Of a DNA stretch of 64,000 nt, positions 1 to 64,000 are shown in pieces (positions within the stretch are counted from its first letter, which is position 1; the number at the start of each line of letters is the position of its first letter). The notes below the pieces were generated by a model. That model saw only the letters and a program-made list of their open reading frames with translations, did no database searches and was not told where the DNA came from. Location of the stretch: positions 62,001-126,000 of the forward strand of contig NW_021835988.1 of the NCBI RefSeq assembly GCF_006345805.1, in the 5' to 3' direction. A program made the position numbers and the translations under genes. This stretch comes from Octopus sinensis. Taxonomy: Eukaryota.

Positions 1-79
1 GGGCGAATTGAGATCACTTACAGAGAAAGATGAATAAACTAATATTGTTTCTTCGAGTGCTGCACATGCGGGTGTTGCA

Positions 80-800
80 CATGCGGGGATATAAACAAAG
101 TGCCATAAGACAAGTCTCCATTCCTCACCAGACGGAGATAACTAAACTCAAACCAAATGGGCATTTCACTGGTGGATCTGACATGGTAGGTTCGTAACTT
201 TCAGGACCGCGTCAAGTTATAATAATTGCAGAGCAGAAGATGGAGAGACCTCAGCATCTGGTTATGCCTTCATGTGTAATCATGGTAAAGCATACTCCCG
301 CACTCCGTGACTCTCGTCTTTTACCGTGATTACACTGTTTCCGTTGACTATTAAAAAATTCCTATCCCGCCAATATGAGAATAATTCTTCTGGTTGGGAG
401 AGTTATTCTGCCACGTTGACGACGATAATAGTCACTGTGTGGGTTTTCCAGGCAGCAAAAAAGAGTCTTGTGAAGACTTTAAAGTATTTATTAGGGATTC
501 CCTCTGAAGTTTGATCAATTCCTTCACATTAATTTGAATGGCACTTGGACCATACTTGCCGACACGTAGCTTTTGTGGTCCCAAGGTGTGCACCACGCGC
601 TTTTTTAACAGCAAAGAGGGCAGCCTTCCTTTGGGATACACTTGACTCACTCCACAAAGTGTCGTCCATCTTGGTAAGAATTCTTTTACTTAAGTAGACA
701 ATGTTAGTTATTCCACGTCCTAGCTGTTCGCAAGACAAGTATAATCTCTATTTTTTGTCAACACAATAAGGTCTATTTCATCACACTCACTTGGCTTGAA
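80..800 (-). pseudogene. Degenerate Ty3/Gypsy integrase-region remnant
   Basis: Broken minus-strand frames give GAHLGTTKATCR, PEELFSYWRDRNFL, THEGITRC and YEPTMSDPPVKCPF, resembling the Gypsy linker, H2C2 zinc finger and integrase start; many stops and frameshifts. Confidence 0.4.
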
Positions 801-943
801 TTCGATCATACCAATGTAGTAGTTTAGGGAATCGGCTCCTGCAGTGAGAAGGATGGGCAAAGAATAATCCTCAACCCAGCATGTGGACATGACCGAATTG
901 ACATGCGACTAGGATAATGCGCAAGTTGGCAACCATTGGAGTA

Positions 944-2824
944 CAGTACGACCCCGGTTTGGGGCAGACCCCATGGGTGGGGCACCCTCGGGTTTTGGGG
1001 CACCCCCGCTTTTAGGGGCAGTTTTTGAAAACAGTAAATTTTTCATTCTATTATTTATTTTTGATGACCCCGGTTTGGGGCACTTATTTAATTTATTTAA
1101 TTACAAAATGTTAGTTTATTTATTAATTATTAATTAATACTATTATTTCACGTGTTTATTTTGACTTTAGTATGGTTCGTAAAAAGAATTCAAAGATTAA
1201 TTATGAAACAAAAATTAAAATCGCTAAAGATATAAAACATGGTCAATTTTCAGAAAGAGATCTTGCTAAAAAGTATAAAACGAGCAAAGGTATCTTTTTT
1301 AACTAATTATTAATTACAGGTACTATTTCTCGCATTAAACAAAATTTTGTTTATTATTTTGACGCGGGATTAACTGAATCCGATAGAATCAAGGAATCAC
1401 ATGATCCAAATAATGAATTAGATAGATTAGTTTTTGAAACTTTTCTACGTCTGAGAGATGAATTTCTTCCAATTTCTGGAACTATCTTAAAACTGATTGC
1501 AAAAAAATTATCTAAAAAGATAAATTATGAATCATTTAAGGCATCAAATGGATGGCTAGACCGGTTCAAGAAAAGACACGAGTTGCTATTTAAAACTATA
1601 AGTGGAGAAAAGAATTCATCTGACCTTTCTACGGTTTCCAATTTTTTTGCTGATTATGACAACTGTTTGGAAACTGTAGGAAGTGAAAATATTTTTAACT
1701 GTGATGAAACAGCTTTATACATAAAGCGAACGCCGTCGAAATCTTTTGTTCAATTTAATGACAAATGCAATGGAATTAAAATGAGCAAAGAGAAAGTTAC
1801 CCTTCTCCTTTGTTGTAATGCACTTGGTGAAAAGTTAAAACCTCTATTAATTGGAAAATTCAAATCTCCTAGGTGTTTAAAAAATTTTAACGCAGAGGAT
1901 CACGGAGTACTATATGCTGCATCAAAAAATTCGTGGATGACTAGTGATATTTTTGGGAAATGGTTATGGAAAGTAAATCAAGATATGATCAATGAAAAGA
2001 GAAAAATTGTCTTAATACTGGATAATGCGAGCTGTCACAGAAATACAGAATATTCCAATGTTTATTTACTTTTTCTTCCCAAAAATACGACCGCTTTAAT
2101 TCAACCCCTAGATATGGGAATAATAAAATCCTTCAAGTCCCTCTATTTCAATAAACTGATTGATTTTACTCTTATATTTGAAAAAGAACAGCTTTCTGAT
2201 TTGAATTTGAATAATGTCAATCTTAGACAAGTCATTACAGTTGTCGGGGAGGCATGGAAAATGATGTCAGAGACAACGATAATTAATTGCTGGCAGAAAA
2301 TAAATGAAAACAGATCAAAAATTTCGGATAATGTACAGTTGGACGAAGAATTAATAGATGACGTGATTTCAGATGTTATTTCAATGGATTCGACAGATAT
2401 TATTGAGGACAAAATTACTTATGATGGATATGAATCTAAAAAATCATCAATTAAAGAAATCATAAACATCGTGAATTCTCTAGAAGATAATATTTTCAGT
2501 ACATGTCCACAATTTTTGAAAATCTACTACGAATTTAGAAAAAACCTATCAGGAGAACTGAAAAAAAACCAATTCGGTGAGAAAATTACTGATTACTTTT
2601 AATAGTATTTTTTGTTGGATTTATTAAAATTTTTAAATTTTATTAAGAAAGGACTATGTTAGAATTTTTATTAATATTAAATAATTTTAATTTATAGTCT
2701 AAAATGCAATAAAAATCTATTGAGGAGAAAATAAAAGCAAAAAATCTTTACCCTCGCATTTTGGGGCACCCCCGCTTTTTGGGGCACTATGATAAAAATG
2801 CTACCCCAAACCGGGGTCGTACTG
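944..2824 (+). mobile_element. pogo/Tigger DNA transposon, apparently intact (1881 bp)
   Basis: TIR CAGTACGACCCCGGTTTGGGG at 944 and its reverse complement ending 2824; TA TSD at 942-943 and 2825-2826; subterminal GGGGCAC repeats. Confidence 0.95.
1172..2602 (+). CDS. pogo/Tigger transposase (HTH, CENP-B HTH, DDE_1) with one 30-nt intron at 1290-1319
   Basis: ATG 1172 MVRKKNSKINYE..; the intron gtatc..tacag carries an in-frame TAA; FKASNGWLDRFKKRH, FNCDET, ILDNASCH and QPLDMGII motifs. Confidence 0.92.
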
Positions 2825-3064
2825 TACTACTCCTTAATCGTCCCAGGTTTGTCCCAGAAGAGTCGATGAAATTAATGAACCCCGAATCGAGTGGAATTGC
2901 GACAAGAGACGTCCCCTTACTCACCGCAATTCTACAATAATTGGAAGAAGGAGACCGATTGGGTGAGGTTGGGAGAGAGACAGACAGTCGGTTGACTTGC
3001 GGAGGTCGAATATTCTGACAGTCCTGTCCTCGCTGGATGAAATGACCATGTCAGTGGGTCCGAA

Positions 3065-4270
3065 CAGGGGTCGGCAAATACTTTTGGAGAAGAGCCAATT
3101 TTGTACATTTTTGGAAATTTCGAAAAATTGAAGAGCCACCTTTTACCACTTGTCAAAAATTTAAATTCATAAAATTAAATAGACATTAATTTAAAAAATA
3201 ATTAAGAATTCATTTTAAAAAATTAAATTAATTAGACGCATTAATAAGAAATGTGATTCCTCATTTCTTTGGAGGATTGGTTAATGTCTGGGTCGTAAGT
3301 CGTTAATTTTAATTTGAGGTTAGATTCTAAATTGTACTTCTAGGTGGATAATACAATGTAGAGTAATCACTTCATGATCAATTCTCCTTTTAATTAAAGT
3401 TATAAATCCCTTTCTCGATTGAAATCACCGTCACCGTCAGTTGAAATTGAAACCATTTTATTAAGAGGAATATAATTCGTTTCAAAATATTCTACGACTG
3501 CGCCAACAAGATCTTTACCACGGGTTTGACCCTTTAAAGGCAATAATGCCAAAAGTTCTTGCCTCAGGAAACCTCGAGACACATAACGAACAAACAGAGA
3601 CACCTAAGTATGACATGAACAATGATACTTGTGAAATGTCATTTATATCACATGATTCATCTATTGCTATTGAAATTGAATTAGACAATTTCATGTCAGA
3701 AACTTGTTGAACAGATACATTCGAAGACATCTTAAAAGTCCTGGTGGCTACTATGTTCGCAGATAAAGATATATTCATTATCTTATTCACGATTTCAGCT
3801 TTATTTGAAAAATCGTGAAAAAGTTCTTCAGAGGTTTTAATGAAACATGCCTTTATAAATTCGCCATCGGTAAATGGTTTCCCCTTTTTGCGATCTCGTG
3901 GCTTATCAAAAAACTGGCAATATTTGCAGTCCTGGCATTGTGATACCAATATTTAAAAGCGGAATTCTCAACCTGATTATTCTTTGCAAGTTCCTCTACA
4001 GCTTTGTTTCGGGAATCACCAATTGGATATTTTTTTGCGAAATTTGAGTGTTTTGTGTTAAAGTGTCTCTCTAAATTTGACTTTTTATTTTGATTCAAAG
4101 TTTCCTGGCAAATGAGACATTTCGGTAGTTGTTCTGAATTAGAAGTGAATGCAAAAAAATAGTTAAAAATTGAAATCATTTATTACAAAAATTGCTAAAA
4201 ATTGAAACGAGCCTACCGTAAGAGTTAAAGAGCCTTCAAAGGCTCGCGAGCCTGCTTTTGCCGACCCCTG
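3065..4270 (-). mobile_element. hAT (Charlie/GTF2IRD2-SPIN-like) internally deleted element
   Basis: TIR CAGGGGTCGGCAAA at both ends; perfect 8-bp TSD GGTCCGAA (3057-3064, 4271-4278); BED finger PKCLICQE..NLERHFNTKH, KPFTDGEFIK, IAIDES, ISTDG; frameshifted and truncated. Confidence 0.93.
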
Positions 4271-5164
4271 GGTCCGAAGATGGCAGAATTGACCGGCCGA
4301 GGAATGACTCGGACAGCTTACTGTGAGTGGAAGGAATAAGTCTTGACGGCTGACCCTCCACTCCGCAAGTCCCACAACTTGAAGATGCAGTCCGCAGAAA
4401 CAGAAAAAGCAAGAATATTGCACGTCACCACATTTCTGACTGGGAGAGAGTGCCCGGCCAGTCTGAGCACCACTTCTCCCCTTTCTGCAGAATAGACGTG
4501 GAGGAATTGGTCGCACGACGCCGTGATGACCTGGTCGAGAGAGGCCAGCCAGTCGGCCGCGGGAACACTGTCCTTGTGTCCTTTGAGTTGCACTGATGCC
4601 ACCGACTGTGATTGTGTCGAACATATGTGAGCAGAACAGTCCCGCGAGGTTGTGAGTGCCATTTCCAGGTGGGGGTGAAATCGGACTGAGTGGACTGCCC
4701 CGCCATGTCCTTGATATATCCCGACCGGCCTCCCTGAGTGAAGATCCCACAGACGAACAGTGCGGTTTTTAACACCACATTGGCCAATACCTGCAGAACA
4801 CGTCCCGACTATGTGCTTTGTGACCTTCGATCGACAGGTAAGCAGAGACATGAGGGCTTTGACTTGGCATCCTCCTTTGGAGGTTTTTATAATTATTCTG
4901 GTGGTACATTTAATTTATCAAATAAACTAAGTTCAAAATTTTATCAAAAATATAATCAGTTAAATCTAAACATCAATTAAACAATTTTGACAATTAAAAA
5001 AAGTAATAATTCTCGTTTTATTATTCTAATTTTGTTTTGTGTTTTATTTCTAGTTCATTTATAGATTTTTTTATATACAATTTATTTCTTAAAAGAAAAC
5101 AGAGAGAAAAGAGAGTTAACAAGAGGACTCGTAGATGGAGAAACATTTTCCACGTACAATGGCA

Positions 5165-5335
5165 AGGGAAATCCTCTGAAGGAGCCATCCACAATCACGC
5201 GTGTCGTTTTTCTTGCGAGAAATCAGACGACCCAGCATTTTGAGGAAAATGAGTGACCTGTCACCGATTACGCCAGAGGTCTCCACGGCGATAGGGGTAA
5301 ACAGATAGCGTTCCGAGAGATTGGTGTACTTTGAT
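5165..5335 (-). mobile_element. CRE-like retrotransposon 3' (RLE) fragment
   Basis: KYTNLSERYLFTPIAVETSGVIG matches the C-terminus of the 9972-11996 element. Confidence 0.7.
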
Positions 5336-6272
5336 TACAATCATCTTGTCATAGATAAAAGACTTGTAAATAATTTTCGCTTATGTGTTCTACAAACTTA
5401 ACTTTTTTTGATTCACTCCATATGGTAAGAGATTCTGTCATTTTTTCAAAAGTAGATAGAAAGGATAATGCTTAGAAAATTTTATTTTTTGTTTTATTTG
5501 ATGAAAATATATTAGATACCCACTCTCCATTAATATAAACCACCTGAATTTTTGTTCCTAGTTGAATTCAAACAGAATCACATTATTAAATGTTATTTAT
5601 TTAATTTTTAAAAGTTTTAAATTTATCGAATTAATTACAATAAATTATTACGTGTCACGCATGTTATTTTCTTTTCTTGTGTTGTGCTTTTTGTTGTTAA
5701 TTTTTATTTCTTATTTCAATCTTTTTTATATTGATGTTTTATTTTTATTCTATTTTTTTAATTGTTTGAAGATTAATTAAATTTGATTACTGGTAAAATA
5801 TCATGGATAAATTTTATTTTGCAAGTGAATTTGAATTCATTTTATCGTTTATTTAATCTTCATTCAATGCATTTATTTAATCTTAACACAACATATAACT
5901 CTCGAAAGTTAATCAAAAACTACTTCCGAAGTTATCCACGACCTGACAGTGTTTCTCCTGGTATCTGAGTCACCACAGCAAGTTACAAACTCGTTGCCCT
6001 TAATTTAAATTCTTCTCAATTTCAAATCTCCAATTCACAAAGTCCGGCTCTGAAATTCACGTCGCACTTTGTACTAAAAATAAAAATACAACAAAAAACC
6101 AAATATCAACAAAATGCTCCAAAACCTCATCTCCTGACTGAACTACAAGAATTTCTGAAAAATCCTCGTTTTCTTTGAAATAAAAGTTGAATTCAATATA
6201 AGAACAAAAGCCAATAAACGGATGACTGCAATTGGCCAGTTCCACCTAAAGTGGACTTGAATGATTACCAGG

Positions 6273-6419
6273 GTCACTCCAATGTCCTGCTGAAAAAAGA
6301 CTAAATGCAAGGAAACGTTAATCTACAAAGTACCTTGCAACCTTCACATGTTGCGACTCCGTAATGAACTCCAGATGAACGGTCACCACAAATTTTACAT
6401 AAAATTTCATTAAAATTTC
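6273..6419 (-). pseudogene. Nuclear hormone receptor first zinc finger (ROR/HR3-like), isolated fragment
   Basis: [23 protein letters not shown], short phase-0 intron, then SFFSRTLE and a stop; second finger absent. Confidence 0.8.
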
Positions 6420-6559
6420 CTATATAAAGAGCTTTAGATTTTAAGTAATTCCGCTATTGTAAACAAAAATTTCCAACCAATAAAACTCATATTTGATAAA
6501 ATGCATTAGTTAAATCTTATAAACTATGCGCAATAACGCAAAAATAGCGGAGAAAAATG

Positions 6560-7165
6560 AGGCAATGCGCTGGAGTAGGGTCCGAGTAGAAGGCCCCTGT
6601 ATTCCTGACGTTTCAACAGCCAGGGGGACAAACACTCTCCCATTCTCAATTCCAGCGTATTTCTCAGCTTTTCTCTTCTCTGCCCGTTCAGACGGGGCTC
6701 CAGGATTCTCGATACATAATTTGATGTTCTGATTGGAAAAGGAGTTCACACACGTGACGTCCCAAACCAGACACTTTCCCCTCTGAAATGGAAATGTGGT
6801 CATCCTATCGGGTCTTCTGCCGTCCTCTACGAAAATCCCTGCAGGTTCCAATTGTGTGTGAAATCCAGCAGTTCGAAGAGATCGACAGATGATCTGGTTC
6901 AGTTCGGAATGCCATGAGGACCGTCCAATTCCGTTTCGACATTAGAGGGAGTGATATCCAAACTCGTCAGTCCACATGCCGCACCGGCATTGGTGTTTTT
7001 TATAAACGCGTAGACCGAGGCGCAGACAAACTCCAATTCTTACGGCTTTATCATTAAGAAGGCAGCCAGTTGTATTACAAGGGTAACAGTTTAGCCACGC
7101 GCCGCTTAGGGGCTGGCTGCCCGCTTGTAAACAAGCCAACCTTCTCTGGTCCATGGTTTCCTTTA
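6560..7165 (-). mobile_element. CRE-like retrotransposon fragment (CCHC + RLE)
   Basis: [53 protein letters not shown]. Confidence 0.85.
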
Positions 7166-7299
7166 GGCATGTTGTTGTATCTAATATTAATCTGTTGTTG
7201 TATCTAATATTTCTGATTTCTCTAATCCTTTCCTATTCGTATAATCTTTCTTTGTCTATTTCTTTCTATCCATTATTCGTTCTGTTATAATCTTTTCAT

Positions 7300-8280
7300 A
7301 TGGTGGTCTCTCATTCAACTCTTAATCCTGTTTCCCCCTGCTCAATCTGCAACATGGTCAACAAAGAAAGAAGGGCCGTCTCTGCTCATCGTGTTATCGG
7401 TTCTTTCATCTTTCTTGTGTCTCCCTTTCCCACCGCACTTCGGAACGTATCCCATCTTGGATCTGTCCCGCTTGTCTTTCCGGCACCCCATTACTTTCAT
7501 CTACCCCATCCGCCACCGCCACTCTCGGCACTCGATGCTCCGCTGATTCCTTCCCTTTCTCTGACCCTGTATTCGGGACCCATTCTGTCCCTTTCGTTCT
7601 CAAATCCATCAAACTCCTCCGCCGCCTCCGACAAATCCCGCACAGAATCCCAAAGGCTGCTCATATCCCAGCTGCTTCCTCTTTGTCCACCGCAATTGAC
7701 GACGCTCTGGTCTCCGACAGGGAATCCCATTTGCTTAAGTTGTTCTGCTTTGCCTCTTTCGGCCTCGGCTTTCTCCCATCCGTTAACAGAACCTCCCCCT
7801 CGCTTGCTACGACCGTCAAACATGAACTGTCTCCGTACGACGGGAACTGTTTTTCTCCCGGCTGGCTCCAGGCCTATCTCGCCAATTCAGAGCCTCTTTT
7901 CGGCGCAACATCCCCAAATCTGACTGCAGCTCCGCACGATGTCGACTACCTCTACAGAAAAGTTAATTGCAAACTTATGGACGGCGACGTCCGCGGTGCT
8001 GTCAGGCTTGTCGCCTCCTCGAGTTCCCTTTTGTCATCATCACCCGCCGTCCTGAAATCTCTCAGAGATAAACACCCCTCTCAGCCCCACGACTTCAGAC
8101 CTCAGCCGCCTTTTGCCACTCTCGCTGTCAATCCCATCGTGGTCTCGGAAGACCTCGTACTGAAAGCCTTGAGGAATTTTTCCCCAGGAAGCAGTGGGGG
8201 AGTAGACGGCCTGAGACCTGGTCATCTAAAAGATCTGACTTCTCCCACTACCGCCGAAGCTGGACGGTGGTTGTTACGCT
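7300..8280 (+). mobile_element. CRE-like retrotransposon N-terminal/pre-RT fragment
   Basis: KLMDGDVRGAVRL..LRDKHP..FSPGSSGGVDGLRPGHLKDL, typical of the CRE pre-RT region. Confidence 0.75.
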
Positions 8281-8656
8281 CGATTTTTACAAAAAACTTA
8301 ACTAAATAGTTAATATTTTTACGCAAATTCTTCTGATTGCGCTGTCAATTGGTGGTAAATTGTGTTAATGATTGTGCTAATGTGGTTTCAACTATCAAAG
8401 TGTTTTTCAAAATCCGTTAATTGCACACTCTATTCAAGGTCGTGCAATCTGTAATTGCACATTCTGTCAAAGTCAAATATGATAATAGCTTTAATTTTGA
8501 TTCATGGTCGATAATGATATATGCATTTAATTTTAAAGAGAAAATCATAGGATGAATTGAATTTCTTTATCGCGAATAATTGGGAGTTCATCATTGTTAA
8601 TATTCTCGCTGTCGTTTTCATCAAGGATATTCTTAATACGTGAGATTTTTGCCTCG

Positions 8657-9362
8657 AAGGTTTTAATGGACCTCATCATGAATGTCGAGGACATTAACGT
8701 TGTTCATTTTAATCAAATGCAGAAAATAATTTTTTGATTTTTTGGCGGGAAGGTTTTAAGGACCTCATCATGTAAGTCGAGGACATCGTAGTTGTTCATT
8801 TTAACCAAAATGCAGAAAATTTTTTTTTAATCTTTTTTTGGGGGGAAGGTTTTAAGGACCTCATCATGTAAGTCAAGGACATCGTAGTTGTTCATTTTAA
8901 CCAAAATGCAGAAAATTTTTTAAATCTTTTTTTGGCGGGAAGGTTTTAAGGACCTCATCATGTAAGTCGAGGACATCGTAGTTGTTCATTTTAACCAAAA
9001 TGCAGAAAATTTTTTTTTAATTTTTTTTTGGGGGGAAGGTTTTAAGGACCTCATCATGTAAGTCGAGGACATCGTAGTTGTTCATTTTAACCAAAATGCA
9101 GAAAATTTTTTTTTAATCTTTTTTTGGCGGGAAGGTTTTAAGGACCTCATCATGTAAGTCGAGGACATCGTAGTTGTTCATTTTAACCAAAATGCAGAAA
9201 ATTTTTTTTTAATTTTTTTTTGGGGGAAGGTTTTAAGGACCTCATTATGTAAGTCGAGGACATCGTAGTTGTTCATTTTAACCAAAATGCAGAAAATTTT
9301 TTTTTAATTTTTTTTGGGGGGAAGGTTTTAAGGACCTCATCATGTAAGTCGAGGACATCGTA
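8657..9362 (+). repeat. Tandem satellite, ~95 bp unit, ~7.4 copies
   Basis: GAAGGTTTTAAGGACCTCATCATGTAAGTCGAGGACATCGTAG.. starts at 8657, 8749, 8845, 8939, 9035, 9131, 9226, 9321. Confidence 0.97.
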
Positions 9363-9476
9363 GGGTGGAAGATTCTTGGAGGAGTTCATGATTTTAAGCT
9401 TGTTCCCCATTATTGGCTAATTATAAGGGGGAAAGATTTTGACAATTTATCTGTACTTTGCCAATTTGAAGTTGGT

Positions 9477-9545
9477 GTGTACACACAGGCAGACAGACAG
9501 ACAAACAGACAGACAGACACACACCATACCATTTTATTATTAAGA
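9477..9545 (-). repeat. (GTCT)n microsatellite with TCTTAATAATAAAA end; possible non-autonomous Helitron/Helentron terminus
   Basis: Minus strand reads TCTTAATAATAAAATGG..GTCTGTCTGTCTG, just upstream of the tandem array. Confidence 0.45.
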
Positions 9546-9554
9546 AAAAGAAAA

Positions 9555-9811
9555 TTAGTTGGAGGCATCAATCTCGGACTGAGTCTGCTCGATCATTTCG
9601 TTGATGGAATTCTCCATTTCGTCAATCCGTCCGCCCATTTGGTCGACTGCGAGTCAGCCACGACAATACTTTTGGCCATTATATCCTCGGACATGCTCTC
9701 GAATTTGCTCTGCAGTTGTTCCAACAGATTCTGGATCTCGTTCGACTCCTCCATTGCCTTTCGAGTTTCCTCGTTTATGTCCATTTCTGACTTGTTTCCC
9801 GACTCCGCCAT
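9555..9811 (-). CDS. HSBP1: Heat shock factor-binding protein 1, one 23-nt intron (9647-9669)
   Basis: Spliced product ..IQNLLEQLQSKFESMSEDIMAKIDQMGGRIDEMENSINEMIEQ.. matches the HSBP1 coiled coil. Confidence 0.9.
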
Positions 9812-9949
9812 CCTACTAAACAGAGATCACTTATTGGGCATACCACACAACCAAACAACAATTCCTTTATTTTTATGTCATTTCATTATTACTTTTTTTT
9901 TTTTTAATAAAGAAACATTCATTATTAATAATGTCAGTTAATAAATTCA

Positions 9950-11996
9950 GAGAAGAGATTGATTTGAGAAATCAATTGAGGAAGCCCGCTGCCTGTATGG
10001 AAAGCGAGTTCCCTCGGAGTATGGCTATTCCGATCCTTTGTCTTAGCCATACTCCTTCACGAGGATCATTTTTCTTTGTGGCGAGCATTCTTCCGAGTTC
10101 GCGCAAGAACTCGGCAGTCGCTGGGCCAACAGCTCCTGATGACTCAGCCGCAACAGGGGTGAATCTGTAGCGGTCCCCGAGGAAGGAATATTTTTTGGTT
10201 TTAAGGTTTTCCGCGATTGAGGCAGCTGCTCCAGGTGTCTGAACCGATTTAAGGAGATTCGTGCTTGAGTAAGTATCGACGCAAGTTGCGTCCCAGACCA
10301 AAGATCGTCCGGAGTTGAAAGGGAAAAGAGTCATCCCGTCAGGTCTCTTTCCATCACCTCGATCGAGACCCACTGGCTCAAGCTGTGCTGGGAAGCCTGC
10401 AGCCTTCAGAGCTCTGACGATCACGTCGTTCAGAGCGGCGTGACGTGGTCCTCTTCCGGCGGATCTCCTGCAGGACAGCGGGTGCAATCCCTTCGCATCG
10501 ACCGTTTTCCCGCAGCGGCACCGGTGCTCCTGGCAAACGTCTAGTCCAAGTCTTTGTCCGATTCCAATCCTCAAAGAATCGTCGTCCAAAAAAGTCCCGA
10601 GATTTGGGCAAGGGATTGCACCAAGCCATGCTCCGCTCCCTCCACTTGAGGCTGACACCAGGCAAGCAAGGCGATGTTGATTTGCTTCTTTTTTAAGCCC
10701 TTCTGAAATTTTGGAGCAGACAATGTTATCCCAGTTCCTTTGTTTCGTTGTGTCTTCGGGGATTTTGAGTCCTGACCCGTTCCAATCCCGGCAAGCTTCA
10801 TCAAATGACTCATTCCAGCGAAGTCCAATAGTGTGACGAAGGACTTGCCGTGTCAGATGGCTGCAACTTGAGAGAGACAATAAATATGCCGGGTACGCGG
10901 CCTCCAGCGCCGATCTTAGACCGACACCCCAAATCCAGAGGGAAGCTTACATTGCTTCCAAACAAGTTCGTCGAAGCGGACGTTGATTAGTGACTCAACA
11001 TTTTGTTTGAGAGATTTGTCAATCAAAAGTAGACTATCGTAATGTTCGTGGCAGGGTGAACTTCGCAGTAGTAAAAGCTTGGGTAGTCCGGTGTTGTTTC
11101 TCATTAGGAAGAAGGATGTGTGAGAGTCGAGGCATGACAATCTTTTTGCGAGGCGAGACAATTCTTCATTTTTAGAAAGTAGATGGTTCCTGAGTTCGTC
11201 TTCACTGAGTGGACATCCAAGGAAATATAGTTTATCAACTGGCACAGTCGGGATCCCGGGAAGCAGTTCGTTGAAAAACTCCTTGATAGAGAGAAAGTCG
11301 GTGTTTGAGTATGAGACATTTATTAACTCTGATTTGTTAATATTGATGTCCAATCCCAAGTGTTTTAATGCGGGAAGTGCTTGACGTAAAGAATTGTATG
11401 TTTCCTCGAATGATCCTCCAATTGTGGCATCGTCGAGATACCAGAGATTTAGTTGTGCGTCAATTGATCTCACAACATCATCAATTGTCAGGGCAAATAA
11501 GAGGGGTCCGAGCGGATCTCCCTGCTGGACACCAGTTTTTGATTTGATGATTTCATCATCAAAAACCAGAGACGTATCTTCTCCGTATGACAATTTAACA
11601 AGAGGGAAAAGCATGGGAGCCCTCTTCCAACACGTTTCCATAATGGAGTCTCTTCTGAGAGAATTGAATGCATTGGTTATGTCCAATTTGATTCCAATGC
11701 ATTCGTTTGCAGTATTCTTCTGTGTGAAGAAACGCCTTGCCGCATGAACCGCCGCCTCACATCCGTTCTGGATACTAACACCCATTTGTTCTGGGAAGAA
11801 CTCCGCACCGAGTGGGCGGCTCACGAGGGTCGAAGCAATCTTCGCTGCGAGTCTTCTGAAATAGTTCCAGACCGCAATGGGGCGGATTCCTCCGTTGGGT
11901 TTTTTGAACGCGAGTAGCCTTGCGGAGAAGAGCAATTCTCTGGCATACTCCGGGATGTCGCCATTCACCATTTTCCTTATTAGGTCGGCCTTTCAT
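9950..11996 (-). mobile_element. CRE-clade non-LTR retrotransposon, 5'-truncated (RT + CCHC + RLE), frameshifted
   Basis: GGIRPIAV, KLDITNAFNS, GVQQGDPLGP, WYLDD, CRCG..HPLSC, RHAALND, GDGKRPDG, VWDATC. Confidence 0.92.
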
Positions 11997-12149
11997 TATT
12001 ACTTAATTATTATTCCTTCAAAATAAATATACGACAAAGGGGACGAAGGGTGACAAATAATTTTATTATATACAATCAAATCACTCTAAACCGATTCCTA
12101 TAGAGGGGAGACCGGTATATTGCACATCAAATTTACTTATAACGACAAA

Positions 12150-12670
12150 GTGATATTAATAAAAATTTGTCAATAAGGATTGGCTCGTTTTTAGCCTCGA
12201 TTTAGCAATCGTTTTATTTTTTGGATAGATCAGTCTGTCGACGGGATCGAGTAATGCAGGGTCTTGAATGCAAACAAAGTGGCAGATTTAGCATTTTTTG
12301 AACATTTGTGCGTAGTAATTTCTCTATATTTTCTGGCTCTGTTTGCTTATTTGAGTCATCGTCATTATCTTCAGAAGCTGAGACTGTTTGTATTGGCCAA
12401 CGGGGAATGATTCCTATTCATTGAGATTTTCAGTGGGTAGTTAAAAATCCAAGTTGACAAATTCTTCTTCTGTCACGTGATTACCGACTAGTTTATTCAT
12501 GAGGGATATGAACACTAAATTGTTTGCATGATTGTTGTGTAAATTATATTTTTACAGGAATGCCACACTTATTAAGCAGGGGAAGATTGTGTTTTATTTC
12601 ACATCCATCCAAGCTGTGCTAATCCATTAATAGCATCTAAAAAAGAATTTTTGGCAGGTGGTGTCGCAAA
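12150..12670 (-). pseudogene. pogo/Tigger transposase C-terminal remnant
   Basis: FLDAI.WISTAWMDV..TI.PC..KCGI, EEFVNLD and QSLLTNF in broken frames. Confidence 0.55.
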
Positions 12671-12735
12671 AGAGGAACAAGGAAATATTAAAGCAAATAA
12701 TTAGGTTAGTCAATTAGTAACATCCAAAATGTAGG

Positions 12736-13536
12736 TCAAAAGCAATCCTTCCAGCATAGAAGATTGCTTGATGCGGGATATCGGCAGAGGTTGCAATCTA
12801 TTGTGAGTAAAATAACACACCGTAGGCTTCCTCAGTGATTAGTGTTGCGTCTGGAGTTGTATATGGATCCATTTCTACACTTTTATCAGTTAATTTGATA
12901 TCTAGATGTTTCGTCACTGTCGTAATCCTTATATTTGAATATATAAGTATACATTATGGGTTGGGACCCATTTGTGAATATGCACATTTTCTGGCTGGGA
13001 TAAGTACTACAAAGTCAGTAAGTTAAAATACCCCATTTTGAGGGGACGACTGATTTTTGGCCTCTGGAAAATGGTATTTGATGGCATGTAACTTTAATGT
13101 TAGAATAAGATTTGTACAGAGTTGATAATGCGACTAGACGTGCAAAGGCATCTACGTTCACGTAACGAAGGTCACTACACCGATACAGTGATCTAGTGAT
13201 TCAAAATATTTGAATGTACATATAGCGTAGGTAAATCAACCCGTCAAATGAGTTGTTTAGTATTCTCTTTAGCGAGTCTCCACTACAGTAACTAGTGTTA
13301 ATAAAATGTTGATTACAATGTCTCCAAGTTTGTTAAATTCGAGAATATTTCTCCATTTGGAAATACAACGTTGCTATAAATTCGAATTGATTTTGTATTT
13401 CCCGCAGCATTTGCTCCATTGAATTTACAGTTTCCCAAATCTCTAATTCAAATAAGCAATTTTTCAAAAACCCTTCTGTTAAGTCACAGTCACTTTGGAC
13501 CACTAAGTCAACAAAAAGTAGGACAAGTGAAAGCAT
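12736..13536 (-). CDS. Secreted leucine-rich-repeat protein, copy A (7 micro-introns; one extra G near 13281, frameshift or sequencing error)
   Basis: Signal-like MLSLVLLFVDLVVQSDC; FSNLTNLETF, LKRILNNSFDGLIYLRYI, LRYVNVDAFARLVALSTL; Cys-rich tail DCNLCRYP..CWKDCF; introns 23-29 nt. Confidence 0.8.
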
Positions 13537-13654
13537 TCTAATTAAAGCTAATATTTTATTGCGAATAACTCATTGGTTAGACAACAAATAAATTAAAAAC
13601 TTTATTAACTAAACCCAAAACCGAAAATAATAAAAAATTAAGTAATTATTGATC

Positions 13655-14010
13655 CTAGTTTTTGGAAATTTTTCTCATCTTGAGGGGACTCCATAACTCA
13701 TTCTTTCCACATTTACTTTCATGCTCAGAGTCATTAATAATTTGTCAATTTGTTTCATCTGGGGTTTTCGCATTATTAGTTTGTCATTGCAAACAACTGC
13801 CGTAATGACTTCTTTATTAGGCATATTAATTCGCATTTCTATGCTCCAGAACGATGCTTTCTAGTGTCTTTTTCATTACAAGTGCCAGAATGTATGTTCT
13901 CGTCGGGCCTTGAACAAATAATCTTTCGATATAGGAGATAGAACACTTTGTAATACTTTTAAACCTACTCCGTCCCTATTCACAAAAAGATAGAACACTA
14001 TTTTTTTCAT
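13655..14010 (-). mobile_element. Degenerate 3' end of an R4/Dong-like RLE retrotransposon
   Basis: TYILALVMKKTLESIVLEHRN aligns with YIQSLTIKKTLEAMLVEHKH of the 55.6-59.4 kb element. Confidence 0.65.
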
Positions 14011-14029
14011 GATTGTCGTTTAAATCATA

Positions 14030-14340
14030 TATTTTTACTGGAATGCCACATTTATTAAAGCAGAGGGAGATTGTGTATTATTTACGTCCATCCAAGCAGT
14101 GCTAATCCACAGATAGCATGTAAAAAAAAATTTTAGGCAAGCGGTGTCGCAGTGGTTTCTGTTTCGGAAGCAGTCAAGATTATTAACAAAGGAATTGTAG
14201 AGAATTGAGCAAGAGGAGAAATGCCTGGTTTCAATTACCTACAAAACACGGATTGGATGCCACCTACGTCGCACCGACTGCTAAAATCGATTGACGAGAT
14301 GTCTGATAAATAGAATGATTGAGAAAGAGAGGGAAGAAGT
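14030..14340 (-). pseudogene. pogo/Tigger DDE remnant
   Basis: WISTAWMDV..TISLCFNKCGI; homologous to 12549-12667. Confidence 0.5.
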
Positions 14341-14554
14341 TTGCAGTATTGTGAGCAAGTGTTGGACTGCCCCACCAATCTCACTCACCCGAGATTAGGG
14401 TGTAATACAGTCCGACCTTGAATTGGAACACTAAGTGTTCCAAAAACTGAAGTTTTTCCAAAAACTGAGGTTTTGTCAAAAAATTAATATCAATATAAAT
14501 TTAATTAAGACGTTTATTTACGAAACCAAAATTTAATTAAGATTAAAGATTAAA

Positions 14555-14636
14555 AAGGAAATAACCTTAATCGAGGTGGGCATAACATCTCAGGACCGCT
14601 TAAAACAAGTGGAAGTTGAGAAACTTCAAAATATGA
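14555..14636 (+). mobile_element. R4/Dong-like RLE fragment
   Basis: KEITLIEVGITSQDRLKQVEVEKL. Confidence 0.75.
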
Positions 14637-15316
14637 TTGCGCTTGCCAGCCGCATACGCTTGCCAGCCGCATACGGGAGACTGGCTCAATGCACTCCCTA
14701 CCCCTAGTACGGGACATCTCTTGGACGACGAATCCTTACGGATTGGTGTCTGCTTACGCTTGGGCCTGGACATCTGTCAGCCCCACCCATGCCGGTGCGG
14801 GTCCACGATCTCTCCGAACGGTTTGCACGCCTTCTCGTGCAAGAAGAGTGCTGGTAGAATTCCTCGCCACACTCACCTCAATGACGTCGTGAAAAGGGCT
14901 CTAGAGTCGGCAGGTTTCCCCTCCACTCTAGAGCCAGTCAGTCTCTGCCGGAGTGATGGAAAGCGTCCTGACGGGAAGGCAAGTCCCTGATTTGGGACGC
15001 AACTTGTGTTGACTCGTTCTCCGCGTCGGTGTTACTCAAGTCCATCACTAACCCGGGTTCCGCCAGTGCTCAGGCTGAGGAGGCTAAGAGGTCGAAGTAT
15101 GGAAATATTTCGGACTCTTACGAGTTTGTCCCCCTCGCCTTCGAAACATCTAGAATTGTCGGCAGGTCTGCGACTCGCCTTCTTGCCGACATTGCCAGGA
15201 GAATCGCCAAGAAGACCAACGACCGGAGGGAGACGAGCTGGCTCTTCCAGCGAATCTCGGTCGCAGTGCTCCGCGGAAACTGCCACTCGATACGCAGTGC
15301 GGCGACTTTGAGCTGA
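14637..15316 (+). mobile_element. CRE-like 3' fragment
   Basis: [57 protein letters not shown]. Confidence 0.88.
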
Positions 15317-15409
15317 CCTCCAGGCTCTTTATTAATTCGTGTATAACTTATTCCCCATTTTAATTAGTTCGCATTAATTAAAATTAAAATATTTAATTAA
15401 TTAGGACTT

Positions 15410-15650
15410 TCAATCCTGATTGATAGTCTCTCTTCTCCTTTTAGGAGAAGAGTCTGCTGCTTGTTCCTCTTCATTCTCTATCTCTGCGTCGTTTGTTGTG
15501 CGTCTTTTATCTTTGAATGGAATGTCCTGGCGGCATGCCATTTCTACTAGTTGATCGGTCGCAGAGGTATATTCCTCGCCAGTTATCTTCATTCCATGCT
15601 TGTGTTCAATTATCATGCTCTCTAGCGTCCTTTTGAGCACAACCGATTGG
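15410..15650 (-). mobile_element. R4/Dong-like 3' end
   Basis: VLKRTLESMIIEHKHG..SPKRRRE. Confidence 0.75.
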
Positions 15651-15684
15651 AAAGTCAGTATAGTTAAATCTGTATTAACTTCTT

Positions 15685-16545
15685 AGACGAAAGTGTTTAA
15701 TACTTGCAGCGTTAATTTCAATCCTAGGAGAAAGCTCACAAGGAGCTACATTAATGCTGAACTCATACTTCGCTCTTGTAATCGGGAGATTCGTTACTGG
15801 AATTGGCTGTGGTTGTTAATTTGCTTATATTTCTTACAGGAATATTTAGTGCTGTTGTTCCCTTATATATAAATGAAATATCCCCACCATGCAAACAAGG
15901 CTTCTTCAGCTCTTTTAATCAAGTGATGATAATTGTCGGGATTGTGATCTCACAAACTCTTGGGCTCGAATCTATATTAGGAACAACAAATCTATGGCCA
16001 ATTCTTTTAGGCTTGTCATTTCCACTAATTATTTTTAGCTTTTAGTAGTACGACTGCAATTTTACTTGTAATAATTCCACCTTTCTGTCCTCCATCTCCA
16101 TACTATCTTGTTTTTGGAAAAAACGACAAAGATGGGGCAATAAATTGTTTGATTCATTTTATTTTTTGCTTGAGCACTAAAAAGACTTTTATGTAATGAT
16201 AATGTCGATGATGAAATTATTGAGATATGTGAAGAAAAAACTCTTGTCAATGTTTCCAAAGTAAAAATAAATCCGCTGACTTCAATTAGGCCACATTTAT
16301 GGATTTACTGGTTGATAAAAATGCGCGAAAATCACTCGGTGTTGCTTTAACTCTTTACATCTCTCAGCAATTTTCCGGGATCAACAGCGTTAATATCTTC
16401 TAAATATAATAGGTTATTTTTTATTTTACATCAATATTTTTAATGGCCGGAGTTAGTCGCATGACTGCCTTAATAACGACAATTTCCCTCGGCCTCGTTC
16501 AATTGGTCACATCTATAGTTGCAGGATCATACATTGATAGAAAAA
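15685..16545 (+). pseudogene. SLC2/GLUT sugar transporter internal fragment with 5 micro-introns, truncated on both sides by retroelements
   Basis: GRFVTGIGCG, VPLYINEISPP, LWPILL, PFCPPSPYYL, SQQFSGINSVIFY, YIDRK; GC-AG intron at 16011-16038. Confidence 0.85.
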
Positions 16546-17050
16546 TTCTTACGCAGAAAATTTATTTGTTGAATATGGAACCAAACTTAAAACTATGGCT
16601 TGCCAATTTTCTAAATGGACGTCGGGATAGAGTCTACAAGGGCAATTGAGGATCTGCATCGAGGCTACTACCGAATGGAGTGCCACAAAGTTCCCCCTAT
16701 CCCCCGTATTGTTCAACCTAATGTTGAACGATATGCCTCTTCCTGAAAACAAGAATGACATTTTACTTTCATATGCGGATGATATAATCGTTGCATCGAG
16801 GGATATATTTGTCAGCGAAGCTACAAGAAGATTATAGAATAATATATATAACCTGTGTATATGGCTCAATGCCAATCTGTTGAAAGCAAGTCCAAAAAAG
16901 TCTGAGCTAACTAACAAAAGACTGTGGAATTTGTCGATAAATGTGACTATGGAAATCAATTCCTCAAAATAAAACTCTAAAGATACTAAGGATCACCTTT
17001 AACACCTTTCTAATCTTTACTCCCATACGGAAAACGTATTGACGAAAATC
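16546..17050 (+). mobile_element. LINE reverse transcriptase fragment
   Basis: WLANFLNGR, GVPQ, LSPVLFN, YADD. Confidence 0.8.
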
Positions 17051-18199
17051 ACCTTTGACAACTTTCTAACCTTTACTCACCGACCTCTTAGACAATGCGT
17101 TGTAGAACACAGAGAAAAGATGCGAAGGTTTCTAAAAGAGGCTGGGATCACCTGAAATAGTTAATTATGCTTATGACAGTATTTTTGGTTCTAATAAATA
17201 AATAAAGATAAGAAACCAAGCTAACATCTGCCATTAGTTTAAGTTCAAACTTCAAATCAATGGCTTTGCCCACCCTTTTATATTCTGGCACTTTCGGCGT
17301 CTTGGTCACCGAAGAACGGAAAGCGCGGTTCTCGTTTTCGCCACTTTCTCTGTGGGCGGCAATAAAAAACAGTTGTCTCGAACTAATTAGGTCAAAATTT
17401 TTCTACAATGCCAAACAATAGTGTTTTGGGGACTTTTTGAAAATACACAAAAAATTATACGGAGATTATCAAATGTTTCCCGCTGGCGCCAAAACAGTTG
17501 CCAATTCCGTTGTCGACACCATTTTTGGCGGTATATGACCGACGCATGTGATTAACCGACTAAACTTGATTTGGAGTATTACATGAGCACCCTCTTGGAA
17601 CTGGATTTGGGCTTCAGAGGGCATAGAGGACGGAATCCAGTGCATAAATAGCGTATGACAAAAAATTACACATTTATTGATTAAACAAGGACATTCTTAG
17701 TTTTTTATTTACTTTAAAATGAATGGTTTGGAAAATCATTTTGATAAATCAGCGACAATTGAGGAATGGTGTCAGATTAATAAATGAAGTAAATAGATAT
17801 TGTTCATTGGGAGTGCTAGAAGACAGATGCAGTAAAGTATATATTTGAAGTGGAAATAATCGAAACCAACAAATAAATTGACTTAAATATTTAGTTCAAA
17901 TTATTAAAAAGAAACTATTGACGCTGCATCTGTAATCTTGGATTTTCAAATATGCAACATAGATTCAAGAATCACACCCACAATTCGACATTTGGCTGTA
18001 GGTTTGCATCCTCAAACATCCAATTTTAGGAAATCCTAACATTGAAGAAAATCAGCAAGTTGTCAGTCTACCCATTTTCATCTTGACAGAAAATAAGTGC
18101 AAAGTAATATACATTAACAAATACAGTTTAAAAAATTTTTATTGGAAAAAATTACAACAACGAACATAAACCCCTCTTAATTAACTAGTATAAATACAT

Positions 18200-18560
18200 T
18201 GTCACCGTCCAGACCAGCCGGGGCGTCAGATCGGTCATATCAATTATTTAAATACAATCGTAAAAAACATTTCATTGTAAAAAAATATTGACAATAAAAA
18301 CTAAAGACTTATCATTTTAATTAAAAAAAATTTATTGTAAAAAAAAAGACTTATCAATAAAAAGTTCTGAAAAGTCGAAAAGATTAGAATTAATCAATGG
18401 TTATAGTTGAACTAAATCGAGACACCCTCGAAAAAATTAGGGAGTATTTGGAATCAGGCCACTTGAATGATTCGATGAGTTCGGAAGAAAGGGCACGAAT
18501 ACGAAGATATGCAAAAACTACTATTTTGAGTACTATTTCTATTCCTGCGTGATAAATTAA
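18200..18560 (+). mobile_element. Ginger-like element 5' end
   Basis: Starts TGTCAC like the terminus at 38401; IREYLESGH..EERARIRRYAK is an integrase-type N-terminus. Confidence 0.45.
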
Positions 18561-19359
18561 TTCCCGGTCTTTGGATGAAAAGTCGTGTTGCACTTAAATT
18601 TTGGTCGACTTTAATTTCAACTTTTCTTACCTATTTTTTAATTAAGTTAATTTTATAAGAAATTCAAAAATAAGAATCCTTTAAGACTCCTGCAAGTCTA
18701 GTGTAAATGACGATATCACATCCTTGCACTGTAATGTCAGGGATTTCAGCTATATTTAATTATTTTGATAATATTGACTGCTTCCATTACATAAAATTAA
18801 ATACAGAAACATAAGTATATCTAATTATCGCAGTGAGGTGGTCAGTCTTTTTTGTTTTGAAAAGAGTCTTTCTCATGTTAAAAAATACTTTTCAATAAGA
18901 ATAAATCGTAAAAATAATAATGGTACTTTAATCCTATTTAAAATATTTATATGACATTTTGAATACATTCTTTATTTTAAACTCAAATTTGTTAATAAAT
19001 TGTGAGAACAAAAAACTTTTTTTTCAAATAATTGCCCTACATATTTCCATGTCGGTGATTTTTCAGTTAAGAGACGTAAAATTGACGTGAAATAAAATAT
19101 CTGAATATCACCAGCATTAATTGTTAGATGACACATATCAAACATTTGTCCCCAAACTGAAACCACAAAATTAACTCGAAAAGTAAAATATTGTAAGATT
19201 TATTAGGCCTTTTGAATCTCCCAAAATTTGGAAATTATTTAAATGCATGTATTAATAGCATCAATTTGATTTTGGAAGCATTTCTAACCGAATACACACA
19301 TCGAGAAAATAGACGATCAAATAAATTAAAACTATTCTATTTAATTAATCAGTTTTACC

Positions 19360-19600
19360 TTGGCCGTATTCGACTGGAGTTTTTGACACTCACATAATCC
19401 TCCGTAGCATTTTTGTACAGGATGGAATGAAGACATTTTAAAGAAATTTGGTCCAGAAGGTACTTGTTCTGGGCACCGACCAACAGTTTTTTGTTGAGTA
19501 GAACTGATCCTTCAACTAAATATTTATGCTTCAAGTATTCTTCAATAGTGGCCAGATGAGTTTTTCCAGCACTTAGGCCTGCAGAATCGAAAAGGTTCTT
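19360..19600 (-). mobile_element. R4/Dong-like fragment
   Basis: KTHLATIEEYLKHKY..LHSILYK aligns with KTHMATIARFLTFKY..LHSVLFK at 58240. Confidence 0.75.
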
Positions 19601-19619
19601 TTGCAGATACAACTTCGGT

Positions 19620-20050
19620 TTTTTAAGTCCTTAAGGAATCCAAATGAGCTCGAACCAGTCGGGCTCGACAGAGGCGACGGTAAGCGCCCGGATGGCATGT
19701 CAATCTTTCCGTTTGAAAAGGGGAAATGCCTTATCTGGGACGCCACCTGTTCCGACACTTTCTCCGCCAAGAATCTAATTGTCTCCGCCGCGGAACCGGG
19801 CTCAGTTGCAAAGCAGGCGGAACTAACAAAACAGAAGAAGTACCGGGTCCTGGCAAAGAATCACCAATTCACTGCAGTCGCGGTGGAAACCTCTGGAGTC
19901 ATCGGCCCGCAGACGCTATCGTTTCTCCGCCGCCTTGGATCTAAGCTCGTGGCTGCCACGAAAGATCCCAACGAGTCGATCAGACTCTTTCAAAGGATCT
20001 CATTGGCCATCATGCGCGGGAATTGCCAGTCGATCCGCTGCGCATTTTAA
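19620..20050 (+). mobile_element. CRE-like 3' RLE fragment
   Basis: LEPVGLDRGDGKRPDG..IWDATC..AVETSG..FQRISLAIMRGN. Confidence 0.9.
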
Positions 20051-20094
20051 CTCTTTTCGTTCATTAACAAGTTATTTTGTAAAAAAAAAAATTT

Positions 20095-20730
20095 AGGCTT
20101 TCTGTAAAATTTTCAATCACAGAGGTTTCAATAAATTGATTTTCTCCACACAAAGCGAAGAAGCAATGCGATGTCGATTTTTAAATTTCTTAAGAAATCC
20201 ATTTAATGCTTGAAATCCTTAAATATTACAAACTTTCGCCATTTTTAGAGACATGAACTTTAAAAGATATTCATTGGTTGTAAATCCAAATGATCGTTTT
20301 TAACGAATCATTCAACTGTCGAATGGTTTAGTGAAAATTAAGTATTCCTTCAGAATTTTGTTTATGCAACCCAGTGAAACATTGAAATAAAAGGATAAAT
20401 CACGCTGTGTCTATTTTTATGATAAAATTCGACATTCTCGTACTGGCCAAAACAAGTACCTGTGATCTTGATTAGCTCTGTTGAACTATACTGTCAATTA
20501 ACGGCCGTCTACAAGTTCTTAATTCTGGGGGCAATTTTTTGCCGAATGGACTCGAAAGCAGGAAATTAATAATTGGAAGAATCAATGCTTACATGGCAGC
20601 AACTGAAATTGCTGCGTTAAACGGTTTGTCGAAAGCAACTGAAATTGCTGCGTTAAACGGTCTCTTCGAATTTAAAGCCAGTAAAGGATGGCTTGAAAAG
20701 TTCAAAAAAAGGCACAATGTAAAACTAAGA
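20095..20730. pseudogene. Two divergent pogo/Tigger CENP-B HTH remnants
   Basis: Minus: TQRDLSFYFNVSLGCINKIL and FQALNGFLKKFKNRH; plus: FKASKGWLEKFKKRHNV. Confidence 0.65.
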
Positions 20731-20949
20731 CTTTTATTTAAGTTGCGATTACTTTTTAATATTTGTGGCTCGGAATATAGTCGCTACTCAACATTTTAGC
20801 ATACATCCTGACTGCGTGACTTACAAATCTCTTCGCCCTTTTTTTGATTAAAAAAAACATAATGAAAATTACATTCCAATCAACTGTTTAAAAACAAATA
20901 TCAACTAACTTCAACATGAAAAAAATTAATAAATATAATAAACTGCACT

Positions 20950-22015
20950 TTTTTAAAAGTGAAGGATTAAACAAAGTTACATTCATTTCGATTCCCATTA
21001 CTGGACCGACAAAACAATTTCCCTCTTCTCTTCTATAAATCGGATATTTCACATTAATTGTAGATTCATTATCTGGATAAAGTGACAAACATGCTTCACC
21101 CACTGTTCAAAACATATAAAAGGCAAAATCGAATACAAACTGATAGAAATCGACACCCTTTCTAAAAAAACAAAATAATTTGTGCAATCAAAAGTCAATA
21201 TATCAACAAACAGACCATTCGGATATCTATCAAAGCCAGTATAAGCTGGAAATGTGAAAATTTTGTCAGTATAAGCAACAAAACAAGAAGCCTCCTGAGA
21301 AGTCAGTCCATTTGTACGGCAGGAAGTAAAATAATTTGTTTCAATATCAAATACACAGATTATATACGAAGTGGGTATTTCCGGGGAGTAAATATGACAT
21401 GTTAAACAATTCTTCTCCTAATAAAAATTGCGGAATATTTCGTGGCGACTTTCAAAAAAGGCAATTCAAATTTATTCCACATTTATCTCGTATTTTAGAC
21501 AAATCGACAGTTGCATGCAAAAACTGCTTTATTTCTGGAGAAAAACGAGATTCTCTTAACACCCTGATGCACGTGAGCACAATAAAAGGATCCTCTCCGT
21601 CCACATCAAAATCCTTAATTTTGCCTTTAGACGTCGGCGGTGGTAGAACTCTGCCACATACTTCAACATTTATCCACTTTTCCGGAATTTTTAAAGAAAA
21701 GGAATCGAAAATATTGGGATATATGTTCTGATAGCGTCCTCCGAAATGATAAATAATGTCGCTTGTGACACAAATCTGATGTTCGTGAACCATCACTGTC
21801 TTGAAGTGAACTAGAGAGATACACTCGTGACAGAGTAATTGAGAGGTCCTTAAAATCTTCGAAAATCTATTTCTCGAGACATTTAATATTTTATCAATAT
21901 ATTTTTTCCATCGACAACACGGAATTTTACCAGATTTGAAAAACTGACGTGGTTGAGCACTGCAACTTGATGAGACCATACAAGATATTTGCACATGAGC
22001 ACAAAATGAACCCAA
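20950..22015 (-). pseudogene. Uncharacterised, possibly kelch-like, disrupted gene
   Basis: 187-aa ORF with IYHFGG, continued after a frameshift and stop by CVFDIETN and ILTFDCTN. Confidence 0.3.
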
Positions 22016-22742
22016 AATTCAAATAAATAACAACTGTTTAATCACAAATGTATTTATCAAAATAAATAAAATAACATATAAGAAAAGCTATTCAAATACA
22101 CCCATTATGATAGTAAAAAAAAAGTTTAGTTGACTATAGTTAAGCAATTCGAACTAAATAATTTACATTAAAAATAAGACATTTTATTATTACAGAGCCA
22201 AGATTTGAGATGACTGTCCCCTTAGGCAGCAACTAACGATCCTTGGACACCATAATCTTGAAAATAATACGTACAGTTCTTTCAGCAACCCACAAGCCTT
22301 GTTCACTTTTACAAAAAATTACATAATACAATTTTTCGGTGTCTTTCGGACAGAATGCACCAAACACGACATATATATAGACGTTGCGCCAATCAAAATA
22401 GGAAATCTCCAGTTACAATATTTTTAAGTTTTGTCTTGTTGGCAATACTAAAACATGTCCTTTCAATAGATATCGAGAAATAAGCGGAATAAACACTTTT
22501 GTTGCAGGTTATAATTATGAAATTATGTTCTTAGAAAATATTAGAAATCATTTTGAAAGTTCAGAGTTGTGTTCAAATTCAGATTCAATTAAAAATTCAA
22601 ATATTTTAACTTATAATTTCTATTTAGGCAATTCTAAATACGAATTTACTGTCTGTGATCAAGTTTAGATAAAAAAATATAGATAGGTTCGAGTAAAAAA
22701 GACTATGAAACGAACTCTTCGTTACGGCTGGATAATTTCCAA

Positions 22743-22930
22743 GAGGTCCTTGAAACCTTCCCGCCAAAAAAAATTTAAAAAAATTCCGGATTTTGGTTAA
22801 AATGAACTACAAGTATGTCGTCAACTCACATGATAAGGTCCTTAAAACCTTTCTGTCAAAAAAATAATTATATAGAATTTTGGTTAAAATAAACAACGTG
22901 ATTTTCCTCGACACGCATTATCAGGTCCAT
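22743..22930 (-). repeat. Two diverged inverted copies of the 95-bp satellite unit
   Basis: GAGGTCCTTGAAACCTTCCCGCCAAAA..TTGGTTAAAATGAAC is the reverse complement of the 8657-9362 unit. Confidence 0.8.
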
Positions 22931-23759
22931 TATTGTATTAGTTATTATTAACCACACTGACAGATATATATGACTGCGAGGTCTTAAACCCGTCGTTTTC
23001 ACTTTAATGGTTTTGCATGTTTTCGAATAAGATTTTCACCAAAGTTGATTTCAAAGCATCAAGCCCTTTTAAAGTTCTCTGACATCATTGAGTGACTATT
23101 ACTTCAATAAAGAACTTATTCACGGCGATCACGGGGTTTCAAGCCTCTTCATTGCTCAAAAATCGTCAAAAGTATTCAGATCTTGTAATTAGTGGCTATT
23201 GATGAATGATAGATCTCATCAACAGTTTGTGAAGAAACACACAAGAATTAATTTTTTTCAATTCAAATAATATTTAAAACTGAAGAAAAAAATGTCACAC
23301 AGCTCCAGCGGATAGAATCGTTTGAGTGTTTCCGCGGATGACCACCATCAAAAAACGCTGAAACAATCATTGGGTCTACAACGGTCTTTTATGCGCACAA
23401 AATTCAACTAAAAAATTATATATTTCTGGCTACGCTTCACTTCATGCTTTAATGCAGCTCTGACTTATCCAAACTAGAATAGATAGTTCGGGTTTGTTAC
23501 AAAAGTATTTTCAACAATATATCCTGGAAGCAAGCAATTCTCCTGCTCTTTTTTAGGGAAATCTGCTTACGATTACCTCAGGATGTTGTTTTACCTACGT
23601 ATTTGTCCTCCCGACTATGTGTAATCCTCTTGTTGAGGTCATTCTCCCCCTTTGGTCCAAACATAAGACGCCTTTGCCTGCAAATGGGTCTCAAAATTTG
23701 GCAAGAAAGATGACTAGAAGTTCAGGTTCTCACCTTTTTTAGAAGCACTGGGATAACAT

Positions 23760-23905
23760 TTTATGTAAGTCCCTTTACGGATTTCTGGAATCTTTTTTAA
23801 ACCAGAACCAACTTGCTTGTTTAAGAAGTGCGGCCCAGGCACAATCAGAAGCCTGGCTTAATGCTTTTCCACTTCCGTCGGTTAATTGTAAGCTTGATAA
23901 CGATG
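23760..23905 (+). mobile_element. Short CRE-like fragment
   Basis: NQNQLACFRSAAQAQSEAWLNAFP. Confidence 0.6.
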
Positions 23906-24285
23906 AACATTTTGTCGACATTGCTCACACAATATTGTTGAATGCCGGATGTCCGATGGAACGATGATAAAACGAATCAAAAAAATAAATAAAGATCATA
24001 CATAATCACAATCTTTTTAGTAGATAGATTTAGAATTGTTTTTATGTAGATATAGTTTCTTTTATTTATATAGTTCATTGTTAATGTAAGTTCTTGTGCA
24101 TTATAACTTTAACAAATTATTAAAATTTGAAATATTTTTTCCAACTCGGATAACCTGTAGCGATCGGGAATGTCCATCGCTTGTAACATATAAGAAAAAA
24201 TAAGACAAATTATTATATTTATTATACATGATTTTACAAACTAAATTAATCAACTCAAATATATATTTTCTATTCATATCTGATA

Positions 24286-24784
24286 ATGATTACTACACAA
24301 CAAAGATCAACAAATCGTTGTGACCTCGGACATATCAGGACTTCTTCCTTTCTCATACAAATCGGGACATTTGTAAATAAAAAATCCCATTTTAGATCAT
24401 TTCAGTTTCAGTAATAATCACATCCAGCTTGAATGACAGATTTATTGTACATGGGAGAGAATATATTCAGTTCTGTGGAGCAACGTCGCTGATTTTCAGT
24501 ATCCTGCACTTTCTATTTTATTTTCTCAAAATAAAAACAAAATTTGGACCTTCTCGTGAAAGATTTATCGAAATGATAATATATTTTGGATTTACAATTC
24601 TATATTTTATAACCATAGTCATTTTAGGAGCTGATAGTGGGCCTTGGTACTATAATATTGACAGAGGGATAATCTTCGTTACAGCAGTATTAATGTTTTT
24701 ATAATTTTTTAGTTATTCTGTTGTTTTGGTACACTACTCAATGGTTATTGTGCTTATATATCGTATGTAGACGTATATGTATAA
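24286..24784 (+). CDS. Four-TM MARVEL/CMTM-like protein, two micro-introns
   Basis: ATG 24286, introns gtaaat..ttag and gtatta..ttag restore a continuous frame to TAA 24784; four hydrophobic segments; DLGHIRTSSFLIQI start. Confidence 0.6.
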
Positions 24785-25009
24785 AATAATGGACTTTTTA
24801 ACGTTTTTGGTCTTTTTTATTTTGATTTAATTAAAATATTCAAACATAGATATTAATAGATATTTTTATTGCTATAATCAATGTGGTGTAACCACCGATT
24901 AGAATAAAAATTGGTTATTTTTATTACAAATGATAAAATATTTAAACAGTTTAATATAAGATTATTTAAACAGTTTTAAAAAATTATTTGACTAGGCTAA
25001 GGGCAGTCT

Positions 25010-25445
25010 CTAGCTGATTCTGGTGATCTTCTGAGAAAGTAAAAATGGCCACAAACCTGTTCCATCAAAACATGTCAGGGCACAAGGGAATTTTATATTG
25101 AATAGCTTTTTTGAGAACATGGCTGGACTCAACTCAAAGTCGACCTCATCCTCAGGGAAAGGCAGAGACTGTGAATTGTCCTGTCGTTTATAAGACAAGA
25201 CAAACGAGTGATTCCATGTCGAATAGTGTGGATAAATGCTCCCATATCTCGGCTGGGAAGACTTGAGAGTTGGTGGGGCATATTTTGTTGTACTTTCTGC
25301 AGGCAAATATCATTTGAAAATGTTTATTAACTCTTTTTATTAAGGATATGTTATTACTCACTAGCTTGGTTCTCTGTGGTGCTAAGAATAAATATATTTC
25401 GTTTTTCTTCAGGTCAACTAATGTCCTTTTCTCGATGACACACAA
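25010..25445 (-). pseudogene. MRGBP: MRGBP/Eaf7 copy lacking the ATG (ATC) and with an altered first splice acceptor
   Basis: VNKHFQMI..IWEHLSTLFDMESL..PFPEDEVDFEL; paralog of 31521-31939. Confidence 0.75.
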
Positions 25446-26959
25446 AGAATAACTTGTAGAGGCGCAAACGAAGAGCGAGCGTTGCCGGCCTGTTACCCAT
25501 CCTATCCAATTTAGTCTATTTAACGCTGTCGTCGACAGTACTTTCCTCCGGGCTGTGTTCTCATTACAAAAAATAGAATATTTAAAGGTAATTGGAACAA
25601 TTCTAGCGAAAAACGAAAAACTTTTTATTTAAAAAAGGCTCCAAGGAATGAACCAAGTTTTTTGGAACGTCTCCAATCCCAAACAATTCTGATTCCATAG
25701 GTGCGATCTCCGTGATTTCAGTTTTAGTTGTATTCACGTCGAGGAACTATTTTAAAGGCCCTGTTTCTGCAAAGTCAAGTAACCGCCTCAAGGCTGTTGT
25801 ATCATGTGATATAAAATCCACATTGGCATCGTAATTTGCACGTTATAAGAGCGTCTAAGATCGTGCAGTGTCGCCTTCAGGAAAATCGTTTAAGACCCGC
25901 ACGTGTGAAAATATAACTATTATGTTTCTACTGCAGTTGCAAATAATATTAATTGGAAAATTTGTTTGTTAAAAAAATAGCAATTTGTTTGTTTTGTTCA
26001 GGCTGCTCAGCTCGTCTCTTCCCGAAAAAAGTGTGGTTGATAAATATTCGAAGGACCTAATTTTGAATATAAAATTTGTTCCCCAATCAGAGTTTGCAAA
26101 TAGACGTCTATTTCGAAGACATGATATTGATTCGAATCAATTACTTCTATGTCGATATAAATTCTAGGGACACTTTTGCCTCAATGCAAAATGGACATAT
26201 AATTTTGTGATACCATCACCTAGGAATATATTTCATCCAACTTTACCTTAAATTTTGTGATTAATTCATTGACAGTTTGATCATGCCAAATATTCTCTTA
26301 CTCGTATCCTTTTTACCAGTCGGGAGTACTGCTCTTATCACTCAGTGCTATTCTGGTTGTTTGTTGATTTACATTTTAAACATGAAAATAATTTTTTCAC
26401 TCATCCTAGTGCTAATCATTAAATCCGTTAATTTTCGAAGCTGCGATAAACTTGCTCTCTTTTTTATCTCCCGCGTTTGACTCATTGAAAAAAACCATTA
26501 TGCTGAGTAATATTACTGTAAAGATGATTCTCTTGGGTCCCTTCTATCTTTCTCTCTATGTCGTGGATAAAGGCCGCCGTGAGATTTATTGGGATTCCTA
26601 AGGTTTAGAATGTGACGAAGGGAAAGCGTTATGGATCAAGAGATTTTGCCATTTGAACTAATTAAAAAATTTGTCAATAAAGAGAAACATACCCGTTTCC
26701 GTTGAGCGCTTTCATTTTTTGTGTCTATGTCGACGAATTATAAAACAACAAGAATCAGACTACCAGAAAGCCCTTTTTATCGAATTATGTAAGAAACGGT
26801 ATTAGAAAATCATGTTTACATTTCATTAGATGAAATTAATTGTCTATCAAGAATGCGACAGAAAAGTAAATCCTTTGAAAAGATAAATAAAACTAAAGTT
26901 TTTGAAACTTTTGGTTTAATAATTTAGAAAAACCTCCTAAACATTTTGAACTGACTGAA

Positions 26960-27650
26960 TTTTCTTCTGCTTTCGAAGTTTAGACTGCATCTGGCTTGCC
27001 ATCTCCGAGATGGATCATTCTCAAAAAAGTTGGGATTCCATTCGATGTAAAGAAATCTGAAATCAAGCGCCAATCAAATCGAACTCGCCTCACTAAACGC
27101 CGCCGCGCAACCACACGTAGGAAACTAGTTAAATTCCGTCCCACTATCCTCAGCCTGTTTAATTTTGATGATGAGTCAGTTCGGCTCGGTACCTGTCTAG
27201 GACAAAATCTCTTTAAACCATTGGTTGATAATTAATGTGTTAATAGATTAATCGTCCTGACGGACCGCTAAACTGTTCCTCTGAGAACGGCAATCGAAAA
27301 CCGCTGGAAAAGCCAGTCCACCTCGCATGAAGATTTTGTCCCCAGGCTTGCGGAGGAAGTTTTCCGTCTTTAGACCAAGAGAACCCGACGTCTCTTCCGC
27401 TATCGGCATCACGAAGAAATCATCCGTAAGGGCGGAACATTTGGTTAGGTTTAAATCTTCAGCCTTCTTAGCAGCAGATTTAGCCTCCAGAGCAGAGGAA
27501 GTTAGTTGTGAAGCAAAAAATGTATCCCAACAGGTTGCGTCCCATACGATAACTTTTCCGATTTTAAAAAGAAATAAGGTTATCCGTCAGGACGTTTCCC
27601 GTCATGGTTTGAGGACCGAAAGAAATCCTGACGAATTAAGGACTCTTCAT
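26960..27650. mobile_element. Convergent pair of degenerate CRE-like fragments
   Basis: Plus: LNAAAQPHVG..DDESVRLGTCLG; minus: IVWDATCWDTF..PIAEETSG..FQRFSIAVLRG. Confidence 0.75.
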
Positions 27651-27769
27651 ATGATCGCATCTTTTTAAATAACAGTAATTAAAAAAAGTGAAAAAGCCTG
27701 CAGAACAGACACAAAAAATAGCATACTTTAAGGTAATTGGACCAATTTTGGAAAAAAAAATATATTTTC

Positions 27770-28140
27770 CAGGAAGAGTTCAGCTACAGCAAATTTCGAA
27801 CATAATAACTTCAATAATAACCGTCTTATTTACAGTTGAGATGTTTCTTAAGTTATTTGCTTTTGGATTCACAAACTATTTTACCACGTTTTGGACAATC
27901 CTTGATTTTTTCAACGTTGTTGTAAGTTTTTTTTAAATTGACCTGTCTTTAAGATTTCGTGGGTAACTTTCAATAATATATTTTCTTCTACATCTTCTCT
28001 GAAGTCGTTCAGATCCTTAAGAGCAATTCGTCCTCTTTGTGTGATATCTCGATGGGAAGGAATGCAAGTAAATAAACTTTAATTCAGATGTTAGATCGTT
28101 GTCAATTCAATTAAATTTTCATTACCTTCAATTGCAAATT
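27770..28140 (+). pseudogene. Voltage-gated sodium channel (Nav2-like) domain III S2-S5 fragment
   Basis: FTVEMFLKLFAFGFTNYFTTFWTILDF, FRSLRAIRPLCVISRWEGMQ, IVVNSI; two micro-introns. Confidence 0.8.
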
Positions 28141-28164
28141 GGAAAAATTTTAATTTAAAATAAA

Positions 28165-31141
28165 AGGCTGTTAGTGAGGGTATAATTAAGACCTTCGGCA
28201 TTTCTGCCTTTTCAGTCCCGCACACACGCTCGCCTCTCAGCCGCAAACTAAGACTTACCGTCTTACCTGCCACCCTGACATTATCTTTTCTAAGACCTCA
28301 GGGAGGCCTTTGAGGGACAATTCCTAGGTGTCTGTGAGCTCCACTCGCCATCGTAAGCCATGGGCTAGCCGGATGGCTCGTCTTCTGACTTTCTTGAGCG
28401 CGTCAACGTACTTCTCTCGCTCCTCACAGAAGTGCCAGGCATGTACGCCATAGGTCAACACGGGTAACACCATGGCGTTAAACACACGTAGCCAAGCACC
28501 TCTCCGCAGCCGGAAAGCACGCAACGCGCCTAATCGCTGCATTGCACGCATTTTCGTACGTGCAATGTGATCATCAAACTTACCGGACGGCTTAAAGAGC
28601 ACGCCCAAATAAGTCATCCGATCAACTGCAGCAATTGCTGACCCGTTCAGCAATAACCTAGGAGCGTAATTAGTGTAACCCCTCGTCCTTTTACAGACTT
28701 TGAGAACACTGCACTTATCCGCACGCATCTTTAGACCCCTACTCCCACACCAGTTTACAAGTCCATCCACAGCAACCTGTAGCCTACGGCACGCACACTC
28801 AGGTTTCATCGAGTGATCCCAGAGGATGATGTCGTCTGCATAAATTACCATTTCAGTACGAGCATTGACTGGCATGGGCGCAGATGCCATAAAGACATTA
28901 AAAAGGGTGGGACTCAGCACAGAGCCCTGAGGGACCCCGCGAAGGACTGTTCTGACTTTAGAAAAGACCCCCTGATGCCGCACGACCTGTCCGCGAGATT
29001 CAAGGAACCCCGACAGCCAGCGCCTTAGACACGGAGAAACCCCACACGTGGCGAGGGAGCCCCGGAGGCCGTCGTGCCACACCGAGTCGAAGGCCTTTTC
29101 AATGTCAAGACTAACTAGCATACCGCATTCCTTCTTCTGGAGGGCGCACTTCATCTCAGAAGACACCTTCCATAGGCAGTCTCCACACGAACGACCCTCC
29201 CCGAAGCCCCATTGGAACTCAGGGAGGGCATCAACCACCGTCAGCTCCTCCAGGAGCCTTCGGTGCATGATCCTTTCTAAAATTTTAGATACAGCGGGAA
29301 GCAAGGAAATAGGTCTGTATCCCCCAGGGACATCATGTGGCATCCTGGGTTTTCCGATAAGGATTACCTCAGCCACTTTCCATCTAGAGGGAATCATCCC
29401 AAGTCGCAAGCTCCCGCTAAACAAGACCTGTAAGGCGGTGATCAACAACGGCGGGGCCTTCTTAAAGATGGCCATAGGGATCCGATCCAGACCCGCCGCA
29501 GTGTTCTTACTTCGGGAGATCGCTGCCAGAATCTCCGCTTCGGAAATATCGCCTGCATCGTTCCTTGATATGCCCAGCTGGCAGCGCTTGTCCCACGACA
29601 ATATCTGCTGGACAGTATCAAAGGACGATGTCTCCACGAACTGACTTCCGTCAGTTCCAGAGATGTTATCGAGGTGGGTCGAAAATATTTCAGCCACCTC
29701 AACCGGGTCCGAAACGAGGGTTCCATCAGAGCGTTTAAGGCGCACTGAATTGGCTACCTCTCTCCCCGACAGGCTCTTCAACTGTTTCCAGAAGTCCGGG
29801 AAGCGGGCGTCTACGCGTCTGCAGGCTCGCTCCCACCGTGAACTTTCGAGTTCGCGGATTTCTCTTCTGATCTCCCTCTGAAGCCGGCTAATCCAGCCAC
29901 GAAACCAAACGCGGTTTTCCTCGTAAACGCATTTGTCCCGTAGTCTGGATAGCCGGCGCTTAAACTTAATTTTATTTAAGACCCGGTATGGGAGCGTGGA
30001 ATGTGACTTACCCTGCACTGAGTTCTGTTTGAAATTATCTCGCATATAATCAGTCAGGGCAGCATTGATTCCATTATCTAACGCCTCCAACTCACGTATA
30101 TTGGCACAGGTATTCCCCACCAGAAGTGAGGGCAACCTGCTGGCCATGAACCTCTCCAGGTTGGCCCAAGAACCCGACCGGAGGTCGAAGTATCCCGGAA
30201 CCCTTTGAGGGACTGGCTCGCAGAGTTCGTGCAATAGAGGCAGATGGTCGCTTCCAATATCGGGCAATAAAATTGTTTTACTAACCCAATTTAGCATTCC
30301 AGGACTGACCAGAGCAAGCCCTAGCCAGTCTCGTCCGCCTCGCGAATCGATGTGATTTGGCTCACTTGAAGTCCGGATTTCCAGCCCGAGGTCTTCAACC
30401 AGCGTCTTCAGAGCCAAACCATGCGCATTGGTTACCCTGAAACCAAGCTCTATGTGCTTGGCATTCAGGTCTCCAACAACCATCGCCTTCGGATGCTTTC
30501 CAAAGAACTCCCGTACGTGCCAGGAACACGCCGTAAAGTTCTTCGAATACATCCCCCCTAGGTAAAATGTAAAAATGTAAAGTTACCTATACGAATCCTT
30601 ACTTGAAGGAATTCGCATAGGCTACAAAAACATAAACCTGAACTTTGCAATGCGAGGTACGGCTTGTAGAATAGTTCCCGTGCCACATATTGACCCCTGT
30701 TTCCAGGGTATGTGACAACAGTTGTAGCCATCAACTACGTACGGACCCCCCTTTACCTTCGTTTCGTTGACCACCAGAATGTCCGCACTCGTGGTGGCCA
30801 ACATCCTCTGAACGGCGTCTCCTTTACCGGACAAGGAGCGCGCGTTCGCCGATATAATGTTGAGCATCATATCGGTTCCTCGCCAAGGATCTTCTTGGCC
30901 TCAGCCATGTTGCAATGTAGCATATCTGCTACACTGCACTTCGTCGCCCTACATAATTTTAGTAGGCGCACACACAACTGCACCTCAGGACTAATGGTGT
31001 CCTGGGGAGCACGCTCGCCAGGGGGGGAGTGCGGTGGCATTTCCACGTATGGAGGACGCCTTTTCCCCCCTAGGTTTTGCTGGGCGGTATTACCTGTAGC
31101 CCACTCGGAAGGCTTAGCACGCTTCGGCATCCGAACTGACT
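28165..31141 (-). mobile_element. APE-RT LINE (I/Jockey-like), 5'-truncated, ORF2 frameshifted
   Basis: ISANARSL..VNETK, VGDLNAKH, GSDHLP, YRPISLL, LDIEKAFD, GVPQGSVLSP, YADD, YLGV; ORF1 tail overlaps ORF2 start (ATGA at 30867-30870). Confidence 0.9.
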
Positions 31142-33140
31142 CTGATAGTGGGCCTTGGTACTATAATATTGACAGAGGGATAATCTTCGTTACAGCAGTA
31201 TTAATGTTTTTATAATTTTTTAGTTATTCTGTTGTTTTGGTACACTACTCAATGCTTATTGTGCTTATATATCGTATGTAGACGTATATGTATAAAATAA
31301 TGGACTTTTTAACGTTTTTGGTCTTTTTTATTTTGATTTAATTAAAATATTCAAACATAGATATTAATAGATAATTTTGTTACTACAATCAATGTGGTAT
31401 AACCACCGATTAGAATGAAAATTGGTTATTTTTATTAAAAATGATAAAATATTTAAACAGTTTGATATAAGATTATTTAAACAGTTTTAAAAAATTATTC
31501 GACTAGGCTAAGGGCAGTCTCTAGCTGATTCTGGTGATTTTCTGAGAAAGTAAAAACGACCACAAACCTGTTCCATCAAAATATGTCAGCGCACGAGGGA
31601 ATTTTGTATTGAATAGCTTTTTTGGGAACATGGCTGGACTCAACTCAAAGTCGACCTCATCCTCAGGGAAAGACAGAGACTCTGAATTGTCCTGTCGTGT
31701 ATAAGACAAACAAGTGATTCCATGTCGTATAGTGTGGATAAATGCTCCCATATCTCTGCTGGGGAGACTTGAGAGTTGATGGGGCATATTTGGTTGTACT
31801 TTTTGCAGGCAAATATCATTCGAAAATGTTTATTAACTCCTTTTATTAAGGATATGTTATTACCTACTGGCTTGGTTCCCTTTAGTGCTGAGAATAAATA
31901 TATTTCGTTCTTCCGGTCAAGTAATGTCCTTTCAACCATGACACACAAAGAATAACTTATTTAAATGATAATTTATTATTTTTTATACATAAATAATTTA
32001 TTGTCGTAAATCATGGATAAAGGCAGCAGTGAGATTTATTGCGATTCCTAAGGTTTCAAATGTGAAGAAGGGTACGCGTTATGGAAAAGAGATTTTTCCA
32101 TTTGAACTAATTAAAAAATCGTCAATAAGAGAAACATATCCTGTCCCGTTGAGCGCTTTCATTTTTTGTGTCTATGTCGACGAATTATAAAACAACAGAA
32201 AGTCTTTTTATCGAATTATGTAAGAAACGGTATTAGAAAATCATGTTTATATTTCATTAGCAAAAACTAATTGTCTACAAAGAAAGCGACAAGAAAAGTA
32301 AATCCTTTGAAAAGAACTAAAGTTTTCAAAATTTTTGGTCTTAGAAATAATTTATAAAAACCTCTAAAAATTTTGAATTGACTGAATTTTCTTCTGCTTT
32401 CGAAGTTTAGACTACATCTGCCCTTGCCATCTCCGAGATGAATGGTTCTCATAAAAGTTGGGATTCCATTGATGTAAAGAAATCGTGAAATCCCTGAAAT
32501 CAAGCGCCAATCAAATCAAACTCGCCTCACTAAACGCAGCCGCACAACCACACGTAGGGGACTGGTTAGATTCCGTCCCACTATCCTCAGCCGGTTTACT
32601 TTTGGATGATGAGTCAGTTCGGTTTCGTACCTGTTTAGGACAAAATCTCTTTAAACCATTGGTTGATAATTAATGTGTTAAGAGATTAATCGGACTGACG
32701 GATCGCCAAACAGTTCCCCCTGAGAACGGCAATCGAAAACCGCTGGAAAAGCCATCCACCTTGCATGAAGATTTTTTCCCCAAGCTTGCGTAGGAAGTTT
32801 TCCGTTTTTAGACCAAGAGAACCCGACGTTTCTACTGCTATCGGGATCACGAAAAACTCATTCGTGAGGTGAAACATTTGGTTAGGTTTAAATCTTCAGC
32901 AGCAGATTTAGCTTCCAGAGGAAGTTAGCTGTGATGCAGAAAATGTATCCAAACAGGTTGCGTCACATACGATACCTTCTCTAATTTTAAAAGGGAATAA
33001 GGTCATCCGTCAGGACGTTTCCCGTCATGGTTTGAGGACCAAAGGAAATCACGCCGAATTAGAGGTGCTGCATATGAAAAGTAAAAAAGCCTGCAGAACA
33101 GACACAAAAATTAACACATTTTAAGGTAATTGGACCAATT
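31142..33140 (+). repeat. Segmental duplicate of 24631-27750 (lacking ~25460-26550)
   Basis: Near-identical runs: CTGATAGTGGGCCTTGGTAC.., MRGBP, paired CRE fragments, AAAAAGCCTGCAGAACAGACAC. Confidence 0.9.
31521..31939 (-). CDS. MRGBP: MRG-binding protein (NuA4 subunit Eaf7), 24-nt and 20-nt introns
   Basis: MVERTLL..EIYLFSALKGTKPVGVNKHFRMI..IWEHLSTLYDMESLDNSESLSFPEDE. Confidence 0.82.
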
Positions 33141-33379
33141 TCGGATATTTTGCCTAGTTCATAAAACAATTTAAGAAATTTAATAACTGGATGAATTTAT
33201 TATCGCTTTAAAAATACCCTTTTATATCTAATTAACATTTAAAATTTTAAAAATTTAAATAAAACATTGAAGGAATTTAACAAATAAATAATTATAATTT
33301 AAAGCCTAAAGATAAGTCTGAATTTAAAAGAACGCCTTTTCATTATTCTTTATGATCATTTTCAGTTGAATGTACTTCT

Positions 33380-34170
33380 ATTTTTGACAATTTTTTAGAC
33401 CGTTTTCATATGTGAATTCCCTTCCCTTTGAGAAAATTGTATATTTTTTTTGCCAAAGTTATTGCGGAATGTTATATATAGTAGAGATGAAAATCCAGAT
33501 TTGCATAGCAAATTTGTTGCATATAATATCAGAACTTGCAGTGCTTTCTTTGAAGTTTCGGAAACACTTCTTGCAAACCGCACCAAAAAACCTCCAAATA
33601 ATTTTAGTCGTGCATTTTCAGTGATGTAGATGTTTGCAATTCAATCAAATCGTCTTTAACTTCGTTTCTATTATCCATCTTTTCCATTTTGAAAACAAAT
33701 GGATTAACGATCCAGGTATCAGAATCAATAGCAACTTTATCCAACGTTGGAAAAATGGCAAAATTATTGTCTTGAATACGGAAAGTCTATAACAAAAGTT
33801 TATTCCTGAAGGCATTTATATTGTCAGAATCATTCATAATGCTTATCCCTTTCCTTGAATTAAAAAATTCAACTCGTTAAGGTGATTGAAAATGTCAGCC
33901 AAATATGCCATAAAAATAACAAAATCAGGAGATTTGAAACAATCAAATAGTTCAGAGTTTTTTTCAAATAGAAATTGCTTGATTTCAAGTCTGAGAATAT
34001 AAAATCTTGTTAAGGCACGACCTCTTTAAAGCCATCTAACATCAGTATGATACAAAAGAACAGTGGCGTCAGCATCATAATCAATACATAATGTTTTGAA
34101 CAATCTATGATTCAAAGCTCTTCCTCGAATAGTATTTGTGACTTGAGTATCAAATTTTTAAAGATTACTG
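33380..34170 (-). pseudogene. hAT (Buster/ZBED5-like) transposase remnant
   Basis: LLYHTDVRWL, MAYLADIFNHLNEL, WIVNPF, ATNLLCKSGFSSL. Confidence 0.8.
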
Positions 34171-34499
34171 GAAAATAAATTTTGGGAAGATTTTTTTAGG
34201 CAGACTACACTTGTAAAAAATCGAGCATTTTACAATAATCAATGAAAAGTATTGTAGATTTACGATTAATGAAAATGTTGTATTTTAAATCATGAAATCA
34301 TCTGACATGAGTGATTTTAAACTCCCATTTGTTAAATACTTTTTTGAATTATTATGAGTTTTTACTCTTATTTAAGATTTACACCAATTTTTGTTGGCAT
34401 ACTATAATCTTTGACGATAAACTAAATAAACTATAAAATAATTAGACATGTTTTTATTTTTTTAAATACAAAAAAATTTTTAGCCAACAAAAAAATCAT

Positions 34500-36303
34500 A
34501 TAATCTTTTTAAGTCTTTTTGAGTGTATCTTTTTATGCATTCCTTCCCTGGTGCATATCATGACAAAATTATTAGATAACTTTTCAATGATTTTTACAGG
34601 TGAAGAATATGGGCTCTCAAATTTTTCTAATCTGAGAGATGGATTTGTCCCATAATCTTTTTGAATTCTTGCCTTTGAAATAACAAAAAATAACGTATAC
34701 AGTATCTCCTGCTTTCAAATCGTACTTAGAACGATGAACACCCATTCTTTTGTTCATTCGTTTGAAATAACGCGAGTCCAAATTAACCGGAACAAAATTA
34801 AAATCGAATGATTTTTCTGGCTCTTCATTAGTAGTTACAACATCTAAAAATATTTTCTATCTTGAATCAAACTATCGTCTTCGTTGTCATCAACTTGAGC
34901 ATCATGGACAACCGGATTAAAACCAAATATTCCATGATATCGCACATCTATATTATAGTTTTTATTTATAGCACCTGTCGAAGAATGCGTTTTTAAAATC
35001 ATTGTGCCGACTTCTGGCTCATCATTAGTAGTTATAAAATCTAAAAAAATTTTTTTTGAATTAAACTATCGTCTCTGTTGTCATCAACTTGTGCATCATA
35101 GACAATTGGATTAAAACCAGGTATTCCACGATATCGCATAAATGGTGTTTCATCTATATTATAGTTTTTATTTATAGCACCTGTCGAAGAATGTTTTGTC
35201 AGATTATACACATAAACCGCTTTCCTGATATGCTTAATCCAAGTTTTGTTCTGGTCTTCAAACATCATTTTTGACAAAGATCTCGAAATTGTCTGATTAA
35301 ACCGTTCTAAAAATCTCGAAATCGTCTGACTAAACCTATAATCCCCTGACTTTTAGGGTGATTAGGTCGTCCATGGATTTGTTTAACGTTATATTCCGCA
35401 AAAAGATTCGAAATGTGGGAATTTTTAAATTCCTTTCCATTGTCGGACTGAAAAAATTCACAAGGTCCGTAGTCCATAAAAATTTCTTCAAGATTTTTCG
35501 CTACTTCTACACCTGATTTGTTTTTTAAATTGCGTGTAATAGCATATTTGCTATATACATCAATGACTGTTAATAGCCACGTATATGAGTCATTATTATT
35601 CTTAAATCTATTAAATAACTTCATTAAAATGAATGCCTTTTAAGATCTATTAAGTCCATTTGAAATCTTCTGTGGGGTCTGTCTGCAATAACATGAAATT
35701 CAGAATCCGATTGTTTAAGGGGTGTGGAAAAGCGGCAAACGTCACAGTTCGAAACAACTTCACGAATGATATCTCTTTTGATTATGAAAAATCGTTCTTT
35801 GCATAGGTTCTCCAATGCGTTATGCCCACAATGATTGATTTTATGTAACTGTTCGGCAAGCATTCTCATTTGTTTAGTATCGTCCAACGAAATCACTAAT
35901 TTGTTAATGTTTCCATCTTTCAGATAAAGGTGTCCCTGAATAAACACAAAAGATTCGGCTTTCTTAATAAGCCTTCGTCTCCGGAATCTGTCATCTGTCT
36001 GTGGAATCTCCCCAGACAGGACTTTCTTTAATTCCTGATATTCAAATTGATCTTGAATAAAGCATCTTTGGTTCGATTGTGACATTGTTACAACAAAACG
36101 AAACTAAGCGTGCAACGGTATTAAAAATGTTGTATGATTCTGGTACGCCGTATAAATTATATTAGATAGATTTTATATATTATATATATTGGAATATTAT
36201 CTCAATGGTACTAACGTTATTTGATATTTTTTGTTCCATTTAATAGCTTTTAAAAAAGTCGATATGTGCGGCTCGCGCTCGCGTGCGCGTCGCGCTCGCG
36301 ACA
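34500..36303 (-). mobile_element. Ginger-like integrase-only DNA transposon with micro-introns
   Basis: LHKINHCGH..CDVC zinc finger, FQMDLIDLK, VIDVYSKY, QSDNGKEF, SQGIIER after splicing; terminus TGTCGCGAGC.. at 36303; no RT or RNase H. Confidence 0.8.
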
Positions 36304-36339
36304 TACTATAATCTTTGACGATAAACTAAATAAACTATT

Positions 36340-37075
36340 TCACTAATCACGTTGTTCTGATGCCTAACAAAGTCAGAGTCAGGCGATAGTTGAAAAATTT
36401 AATCAAACAATCACAAGGAGTTTATCCAAATTGATGGCTTCGGATGATAAAAAAGAGTGGATAAAACACATTTGAAATGCTGTGTTTTTGTACAATCAGA
36501 GAGCTCATTGATCCACATGTAAATTGGATTTTTTATTTTCTAGGCGTTAGTCCATTCCAAAGATATCATGGTATTCCTGGATTCAACACTGTTGTTGAAT
36601 TAGGTGTTGAGGAAAATCCAAAAAGTTTTGATATAGAAGAATTGGAAGTTGTAAAAATCCCGATATTTATAATAAAGGTTTTTATTGTTACTTATTAGTA
36701 AAGATGATGAGTACCGGTTTAATTTTGAGAGGATGAATTTGCAGTCTTCATATTATAGAAGAATGAATAGGAATAGAAATTGTCAAGTCTATAAATTTTC
36801 ACGTCCTTTAAAAGTTTTCAGCATTTTTTATTGTAGATTGGAGATATAAATCACCATGTGTTTGCTTCCTGTCCTAATGAACGGTTTCAGATAGATCTTA
36901 TAGACTTAAAAAGATTTTCAACTGTTAATCATGATTTTAAATGCATTTTAGCGGTCATTTATGTCTATAGCAGGTTGGTTAGTTAAAAGAATCATTATAG
37001 ATTTGCCTTCCCCAGGCCTCTTTATAATAAGTCAGGCAAAGAAGTATCGGAAAATTTAAAATCATTATTTTAAAA
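36340..37075 (+). pseudogene. Degenerate Ginger-like integrase pieces in permuted order
   Basis: IVEKFNQTITR..GVSPFQRYHGIPGFN precedes PNERFQIDLIDLKRF..NKSGKEVSENL. Confidence 0.7.
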
Positions 37076-37119
37076 TCATCTTTTTTTCATCAAATTTTAA
37101 TTAAATATTACACACGCTA

Positions 37120-38401
37120 TATACTATGGATTGTTCACGTTTGGTTTTCCAAAACAAAAGAAGTTATATAAGAAATAACAATGAATATGATCAAATCAAG
37201 TCGATTCTCCAAGGGATCGATGTAAAGACAAGAAATAGATATCAGGAAAGAAGGCTTTTGACCAAGTCAAAATCTTTTATTTAAATGACTGCCTTTATTA
37301 TCGTGTTGAAAACGGGAGTCACAAATTAGTTATTACTTCTGATGATCATGAAAAAATGAGAAGACTTTGTCAAGGAATTCACGAAGTTAGCCATTCCTGT
37401 CAAAATGAACTTGAGAGATTGTGTAGGCAAAGATTTTTTTTATTAAACGTGAAATCGTCCGTGATGTTGTTATCAACTGTGACATTTGCCGCTTTTCTGG
37501 ACCTTTAAAGGACCATGATACAGAATTTCACGTTTTTGCTAATAAACCAAATGAAAGGTTTCAAATGGATTTAATCAATCTTAAAAGGTGCTTTTTCTGA
37601 TTATTTTAGATTTTCGAGTTCCAATGATTCTTTTTCATGGCTGTTAACTTGTATTGATGTATACAGCAAATATGGATTCACAAGAAAGCTAAAAAATAAA
37701 TCTGGACTCGAGGTTTCAAAAAATATTCAAGATATATTTATCGAGCATGGACCATCTCTATATCTAGAAACAGATAATGGGACAGAGTTCAAGAATTCTT
37801 ACCTTACTGACTTGTGTGGAAAATACAACATTCTCCAAATTCACGGAAGGCCTAACAATCCACGCAGTCAAGGGATCATTGAGCGTTTCAACCAAACGAT
37901 TACGCGCAAAATCTCGAAAATGTTATCTGAGGATAGTACCAAAAAGTGGATTAACTGTATTGGAGATGGCTCAAAAGATAAAATTCAAATTCATCGGCTT
38001 AAAAAGAAAATTAATTAATTTTTTGAATTTTTATTAAAAATTTGTTTCAATTTGAGAGTTAAACACCGATATCGCAGTGTGAAACTTTTTGTAAAAAAGG
38101 TAAGAACTTAATAAAAATTCAAGTTCCAGTAGCATAATGAATCATCTTTTTTGTATTTGAGTTTTTTGTAAAATTTATTAAATGACATAAAAACAGATAA
38201 TAGATAATAAAATTAAAAATAATTACAATATTAAATTTATAAGCTAATTTTAACCTCATATTATATTTTATTATTTCAGTATAAAAGTTTTGGTAGAATT
38301 TTTTATCTGGTGCTGATCTTTTGTATAATTATTATCAATCATTATTTATTAGCGAATCAATAATGTGCGCTCAGGGCGTAGGGCGCGTTGTGCATGTGAC
38401 A
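37120..38401 (+). mobile_element. Second Ginger-like integrase element, disrupted
   Basis: IHEVSH..CDIC, FQMDLINLK, TDNG.EF, GRPNNPRSQGIIERFNQT; 3' terminus ..CATGTGACA homologous to the 36303 end. Confidence 0.78.
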
Positions 38402-38899
38402 TAATATTTTGACAATTTTTTAGACCGTTTTCACATGTGAATTTCCTTTGAAAAAATTTGATATTTTTTTACCAAAGTTATGTCGGAATATAGTAAAGAT
38501 GAAAATCTAGATTCGCATAGCAAAATTGTTGCATATGGTATCAGAACTTGCAGTGCTTAATTAAATTAATTATTTTTGTAGTTGATAAATCAATAATAAG
38601 ATTTACTGATTTATTTTACTAAAACGTGATAAAATGACGCCGACTTTAGAATTGAGAAATACACTCAACGTCAAAAATTAATGGACCATCTTACAGAAAG
38701 ACAACTCATCTTCTTAACGATGGCAAGATCTACCGGATTTTCTTTTTTGTTTAATAAAAAATTTCGTGAAAAACAATCAACAAAATTTTTTGAACAAATT
38801 TTTTCTGCTCAAAGATAGTAAGATACACAATTTACCTCAATATTTGTGATCCGTTAGATCAGCGGTTCTCAAATGCGGCCCCTCTAGAGTAACTAACCA

Positions 38900-40390
38900 C
38901 ACACTTGTCATGGAAATTCTACGCTCCTTTTCTGAATTTTCCTTGGACACAAATGTGGCTCATTTCAGCGAAGTCTGGAGGGAACAAGGTCTTGACTTTC
39001 CGGAAGATCGAATGTCTCAACGAGCCTGGGACCGAATTAGATGCAAGAAAACTTTCAATCTGCTGCTCGAGTCGTCCAACCAGCAACGCCGCGTTTGCCT
39101 TCTGTCGGCAGCATCCCCGGCTAGCGGAGCTTGGCTTTGTGCATTCCCGAACGCCCCATCTGGCACTATCCTTGACGATAAAGCGGTAAGGATCGGAGTC
39201 TCTCTGCGCCTTGGACTAAGGCAATGTGTCCCGCACACGTGCCGCTGTGGCTGCACTGTTGACCCTTTCGATCTGCACCCTTTATCGTGCAGGAGCAGTG
39301 CCGGACGTTTCCCGAGGCACTCTGCTATGAACGACATCATACGAAGGGCCCTCGACTCGGCGGGATTTCCTTTGGTCCGCGAACCACCGGGTCTTGACCG
39401 CAGCGACGGGAAACGTCCTGACGGGATGACCTTTTTCCCCTTTGAAGGCGGAAAGGGCCTCGTATGGGATGCAACCTGCTGGAACACCTTTTTTGCTTCT
39501 CATTTAACTCCGTGTGTTTTGGAGCTAAGAAGGCTAAAGATCTAAAGCTATCAAAATATTCTGCCCTCTCGGAGGAATTTTCCGTGGTGCCGAAAGTTCC
39601 TTCGCAAGCTCGGAGCCAAAATCTCAATGCGCACCCATGATTCTCGGGAGGCGGACTGGCTAATGCAACGGTTCTCGATCGCCATTATCCGGGGAAACAA
39701 TCCGCCAGATATATCATAAACATAATACTAACTAAATTATTTGTTGAATAAAAATAATCAGATAATGTTAAAATTTAATTATTTATTCTTAAGGTTAAAA
39801 TAAACTTTGACAGGAGAGGTTTACACCCTCTCTCTTTTCGCCTCAGTGCCGGCAGAATCCCCAGGCACGCATATATTGTTCTCACATAATTGAAGATATC
39901 CGGTCACACGCCGATCAGTTTCAGTTGGCAAGCATTAATTGTGCCTGTCAACTGCATTCGGACGATTGGCTGAATGCGTTACCGATCTCGTCACCGGGCA
40001 TGTTCGTGGACGACGAATCGGTCCGCATCGGAATCTGTTTACGGCTTGGCATAGAGATTTGTCAGCCGCACCATTGCAGATGTGGACAACTCATTGACAG
40101 GAGAGGTTTACACCCTCTCTCTTGTCGCCTCAGTGCCGGCAGGATCCCCAGGCACGCCTCATTGAATGACGTAGTGAAGCGCGCGCTTAACACCCCTGGA
40201 TTCCCCTCGATGTAAGAACCGATAGGACTAGACCGTGGGGACGGAAAACGCCCTGTCGGGTCGACTTTATTCCCGTTCAGGGAGAGAATGGCGACTGCGT
40301 AGACTCATTTTTTTCATCATCGTTGGTTGACTCCGCTTCTCGTCCTGGATCTGTATCTGCCCTTGCCGAATTTAGGAAAACTGCAAAATA
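38900..40390 (+). mobile_element. Two tandem CRE-like 3' fragments
   Basis: SQRAWD..SGAWL..CRCG..RHSAMND..DGKRPDG; second copy DWLNALP..RHASLND. Confidence 0.88.
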
Positions 40391-40519
40391 TGGCTTCCAG
40401 TGAGAACAAATCTTCCAGTGGAAACAATTGGATTTGCAAGATGAATCTATTGGTATTTTTTATCATATTATTTTTTATAGAAATTAAATATAATTATTCT
40501 TACAAGATTTTGTTTGAAA

Positions 40520-41447
40520 GCTAGGATTTGCCTACCTTTTGGCAAAAAAAGAAATTTAAAGACAAATTTCCAAAGATTTGGGAACAAATAATTAAAATTT
40601 CATTATGTTTTCTTTTCCAACAACATATTTTGTGGAATCACGATTCAGCGTAATAAACAGAATATTGAGCGGTGAACGTAACGAGCTTGATATTTGCTCG
40701 CGAGGAGATGTCAAAATATTTTTAACACGCTTGGACCCTGATATTCAGGAACGAATTAAAATGCATGAAAACCAGGGCTCTCATTAAATAGTTAAAAAAA
40801 GATTTTAAGCCAATAAAATTAATTAAATAAGTCTTTGTTTCTTTGGTACACAAAATAACTTGGTTGACGTTTTTATGGTACACCGACGTTTCATTTGGTA
40901 CACCAAAAAAAAGGTTGAGATTCACTGATTTACAACATGATATAGAACTAGCGGCATTGTTCAAAAATGCGTCCATTATTAATTTTTACGAATTAATTCC
41001 TCAAGACAAATTCAAAAACATCACACAATGTATATATGAATATATCAATGTTTGGATCTACATATTTATGCAAATCAATATTTAGTAAAATGATTCAAAT
41101 AAAAAAAATAAATATCGTAAAAAACTCACGAATAATCACTTGGTCAGCTTTTACAAACTTCTTCGACTTTACTTATTCCGGATTTCTAAAACTTAATAAA
41201 CAAATAATACTTTCTTTTTAGTTACAACGCCTTTTGTAAATTTTTTTAGCGTGTATTTCTTTATAAAGGAAATAGAAATTAAAAAAAGAAAAAAAAGAAT
41301 CCAAAAACTCATTACGCATCAGCAGTGACTGCACTTTGGATTGCAAGCGAGTTACCGGCTTGGAAAATATAAAAATTTTTTTGCGGCCCGCGATACTAAT
41401 CTTAATTATCGATTTGGCCCTTGAACTAAAAATGTTGATAACCCCTG
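40520..41447 (+). mobile_element. Two hAT 3' ends (dimerisation domain plus TIR)
   Basis: FPTTYFVESRFS..QGSH then ..GGTTGAGATTCACTG; MFGSTYLCKSIFSKM then ..GTTGATAACCCCTG. Confidence 0.75.
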
Positions 41448-41749
41448 CGTTAGATATTGAAGAATTTTTTGCATATGAATATGCAGAAAATGACACAATA
41501 GAAGAGATGGAAAATTGCGGAAACATTGAAGATGAAAATAATTAAAATATAAATGATGAAGAAGAAATTAACAAAAATGACACTGTGGCCAGATTAACTA
41601 CAATTGGTCTCCAAAGCCATATCCGCCATCAGAGAGGGCACTGTAGGCCAAGTTCCTCTTACTTGATCAGACACAATGGCAAGAATACGGAAAAAAGAAA
41701 TCCAAGCCCACAAGTGGACCTCAATCAGAGCACGTGCCTTCGAAAGTAG

Positions 41750-42366
41750 TTCATGTGACCACTCAGAGACCCCCGCCTACCAAACAAATGTCAAAAAATA
41801 CTCAAATCAGACAAAAAAGAGGAGATGACGACACTAAGGTGACTGCGTGGATATATTTAAGCTCGATGGACTCGTATTTACCCCATCAAATAGGAGAGAG
41901 GAGGGAGAATATGTTATTCCTGAGGCTTATAGACTCAGAAAACGGGAAATGTTGGGTTTAATGATTTGATGTTGTGTAGAGATGAGTTATCCTTTGATGT
42001 TTCCGACTTGTCTGACATTGAGTTGGAGATCACCACGTCGATTCAACCAAAGAATGTTTCCCCCAACATTAAAGTATTTTTATTAATCTAAATTTAGTTT
42101 GAAAATACTGAAAAACCTTCTCGTGTGGAATTTGTAAATGGGGTAGTTTGTATTATGTGAATTAGAAGGATGTAAAGTGCACAATCTCGCTTGTGTATGA
42201 CAGCAATGCTAGGGTGGCAACCCAGCAGTGTTCGGCCGGCTTTTTTATGGGTATGACGTGTTGACTGTATTTGTCAGAGGAAGGGTTGTTTCCATTCGAG
42301 TGGTCGCCTGATTATTGCACTCAGGTCACATTTGGCAGGAAATGTGGCATTCCTGAACAGTCCTAA
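41750..42366 (+). CDS. 3' part of an unidentified micro-intron gene
   Basis: Four consecutive 23-27 nt GT-AG introns give a continuous frame DELSFDV..KDVKCTISLVY..CGIPEQS*. Confidence 0.5.
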
Positions 42367-42509
42367 TTTATAACATTAATTATTGTCACTGCTTAGGAGG
42401 AGTCATATTAGGATGAACGGAGTAAGTAAGCGACGCCTACACCGTTTGATATCCTCGGCCTGGCGAGAGCGAAGGCAGGACATAGTTTACTTTCCATACG
42501 GGGCACATT

Positions 42510-43890
42510 CTCTTGTTGAATGAGAAGGCCGTCATTCCATGCGGACGTTTGCCGTCTCCTCAATCAAGACCAGTAGGCTCCAACCGAAGGGAGGCCATTA
42601 AAGCCCCGTTTGACGACGTTGTTTATATTGAAATGTTTCGTTTAACTGACAGGGAAGAGTGTCTCCAAAACCGAACATGCCCGAGCAATACCACCGAATC
42701 ATAGAGGCAACAAGCTCACGTTTTTTATTTGTGATAGGAGTGTTCCATCGGAGAGTGGCGAACCAAGGACAACCAGATCTGAGACCGACAGCCAGAAAGG
42801 AGGCCTGATCAAATAGGGGATGGTCGGGGAAAGCAGAGTGAACTCCCATTTTGAGGGATAGACCAAATAATATCGACGACATTGTGATTTAAACGAACCA
42901 CCAAAGGGGATATCATCAAGATACCACAAATTGAGCGGGCAATATGGTCCACTGCGAGGGCAAATAGGAGAGTGGATCCCCTTGGTGAACCTTTTTTCCC
43001 AAATAAAAGATTCGATGAGCACGTGTAAGAGAGATAAATAATCGGATTTATAATGATCACTATTTTTTACAACTTTTATCATCAAGTCGTGTATTCTTTT
43101 TTAAAGGTTATTCCGGTTGTCTTGACATGGAGTGGAGTTGTATCAAAGTTCTTTAAAATTCATAATAAGTTATCCATTGAAGATGGAACTTGTACATACA
43201 TCCAATCGGTTGTGCTGAAGAGGACGCTGTAGAGTAGCTCATTGAACACAGACACGGAATGAGGGTAGCTAATGAAGAGTACGCATCGGCTGCCAATCAA
43301 CTTGCTAAGCTAGCATGTTGCGAGGACACTCAGCTGAACAACTACGCAAAAATGGAAAATTAAGGGAAGTTTGGGCCAAACTCTTCTTCCAAGCAAAGAA
43401 GAGAAATCACTGACGATCTGGATTCTTAACTAAATAATTCAATATATTCCGAGGCATGATGACAATAATATATTTAATCAGGATTGTAAAAATATTTTAC
43501 GGATATCTTCAATTACATGCGAACAATATATGTTGTCCCAGTTCCTTTGAGTCGACGGAATGTCCGGGACTTTAAGCCCCCGAGAAACCAACACGCTGAC
43601 ACCAGCCGCATATTCCAACAACTCGCACTGTTCAGAAGAGGGAAAAAGAACAGAGTTGACGAAATTAGTGGAGGCGGACAACGATGATAGGTAACACGGA
43701 AGGGATAAATCACGGCAAGAGCGAATACCGATGCCCCCATAACGGATGGGCAAATTAGCACGCAGAATATCATCAGATTTGAATTTTATCACCAGTAAAT
43801 ATCATTAAAACTGCACAAGGGCTTTGGAAACCAGATTATCGAGGCGAAATAAGTATTCTTGTTCGGGAAAGCAGGGCGTAGAGCGCATTA
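42510..43890. mobile_element. Nest of CRE-like (minus; 42510-42990, 43480-43890) and R4-like (plus; 43100-43430) fragments
   Basis: NLWYLDD, GDGKRPHG, LPIRYGGIGIRS; LTWSGVVSKF..YIQSVVLKRTL. Confidence 0.75.
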
Positions 43891-43899
43891 AATTACATT

Positions 43900-45730
43900 T
43901 TTACAGGAATGCCACACTTATTAAAGCAGGGGAAGATTGTGTTTTATTTCACATCCATCCAAGCTGTGCTAATCATGAATAGCATCTAAAAAAGAATTTT
44001 TGGCAAGTGGTGTCGCAAAAGAGGAACAAGGAAATATTAAAGCAAATAATTAGGTTAGTCAATTAGTAACATCCGAAATGTAGGTCAAAAGCAATCCTTC
44101 CAGCATAGAAGATTGCTTGATCCGGGATATCGGCAGAGGTTGCAATCTATTGTGAGTAAAATAACACACCATAGGCTTCCTCACTGATTAGTGTTGCGTC
44201 TGGATCTATTTCTACACTTTTATCAGTTAATTTGATATCTAGCTCATCTGTCACTGTCGTAATCCTTATATTTGAATATATAAGTATACATTATGGGTTG
44301 GGACCCATTTGTGAATATGCACATTTTCTGGCCTTCAATAATACTACAAAGTCAGTAAGTTAAAATACTATATGTAGAGGGGACTACTGATTTTTGGCCT
44401 CTGGAAAATGGTATCTTGTGGCATGTAACTTTAATGTTAGAATAAGATTTGTACAGATATGATAATGCGACTAAACGTGCAAAGGCATCTACGTTCACGT
44501 AACGAAGGTCACTACAGTCATACAGATCTCTAATGATTCAAAATATTTGAATGTACATATAGTCTAGGTGATTCAGCCCGTCAAATGAGTTGTTTAGTAT
44601 TCTCTTTAACGAGTCTCCAAAACAGTAACTAGTGTTAATAAAATGTTAATTACAAATTCTCCAAGTTTGTTAAATTCGCGAATATTTCTCCATTTGGAAA
44701 TACAACGTTGCTATAAATGAAAATTCTTGTGTTATGTCCTGCAGCATTTTCTCCATTGAATTCACAGTATTCCAAATCTCTAATTCAAATAAGCAATTTT
44801 TAAAAAACCGTCGTGTTAAGTTACAGTCACTTTGGACCACTAAGTCAACAAAAAGTAGGACAAGTGAAAGCATTTTAATTAAAGCTAATATTTTATTGCG
44901 AATAACTCATTGGTTAGACAACAAATAAATTAAAAACTTTATTAACTAAATCCAAAACCGAAAATAATAAGAAATTAAGTAATTATTGATCCTAGTTTTT
45001 GGAAATTTTTCTCATCTTGAGGGGACTCCATAACTCATTATTTCCACATTTACTTTCATGCTCAGAGTCATTTATAATTTGTCAATTTGTTTCATCTGGG
45101 GTTTTCGCATTATTAGTTTGTCATTGCAAACAACTGCCGTGATGACTTCTTTATTAGGCATATTAATTCCCATTCCTATGCTCCAGAACGATGCTTTCTA
45201 TTTTTCATTACAAGTGCCAGAATGTATGTTCTCGTCGGGCCTTGAACAAATAATCTTTCGATATAGGAGATAGAACACTTTGTAATACTTTTAAACCTAC
45301 TCCGTCCCTATTCACAAAAAGATAGAACACTATTTTTTTCATGATTGTCGTTTAAATCATATATTTTTACTGGAATGCCACATTTATTAAAGCAGAGGGA
45401 GATTGTGTATTATTTACGTCCATCCAAGCAGTGCTAATCCACGGATAGCATATAAGAAAAAATTTTAAGCAAGCGGTGTCGCAGTGGTTTCTGTTTCGGA
45501 AGCAGTCAAGATGATTAACAAAGGAATTGTAGAGAATTGAGCAAGAGGAGAAATGCCTGGTTTCAATTACTTACAAAACACTGATTGGATGCCACCTACG
45601 TCGCACCGACTGCTGAAATCGATTGACGAGATGTCTGATAAATGGAATGATTGAGAAGGAGAGGGAAGAAGTTTGCAGTATTGTGTTGGACTGCCCCACC
45701 AATCTCACTCACCCGAGATTAGGGTGTAAT
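43900..45730 (+). repeat. Segmental duplicate of 12550-14410 (LRR gene with flanking TE remnants)
   Basis: Flanks and introns near-identical to the 12.5-14.4 kb block. Confidence 0.93.
44085..44873 (-). CDS. Secreted leucine-rich-repeat protein, copy B (intact, 7 micro-introns, ~200 aa)
   Basis: Continuous spliced frame MLSLVLLF..FANLTNLENFYCFGDSLKRILNNSFDGLNHLDYIDLYDCSDLRYVNVDAFARL..CWKDCF*. Confidence 0.85.
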
Positions 45731-46039
45731 ACTACAAGACAGTCGACGACCATCTCTGCTACAAGACGGAAATAGTCGACCCACCAAGAAAGTCTCCCAT
45801 TTTACATATGTAGAGAAGGTGATACAAATCTTAGAGGCCTATTCGTAAGCACATTAATTGTCTCTGTTCTCTCTGCAGCCCGACAACCTCAACCGACTAG
45901 GGCCTTTCTTCAACTTGGCAGTTTTTCACTGCGAAGTGAAGGAGATTGCGGAACAGTCCGTGGTGACACCGGAGGAGTACTCCACAACAAACACTCCATT
46001 TTCATTGCCAAACTCATCCTGGACAACCTCTGAAGCATT

Positions 46040-46595
46040 TTGAGTTTCGACTGGATACTTCCATAAAATCCGTAAATAAATCATTTATAAATTGAACAAA
46101 AATTGGCTAACTCAATATTATTCATAAGATTTCTGTAAATAAGAAAATTTGTGAGGTTATTCAATAATAATTCGGTGGAAAGCACATTGCACGAATACAT
46201 CTTCCAGCCTATAACTTTCTTCAATAATTACTCATGCGTGTTTCCAACATTGTTATGTTTCCATCTTCAATAATTACTCATTTGTGTTCCCGATCAAACT
46301 TAAACTGCATTTTTCACTAATCATCAGTCGTTCATTGACAGAAAATATATCAATATTGTCAATGGAGCTCAGAAAAGGAGCTCATATTTGTCGTAAACTA
46401 GAATTTTCAGTTTCGTGCTGGACGTCGTATGCAATAAAGCGTGATCTAGTCAGGCTATTTCCGTTTGGCGAGGGTTTCCTTACCGCGCAGTCTATCATCA
46501 CTGAGTCATAGTCTGGCTATTTCAGAGTCCACAACTGAAAGTGTCAGTTGGAGGACTACAAGAAGGCACTGAGTCGCCTTCCTTTCTTTTTAGTG
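46040..46595 (-). mobile_element. Probable 5' UTR and degenerate N-terminus of an R4-like element
   Basis: CAAACGG..AGCCTGACTA resembles a motif in the 5' UTR at ~55636; ITMLETRMSNY and IYRNLM echo IKIMEKRISIY and FYRNLN. Confidence 0.35.
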
Positions 46596-47288
46596 TGCAA
46601 TAAAGTCAATTATCTGTCGCTATCTCTGCCAAATTGGCATTGCTGACTAAATTAAGCTCTAAACTCTTTGCTTAATGTAGTGAAATACGTTTACACCAGT
46701 AAAAAATGGCTTGCGAAAAGCCACAAATAAAGGTCACTAACCTACCTTACATAGTGAGATAGTGATCACCTAACCAAAGAAAACTGCGATCTGTTGCGCT
46801 TAACCAAGGGAATTAATTGACCCTACTTCTGTTGTACTCCATTGGGGGAACATATTGTCCACACACTCCCTCAAACACATCCATTCGTCATATTACTCAA
46901 CATGACAACCCCAGGGGACCAAGTCTACTGAGTGTCGGCAAAGTCAAAGAGAGGACCTGTAAAATAAACCATGGTCATTTAGTTTGTAACACAGCGTTTA
47001 ATGTTCTCGGATGAATTTGTTGTATATGCCTGTCGACAATTGGGAATTATCAGGTATTGACGTGGTAGTAAGAGGGTCACCAAGAGTTCCTTGAATAAAA
47101 AAAGCAACTATACACAGCTTCGCAAAACATTTGACAGCATTCAAAAATACGCATTTTCTAAGCGTTAATGTGGAGGGACGTGTGAACAGGACTGTCATGA
47201 ACAAACTAAGTGACTGACAGGCACCCTTGATGGATCTAAAAGAAGTAGGTTGTTGAATGAGATTAGTAAAGAGAGAGTAAGTGGAGTA

Positions 47289-47800
47289 TTAGAAGAGGGG
47301 AGTGAAGGACGTGTTTTTGTACTTAAATCGGTTCCTCATATCCCTGAGTGGAGCATGGGCGTAGTACTCGTCGATGGAAGGGTCAATCCAGTGGTCGCCC
47401 GCGTTGTGGTAGACTGGCTAATATTGTTCCACCCCTCGACGTCCTTCATGATATCGGCCTCCATGTTCTTCTTTAGTTGCCTGACATAGCTGGGATATTA
47501 ATAAACGTGGCACTTATCTTTGAGTAGTGGCTCGATGGCCACCACACTGTCGTAGTTCAACAACTTGCGTTCTCTACGTGTGAAGAGGACTCGTACCTTT
47601 GCCCCACTCGGTAGTGCATGTAGACGTACCAACTCACTGTCGTGAATGTAGGCCGACAATATCAGTCATATATTGTACTACTCGCCCTGCTCGTCCCATT
47701 TATGTCCTGCACACATCACCACCTATATTAACAACTATACAGATGGGCCAACGAAGGGAATAAGGAGAGGAGAAATGTGGGTAATGTAAACTACCGACAT
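47289..47800 (-). pseudogene. NDUFA13: NDUFA13 (GRIM-19)-like, with small deletions and a frameshift
   Basis: VAIEPLL..YVRQLKKNMEADIMKDVEGW..PVYH..HWIDPSIDEYYAHA. Confidence 0.6.
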
Positions 47801-47863
47801 GCCTACTCGAATAATCCCTACGTTGGTGGCCACAGAATAACAAGCAAACAAAAGAAAGAACAA

Positions 47864-50623
47864 TCATACACAGTCATACGCCTTATTTGCCTTTTTTAAC
47901 TGCTTCTTAACCCAATTGACAGTCTTCTTGCCGTTGGGGGTGCATGTGAGCCGGTCGTTGGTCAACAGTTGGTTGACGGAGTCGAGAGCGAAGAGGGAGC
48001 GAGTTTGTGTGGAAAACATGCCCAACATGTCCCTAGGAGTGAGAAGGTGTGGACACCCCAATAGTCCGCACAAATTTTCGAGGGTGGAAATGTCGTAAAT
48101 GGAAGAGTTGGCAGCGACGGAAGTGAGAAAGTCGAACAAGAAGGGGAGGTGTGGATTGAGGAGGGAAGAGTGTGATGCTGGTGGTTAAAGAACAAGGCAC
48201 CCGCGAGTCCCTGGACAATGCCGGTGTATGCCTGAATGCATGCTTCGTGTGTCTGTGAGAGGAGAGCGAGGCCTTGTTGTGTGGACTGGAATGAGGGAAG
48301 GGAGGACTTGGTCGAAGGAGGCGGAGGCAGCGGATTGGAGTGTGTCGAGGACGAGGGTGGCGAATGGGGCAAAGTGGTGGCCGAGTGACAAGGCCAAGTC
48401 CCCGAAGCCGGCCAAAATGACAGCCTTGAGTTTGTCGGAGGTGTGTGGACTCTGTGGAATAGTGAGGAGAGTTACGAGGAGGATATTCCAGAGAGAGGAC
48501 ATGAGAGGGGTGTGCGTAGGGGAGGATGTGTTGAGGGGAGTTGATGTCGGCGAGGAGTGCCAGACAGGCGAACAAGACCTGTGATGGGGAGAGTGGAGAA
48601 CCTGTTGGTCGTTGTGGGGTGTGAGGAGATTGAGCAAGAGGGGGAGGATGGTGTGAGTGTTAGTATCGTCGAGAAAGGGAGAGAGGGCGTAAAGGGCGTC
48701 CTCGTGGACATGGTGGTGGGCGGGGGAGGAGAGGAAGGTGGAGAGGATGTGGAAGGCAGTGTCTGCGTGTGTGAGTTGTGAGAGGGGGAGGAGGAGGACA
48801 ATGGACTGTGGTGATGGGGAGGAGTACTCTGATGAGTGCACAGAGGAGTGACTGTACGTGGAATTGATTGTCGAATTGGAGTGTATGTTGTAGGTATTGG
48901 ACGATGAGAGGGAAGTAATGTGAGAGGACAGGAGACATGTCGGGGAGTATGTTGTGTGTGATCAGACAGATCAGAGTCTCGTAGTACACCGAGTCGTAGT
49001 GTGTAGTGCAGAGGCGAAAGAGTGCGTCGAACAGATGGTGAAAGTGTGGGGAGAGTGAGTGAGGGGCAGTGGAAGCAAGAGTGGAGAGTGCCTACAAGTG
49101 AATAAGAATGGTAACGTAGCAGGCATTGGTGGCCACTCGTGGTTCGTGTGTGAGACACGTGCGGAGTGTGTGGGCAATGTCGTGGAAGGGGAGGTGGGGG
49201 ACGTGCTCGCACAACTGGCCGAGTACCCAGACGACGGTGTCGCGGACTGCCACACTGGGGTCGGTAGTGGCGAGTGTGAGGAGAAGGGGGAGGACGCGGA
49301 GGGCGTGTGGGGCAATGTTGTGGCGGACGACACAGCCTGGAGTGACACACAAACACGACCGAATGCCATCACGGCGGCCTCCCGCATATTCCAATGGGCA
49401 TGTCCGATGAACTGTTCTGCAAAGTGGAGGACGTGGGGGAGGATGTGGTCGTGGCAGCATTCGCTGAGGAGTGTGAGACAGACGGAGGCTGCTTTGGGGG
49501 GGATCCAGCAGCCGTCGGTGTCGTCATCCTCGTGTTGTTTGGGGAGGTGTGTGAGTATTGGGTATATAATGTGGGGCATGGCTGCCTGTGCGTACAACTT
49601 GGACGAGTGGGGGGAGGACAACTCCACCTCACAAATGCTCGACCAGAACTCGATTCCCTGGAGGACGTGTGACTCACTTTGGATGGCATTGAGCGTGATC
49701 TGTACATGTCATGTCCTCACTACCGGGAAGATCAAGTCGGCCATGTAGTCCTCCAAGTACTCGTAAAAGTGTGCGGCCATGACATCCAGGCACTTGAGGG
49801 ACATGTCGGCCACGTCCACGTCCGACGAGTGGCACGACTGGCAGACCACCTTCATTATCACGTCCCGTTCATTCTATCGTAGACCAGAGGAGGGGGACCT
49901 TGGCCTGCAGGAGGGGGACTGTCGAGTGGAGAGCCCTCAGTGCGGCCAATTGGATATATCCACTAAATAGGACAAACACCACTCACACACTCGCCTCCAT
50001 TCCACGCACAATCGCACTCACCAACAAGTCCGTGTGTTGGGCCATGTACGAACAGTCCTGCACTATTACCACACACCACACCAGGTCATTCGCTATGAAC
50101 CCCAGAGCCTCCAAACTGGCCTCCGTCACACGCCCCTCCATCACGTTGTTGCACAATAACACCACTCCCTCCTCCCACTCTCCAAACGCCATCTCCACAC
50201 ACGCCACCGCAGAATACACCATCGCCACACTGCTCGGTCTCCACCTCTCCTTTCCCAGTCCACACACAATCTGCCTCATTACTCACTCCTCACATTCCAT
50301 TTTATCCTCTCACGCGCCCACTCTTCCTGCTCTCTCCACCGTTGCGCCAGCCACACACGCTTCTCACTGTTCACACTCCCAAATATTATATTCTTCAATT
50401 GGATGCACGCCTGTCTACATACTACCTCCTTGCTCTCCCCCTTTATTACTTCCGACAGCTCCAACATCACTTCCGTCTACACTTTACTCACACCACCCAC
50501 TAAATTCCTTTCACACGCCTCCTCCAGCACTTCCAGGCACTTCTTCACTTCACACGGGTCTACAACTTTACACAACACTCTACTTCCCAACACTGATTGC
50601 TCCAACAACATTGACAGATCCAT
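47864..50623 (-). CDS. KPNB1: Importin subunit beta-1 with many ~23-25 nt introns
   Basis: MDLSMLLEQSV.., ACIQLKN, QRW, RPSS, SLEALGFI, QGIEFWSSICEVE, WIPPKAASVCLTLL, WNMREAAVMAFG, VRDTVVWVLG, VHEDAL, GFGDLAL, WVKKQLKK*; not every junction was checked. Confidence 0.9.
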
Positions 50624-50682
50624 CACCACACTACACTCTATTTATTCCCTCTTTTAATTCATCTAATTTAGCTAATTAATAA

Positions 50683-51600
50683 TTACTCTCCAATTTTTGT
50701 TTTCCGAGTTCCCCATGACTCCACTCTGATCGTCCTCGCCATTATCCTCAATCTCCTCCTGCAGTCTCTGGGTCTCTTAAGGGACTTGCTGATCTTCATT
50801 ATATTTCCGCCAGTCCCTATTTACGGAATTTGCAGAGTCCAGGATTTCAGTGAAGCCATGTTTGTACTCGACAAACATGCTCTTCAGAGTGGCCTTCAGC
50901 GTTACAGTCTGGATGTAGGAACAAACACTTTCTTCAATCCCAAGAAGCTCCATGTACTTGCGGTAGAACGTTGAGACGATTCTATCCCACGTAATAACAA
51001 TTGCACAATCTTTACCTAGCCTTGTGAATCAGTTGTAATTCACTAGCTAAAATGTCGTATTTGTGCAATTTTTCTACTTCCACACTCTTTAGGTCATCTA
51101 TTGAAGTCACACCCACTTCAATAAGCCATATTAGGTTCTCTTTTTGAATATTTCATATGAATATTTAGATCCATTAACAGCTTCCTGACAAATTTGTCAA
51201 TTTCATCAAAAGCGGACGGTTCCAAATCCAGAAGGCCGATATAATAATTGTACAAGGAAAGTCAAAATAAACAACCGAGGAGACAGGGAATCTACTTGAA
51301 GTATTCCACGTTCTATGTTAACAGTTCCCAGATGCTGCTTTCCTAATTTGAGGGAGACCTTCCAATTTGGAATTATTGACATTATAAACTTTGTTATCCA
51401 TTCAGGAAGCCCAGAGTTTTTCAGAATCACTGCAAGGAATTCGTGATTGATTGAGTCAAAGGCTTTTTTTACGTCTACCCATGGAGAAAATAATTTGTAC
51501 TCATGTGACCTGTTCACACAACAGTTAATAAGTGCTTGCTCCTTTGCACCTTGACAATGCCTCTTAGTGCCAAGTTGACAATTAAAGATTAGACTGTATT
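50683..51600 (-). mobile_element. R4/Dong-like element, internally deleted
   Basis: LGTKRHCQGAKEQALIN, WVDVKKAFDS, GILQVDSLSP, LIEVGVTS, TWDRIVS, FVEYKHG. Confidence 0.85.
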
Positions 51601-53403
51601 CTTTTATAGAACATTATCACATCTGAGTAATCTACTAATTCCTCTATTAGTTTTATCATCAGATCCGCCGAATATGTTGTTTGTGTCTGACATGCGCTGT
51701 GCATTGAGCTGACCCTTAGGCTCTCGACTATTCTTTCAGCCACTTACTCTAGCTCACATCTAGTTTTCTTCTGTATATACTTGATTTAAATATTGTCAGT
51801 TTGTGTCTAAAATGTACTCATCAGGGAGAATTATTAATACAACATCAAATATTATTGAGGTTATTAGACCTCGATTTGTACTTAGTTTTATCCTTTTTAA
51901 GTCTGATTAATTAAGAGGGCAATGTAATTATTGTTGCCTGCCAACGTGAATTAGTCAGCTTACATGTTTAAAAGCAGTTGTTTCAATGGCTATGACGAAC
52001 ATTACAAAATGTGTAAAAAATAGCTCAACTTCAAAGGTATGGTCAACCCTCAATTACTCGAAGATATTTAACAACCTAAGTCGAGAAATGACGACAACGA
52101 AAATGTTGTTCAGTGTTTGGAAAACAGATTGTCCGCAGAAAATAACCATGACTTGGACCAACTGAGGTCCTATTTGACCGATTCATGCAAAATATGTTGA
52201 TTAAAAACGTAAGAATATAATCTGAACATTCAGCAATACCTTTTCACAAAAATTATCGCTGGTCTTTGGAGAAGTTGGATTCATTTACCATGTTTACTTT
52301 TCACAAAAATTATCAAAAATAGCAAATGGAATGCATCTCACCTGGACTAATGAGATGAGTTGGATTCACTCACTATGCTTACTTTTGCAATGTACATTAC
52401 TGAAATATAAAGGCTATCCTTTCTGCAAGCTTGGTCGGTGTGCTCAGCAAATATTATCATAACCCGCTGCACCTGTTGTTATTCAGTCAAAGAATTACTC
52501 TGTAAATATATTTTTCAGTGAACGAGGCTGTCGAATTGTGAGAGCAATGAAGTATCCTCCCGATTGAACTGATTGTTAAAGTGACGCGCTTCCTCTGACA
52601 CTGAAAGCTGCTATGGAAAAAGCGTAGGATGGACAGATCGAGAGTACGATAAAGACATCACAAAGTGAGAGGTGTCAACCAACTCAACCAACAAATAATA
52701 TATAAAATACTGTTGTGCTGAATACAGAGGAATCAATGCCATGAAACCAATTGGTGAAAATGTAAAAGAAAAAAGAATAGAAGATAAGAAAGATTATTCT
52801 CTGACCTTGAAAGAAAATCCCACCCTCCAGTCAATCTGCAATCAAGGAAACTGGGACGTAAAAGACGAGCACTCTTTAACCAACACAAGAGACACGCCAA
52901 GCATGGAGACTTAATGGAATTTGCTCAGTGAAACGACATGACCCGGAAAATTAATGAAGCTACAATGACTGCAGGTTCCATCGGAAACGGACCTATTATT
53001 ACTGGCAATACCTGTACTTGCTGAGTTTGGGCAACTTAGTACTAGTGATGTTATTATTTGGCGTATTATTCGTCAGCCCCATTAATAAAGTGCATGTTCT
53101 GTTTCCGCAGGTATAGTCTGGAGTGTCAAACCCATCTCTAAAATAAAATCAAAAATTGAGAATTGGCACAATAGACTTTCCAATTGTCGAATATTTAAAT
53201 AAACCAAGATTTAAATATCAATGTGCATTAGTCTACCAACTTAAATGGTCTTAATTCCCCGACATACATTATTGAAAGACATCACGAAAACAGCACCAAT
53301 GATGCTCATGAACCAGTCGAACTCTATTCTAGGCTGGCAGGGGACTCATACGGCGAGACAAAAGAAAATTACTCCCAAATGCATCAACATGGTATAAAAC
53401 CAC

Positions 53404-54491
53404 TCAATTCTGCTGATTTCCTTCCCTACACAAACCAGTTGGACTCGACCGTAAGAATGGAAAAAGCCCAGATGAGATGACCATGTTTGAGTGGAGAAGT
53501 GGATTGTATAGGACACGACCTTCGCAAATCCTCGAGTTGAGGGGAACAGGCCCCCAATTAATATCGTAACTTATTATACAAATAAATAAAGTGTATTCAA
53601 GAAATAAGGAAATATAATCAGTGGGGGGGAATGACGGGGACAGCAATGACGAGACACCCCATTTCTCCAAACTGGAGGACAGAAGAGATGCCGTCCTTGA
53701 AGGATATGGAGTTGAGAACCTGCAAATGGAATGGGGGAGGCAACCGCGGACTGTCTGACAGTATTGACTGGCTGGAGTTCGTATGCGCGGACTCCCCCGA
53801 CGTTCAAATAGACCTTTCCATTTCCGTGGAGGACGGCCTGCATGCCCGTGGAGAGTGCCCGAGTGGATTGCTACAATGAACGAGGAATATAACCAAAGTA
53901 TTTCCTTGGAGGAGGGGACAGTACTGGGGAAACAACACCGTGAAGTGTTCTCTCATTAAGTCTAGCACAATGACAAGCACACATACCAGCTATAGGACAC
54001 ACACAACCCACACTCCTCGCCCCTGTCGACACTATCGGCATCACTCCTTTGCTGTGACCCACCACCTCCTTCACCACCTTCCGTCCTCCCATCACGCACT
54101 CCCTTCCACGACACTCCCTTCCACCTGCCACACTTCCCCCACACTCCCCTCTCACTCCCCGCTTGGGTTTCAATACAGGTTCCTCCTTGCTCTTGACAGG
54201 TTTTCGAATGTGAGGACTCTCCTGCACACATTTCTTTGTTCTGTAGGGTGACAAACGAGGTCTCTTCCCCTCATTCTCTGATGCTTCTCTTTTTATTGGA
54301 ACGAATTTGCGTTTATTGGAAACGGAAGACAAGGATCCGAGTCCAGTGAGTCTAATGGGATGTTCGGTTATAATACATACACCATTCGGGAACCCATTTC
54401 TGTAGAACAGTCTCTCCTTGATCTGTAATCTGAAATAATTCACTAAACACACAACCTCCAACTCGCGCATCAAAACATGTGTTTTATTCAA
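53404..54491 (-). CDS. Hypothetical protein, probably micro-intron gene
   Basis: 206-aa ORF followed by shorter ORFs in other frames; no family recognised. Confidence 0.3.
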
Positions 54492-54739
54492 TACACTTTT
54501 GTTTACATGTCTTGATATAACTTATATTATTCAACATTTAACTAATTAATTAGGTCTCGGTCTTTGGTATGACTAGGTGAGTTGGTAATGTGACACACAC
54601 TTGGTGGGACGGTAATAAAATACTCAGAAGAAGGTGATATAACAAGAATAAAGAAGTGATTATTCACTGCCGATTGGATTGCATTGCACGTCTGTATGTT
54701 CAATATAATGTGATTGTATTCCAAGCTGGCTGTGCAGTG

Positions 54740-55555
54740 GTGTTACTTATTTAACACTAAAAGTGCATTGTCCAGCGTCTCAGAAGATTATCCCGATAAC
54801 CTACATGCCCACCTCATACAAACAGATGACTAAGTTGGTGTCTAACGAGGTCAGGGGATTTGTTGAGGTTAGTGGTATTCCGTCCGAGAATCAGCTCGGA
54901 ACTGTCATTAATTGCCAGCGTGCAAAAGAGAGGAATTGTTTACGGAAACTCACTTATGTGGGTAGATGTTAAAGAGACATTTTATTCCGTATTAAAGTTG
55001 TGAATGGAGTGTTCATCTCAAATAGAATAACAATTAGGGGGATTCTACAAAGAGATAGCATGTCGCCTCTGCTTTTTGTACTCTGCCTCGAATCATTGAG
55101 TAGTTTTCTCAATAAAAAACACGAAAATCTGTCAATAACTCAGAGGGACATGTGCTTAACATGAACCACCTTGTGTTTTCGGCGAAATCAAGTTGTTTGC
55201 TCTGTTCTCAAGGCAAATTAACTCTACGGGAAAATGCGTGAGCAAATTCACGGGGCAAATAGGATTGGAACTAAATATCTTCAAGTTGGAAACCAATTCG
55301 CAATTTTTTGGCAATCTGGTGAAAGTGTTGAAGGATAACGAGGGGTATATATGCCTCGGGTACATAGAAAGCCCCAAATCGCTCATTCTTTTTGAAACTA
55401 AAAAATAGATGGAGTGCGGGTAGCAATGTTATGTAAAACTCGTTTAAATACTGTGAATTCATTCATAGCATTAAATGAGTATGCCATTTCATTGCTTGAT
55501 GATTATGTGGGTACCATGGAGTTTAAGCCATATGGATTCAATGATTTGGATTGTG
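54740..55555 (+). pseudogene. Older degenerate R4-like RT fragment
   Basis: NQLGTVINCQRAKE, GILQRDSMSPLLFVLCLE, YICLGYIES, AIKEYA-like. Confidence 0.75.
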
Positions 55556-55564
55556 TTAGTTAGT

Positions 55565-58500
55565 CCCAGGCTTCCTTATCTTTATTTTACCTTCTTACCT
55601 TCGGATTATTTTACCTTCAGGCCGAAAGTAAAAAGCAAACGGTGTAGGCTGACTATTTTGTATTCTCTCACTAGTTTGATACAAATTATGCATAGTCACT
55701 GTAATATAGTCCGAATGATAATTGTCCGAATAATAATGATAAAATAGTTTGAAGTGTGACGTGTATGTCTGTTTTCACCAGTCTGCAAACAAATCCTGAG
55801 GGCCTTCCTACATAAAATACAAATAATAATAATCAATCAGAAGTTGGAAACGTGTCTTCAGGGATACATGGAACGCCTGAAACTTGCAATGATCCTTATA
55901 TTGAACCTTCACGAACGCATTTGCTCCCCCTTAAATCATTGATAACTGAAACACATTCTAACGACAAATTGCAGTGGATATCTTCTGTTGTTGATTCGGC
56001 TAAACGGAGATTTGGAAGAATCCCTCGTGGTGGATGGAACCTCATTGTACATAATTTCAATACCCGTTTTCTTGTTCAGAAAAGCATCTCCGATGTTAAA
56101 AAATTATTGAAAGTGAAACGCCATAATGAGACTTGTGGTAATCAAAATGATGTGGGTGTAACAGAAAACGGAAATTCACTGTCAAAAACAGAAATTTCTT
56201 TATATGGAAAATGTAAAGAAGAATTTAATTTCCAAATTAAGAGAGTTATATCAATATCAAGGGATTCGAGAAAACCTACCAAGAAGATTCCATATAAATT
56301 GGTTAAGAAAGATATTCTGGTTGCTTTGGATGCAGTGATTTCAAATTATGTATTGACTTGTCCTTCAAAGGATATAAACGAAATCACGGATATTATTTTT
56401 GCAGGACAATGTGCATACGAAAATTTGGTTCTTAAAAATAAAATAAGAACCTCTTGGAGGGAAAATATTGAGAAGAGAATTACTAAATTCAAAGAGAACC
56501 TCACTCTTATTGCTAATTTCTCCAGTCTGAAATCCAAAAGTGAAAAGGATACGGCCCTGGACTTTATGTGCTCCTTTGAATATAAGAAGTCGAGAAAGGG
56601 AGAAATCACCAGAATATGTACGTTAATTGAAAATAGAATAAAAATCATGGAAAAAAGGATTTCGATTTATGAGTCACGAAAATCATTTAGAAGAGACAAT
56701 TTTTGTTTTGAACTCAACAGAAGGAGGTTTTACCGAAACCTGAATGGTGGAGAAAATAATAAATATACGTTGCCAGAAGGTGAATGTTTGTCATTTTGGG
56801 AGAAGATATGGAAAAAAGATGAAAATCATATTGTCACTGATGTTGTTGGAAAACGTATAACTGGCATAGAACAATCCCCAGTTGACATCAAACCAGACTT
56901 TATCAAAAGTATTATTAACTATGCGCCAAACTGGAAGACTTCTGGATGCAATGGAGTATACTGCTTTTTTATTAAGAAGTTTGAATCTCTCCATAATTAT
57001 TTATGTGATGAAATTTTGAAAATTATTAATAGAGATTACTGTCCTGGTCAGTGGTTTTACACTGGGGTTACATTTCTCATCCCAAAAAAAGCTTGTTGTG
57101 AATCACCTAATGACTTGCGTCCGAATACATGCATGCCTATACTATACAAACTTGTTACAAAATGTGTCAACACTAAACTTACAGACTACATTGAAGCTTT
57201 TGGTCTTGTTTCGGATAACCAACTGGGAGCTAGAAGACATTGCCAGGGTGCAAAAGAACAGGCTTTAATAAACCAGTGCATTAACAATCACTATGGAAAT
57301 AACTTATTTGCGACATGGATTGATATAAACAAAGCATTTGATTCTGTTAACCATGAATTTTTATCGCTGGTATTGGATTATTCTGGACTCCCTGAGTGGA
57401 TTGTGAAGTTTATTAAAAGTTTGATAAGTAAATGGAAAGTGATTCTGAATCTCAATGTAAATAGAATTGGAACAGTGAAATTAGAAAGAGGAATTCTTCA
57501 AGGAGATTCACTATCTCCCCAACTTTTTACGCTGGTAATGGATCCGTTGAGCAGGATACTAAATCACAAGTTTCCTAAAATCTGTATTGACCATAATGAC
57601 CCGTCTCAAATAACATACTCAACTAATCATCTGCTATTTATTGATGATTTGAAAATACTTGCTGAGAAAGAAAATACGATCTTGAGGATGATGGAAAGTA
57701 TTGATGAATACTTCAGTGTTGTTGGTCTCAGGAGGAATTCTGAAAAATCTGCAACCAATCTGAATTATGTTAAAGAAACTAGAAGTCTTGACGGATATGA
57801 TGGATATCGATATCTGGGAGTCTTGGAGGATAAAGGAAGCAATGTATTGAAGCATGAAGTTATGAAAAAAATTGCAGAAAATGTAAAGAAGAGAATTGAA
57901 AGCTTAGTGAGCACGAAGCTAAATGCAGTGAATCTATTCAAGGCGATTAATGAATATTGTCTATCACTTTACAATTACTATATTGGACTAATTGACATTG
58001 AGCCACACGAGTTTCAAGCCATTGATACCGAAGTTCGAAGGATTCTATCTAATTTACATGTTCATCTGAAACCTGCAAATAAGGAAAGATTATATATAAG
58101 CAGATCTAACCTTGGAAGAGGACTTAATTCAATTGTCCATAAAAGTGAATGCATGTTATACCAATTTTTGACTGATCTTGAAAGAAAGTCTGCAATGTGT
58201 CTCAGAAAGGCTGGAATCTAGCGGGTCTTGAAAATAAATAAAACACATATGGCCACCATCGCAAGATTTCTTACCTTCAAATACAATATTGAAGATCCTT
58301 CAGAATTGAATATAAACATAATCAAGGAGAATCAACAAAAGAGTCTAATGAAGATTATTAAATCGAAGATGTTGCATTCCGTACTTTTCAAATGTTGTGA
58401 GGATCAGAATGTTGACATCAATATGTCTACGGAATGGCTAGTGAATGGAAACAACAGTCCGAGATCAGAAGTCATAGTCTGGCTATTTCAGAGTCCACGA

Positions 58501-59365
58501 CTGAAAGTGTCAGTTGGAGGACTACAAAGAGGCACTGAGTCGCCTTCCTTTATTATTCAGGATTGTATTATTCAGAATCGAAATATATTTTTCAACGATA
58601 ACGGAGGAATGTGCAATCATTGTAATCAAGCTAAAAAATCTGTTGATCACATTGCTACAAGATGTAGCAGAATGCTGAACAGTGATTATACCAGAAGACA
58701 TAATGAAGTTATAAGATGCATCCATTTGCATCTCTGCCGCCAATATGGAATCAGGAAAACCAAAAGGTTAAAGTCACACACAGTCCAGTCAGTTAGCTCA
58801 AATCATAAAGTGGAGATAATGAAGGACACCACCTTGCAGACAGATGTTCATGTAAAAAACAATATACCAGATATCTTTGTCCTTGATAAAACGAAAAACG
58901 AAATCACTCTAATTGAAGTCGGAATTACTTCCCACGCCATGTTAAAGCAAGTGGAAGTAGAAAAACTGCATAAATATGATCTTTTTGCTGGAGAATTATC
59001 TCAAATCCACGGTGCGAAGGTAACGATAATCCCCATTGTCCTCACATGGGACGGGATAGTTTCTAAATTCTATAAGTCTTATATGGAAAGACTGAAGTTG
59101 GATGCTTCCACTAGATCGTATATACAATCGCTGACGATTAAGAAGACATTGGAGGCCATGCTTGTTGAACATAAACATGGAGTGGAAATTGAAAAACATG
59201 AGGAACAAGTTTCAAGGGCCACCAATCACCTCCTAAAATTGGCTAGAGAAACAACAGATCCACCAGATTTGCCGGAAGATGTGTCTCATGTGTCATATGA
59301 AGTGTTAGAAGAGAAGAATACGCAGATCCAGTGCAACGGTCCAAAAAGGAGGAGAATTATATAGA
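55565..59365 (+). mobile_element. Near full-length R4/Dong-like RLE non-LTR retrotransposon; single ORF with two in-frame stops
   Basis: ATG 55765 in frame with the 55852 and 58228 ORFs; QGAKEQ, GILQGDSLSP, FIDD, YRYLG, CNHC..H..C, RHNE, PDIFVLD..LIEVG; TTAGTTAGT at both boundaries. Confidence 0.9.
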
Positions 59366-59501
59366 TTAGTTAGTTATTAGTAACTAAAGACGTTAATTTA
59401 TAATTAAATTAAATATTATATTAAAAAAACAGTTTAATAAATATATCAATTCAATGTCTAACCACTGAGTTATTGACAATAAAATATCAGCATTAATTAA
59501 A

Positions 59502-60307
59502 ATGCTTCCACTTGTCCTATTTTTTATTCATTTAGTGATCCAAAACGACTGCGATTTGACAAGAAGGTTATTGAAGAATTGCTTATTTTAAAAGATATCT
59601 TAATTTATACAACTGTATTTTCAATGGAGAAAATGCTGCGGGAGATGGGATAGATATTACCATAAAGAGAAAAGTGACATTTCCTAATGGAGAAATATTC
59701 TCCCATCTAAAAAATTTGAAACAATTGTAATCAATATTTCATTGATATTAGTGAGTGTAAAGGAGACTCGCTGAAGAAAATACTAAACAACTCATTTGAT
59801 GGGTTGGATAAATTAGACTATATGTATATTTAAATATTTCGAATTATTAGAATGCTGTATTACTGTGATAACCTTCGTTACGTGAATGTAAATAGTTTTG
59901 CACGTCTAGCCGCATTATCACATCTGTACAAATCTTATTCTAACATTAAAGTTACATGCCGTCAAATACCATCTTTCAGTCGCCAAAAATCAGTCGTCGT
60001 GCCACGCTTTAGTATTTTAAATTACTGACTGTGTAGTTTGTATCACGACCAGAAAGTGTGCATGTTCACAAACGGGTCCCAACCCACACTGTATACTTTG
60101 TTATTCTCATATAAGAATTACGAAAGTGATGGATGAAGCATATATGATGTTAGCCGACAACAGTGTGGAACTAAAATTATATAAAAATCAAAAGATAACC
60201 CTCACTATGCAAGAAGCATTTGGTGTATTTGTATACTCACAATAGATTGTAACTTCTGTGACCACCCGATCCCCAATAATATGATCTGCACAAGTGAATG
60301 TAACTGA
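59502..60307 (+). CDS. Secreted leucine-rich-repeat protein, copy C (intact, same 7 introns)
   Basis: MLPLVLFFIHLVIQNDC..FSHLKNLKQFECKGDSLKKILNNSFDGLDKLDYIMLYYCDNLRYVNVNSFARL..CTSECN*. Confidence 0.85.
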
Positions 60308-60664
60308 AAAAATATTCTAACGATATTCATTAACTAACCTAATTATTTATTCTGATATTTCTTGTTTCCGCTTTTCTTTATTGTTACGTGCACTAGTCAA
60401 AATTAAAGGCAAACTTGCAACGTGGATTGCAAGTTGCTATTAACTTCATTTAAGTGGTATTGCTTAAACACATTTTTGAAAAGGGTCACCTGCGACCCAT
60501 CCGAGCACCGGTATCCTGCCAAAAGAGTACGGACACGAGGATCGATGAGTGTTGCCGTTGACTTGACCATTAGCATTTTGACTACTTTCCTGGCTACCAT
60601 CTAATTTTGTTTTTAGACTTTCATTATACGAGTAATAACAATCAGGAAAAGCTTAATATCTATA

Positions 60665-61197
60665 AATTAGTGATCCAACGTGACTGTGACTTAACACAAA
60701 TGTTTTAAGAATCATTTAGGGCTTTAGATACGGTGATTTCATTGGAGAATGTTGCGAGACATTCAAAATTAATTTTAATTCAACATGACGTTGCATTTCC
60801 CTTTGGAAAGACATTCTCCAAATTACAAACATTCTTTTTTATTTCTGTTCTTTTAATCATTACAAAATTGAAACATTTGTAATCAACATTTTATCTAATA
60901 CCCGTTACTGTATCTGAAACTCAGTACAGAAAATACCAGAAAACTCATTTAATGTCGTGAATGTAAATGCATTTGCACGTCTTATCAGTTTAAAGCTCTG
61001 CACAAATCTTATTTTAAAATTACAGTTACATGCCTAAGTATGACATTATTCAGTGGCCACAAATCAGTCATTCCCTACCATAATGTATTTTAAATTACTC
61101 ACTGTGTACTTTTGATGAGACCTATAAAATGTGCAATATTCCAATGGAGCCCGACCCACAATATATACTTAGACATTTTAATATAACGATTACGAAA
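60665..61197 (+). pseudogene. Decayed LRR family copy D
   Basis: TTAGTGATCCAACGTGACTGTGAC, GTGAATGTAAATGCATTTGCACGT and GTTACATGCC are collinear with copy C; splice sites lost, indels present. Confidence 0.8.
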
Positions 61198-61239
61198 AAT
61201 TATTTAAAAATATATAAAATCCAATAAATAAAATTTAAT

Positions 61240-62230
61240 TCAATTTGAAATACGTCCAATGTGGTCTTGTATAACATTAATTGCAAATTTTCTTATATTA
61301 ACGCAAATCTTTGACTTTAGTGGGAATTCTTCTTTACATTTCTCACTAATCTCCAAAAAATACAAACTAAACATTTTAATACAACAAAACCTGCAATTCT
61401 CCACAGAAATACAAGCCACCCTTGCCTGGTCCTTCACACTCTCATAGGCCTCCTCTGAACTGTCCATGTCCTCCAACTGCCCGACCACGGTCTCCGCAAA
61501 TTTAACAGCTTCCATAAGACTCTACTAAGTGACCTCAGTCCCTCACATCTACCGAGTACTTGCGCTTAAAATCAGTCCCTTCACTGCTCTCGTTTAACGT
61601 CCTGACACGTTTGCTGATAAACTGTCCACAAATGTCACAAATTCGGATTGAATTGACTCTATATTTGTCGTTGAAATCGACTTGGATTTGAGATTTTGAA
61701 CAGTCAGGCCAATCCATATAAACTGTGGTGAAACATTCTGCGGAATTAAACTCTCAAATCTGCCTGCGTCGTCGTAGGATATAAAAAAACAGCATTTCGA
61801 ACAAATTATGTAACCACAAACTCTGCAATGGTGTCGTCGGTTTATTAAATTGTAGGTTTTTTTACAGCAATAACAATTTGAAGACATATTGTCATCGATC
61901 CAAGGCACAGTGGATTTTTCAACCTCCAAAGCCTTGGTTTTTGACAGTCCTCGGTCCCCCGTTGCCTCTCGGAGACCAGCAAGAAGTCGAGAAAGTCTCC
62001 AAATCAGTTTGGCGTTGGCTTCTTTGTTTTTTCCGTGTTTTTCACGGAGGTTTTTGAGTAAAGAAGTATCGTCCTTCATTAGGCCTATAATTCTGGTTGG
62101 TTTAGTGGAGACCTATTTTTTGGGGTTTTATTGTTTGTGGATTGGAGGATTGTTCTTCAAAGTCTATGAGTTAGTCAATGTAGGATAGACTGGTAATGGG
62201 GTCATTGTGGGTGTTTAGAAAGTGTGATGT
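61240..62230 (-). CDS. RBSN: Rabenosyn-5-like FYVE protein (5' part unresolved)
   Basis: KLIWRLSRL..EKSTVPWIDD..CYCC..RRHHCRVCG.IICSKC..IRICDIC; GC-AG intron at 61738-61763. Confidence 0.75.
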
Positions 62231-62529
62231 TAATTCGTTCTCATTATTATACTTTTTATGACATGAAGGACAAAGAAATCCTTCTTTTGGTGGCATCCAC
62301 AATGAAATAAATTATTTATTAATGTATTATTTTCTATTAAATAATCTTTATTTAATAATATGCTGACTTTTAGAAAAATATTAATCTTTCGATTGATGCT
62401 TACGATCAGTAAATAATACATTTTTCTTCTAAAGTACCTTTCATTGAATATTGTGAATTACTCGATGTTTTTGAAATCTATATTTAGCTTGTATGAAAAT
62501 TTTTTTTAAAAATTTATGTTTCAAACCAT

Positions 62530-62890
62530 TTTTTAAACGATATTGGATTTTTAATAACGTTTTCAAGGTAAAAAATCTTTCGTACTTGACTATTATAAGC
62601 TTCTAAACTTGTTTTAGGAGAGACGTCAATATTAATATTAGTTTGGCAATTTCAGAAAGGGACACGGCAGAAATTGATAGTTCATTCTTCGAAGGTAATT
62701 GTAATGTGTTTTTTGATCTGAAGACAACTTCGGGTGACGCTCTGATCCAATTTTTTGCATTGTGGTTCTGTCTTTGGAGAATTTTTTCGTCACAAATCCA
62801 ACGCTCAATTTTGGAATTTTCAGCATTTTAGATATCTTTTTGATTGTTTTTAAGAAAAATAATGTCTAAATATCACCCTTTTTGTAAAAA
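62530..62890 (-). pseudogene. Tc1-like transposase HTH remnant
   Basis: MLKIPKLSVGFVTKKF..KIGSERHPKLS. Confidence 0.5.
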
Positions 62891-62986
62891 ACAATCAGAT
62901 TTATTAATATTTCTTCTATAGTGTTTATCCTTAAATTTTATATTCAAAATATCACTCTGTTTTTACATTCTTGTTTGATATCTAAG

Positions 62987-64000
62987 ATGTCTTCTCGCTC
63001 AAATAAGAAAAGTCTTCATTATCAAAACGAATATTTAAAATATGGGTTTATTCAATGTACTGAAGATACAAAACAGCCTGATTGTCAAATTTGTTAATGT
63101 TCTTTCTCAAATGAGGCAATGAAGCCATCACGATTACAGGATCTTTTCAAACCCAAGCACCCGGATAAAATGTCAAAGCCGATTGAATATTTTCAAACTT
63201 TAAAATACAATTTTGAAAATAAGAAAACGATCAAATCGTTATTCACAAAGCCAGTACATGATGGTTATTTAACATTTATATGTAGTTGTGGGTGCGCAGA
63301 TCCATTTTTATAAAATTGCTGAAATTATTGTGAAAACTTCCAGTTCTCATACTATCGCGAAAAATGTAATAATTCCATTGGAAGTAATAATATCGGATGT
63401 AATGCATCAAGATGCTTCTAAAATATTAAAAGTCTATATCTTAGCAATGATTCGATTCGTCAAAGAATTGATGAAATGGGTGATAAAGTAAAAGAAATTC
63501 TTATTGAAAGACTGAATAAGTTTTCTTTACAAATTGATGAAAGGGTTTTTGTAGAGAGTAAAGCTATTTTAATGGGATTTGTGAGGTTATTTTCGAATTT
63601 TTTAATAAAATTTAGGTATTTCGATAATGAATGTGTATTAAATGAGGATTTATTGTTTGTCGAATTATTAGAAACCTGTACAACTGGAATGTCAATATAT
63701 TCCGTAGTAAAAGTGTTTTTAGAAACAAATGAAATATTATTTGAAAATTTGGTTTCCTGTGCGACTGATGCTGCGTTGTCAATGGTTGGAAGATATAAGG
63801 GAATTGTTTTTCTTCTTAAAGATTATCCATGGGTCATTACCGTTCCTTGTATTTTACATCGCCATCAACTGGTGTCGAATATTTTATGTTATGATTTACA
63901 TCAATCTTTAAAAATTGTAATCAAAACAATTAACAAAATAAAAACAAGAAGCAAAGTTTTGTAAGGATGCTGATGAAGATTTTATTCGACTTTTATTACA
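62987..64000 (+). pseudogene. hAT (Buster/ZBED8-like) transposase, disrupted, with micro-introns
   Basis: EYLKYGF..PDCQIC..NEAMKPSRL..KHP, FSLQIDE, CATDAA.SMVGRYKG, CILHRHQL. Confidence 0.85.

Follow-up and report, generated by a model that had tools for sequence, protein, structure and literature searches.

The window, which is the whole stretch of 64,000 nucleotides analysed here, contains three intact genes (A, B and C) and one decayed copy (D) of a family of predicted secreted leucine-rich repeat (LRR) proteins, together with the duplicated DNA in which they lie:

12736..13536, minus strand: gene A, 206 amino acids, 8 exons
13471-13443, 13316-13292, 13219-13193 and 13117-13092, minus strand: introns 1-4 of gene A, phase 2
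13031-13007 and 12952-12928 (phase 2) and 12820-12798 (phase 1), minus strand: introns 5-7 of gene A
12540..14408, no strand: duplication unit of ~1.87 kb with gene A, 94% identical to 43889-45732
12505..12668, no strand: direct repeat of ~165 nt downstream of gene A, 84% alike to its upstream partner at 13989-14151
44085..44873, minus strand: gene B, 202 amino acids, layout as gene A
44808-44780, 44653-44629, 44556-44530 and 44454-44429, minus strand: introns 1-4 of gene B
44368-44344, 44289-44265 and 44169-44147, minus strand: introns 5-7 of gene B
43889..45732, no strand: duplication unit with gene B
41600..64000, no strand: block with B, C and D, recurring on four other assembly stretches at 97-99% identity
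59502..60307, plus strand: gene C, subfamily 2, 208 amino acids, 58% identical to A
59567-59594 (28 nt), 59727-59751, 59824-59850 and 59926-59951, plus strand: introns 1-4 of gene C
60012-60036, 60091-60115 and 60223-60245, plus strand: introns 5-7 of gene C
60667..~61290, plus strand: copy D, decayed, without a start and with many indels

A first-pass annotation had proposed that these genes appear only once tiny introns are taken out, and removal of seven introns of 23-29 nt, all bounded by GT-AG, does yield open reading frames of 202-208 codons in A, B and C. The coordinates of these three genes and the decay of D also stood, although D was found to run from 60667 to ~61290 and not from 60665 to 61197, with a deletion of ~80 nt over the region of exon 3, intron 3 and exon 4. 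The exons of gene A measure 65/126/72/75/60/54/107/62 nt and its introns 29/25/27/26/25/25/23 nt; relative to A, gene B has a 12-nt in-frame deletion in exon 7. In a chance control that allowed up to seven introns of 23-30 nt, none of 100 doublet shuffles produced an open reading frame of at least 200 codons (median 12.5, against 206 for the real sequence). The layout of gene A is conserved in 32 distinct intact paralogs, in which all 222 introns have GT-AG borders and 182 of the 222 have a length not divisible by three; intron size across the family is 23-30 nt. Splicing and expression of the predicted genes would be expected from their structure; the sequencing runs listed are three of DNA type from a single sample, with none of RNA.

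The comparison of A with B agreed closely with what had been claimed from manual counts: 3 of 180 intron bases (~180 claimed) and 36 of 202 residues (~35 of ~200 claimed) are changed, two or three bases are altered in 17 of the 42 changed codons, the flanks are near-identical (18/799 changed on the 5′ side, 4/195 on the 3′ side), the mature proteins carry net charges of +1 in A and -12 in B, and the quoted motifs are present in A, B and C. The description of the introns as near-frozen did not survive, since their A/B divergence of 1.7% against 2.2% in the flanks indicates roughly equal conservation, and the idea of special 'frozen' introns was rejected on that ground. Within subfamily 1, introns diverge at half the rate of 4-fold sites (0.033 versus 0.068), and between subfamilies by up to 0.153; intron 4 alone departs from this, at 0.009. 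Six of the seven introns are in phase 2, as proposed, but only introns 2-4 split an identical inward codon of the repeat, and introns 1 and 5 split a hypervariable codon.

The gene A protein comprises a predicted signal peptide (residues 1-15), a Cys N-cap and ~4 LRR-like repeats, followed by a beta-rich segment and then a Cys-rich C-cap. The motif LxxLxLxx(N/C) recurs at a spacing of 24-25 residues with conserved inward hydrophobics, and clear repeats occupy residues 61-68, 85-93 and 110-117 of A, with one or two degenerate ones besides. Pfam LRR_8 matched 3 of 7 exon-level pieces at 12-17 bits (curated cut-off 27; E 0.0037-0.15), and the Atlas gave 0.93 for LRR identity with a recognition of 2009, under the 2300 mark. 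In full HMMER the exon-2 profile found seven weak multi-repeat hits (P0001-P0007), three to generic LRR proteins and four to unrelated ones; the family HMM scored 24-43 bits for the three LRR proteins and nothing for the other four, a test that is partly circular because all seven had been found with exon 2. The exon 3 and exon 4 profiles had no PDB hit at E <0.1. Searches against longer proteins recovered no homolog among 36 candidates with the 57-aa natural frame or among 7,993 with the exon-2 alignment, blanks that weigh little given the short queries. Motif and weak hits together tentatively suggest an LRR identity.

All 32 intact genes encode a hydrophobic N-terminus (KD19 1.1-1.9), seven invariant Cys and no hydrophobic segment beyond the N-terminus. 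Assessed by eye and by hydropathy, the putative signal peptide is short, and its h-region includes a polar residue. The proteins stop 0-12 residues past the Cys-rich cap, where distant members with a traceable 3′ end likewise terminate, and the positions of Cys and introns are conserved down to 32% identity. The proteins are presumably secreted, and a solenoid fold with a concave beta-sheet face is predicted.

The collection of genomic paralogs, as the first-pass annotation had suggested, identified at least 83 related loci by spliced alignment, 53 of them full-length; the 32 distinct intact genes are 32-83% identical to A. At the protein level there were 89 matches (110/110 candidates scored), and at the DNA level at least 45 (40 of 133 candidates scored). 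Searches with single distant members added seven distant loci, among whose ab initio and partial models no membrane-anchored parent was seen. One locus, L078, was left out of the intact count, its model having a spurious intron over a frameshift; it was kept in the protein alignment and is absent from every selection test. Broken copies make up 13 of the 53 full-length loci, some breaks possibly being long-read errors, and together with a weakly constrained scaffold (49% of sites at omega 1, convex omega 0.88) they suggest possible ongoing decay of some of the family. Several paralogs share the ends of the gene A duplication unit, and the pair of direct repeats also flanks B, at 43888-44017 and 45321-45483. 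The family has spread in DNA duplication units and left many dead copies, a pattern of birth and death.

Larger units recur as well. The LRR gene at the position of B differs in each of the four blocks homologous to 41600..64000, one of which lies on the window's own contig. These B-position homologs differ at 19-43 of ~200 residues in ~20-kb blocks only 0.85-1.4% apart (median), and gene C has changed by 0-1 residue in two of the blocks. The blocks may be haplotypes or segmental duplicates. Read depth, summed over contigs and to be taken as a hint only, is 134-155 over unique block parts, near the lowest level, and mostly near 60-75 or 125-130 for variant contigs.

The loci of the family all sit on contigs that are unplaced and derive from a second organism. 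On contigs C1-C30, the host chromosomal contigs, there were no family matches, either among those at the DNA level or in the protein searches (0/89, 0/56 and 0/6), although with such short single-protein queries remote host homology is possible; an origin of the family in the host was rejected on this basis. Dicyemids are kidney parasites of cephalopods, built of roughly 30 cells. The assembly contains two types of 18S: a 1,667-nt type on unplaced contig C1618 is matched by the published dicyemid primers F3, with 2 mismatches, and R2, with none; neither primer fits the long type. C1618 has repeats in common with the LRR-bearing contigs, the 18S itself not lying on these. Introns of 23-30 nt, a GC content of 0.37-0.41 in six contigs and the types of repeat agree with Dicyema, in which introns have a median of 27 bp (PMC6543705) and the genome has 36.7% GC and 49% repeats (PMC6736024); tiny introns are also a trait of myxobolid myxozoans (PMC13644364). 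An importin-beta in the window shares just 38-46% identity with its 11 hits, of which all seven named ones are animal. The source of the LRR genes is probably a dicyemid sequenced along with its octopus host. The earlier reader did not know that the DNA belonged to a co-sequenced small parasite.

Codon site models, run as the first-pass annotation had advised, place omega far above 1 at the variable sites. In the main test, on 11 subfamily-1 genes, 2dL was 219 for M2a versus M1a (omega2 8.7 on 21% of sites, p2 0.21), 233 for M8 versus M7 and 222 for M8 versus M8a; the implementation returned an M0 lnL of -2994.5, compared with -2994.6 from IQ-TREE. Allowing double and triple substitutions improved the fit (2dL 18) and left an LRT of 134, so that multi-nucleotide mutation was rejected as the sole cause. 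Recombination was rejected as the source of the signal, the largest LRT in eight null simulations with heavy recombination being 13.8, and selection was significant in all four segments, each with its own tree. It was also significant across all 32 genes (LRT 357), in six genes from two contigs only (LRT 133) and in subfamily 2 (LRT 31.8), where it is weaker and mean pN lies below pS (0.113 versus 0.135).

The claimed clustering at the x positions of the strands was borne out in the predicted register: selected sites make up 11 of 20 exposed x positions and 2 of 70 inward or convex ones (Fisher 2.5e-7), the exposed set following the published LRR register but having been written down after the variability table was seen, and so not blind. 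At exposed LxxLxLxx positions omega is ~19 (nonsynonymous 53.7, synonymous 2.8 (0.2-9.4)), compared with 0.49 at inward and 0.88 at convex positions. As synonymous change is no faster at the exposed sites, the pattern indicates selection and not hypermutation, and strong positive selection on the codons of one predicted binding face is supported.

Exchange between copies has been at work too. PHI gave P<=0.0025 for all sites and for silent sites alone, and a GENECONV-like test was significant for 5/55 and 10/36 pairs; L013 and L005, with 69 differences overall, share an identical tract of 113 nt that lies over a hypervariable strand and includes 10 derived bases. Chimeric assembly of mixed haplotypes could inflate this signal. 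The genes are mosaic, built of shared tracts that most likely arose by gene conversion. These tests, which had also been called for, replace the proposed choice of positive selection or patchwise exchange, since both processes act.

The explanation that accounts best for these observations, and that we hold to be somewhat more probable than all others combined, is that the family encodes small secreted LRR-type binding proteins, likely of a dicyemid, whose predicted concave face would be diversified codon by codon by positive selection while the copies are reshuffled among each other, most likely by gene conversion. Such diversification would probably maintain binding, in the kidney of the cephalopod, to host molecules that change quickly; the target would be host-directed, and the diversification would be germline rather than somatic. 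Recognition had been one of three functions proposed at the outset and, in the sense of binding, fits best; antigen variation is disfavoured, as change on the predicted concave and not the convex face argues against plain antigenic escape.

The alternative that survives best, possible if clearly less probable, is a secreted pattern-recognition repertoire directed by the parasite against microbes, viruses or competitors in the renal sac, in the manner of mosquito APL1/LRIM. The sequence signature is the same as in those genes, the diversity of APL1 is ascribed to paralog conversion (PMC9222773), and ciliates, fungi and bacteria also live in renal organs (PMC12953835). The variable face, with 16.8% Tyr against 4.3% in the mature protein, resembles a paratope. 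Against this, a signalling, coiled-coil or anchoring part is present in no intact member, and a word search of the Dicyema sp. genome paper, a weak criterion, met no mention of Toll/TIR.

A role in self/non-self or gamete recognition, between individuals or species of dicyemids and under balancing selection, appears improbable. The divergence of the B-position homologs beside a nearly constant gene C would suit it, and the low read depth over the blocks weakly hints at alleles, but the family consists of dozens of dispersed paralogs instead of one linked locus and is without a partner gene, and the homologous blocks, of which one shares the window's contig, may be segmental duplicates as well as alleles. 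Programmed somatic diversification or targeted hypermutation (VLR-like, AID-like or DGR-like) is very improbable, even though mosaic tracts and many pseudogenes are present and DNA rearrangement is reported in dicyemid somatic cells (PMC6543705): the silent rate is not elevated at variable codons next to fixed inward codons, each gene is complete, with introns and a start of its own, neither an incomplete acceptor gene nor a cassette array occurs at any of the 83 loci, and the variant-contig depths also speak weakly against it. DGR- or AID-type hypermutation was rejected, the spectrum being specific for neither A nor C (1.04 variants for each majority A, 1.17 for C, 1.0 for G and 1.43 for T). 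Decoy variation of antigens, or relaxed decay, in either case with no role in binding, would account for the weak scaffold constraint and the broken copies, but is scarcely plausible given codon-wise alternation of change on one predicted face, an omega of 8.7 that is impossible under neutrality and the retained Cys and intron positions.

Dicyemids have been described as a textbook case of genome reduction, with multicopy clusters of at most 16 copies tied to endocytosis (PMC6736024), and those listed include no LRR cluster (PMC6736024, Table S3). In PMC6736024 and PMC6543705, 'LRR' and 'leucine-rich' are absent from the main text; the supplementary lists could name such genes. Searches of the openly accessible literature on dicyemids and LRR proteins and on allorecognition found nothing, and one on dicyemid host specificity and immune or secreted proteins found nothing relevant. 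A bolder version of the dicyemid binding-protein reading, which we consider unlikely as a whole, is that an animal of ~30 cells, with one of the most reduced gene sets, maintains dozens of secreted LRR binders as an 'antibody-like' repertoire in its germline, maybe derived from a glycoprotein-hormone-receptor ectodomain, in which gene conversion creates alleles a fifth of their residues apart and an arms race with variable host recognition proteins sets host specificity. With its tens of genes and a site-specific selection that ranks among the strongest seen, the family would in any case offer a first molecular entry to the dicyemid-host interaction, to whether it is that of a parasite or a commensal and why it is host-specific. 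The analysis, with 27 selected sites, names residues for testing; more generally, 25-nt introns and repeat masking can hide whole gene families, and the octopus assembly also supplies a parasite genome that can be put to use.

Known systems resemble the family in part. Lamprey VLRB shares a short LRR module, a variable concave face and a secreted form, but VLRs are assembled from ~430 cassettes joined somatically into an incomplete germline gene (PMC13590357). Identity with VLRs was rejected, as 53 of the 83 loci are full-length with start and introns and an acceptor/cassette layout was not seen; Thr/Pro stalk, GPI tail and C-terminal hydrophobic segment are likewise missing from the LRR family. 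LRR exons of 72-75 nt in phase 2 are typical of glycoprotein-hormone receptor genes. FSHR was the best PDB hit of the exon-2 profile (E 0.033) and a TSHR cluster reached 0.83 in the Atlas, both below significance; exons 3 and 4 gave no FSHR hit at E<=10. Compared with these type A LGRs, the family has fewer repeats and a different C-terminal half, and no hinge or seven-transmembrane domain occurs in the 32 intact genes, so that the likeness offers at most a clue to where the family came from.

Highly variable plant NLRs and LRR receptors also vary at positions 2, 3, 5 and 7 of LxxLxLx on the concave sheet and evolve by birth and death plus conversion (PMC8226289), but the present family is animal, predicted to be secreted, and lacks NB-ARC, kinase and membrane domains. 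The chromosome-12 subfamily of Leishmania PSA/GP46 is alike in its parasite LRRs between Cys-rich domains in secreted or anchored proteins, strong positive selection and recombination (PMC2584048). It differs in being kinetoplastid and variable in repeat number, whereas here one exon per repeat is the fixed layout, the introns are tiny and none of the 32 intact genes encodes an anchored protein; as far as compared, the two are unrelated in sequence. The mosquito locus APL1 serves host immunity, with three genes whose products combine long LRR arrays with a coiled coil. Anopheles APL1/LRIM are likewise secreted paralogs of LRR type, exceptionally diverse at nonsynonymous sites and subject to conversion between copies (PMC9222773), set against tens of parasite genes of ~205 amino acids and ~4 repeats here, without a coiled coil or demonstrated sequence homology. 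By analogy, the family would work like mosquito APL1 or Leishmania PSA, and not as a VLR.

Three leucine-rich repeat (LRR) genes and the decayed copy of another lie in the window together with duplicated and mobile sequences:

13536-12736, minus strand: LRR gene A, 206 aa
44873-44085, minus strand: LRR gene B, 202 aa
59502-60307, plus strand: LRR gene C, 208 aa
60667 to about 61290, plus strand: D, decayed copy of an LRR gene
24631-25455 / 31142-31958 and 26561-27752 / 32011-33145: paired duplicates, 84-94% identical, containing MARVEL- and EAF7-like ORFs
8646-9363: tandem array, about seven copies of ~95-nt units; inverted relative at 22743-22932
55816-59364, 28324-30582, 10916-11992, 1307-2602: near-intact non-LTR retrotransposon ORFs (RT) and a Tc5/DDE transposase

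One of the retrotransposon ORFs carries a restriction-like endonuclease and one an AP endonuclease, and a LINE lies between the duplicated MARVEL/EAF7-like pieces. An importin-beta gene (47900-50700) shows an extreme GC skew, +0.38 then -0.31 with the flip near 50 kb, which visibly biases the encoded amino acids.

An unguided longest-frame search from the ATG at 13536, with short GT-AG introns permitted, found six introns in gene A, all in phase 2 and 25-29 nt long; a comparable frame arose in 0 of 100 shuffled sequences. The seventh intron (12820-12798, 23 nt, phase 1) was placed by comparison with paralogs, and yields the conserved Cys-rich end. We infer that the family is spliced, since 222 of 222 introns are GT-AG and their positions and phases persist among paralogs with as little as 32% protein identity, despite divergence of the intron sequence. 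In one subfamily (L084:2083-2295, L091:1669-1881) the intron 1 sequence is apparently read through in frame (exonised), lengthening the N-cap by ~7-8 residues.

A census by spliced profile alignment (100 loci plus the window, 132 candidate regions, score cut-off 120) gave 83 loci above the cut-off, 53 being full-length and 41 without frameshift or stop. The latter represent 33 distinct coding sequences, or 32 once one spurious model is dropped, and two further searches added seven distant loci; these counts are lower bounds on assembly loci, yet redundant haplotypes are among them, some loci matching at 99.9-100% identity across 3.9 kb. True paralogy is nevertheless certain, because seven distinct intact genes lie on a single contig (C9004) and four on that of the window. 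Intact members measure 202-218 aa. All have a hydrophobic N-terminus and Cys residues at 17 and 27, then LxxLxLxx repeats (three clear, one or two degenerate), a beta-rich segment and finally a cap rich in Cys; neither a membrane nor a GPI segment was found in them. Exons 3 (72 nt) and 4 (75 nt), both phase 2-2, encode one repeat apiece. The genes are carried within DNA units of 1.9-2.5 kb, sometimes in tandem, as with a period of ~2 kb on C9004 and C8899. A direct repeat of 130-165 nt flanks A (12505-12668, 13989-14151) and B (43888-44017, 45321-45483), and could promote unequal crossing-over. Partial models of three distant relatives (L147-L149, on C8999 and C1634) suggest 33-nt introns and a shorter C-terminal half.

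Database searches, made with short queries, found no homolog outside the Octopus sinensis assembly, and their support for the LRR identity is weak but consistent, the best structural hint being FSHR (E 0.033). No description of the family was found in the literature searched. We regard it as real and new for its phylum, with a strongly supported evolutionary signal and a predicted function.

The phylum in question is very probably not that of the octopus. All family matches in this 2.7-Gb assembly, which includes chromosome-scale contigs, fall on unplaced contigs (C566 and higher). There are also two kinds of 18S gene, one of ~2.6 kb on chromosome-scale contigs (L032-L040) and one of 1,667 nt on a 16-kb unplaced contig, C1618 (L031). 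Of the 18S primers applied to dicyemids, tiny parasites of the cephalopod kidney (F3 and R2; available text of PMC6778094), F3 matches the short gene with 2 mismatches and R2 exactly; neither matched the one long copy examined (L032) at ≤3 mismatches. Repeats on C1618 recur at LRR-bearing loci (93% over 292 nt), and the contig has a LINE in common with the window. The importin-beta piece has 11 matches at 38-46% identity, all seven named ones being animal. The RT and DDE ORFs of the window are presumably similar to the element types of Dicyema japonicum. Those are given as CRE, Dong-R4, Jockey, TcMar, hAT and Ginger, in a genome with 36.7% GC and 49% repeats (PMC6736024, in part). Animal introns this short are reported, in the available portion of PMC13644364, only from myxobolids and Dicyema, and the median intron of a Dicyema sp. 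is put at 27 bp (PMC6543705, in part). Unplaced contigs hold a second animal genome, with short 18S, tiny introns and GC of ~37%, that is very probably a dicyemid's; its genes would be mis-filed as those of the host.

The first-pass annotation had noticed that A and B combine near-identical introns with divergent proteins. Recounting bears this out: introns differ at 3 of 180 bases and flanks at 18/799 (upstream) and 4/195 (downstream), against 36 of 202 residues (about 35 of ~200 by the earlier manual count), with two or three bases altered in 17 of 42 changed codons. Selection was analysed with our own codon-model program (M0 lnL -2994.51; IQ-TREE, -2994.57) on 11 distinct intact genes of ≥70% identity to A, excluding truncated and frameshifted copies. 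M2a surpasses M1a by 2dL=219, with omega 8.7 at 21% of sites and 27 sites of posterior >0.95, and positive selection holds under the M7/M8 site models proposed at the outset (M8 vs M7, 233) and for M8 against M8a (222). The LRT is 134 when double and triple substitutions are allowed, and significance is retained in each of four gene segments given its own tree (26-62); the largest value in null simulations (n=8, eight shuffled-tree segments) was 13.8. Nine genes of subfamily 2, to which C belongs, give 31.8 (one near-duplicate excluded); the value is 357 for the full set of 32 and 133 for six genes drawn from two contigs.

Along the strands, variation alternates codon by codon: residue 42 takes nine amino acids among 11 genes, and the inward residues 41 and 43 flanking it are almost invariant, third positions included. 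Using an exposed-position register from PMC8226289 (in part), not applied blind, selected sites comprise 11 of 20 exposed versus 2 of 70 other LRR positions, which is the clustering that had been claimed. The exposed set has a nonsynonymous rate of 53.7 and a synonymous rate of 2.8, compared with 4-11 elsewhere; the face is therefore selected, not hypermutated, and an A- or C-specific substitution spectrum is absent. Further selected sites, in the N-cap (21-23), in the strands at residues 131-136 and 157-160, and at 171-176, suggest that the predicted binding sheet continues past the recognisable repeats. The variable face is Tyr-rich, and its charge ranges from -5 to +6 across members.

Exchange between copies is also indicated. 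PHI is significant (P≤0.0025) in both subfamilies, with all informative and with silent-only sites, and a GENECONV-like permutation finds excess identical tracts in 5/55 and 10/36 pairs. One locus (L004) resembles L002 throughout the 5′ half, and its 3′ end matches B without a difference for 322 nt; L013 and L005 share 113 identical bases spanning the first variable strand; assembly chimerism may contribute to such mosaic tracts. The block at 41.6-64 kb, which includes B, C and D as well as importin-beta and a FYVE gene, has further copies on C10089, C10202 and C10868 and another upstream in the window's contig (C12459:19500-38300), at 0.85-1.4% median divergence, the copies being interrupted by differing insertions. 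B differs from intact or near-intact positional homologs by 4.2-7.6% of bases and 19-41 residues, whereas C shows 3 differences in 806 bases in two blocks. The blocks may form a mosaic either of haplotypes, as alleles of several worms, or of segmental duplicates; depth in sequencing run X1 hints at few copies. The earlier idea of a family diversified by positive selection and patchwise exchange is thus upheld (M2a/M1a, 219; PHI, P≤0.0025).

The introns, by contrast, had been called near-frozen, a description that falls away: divergence within subfamily 1 is 0.033, compared with 0.038 upstream and 0.068 at 4-fold sites (between subfamilies, 0.153 and 0.202 at 4-fold sites), and no special mechanism is required. 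Their conservation reflects a recent shared ancestor together with a degree of splice constraint. Intron 4 (13117-13092, 44454-44429, 59926-59951), which contains a canonical-looking branch-point word, diverges by 0.009 between subfamilies against ~0.20 at 4-fold sites, and may reflect a conversion tract or strong branch-point constraint.

We propose that new copies would arise by DNA duplication, many then dying, that point mutations on the predicted binding face would be favoured, and that conversion would transfer ready-made strand variants among copies, giving many binding surfaces on a single scaffold within a population. A binder would fit better than an escaping antigen, as the variation is confined to one face. 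For a predicted secreted protein that lacks a signalling part, encoded by an animal that attaches to the host's renal tissue, the target would most simply lie outside, and action on host molecules is, by a modest preference, the predicted role. A part in the worm's own defence is a good deal less probable and recognition of conspecifics improbable, while somatic diversification of the family and a decoy or decay origin both seem very remote.

Among known systems, the family lacks what defines VLRs in the available text of PMC13590357, and fails the tests that define a full LGR. Within one expansion of octopus adhesion GPCRs, 5 of the 22 members carry LRRs (PMC6408891, in part), and short single-protein queries found no sequence link between these and the present family; an arms race between the two is speculation. 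By analogy, the family would work like APL1 (PMC9222773) and Leishmania PSA (PMC2584048), as far as the available parts of those papers describe them, and like the highly variable LRR receptors of plants.

Follow-up and report, generated by a model that had tools for sequence, protein, structure and literature searches.

An exon-derived 29-nt insert as a likely young intron in a Ginger2/Tdd-like transposase gene

Known routes of intron gain and the host element

Tandem duplication is an accepted route of intron gain, with 188 events tabulated in PMC3443670. In the passages of PMC3443670, PMC4974935, and PMC2809761 that treat the subject, the source is unidentifiable for most gained introns; the criteria given in the corresponding part of PMC4974935 are a phylogeny showing the gain and an identified source. 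The DNA analyzed here, referred to as the window, is a stretch of 64,000 nt from the Octopus sinensis assembly GCF_006345805.1 (contig NW_021835988.1, positions 62,001–126,000). On its minus strand, a predicted transposase gene (34496–36085) contains a 29-nt GT-AG insert (35307–35335), which is probably a weak and young spliceosomal intron copied locally from the downstream exon, in a transposase that is probably still functional.

Similar to the gains by AGGT tandem duplication described by Rogers, the insert duplicates the adjacent exon, and the protein is unaltered after predicted splicing; the gain is seen on a phylogeny and the source is identified, as the description in PMC4974935 asks. 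However, the duplicated unit contains no AGGT; the AG and the GT are separated by 4 nt, and these 4 nt are missing from the upstream copy. The strict form of the model, as outlined in PMC3443670 and PMC4974935, does not apply here because of the missing AGGT. The insert also differs from such gains in that the whole intron is only 29 nt long, resides in a transposase rather than a host gene, and is spliced by prediction. It is likely an AGGT-free variant of intron gain by tandem duplication. In gains by break repair (NHEJ/MMEJ; a 2009 study as cited in PMC3443670 and PMC2809761), short microhomologies occur at the ends, a pattern that the junctions of this insert may share. The filler in the cited cases mostly has an unknown or distant source; that of the present insert is a copy of sequence only 4 nt away.

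In Dicyema sp., introns have a median length of 27 nt (PMC6543705). The introns of the transposase family (median 26 nt, range 22–34 nt) resemble the ultra-short introns described from dicyemids and myxobolids (PMC13644364, PMC6543705, PMC6736024, PMC2222250) in size and in carrying little signal beyond GT and AG; those reports, in the parts that concern introns, describe size and conserved positions rather than gains with a readable source. The intron sizes fit a dicyemid host, and also a myxobolid one. A literature search, mostly without subscription papers, turned up no account of intron gain in dicyemids and none of a transposase intron copied from an exon.

The predicted transposase possesses an H2C2 zinc finger (a weak Pfam hit) and an rve integrase core with a D-35-E arrangement, and extends over 417 stop-free codons once five introns are removed. 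Neither a YPYY nor a GPY/F motif is present. These features, together with TIRs starting with TGTNR, AT-rich targets, and no reverse transcriptase seen inside the element, fit the Ginger2/Tdd elements as described in PMC2836005. In the same description, introns are known from Ginger1 transposases. The metazoan Ginger2 target duplication is given there as 4 bp, while the family here has 5 bp, as in TDD-4/5; the TIRs here measure about 40–70 bp, and the assignment is by description of features. The closest named relatives of the transposase (P0007 and P0008) are microsporidian, from Dictyocoela muelleri, at 49–59% identity, and horizontal transfer among aquatic parasites is possible.

The 5′ TIR of the window copy begins with TGTCG (36264–36303, minus strand); an initial reading of this end as an inverted segment was rejected. 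The 3′ TIR is absent from the window copy and present in L004, L006, and L007. At the truncated 3′ end lies a 37-nt direct repeat (34398–34434) identical to a second copy (36302–36338) that overlaps the first two TIR bases. The same arrangement is found in L001 (about 790–845 and 2672–2727): both copies keep the 5′ TIR without the 3′ TIR, and in place of 5-bp duplications they have long direct repeats on either side, of 37 and about 55 nt, respectively, possibly through one-ended integration. Other family members carry TIRs of the stated length, with the ends TGTCG, TGTCA, and TGTGA in L007, L018, L046, L083, and others. Reading by eye gave AT-rich target duplications of 5 bp in L007, L018, L020, L046, L049, L073, L083, and L084.

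Elsewhere, the window contains an importin-beta-like gene (about 47900–50650, minus strand) with apparent introns of 21–28 nt, a composition that changes abruptly from G-rich to C-rich along its length, and no named relative above 41%; a Tigger/pogo-like transposase (about 1170–2602, plus strand) whose long open frame has an apparent intron of 31 nt; and a tandem array of about 60-nt units (8690–9360). A strongly divergent histone H3 open frame is located at L222:9123–9536 (minus strand).

Templated origin and lineage distribution of the insert

The first 27 bases of the insert match the downstream exon segment (35274–35302, minus strand) at 24 positions; the count proposed in the first-pass annotation was obtained again on realignment, and chance was addressed by shuffling. 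None of 3000 shuffled inserts scored more than 19 matches against the ±60-nt flanks, and only 1 of 3000 random 29-mers from the window reached 24. The repeat has a period of 33 nt, whereas the insert is 29 nt long, and thus four exon bases (35303–35306, minus strand) lie between the two copies and are missing from the upstream one. Through this loss, the GT is placed straight after the exon AG, and the frame is kept. A 33-nt tandem duplication minus 4 nt in the upstream copy predicts 26 of the 29 insert letters, including both ends, leaving three substitutions.

The GT of the insert originates inside the copied exon, and its AG duplicates the AG that the exon itself has at the junction; hence, removal of the 29 nt returns the ancestral codons exactly. 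The insert lies in phase 1 within the codon of the catalytic Glu. Once it is removed, the motif SQGIIERFNQTISR and the D-(35)-E spacing are regained, in agreement with the earlier claim that GT-AG removal restores the catalytic Glu, while the protein with the insert retained ends at 249 aa, before this residue. Furthermore, a spliced aligner guided only by the outside homologue P0008 put an intron exactly at this site.

The placement of the insert is ambiguous by 3 nt, and 1-nt microhomologies exist at its junctions, fitting break repair and also duplication followed by deletion. A single template-switching event during repair or replication could have produced it, with a jump of 4 nt forward, copying of about 26 nt, and a jump of 33 nt back, with 1-nt microhomologies. 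A duplication followed by a 4-nt deletion would give the same product, and the two are not distinguishable. The host spliceosome, which would need little past GT, AG, and a length of 22–34 nt, may then remove the insert from some transcripts, and such partial removal might suffice for continued transposition and fixation in the element lineage. Exact GT-AG bounds of this kind arise in 0.4% of random offset copies and in 2.9% of perfect tandem copies (22–34 nt, this gene), a rate which argues that the insert was filtered by selection. Because such copies are rare, the first-pass view that ordinary local duplications become introns directly is limited in reach.

The insert is not confined to one dead copy, the outcome that the first-pass annotation had set as speaking against its proposal: all seven near-identical copies spanning the site carry it (one with an extra T), and so does a diverged variant (8 of 173 bases, roughly 5%) in the sequencing runs X1 and X2. 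A search with the flanks and a gap of 0–30 bases gave six genomic matches on five contigs, all insert-bearing and with the same letters. Some copies contain many indel errors, as an assembly or sequencing artefact would have it, but the repeated exact genomic matches, along with the presence of the insert in contigs of the two runs, which derive from one study, refute this explanation and leave it a negligible chance.

Among the 38 distinct sequences at the site, 36 are insert-free, and the two with the insert both belong to this subfamily; in 41 further matches, only the window copy has it. The nearest insert-free relatives that span the site share about 70% protein identity, and the insert maps to one tip clade in both a quick tree and a FastTree tree. 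In three other copies (L008-minus, L010, and L098), a deletion runs across the site. L007 carries the insert together with a pair of TIRs and a target duplication of 5 bp, which dates movement of the subfamily to after the gain of the insert. Two further segments in the window, a broken fragment (36340–36560, plus strand; 72% identity, 103/143) and an integrase core (37575–38018, plus strand; 65% identity, 226/346), had been called sister copies lacking the insert. The insert is indeed absent from both, but their strand and identity do not fit sister status; by sequence, they are members of other subfamilies, serving as outgroups that polarize the gain rather than as pre-insertion alleles.

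No insert-free allele was found by gapped-pattern, mismatch-pattern, DNA, or protein searches. The description as an intron gain caught in the act is borne out in the templated origin and in the gain on this lineage, but is overstated, since these searches gave no such allele and the variant diverged by about 5% already bears the insert. On the family tree, the gain is recent, but fixed rather than polymorphic.

An older intron of other origin, for example one slid from a site 4 nt downstream and made exon-like by later local conversion, was also considered. One distant clade of the family carries an intron only 4 nt away, at profile position 236.2, another clade has one at 232.0, and the variants differ at sites pairing the intron with the exon (35290 and 35330), as conversion could cause. 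However, all intervening lineages lack an intron here, the introns at 236.2 are AT-rich and unlike their own flanks (scores 5–7), and the duplication model accounts for the whole length and both ends; such an origin is very unlikely.

Transcripts and signs of function

The window lies in an assembly of 2.7 Gb, and the element occurs in only two of the 18 listed runs, X1 and X2, as expected for a passenger organism. The transcript analysis covered four of the 18 runs; about 4% and 24% of the raw RNA runs X3 and X6, respectively, yielded 0 reads, a result that carries no weight, since nothing places the organism in those runs. The kind of X1 and X2 is unrecorded, and assembled contigs only were examined. 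Both behave as RNA, displaying four skips with GT-AG or GC-AG ends, two in sense and two in antisense. One sense skip is an older 29-nt GC-AG intron (35608–35636, minus strand), removed in X1 and retained in X2, which bears out the earlier proposal that segments of about 29 nt can be spliced out in this host. Its donor is GC, where the relative L010 has GT, and the GC donor is still spliced in X1. The other is a 223-nt GT-AG skip (34844–35066, minus strand) in one X1 contig, with a short side of 28 nt, which takes out an internal duplication of about 200 nt in frame, by pairing a donor and an acceptor that belong to different copies of a short intron. It constitutes a second splice rescue of a duplication within the same transposase gene; in L005, one unit of this duplication is lost at the DNA level. 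A skip across a duplication spanning intron–exon borders is similar to the potato RdRp intron in the account of PMC4974935, unlike the focal insert, which is exon-only and inherits no prior splice signals.

Two older GT-AG introns are predicted in the same gene: one of 27 nt (35154–35180, minus strand) at a position common to the clade, and one of 28 nt (34673–34700, minus strand) at a widely shared position, which is still present in those X1 and X2 contigs that span it. The antisense skips are of 66 nt, spanning the insert (35291–35356, plus strand; one X1 contig), and of 28 nt (34702–34729, plus strand; one X2 contig); the latter was rejected as a sense intron. Antisense splicing at GT-AG pairs inside coding sequence suggests a permissive spliceosome.

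A skip of the focal insert was found in none of the 11 X1 and X2 contigs, a sample in which contigs drop variants and antisense transcripts are present. Its unspliced acceptor junction is bridged by two X2 contigs and its unspliced donor junction by one X1 contig, the latter from a run that shows splicing of the upstream intron. One of the two variant haplotypes, that seen in X2, has lost the acceptor AG (35307). These counts argue weakly against efficient splicing of the insert; older introns are themselves retained in three of five testable run-by-intron cases, so that retention of the insert fails to discriminate. New introns are less efficiently spliced in Paramecium bursaria, according to the relevant part of PMC12862383.

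A splice-score model was trained on the 66 other introns of the family. The insert is the best of nine nearby GT-AG pairs, at 8.5 bits, above an antisense segment seen spliced (4.8). Its length and its GT-AG ends match those of the other family introns. However, its score falls below 58 of the 66 older introns, in the weak tail of their range (2.8–19.8), its substitutions brought no gain (8.5, against 9.6 with the exon letters), and a 21-nt GT-AG pair within the exon copy competes with it at 7.4.

The absent spliced junction, the lost acceptor AG, and the weak score would all be expected if a frameshifting duplication had killed the gene, with the subfamily then non-autonomous on a related transposase and the GT-AG ends arising by chance. 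Most copies are truncated, deleted, or frameshifted, the TIRs of another subfamily start with the same bases, and local duplications are common, accounting for 14 of 83 paralog indels of 18–45 nt. Against such a history stand the otherwise unbroken 417-codon frame, for which the probability of no stop is 0.07–0.003 under 4–9% neutral drift, the rarity of exact GT-AG bounds, the retention that older introns show as well, and a synonymous bias downstream of the insert. In the insert-bearing X1/X2 variant, the spliced frame makes four of the seven downstream differences synonymous, compared with two and one in the other frames (Fisher p = 0.024; p about 0.2 when only transitions are counted); this selection signal is small, and recombination could have produced the variant. 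The lineage is constrained, with dN/dS of 0.22–0.24 against L010 and L008; these values have no bearing on the insert because both relatives are deleted across the site. On this balance, death by frameshift is a serious but unlikely account, and a weakly spliced young intron in a working transposase is the preferred one.

Local duplication as a source of introns

The 66 other introns of the family occupy 17 positions, measure 22–34 nt, have a median GC of 0.21, and are old; linker positions that aligned poorly, introns longer than 35 nt, and near-duplicates were left out of this set. The first-pass annotation had proposed that short introns be compared with their flanks against shuffles. Applied to these introns, the comparison gave three with p < 0.05 and none like the insert, the best score being 10.5 against 19.5 for the insert; a looser set gave similar values, with p < 0.05 in 4 of its 64 other rows and a best score of 11. 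Because these introns are old and AT-rich, any flank signal in them would have decayed.

A scan for a second case covered 1.52 Mb of DNA, a small part of the passenger genome. Among its 83 paralog indels of 18–45 nt, there was no clean presence/absence intron, and two GC-AG placements were rejected as lying inside repeats. The 70 two-copy local duplications in the same DNA showed no GT-AG excess: six were GT-AG-bounded and frame-restoring, compared with 4–11 for eight control dinucleotide pairs. The five of these six besides the focal insert proved on inspection to be a coding repeat or transposon junctions and debris. The general inference is thus not supported in this sample, in which the tests have low power for old introns and amount to no refutation. 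That short, locally templated insertions are a routine source of new introns in animals with tiny introns is a quite doubtful proposition.

In the family as a whole, introns occur at about 18 positions, mostly clade-specific, three of them within 14 nt around the catalytic Glu. Examples of clade-specific positions are 144/277, 164, 178/232, 155/236, 44/134, and 282 (L001–L124 and further loci). Such a distribution, as read from the sequences, points to repeated intron gain inside the transposon family. If locally templated insertion were indeed routine, the transposase family would be a running record of intron births, in which only the present insert, the most recent of them, can still be read.

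The insert combines a tree with a source, and shows a route to precise gain without an AGGT site. Simultaneously, a multi-copy family with branch-specific intron positions makes intron age, splice strength, and splicing efficiency comparable in one gene and one host. If splicing of the insert is confirmed, the question of whether minimal splice signals ease intron birth would become testable.
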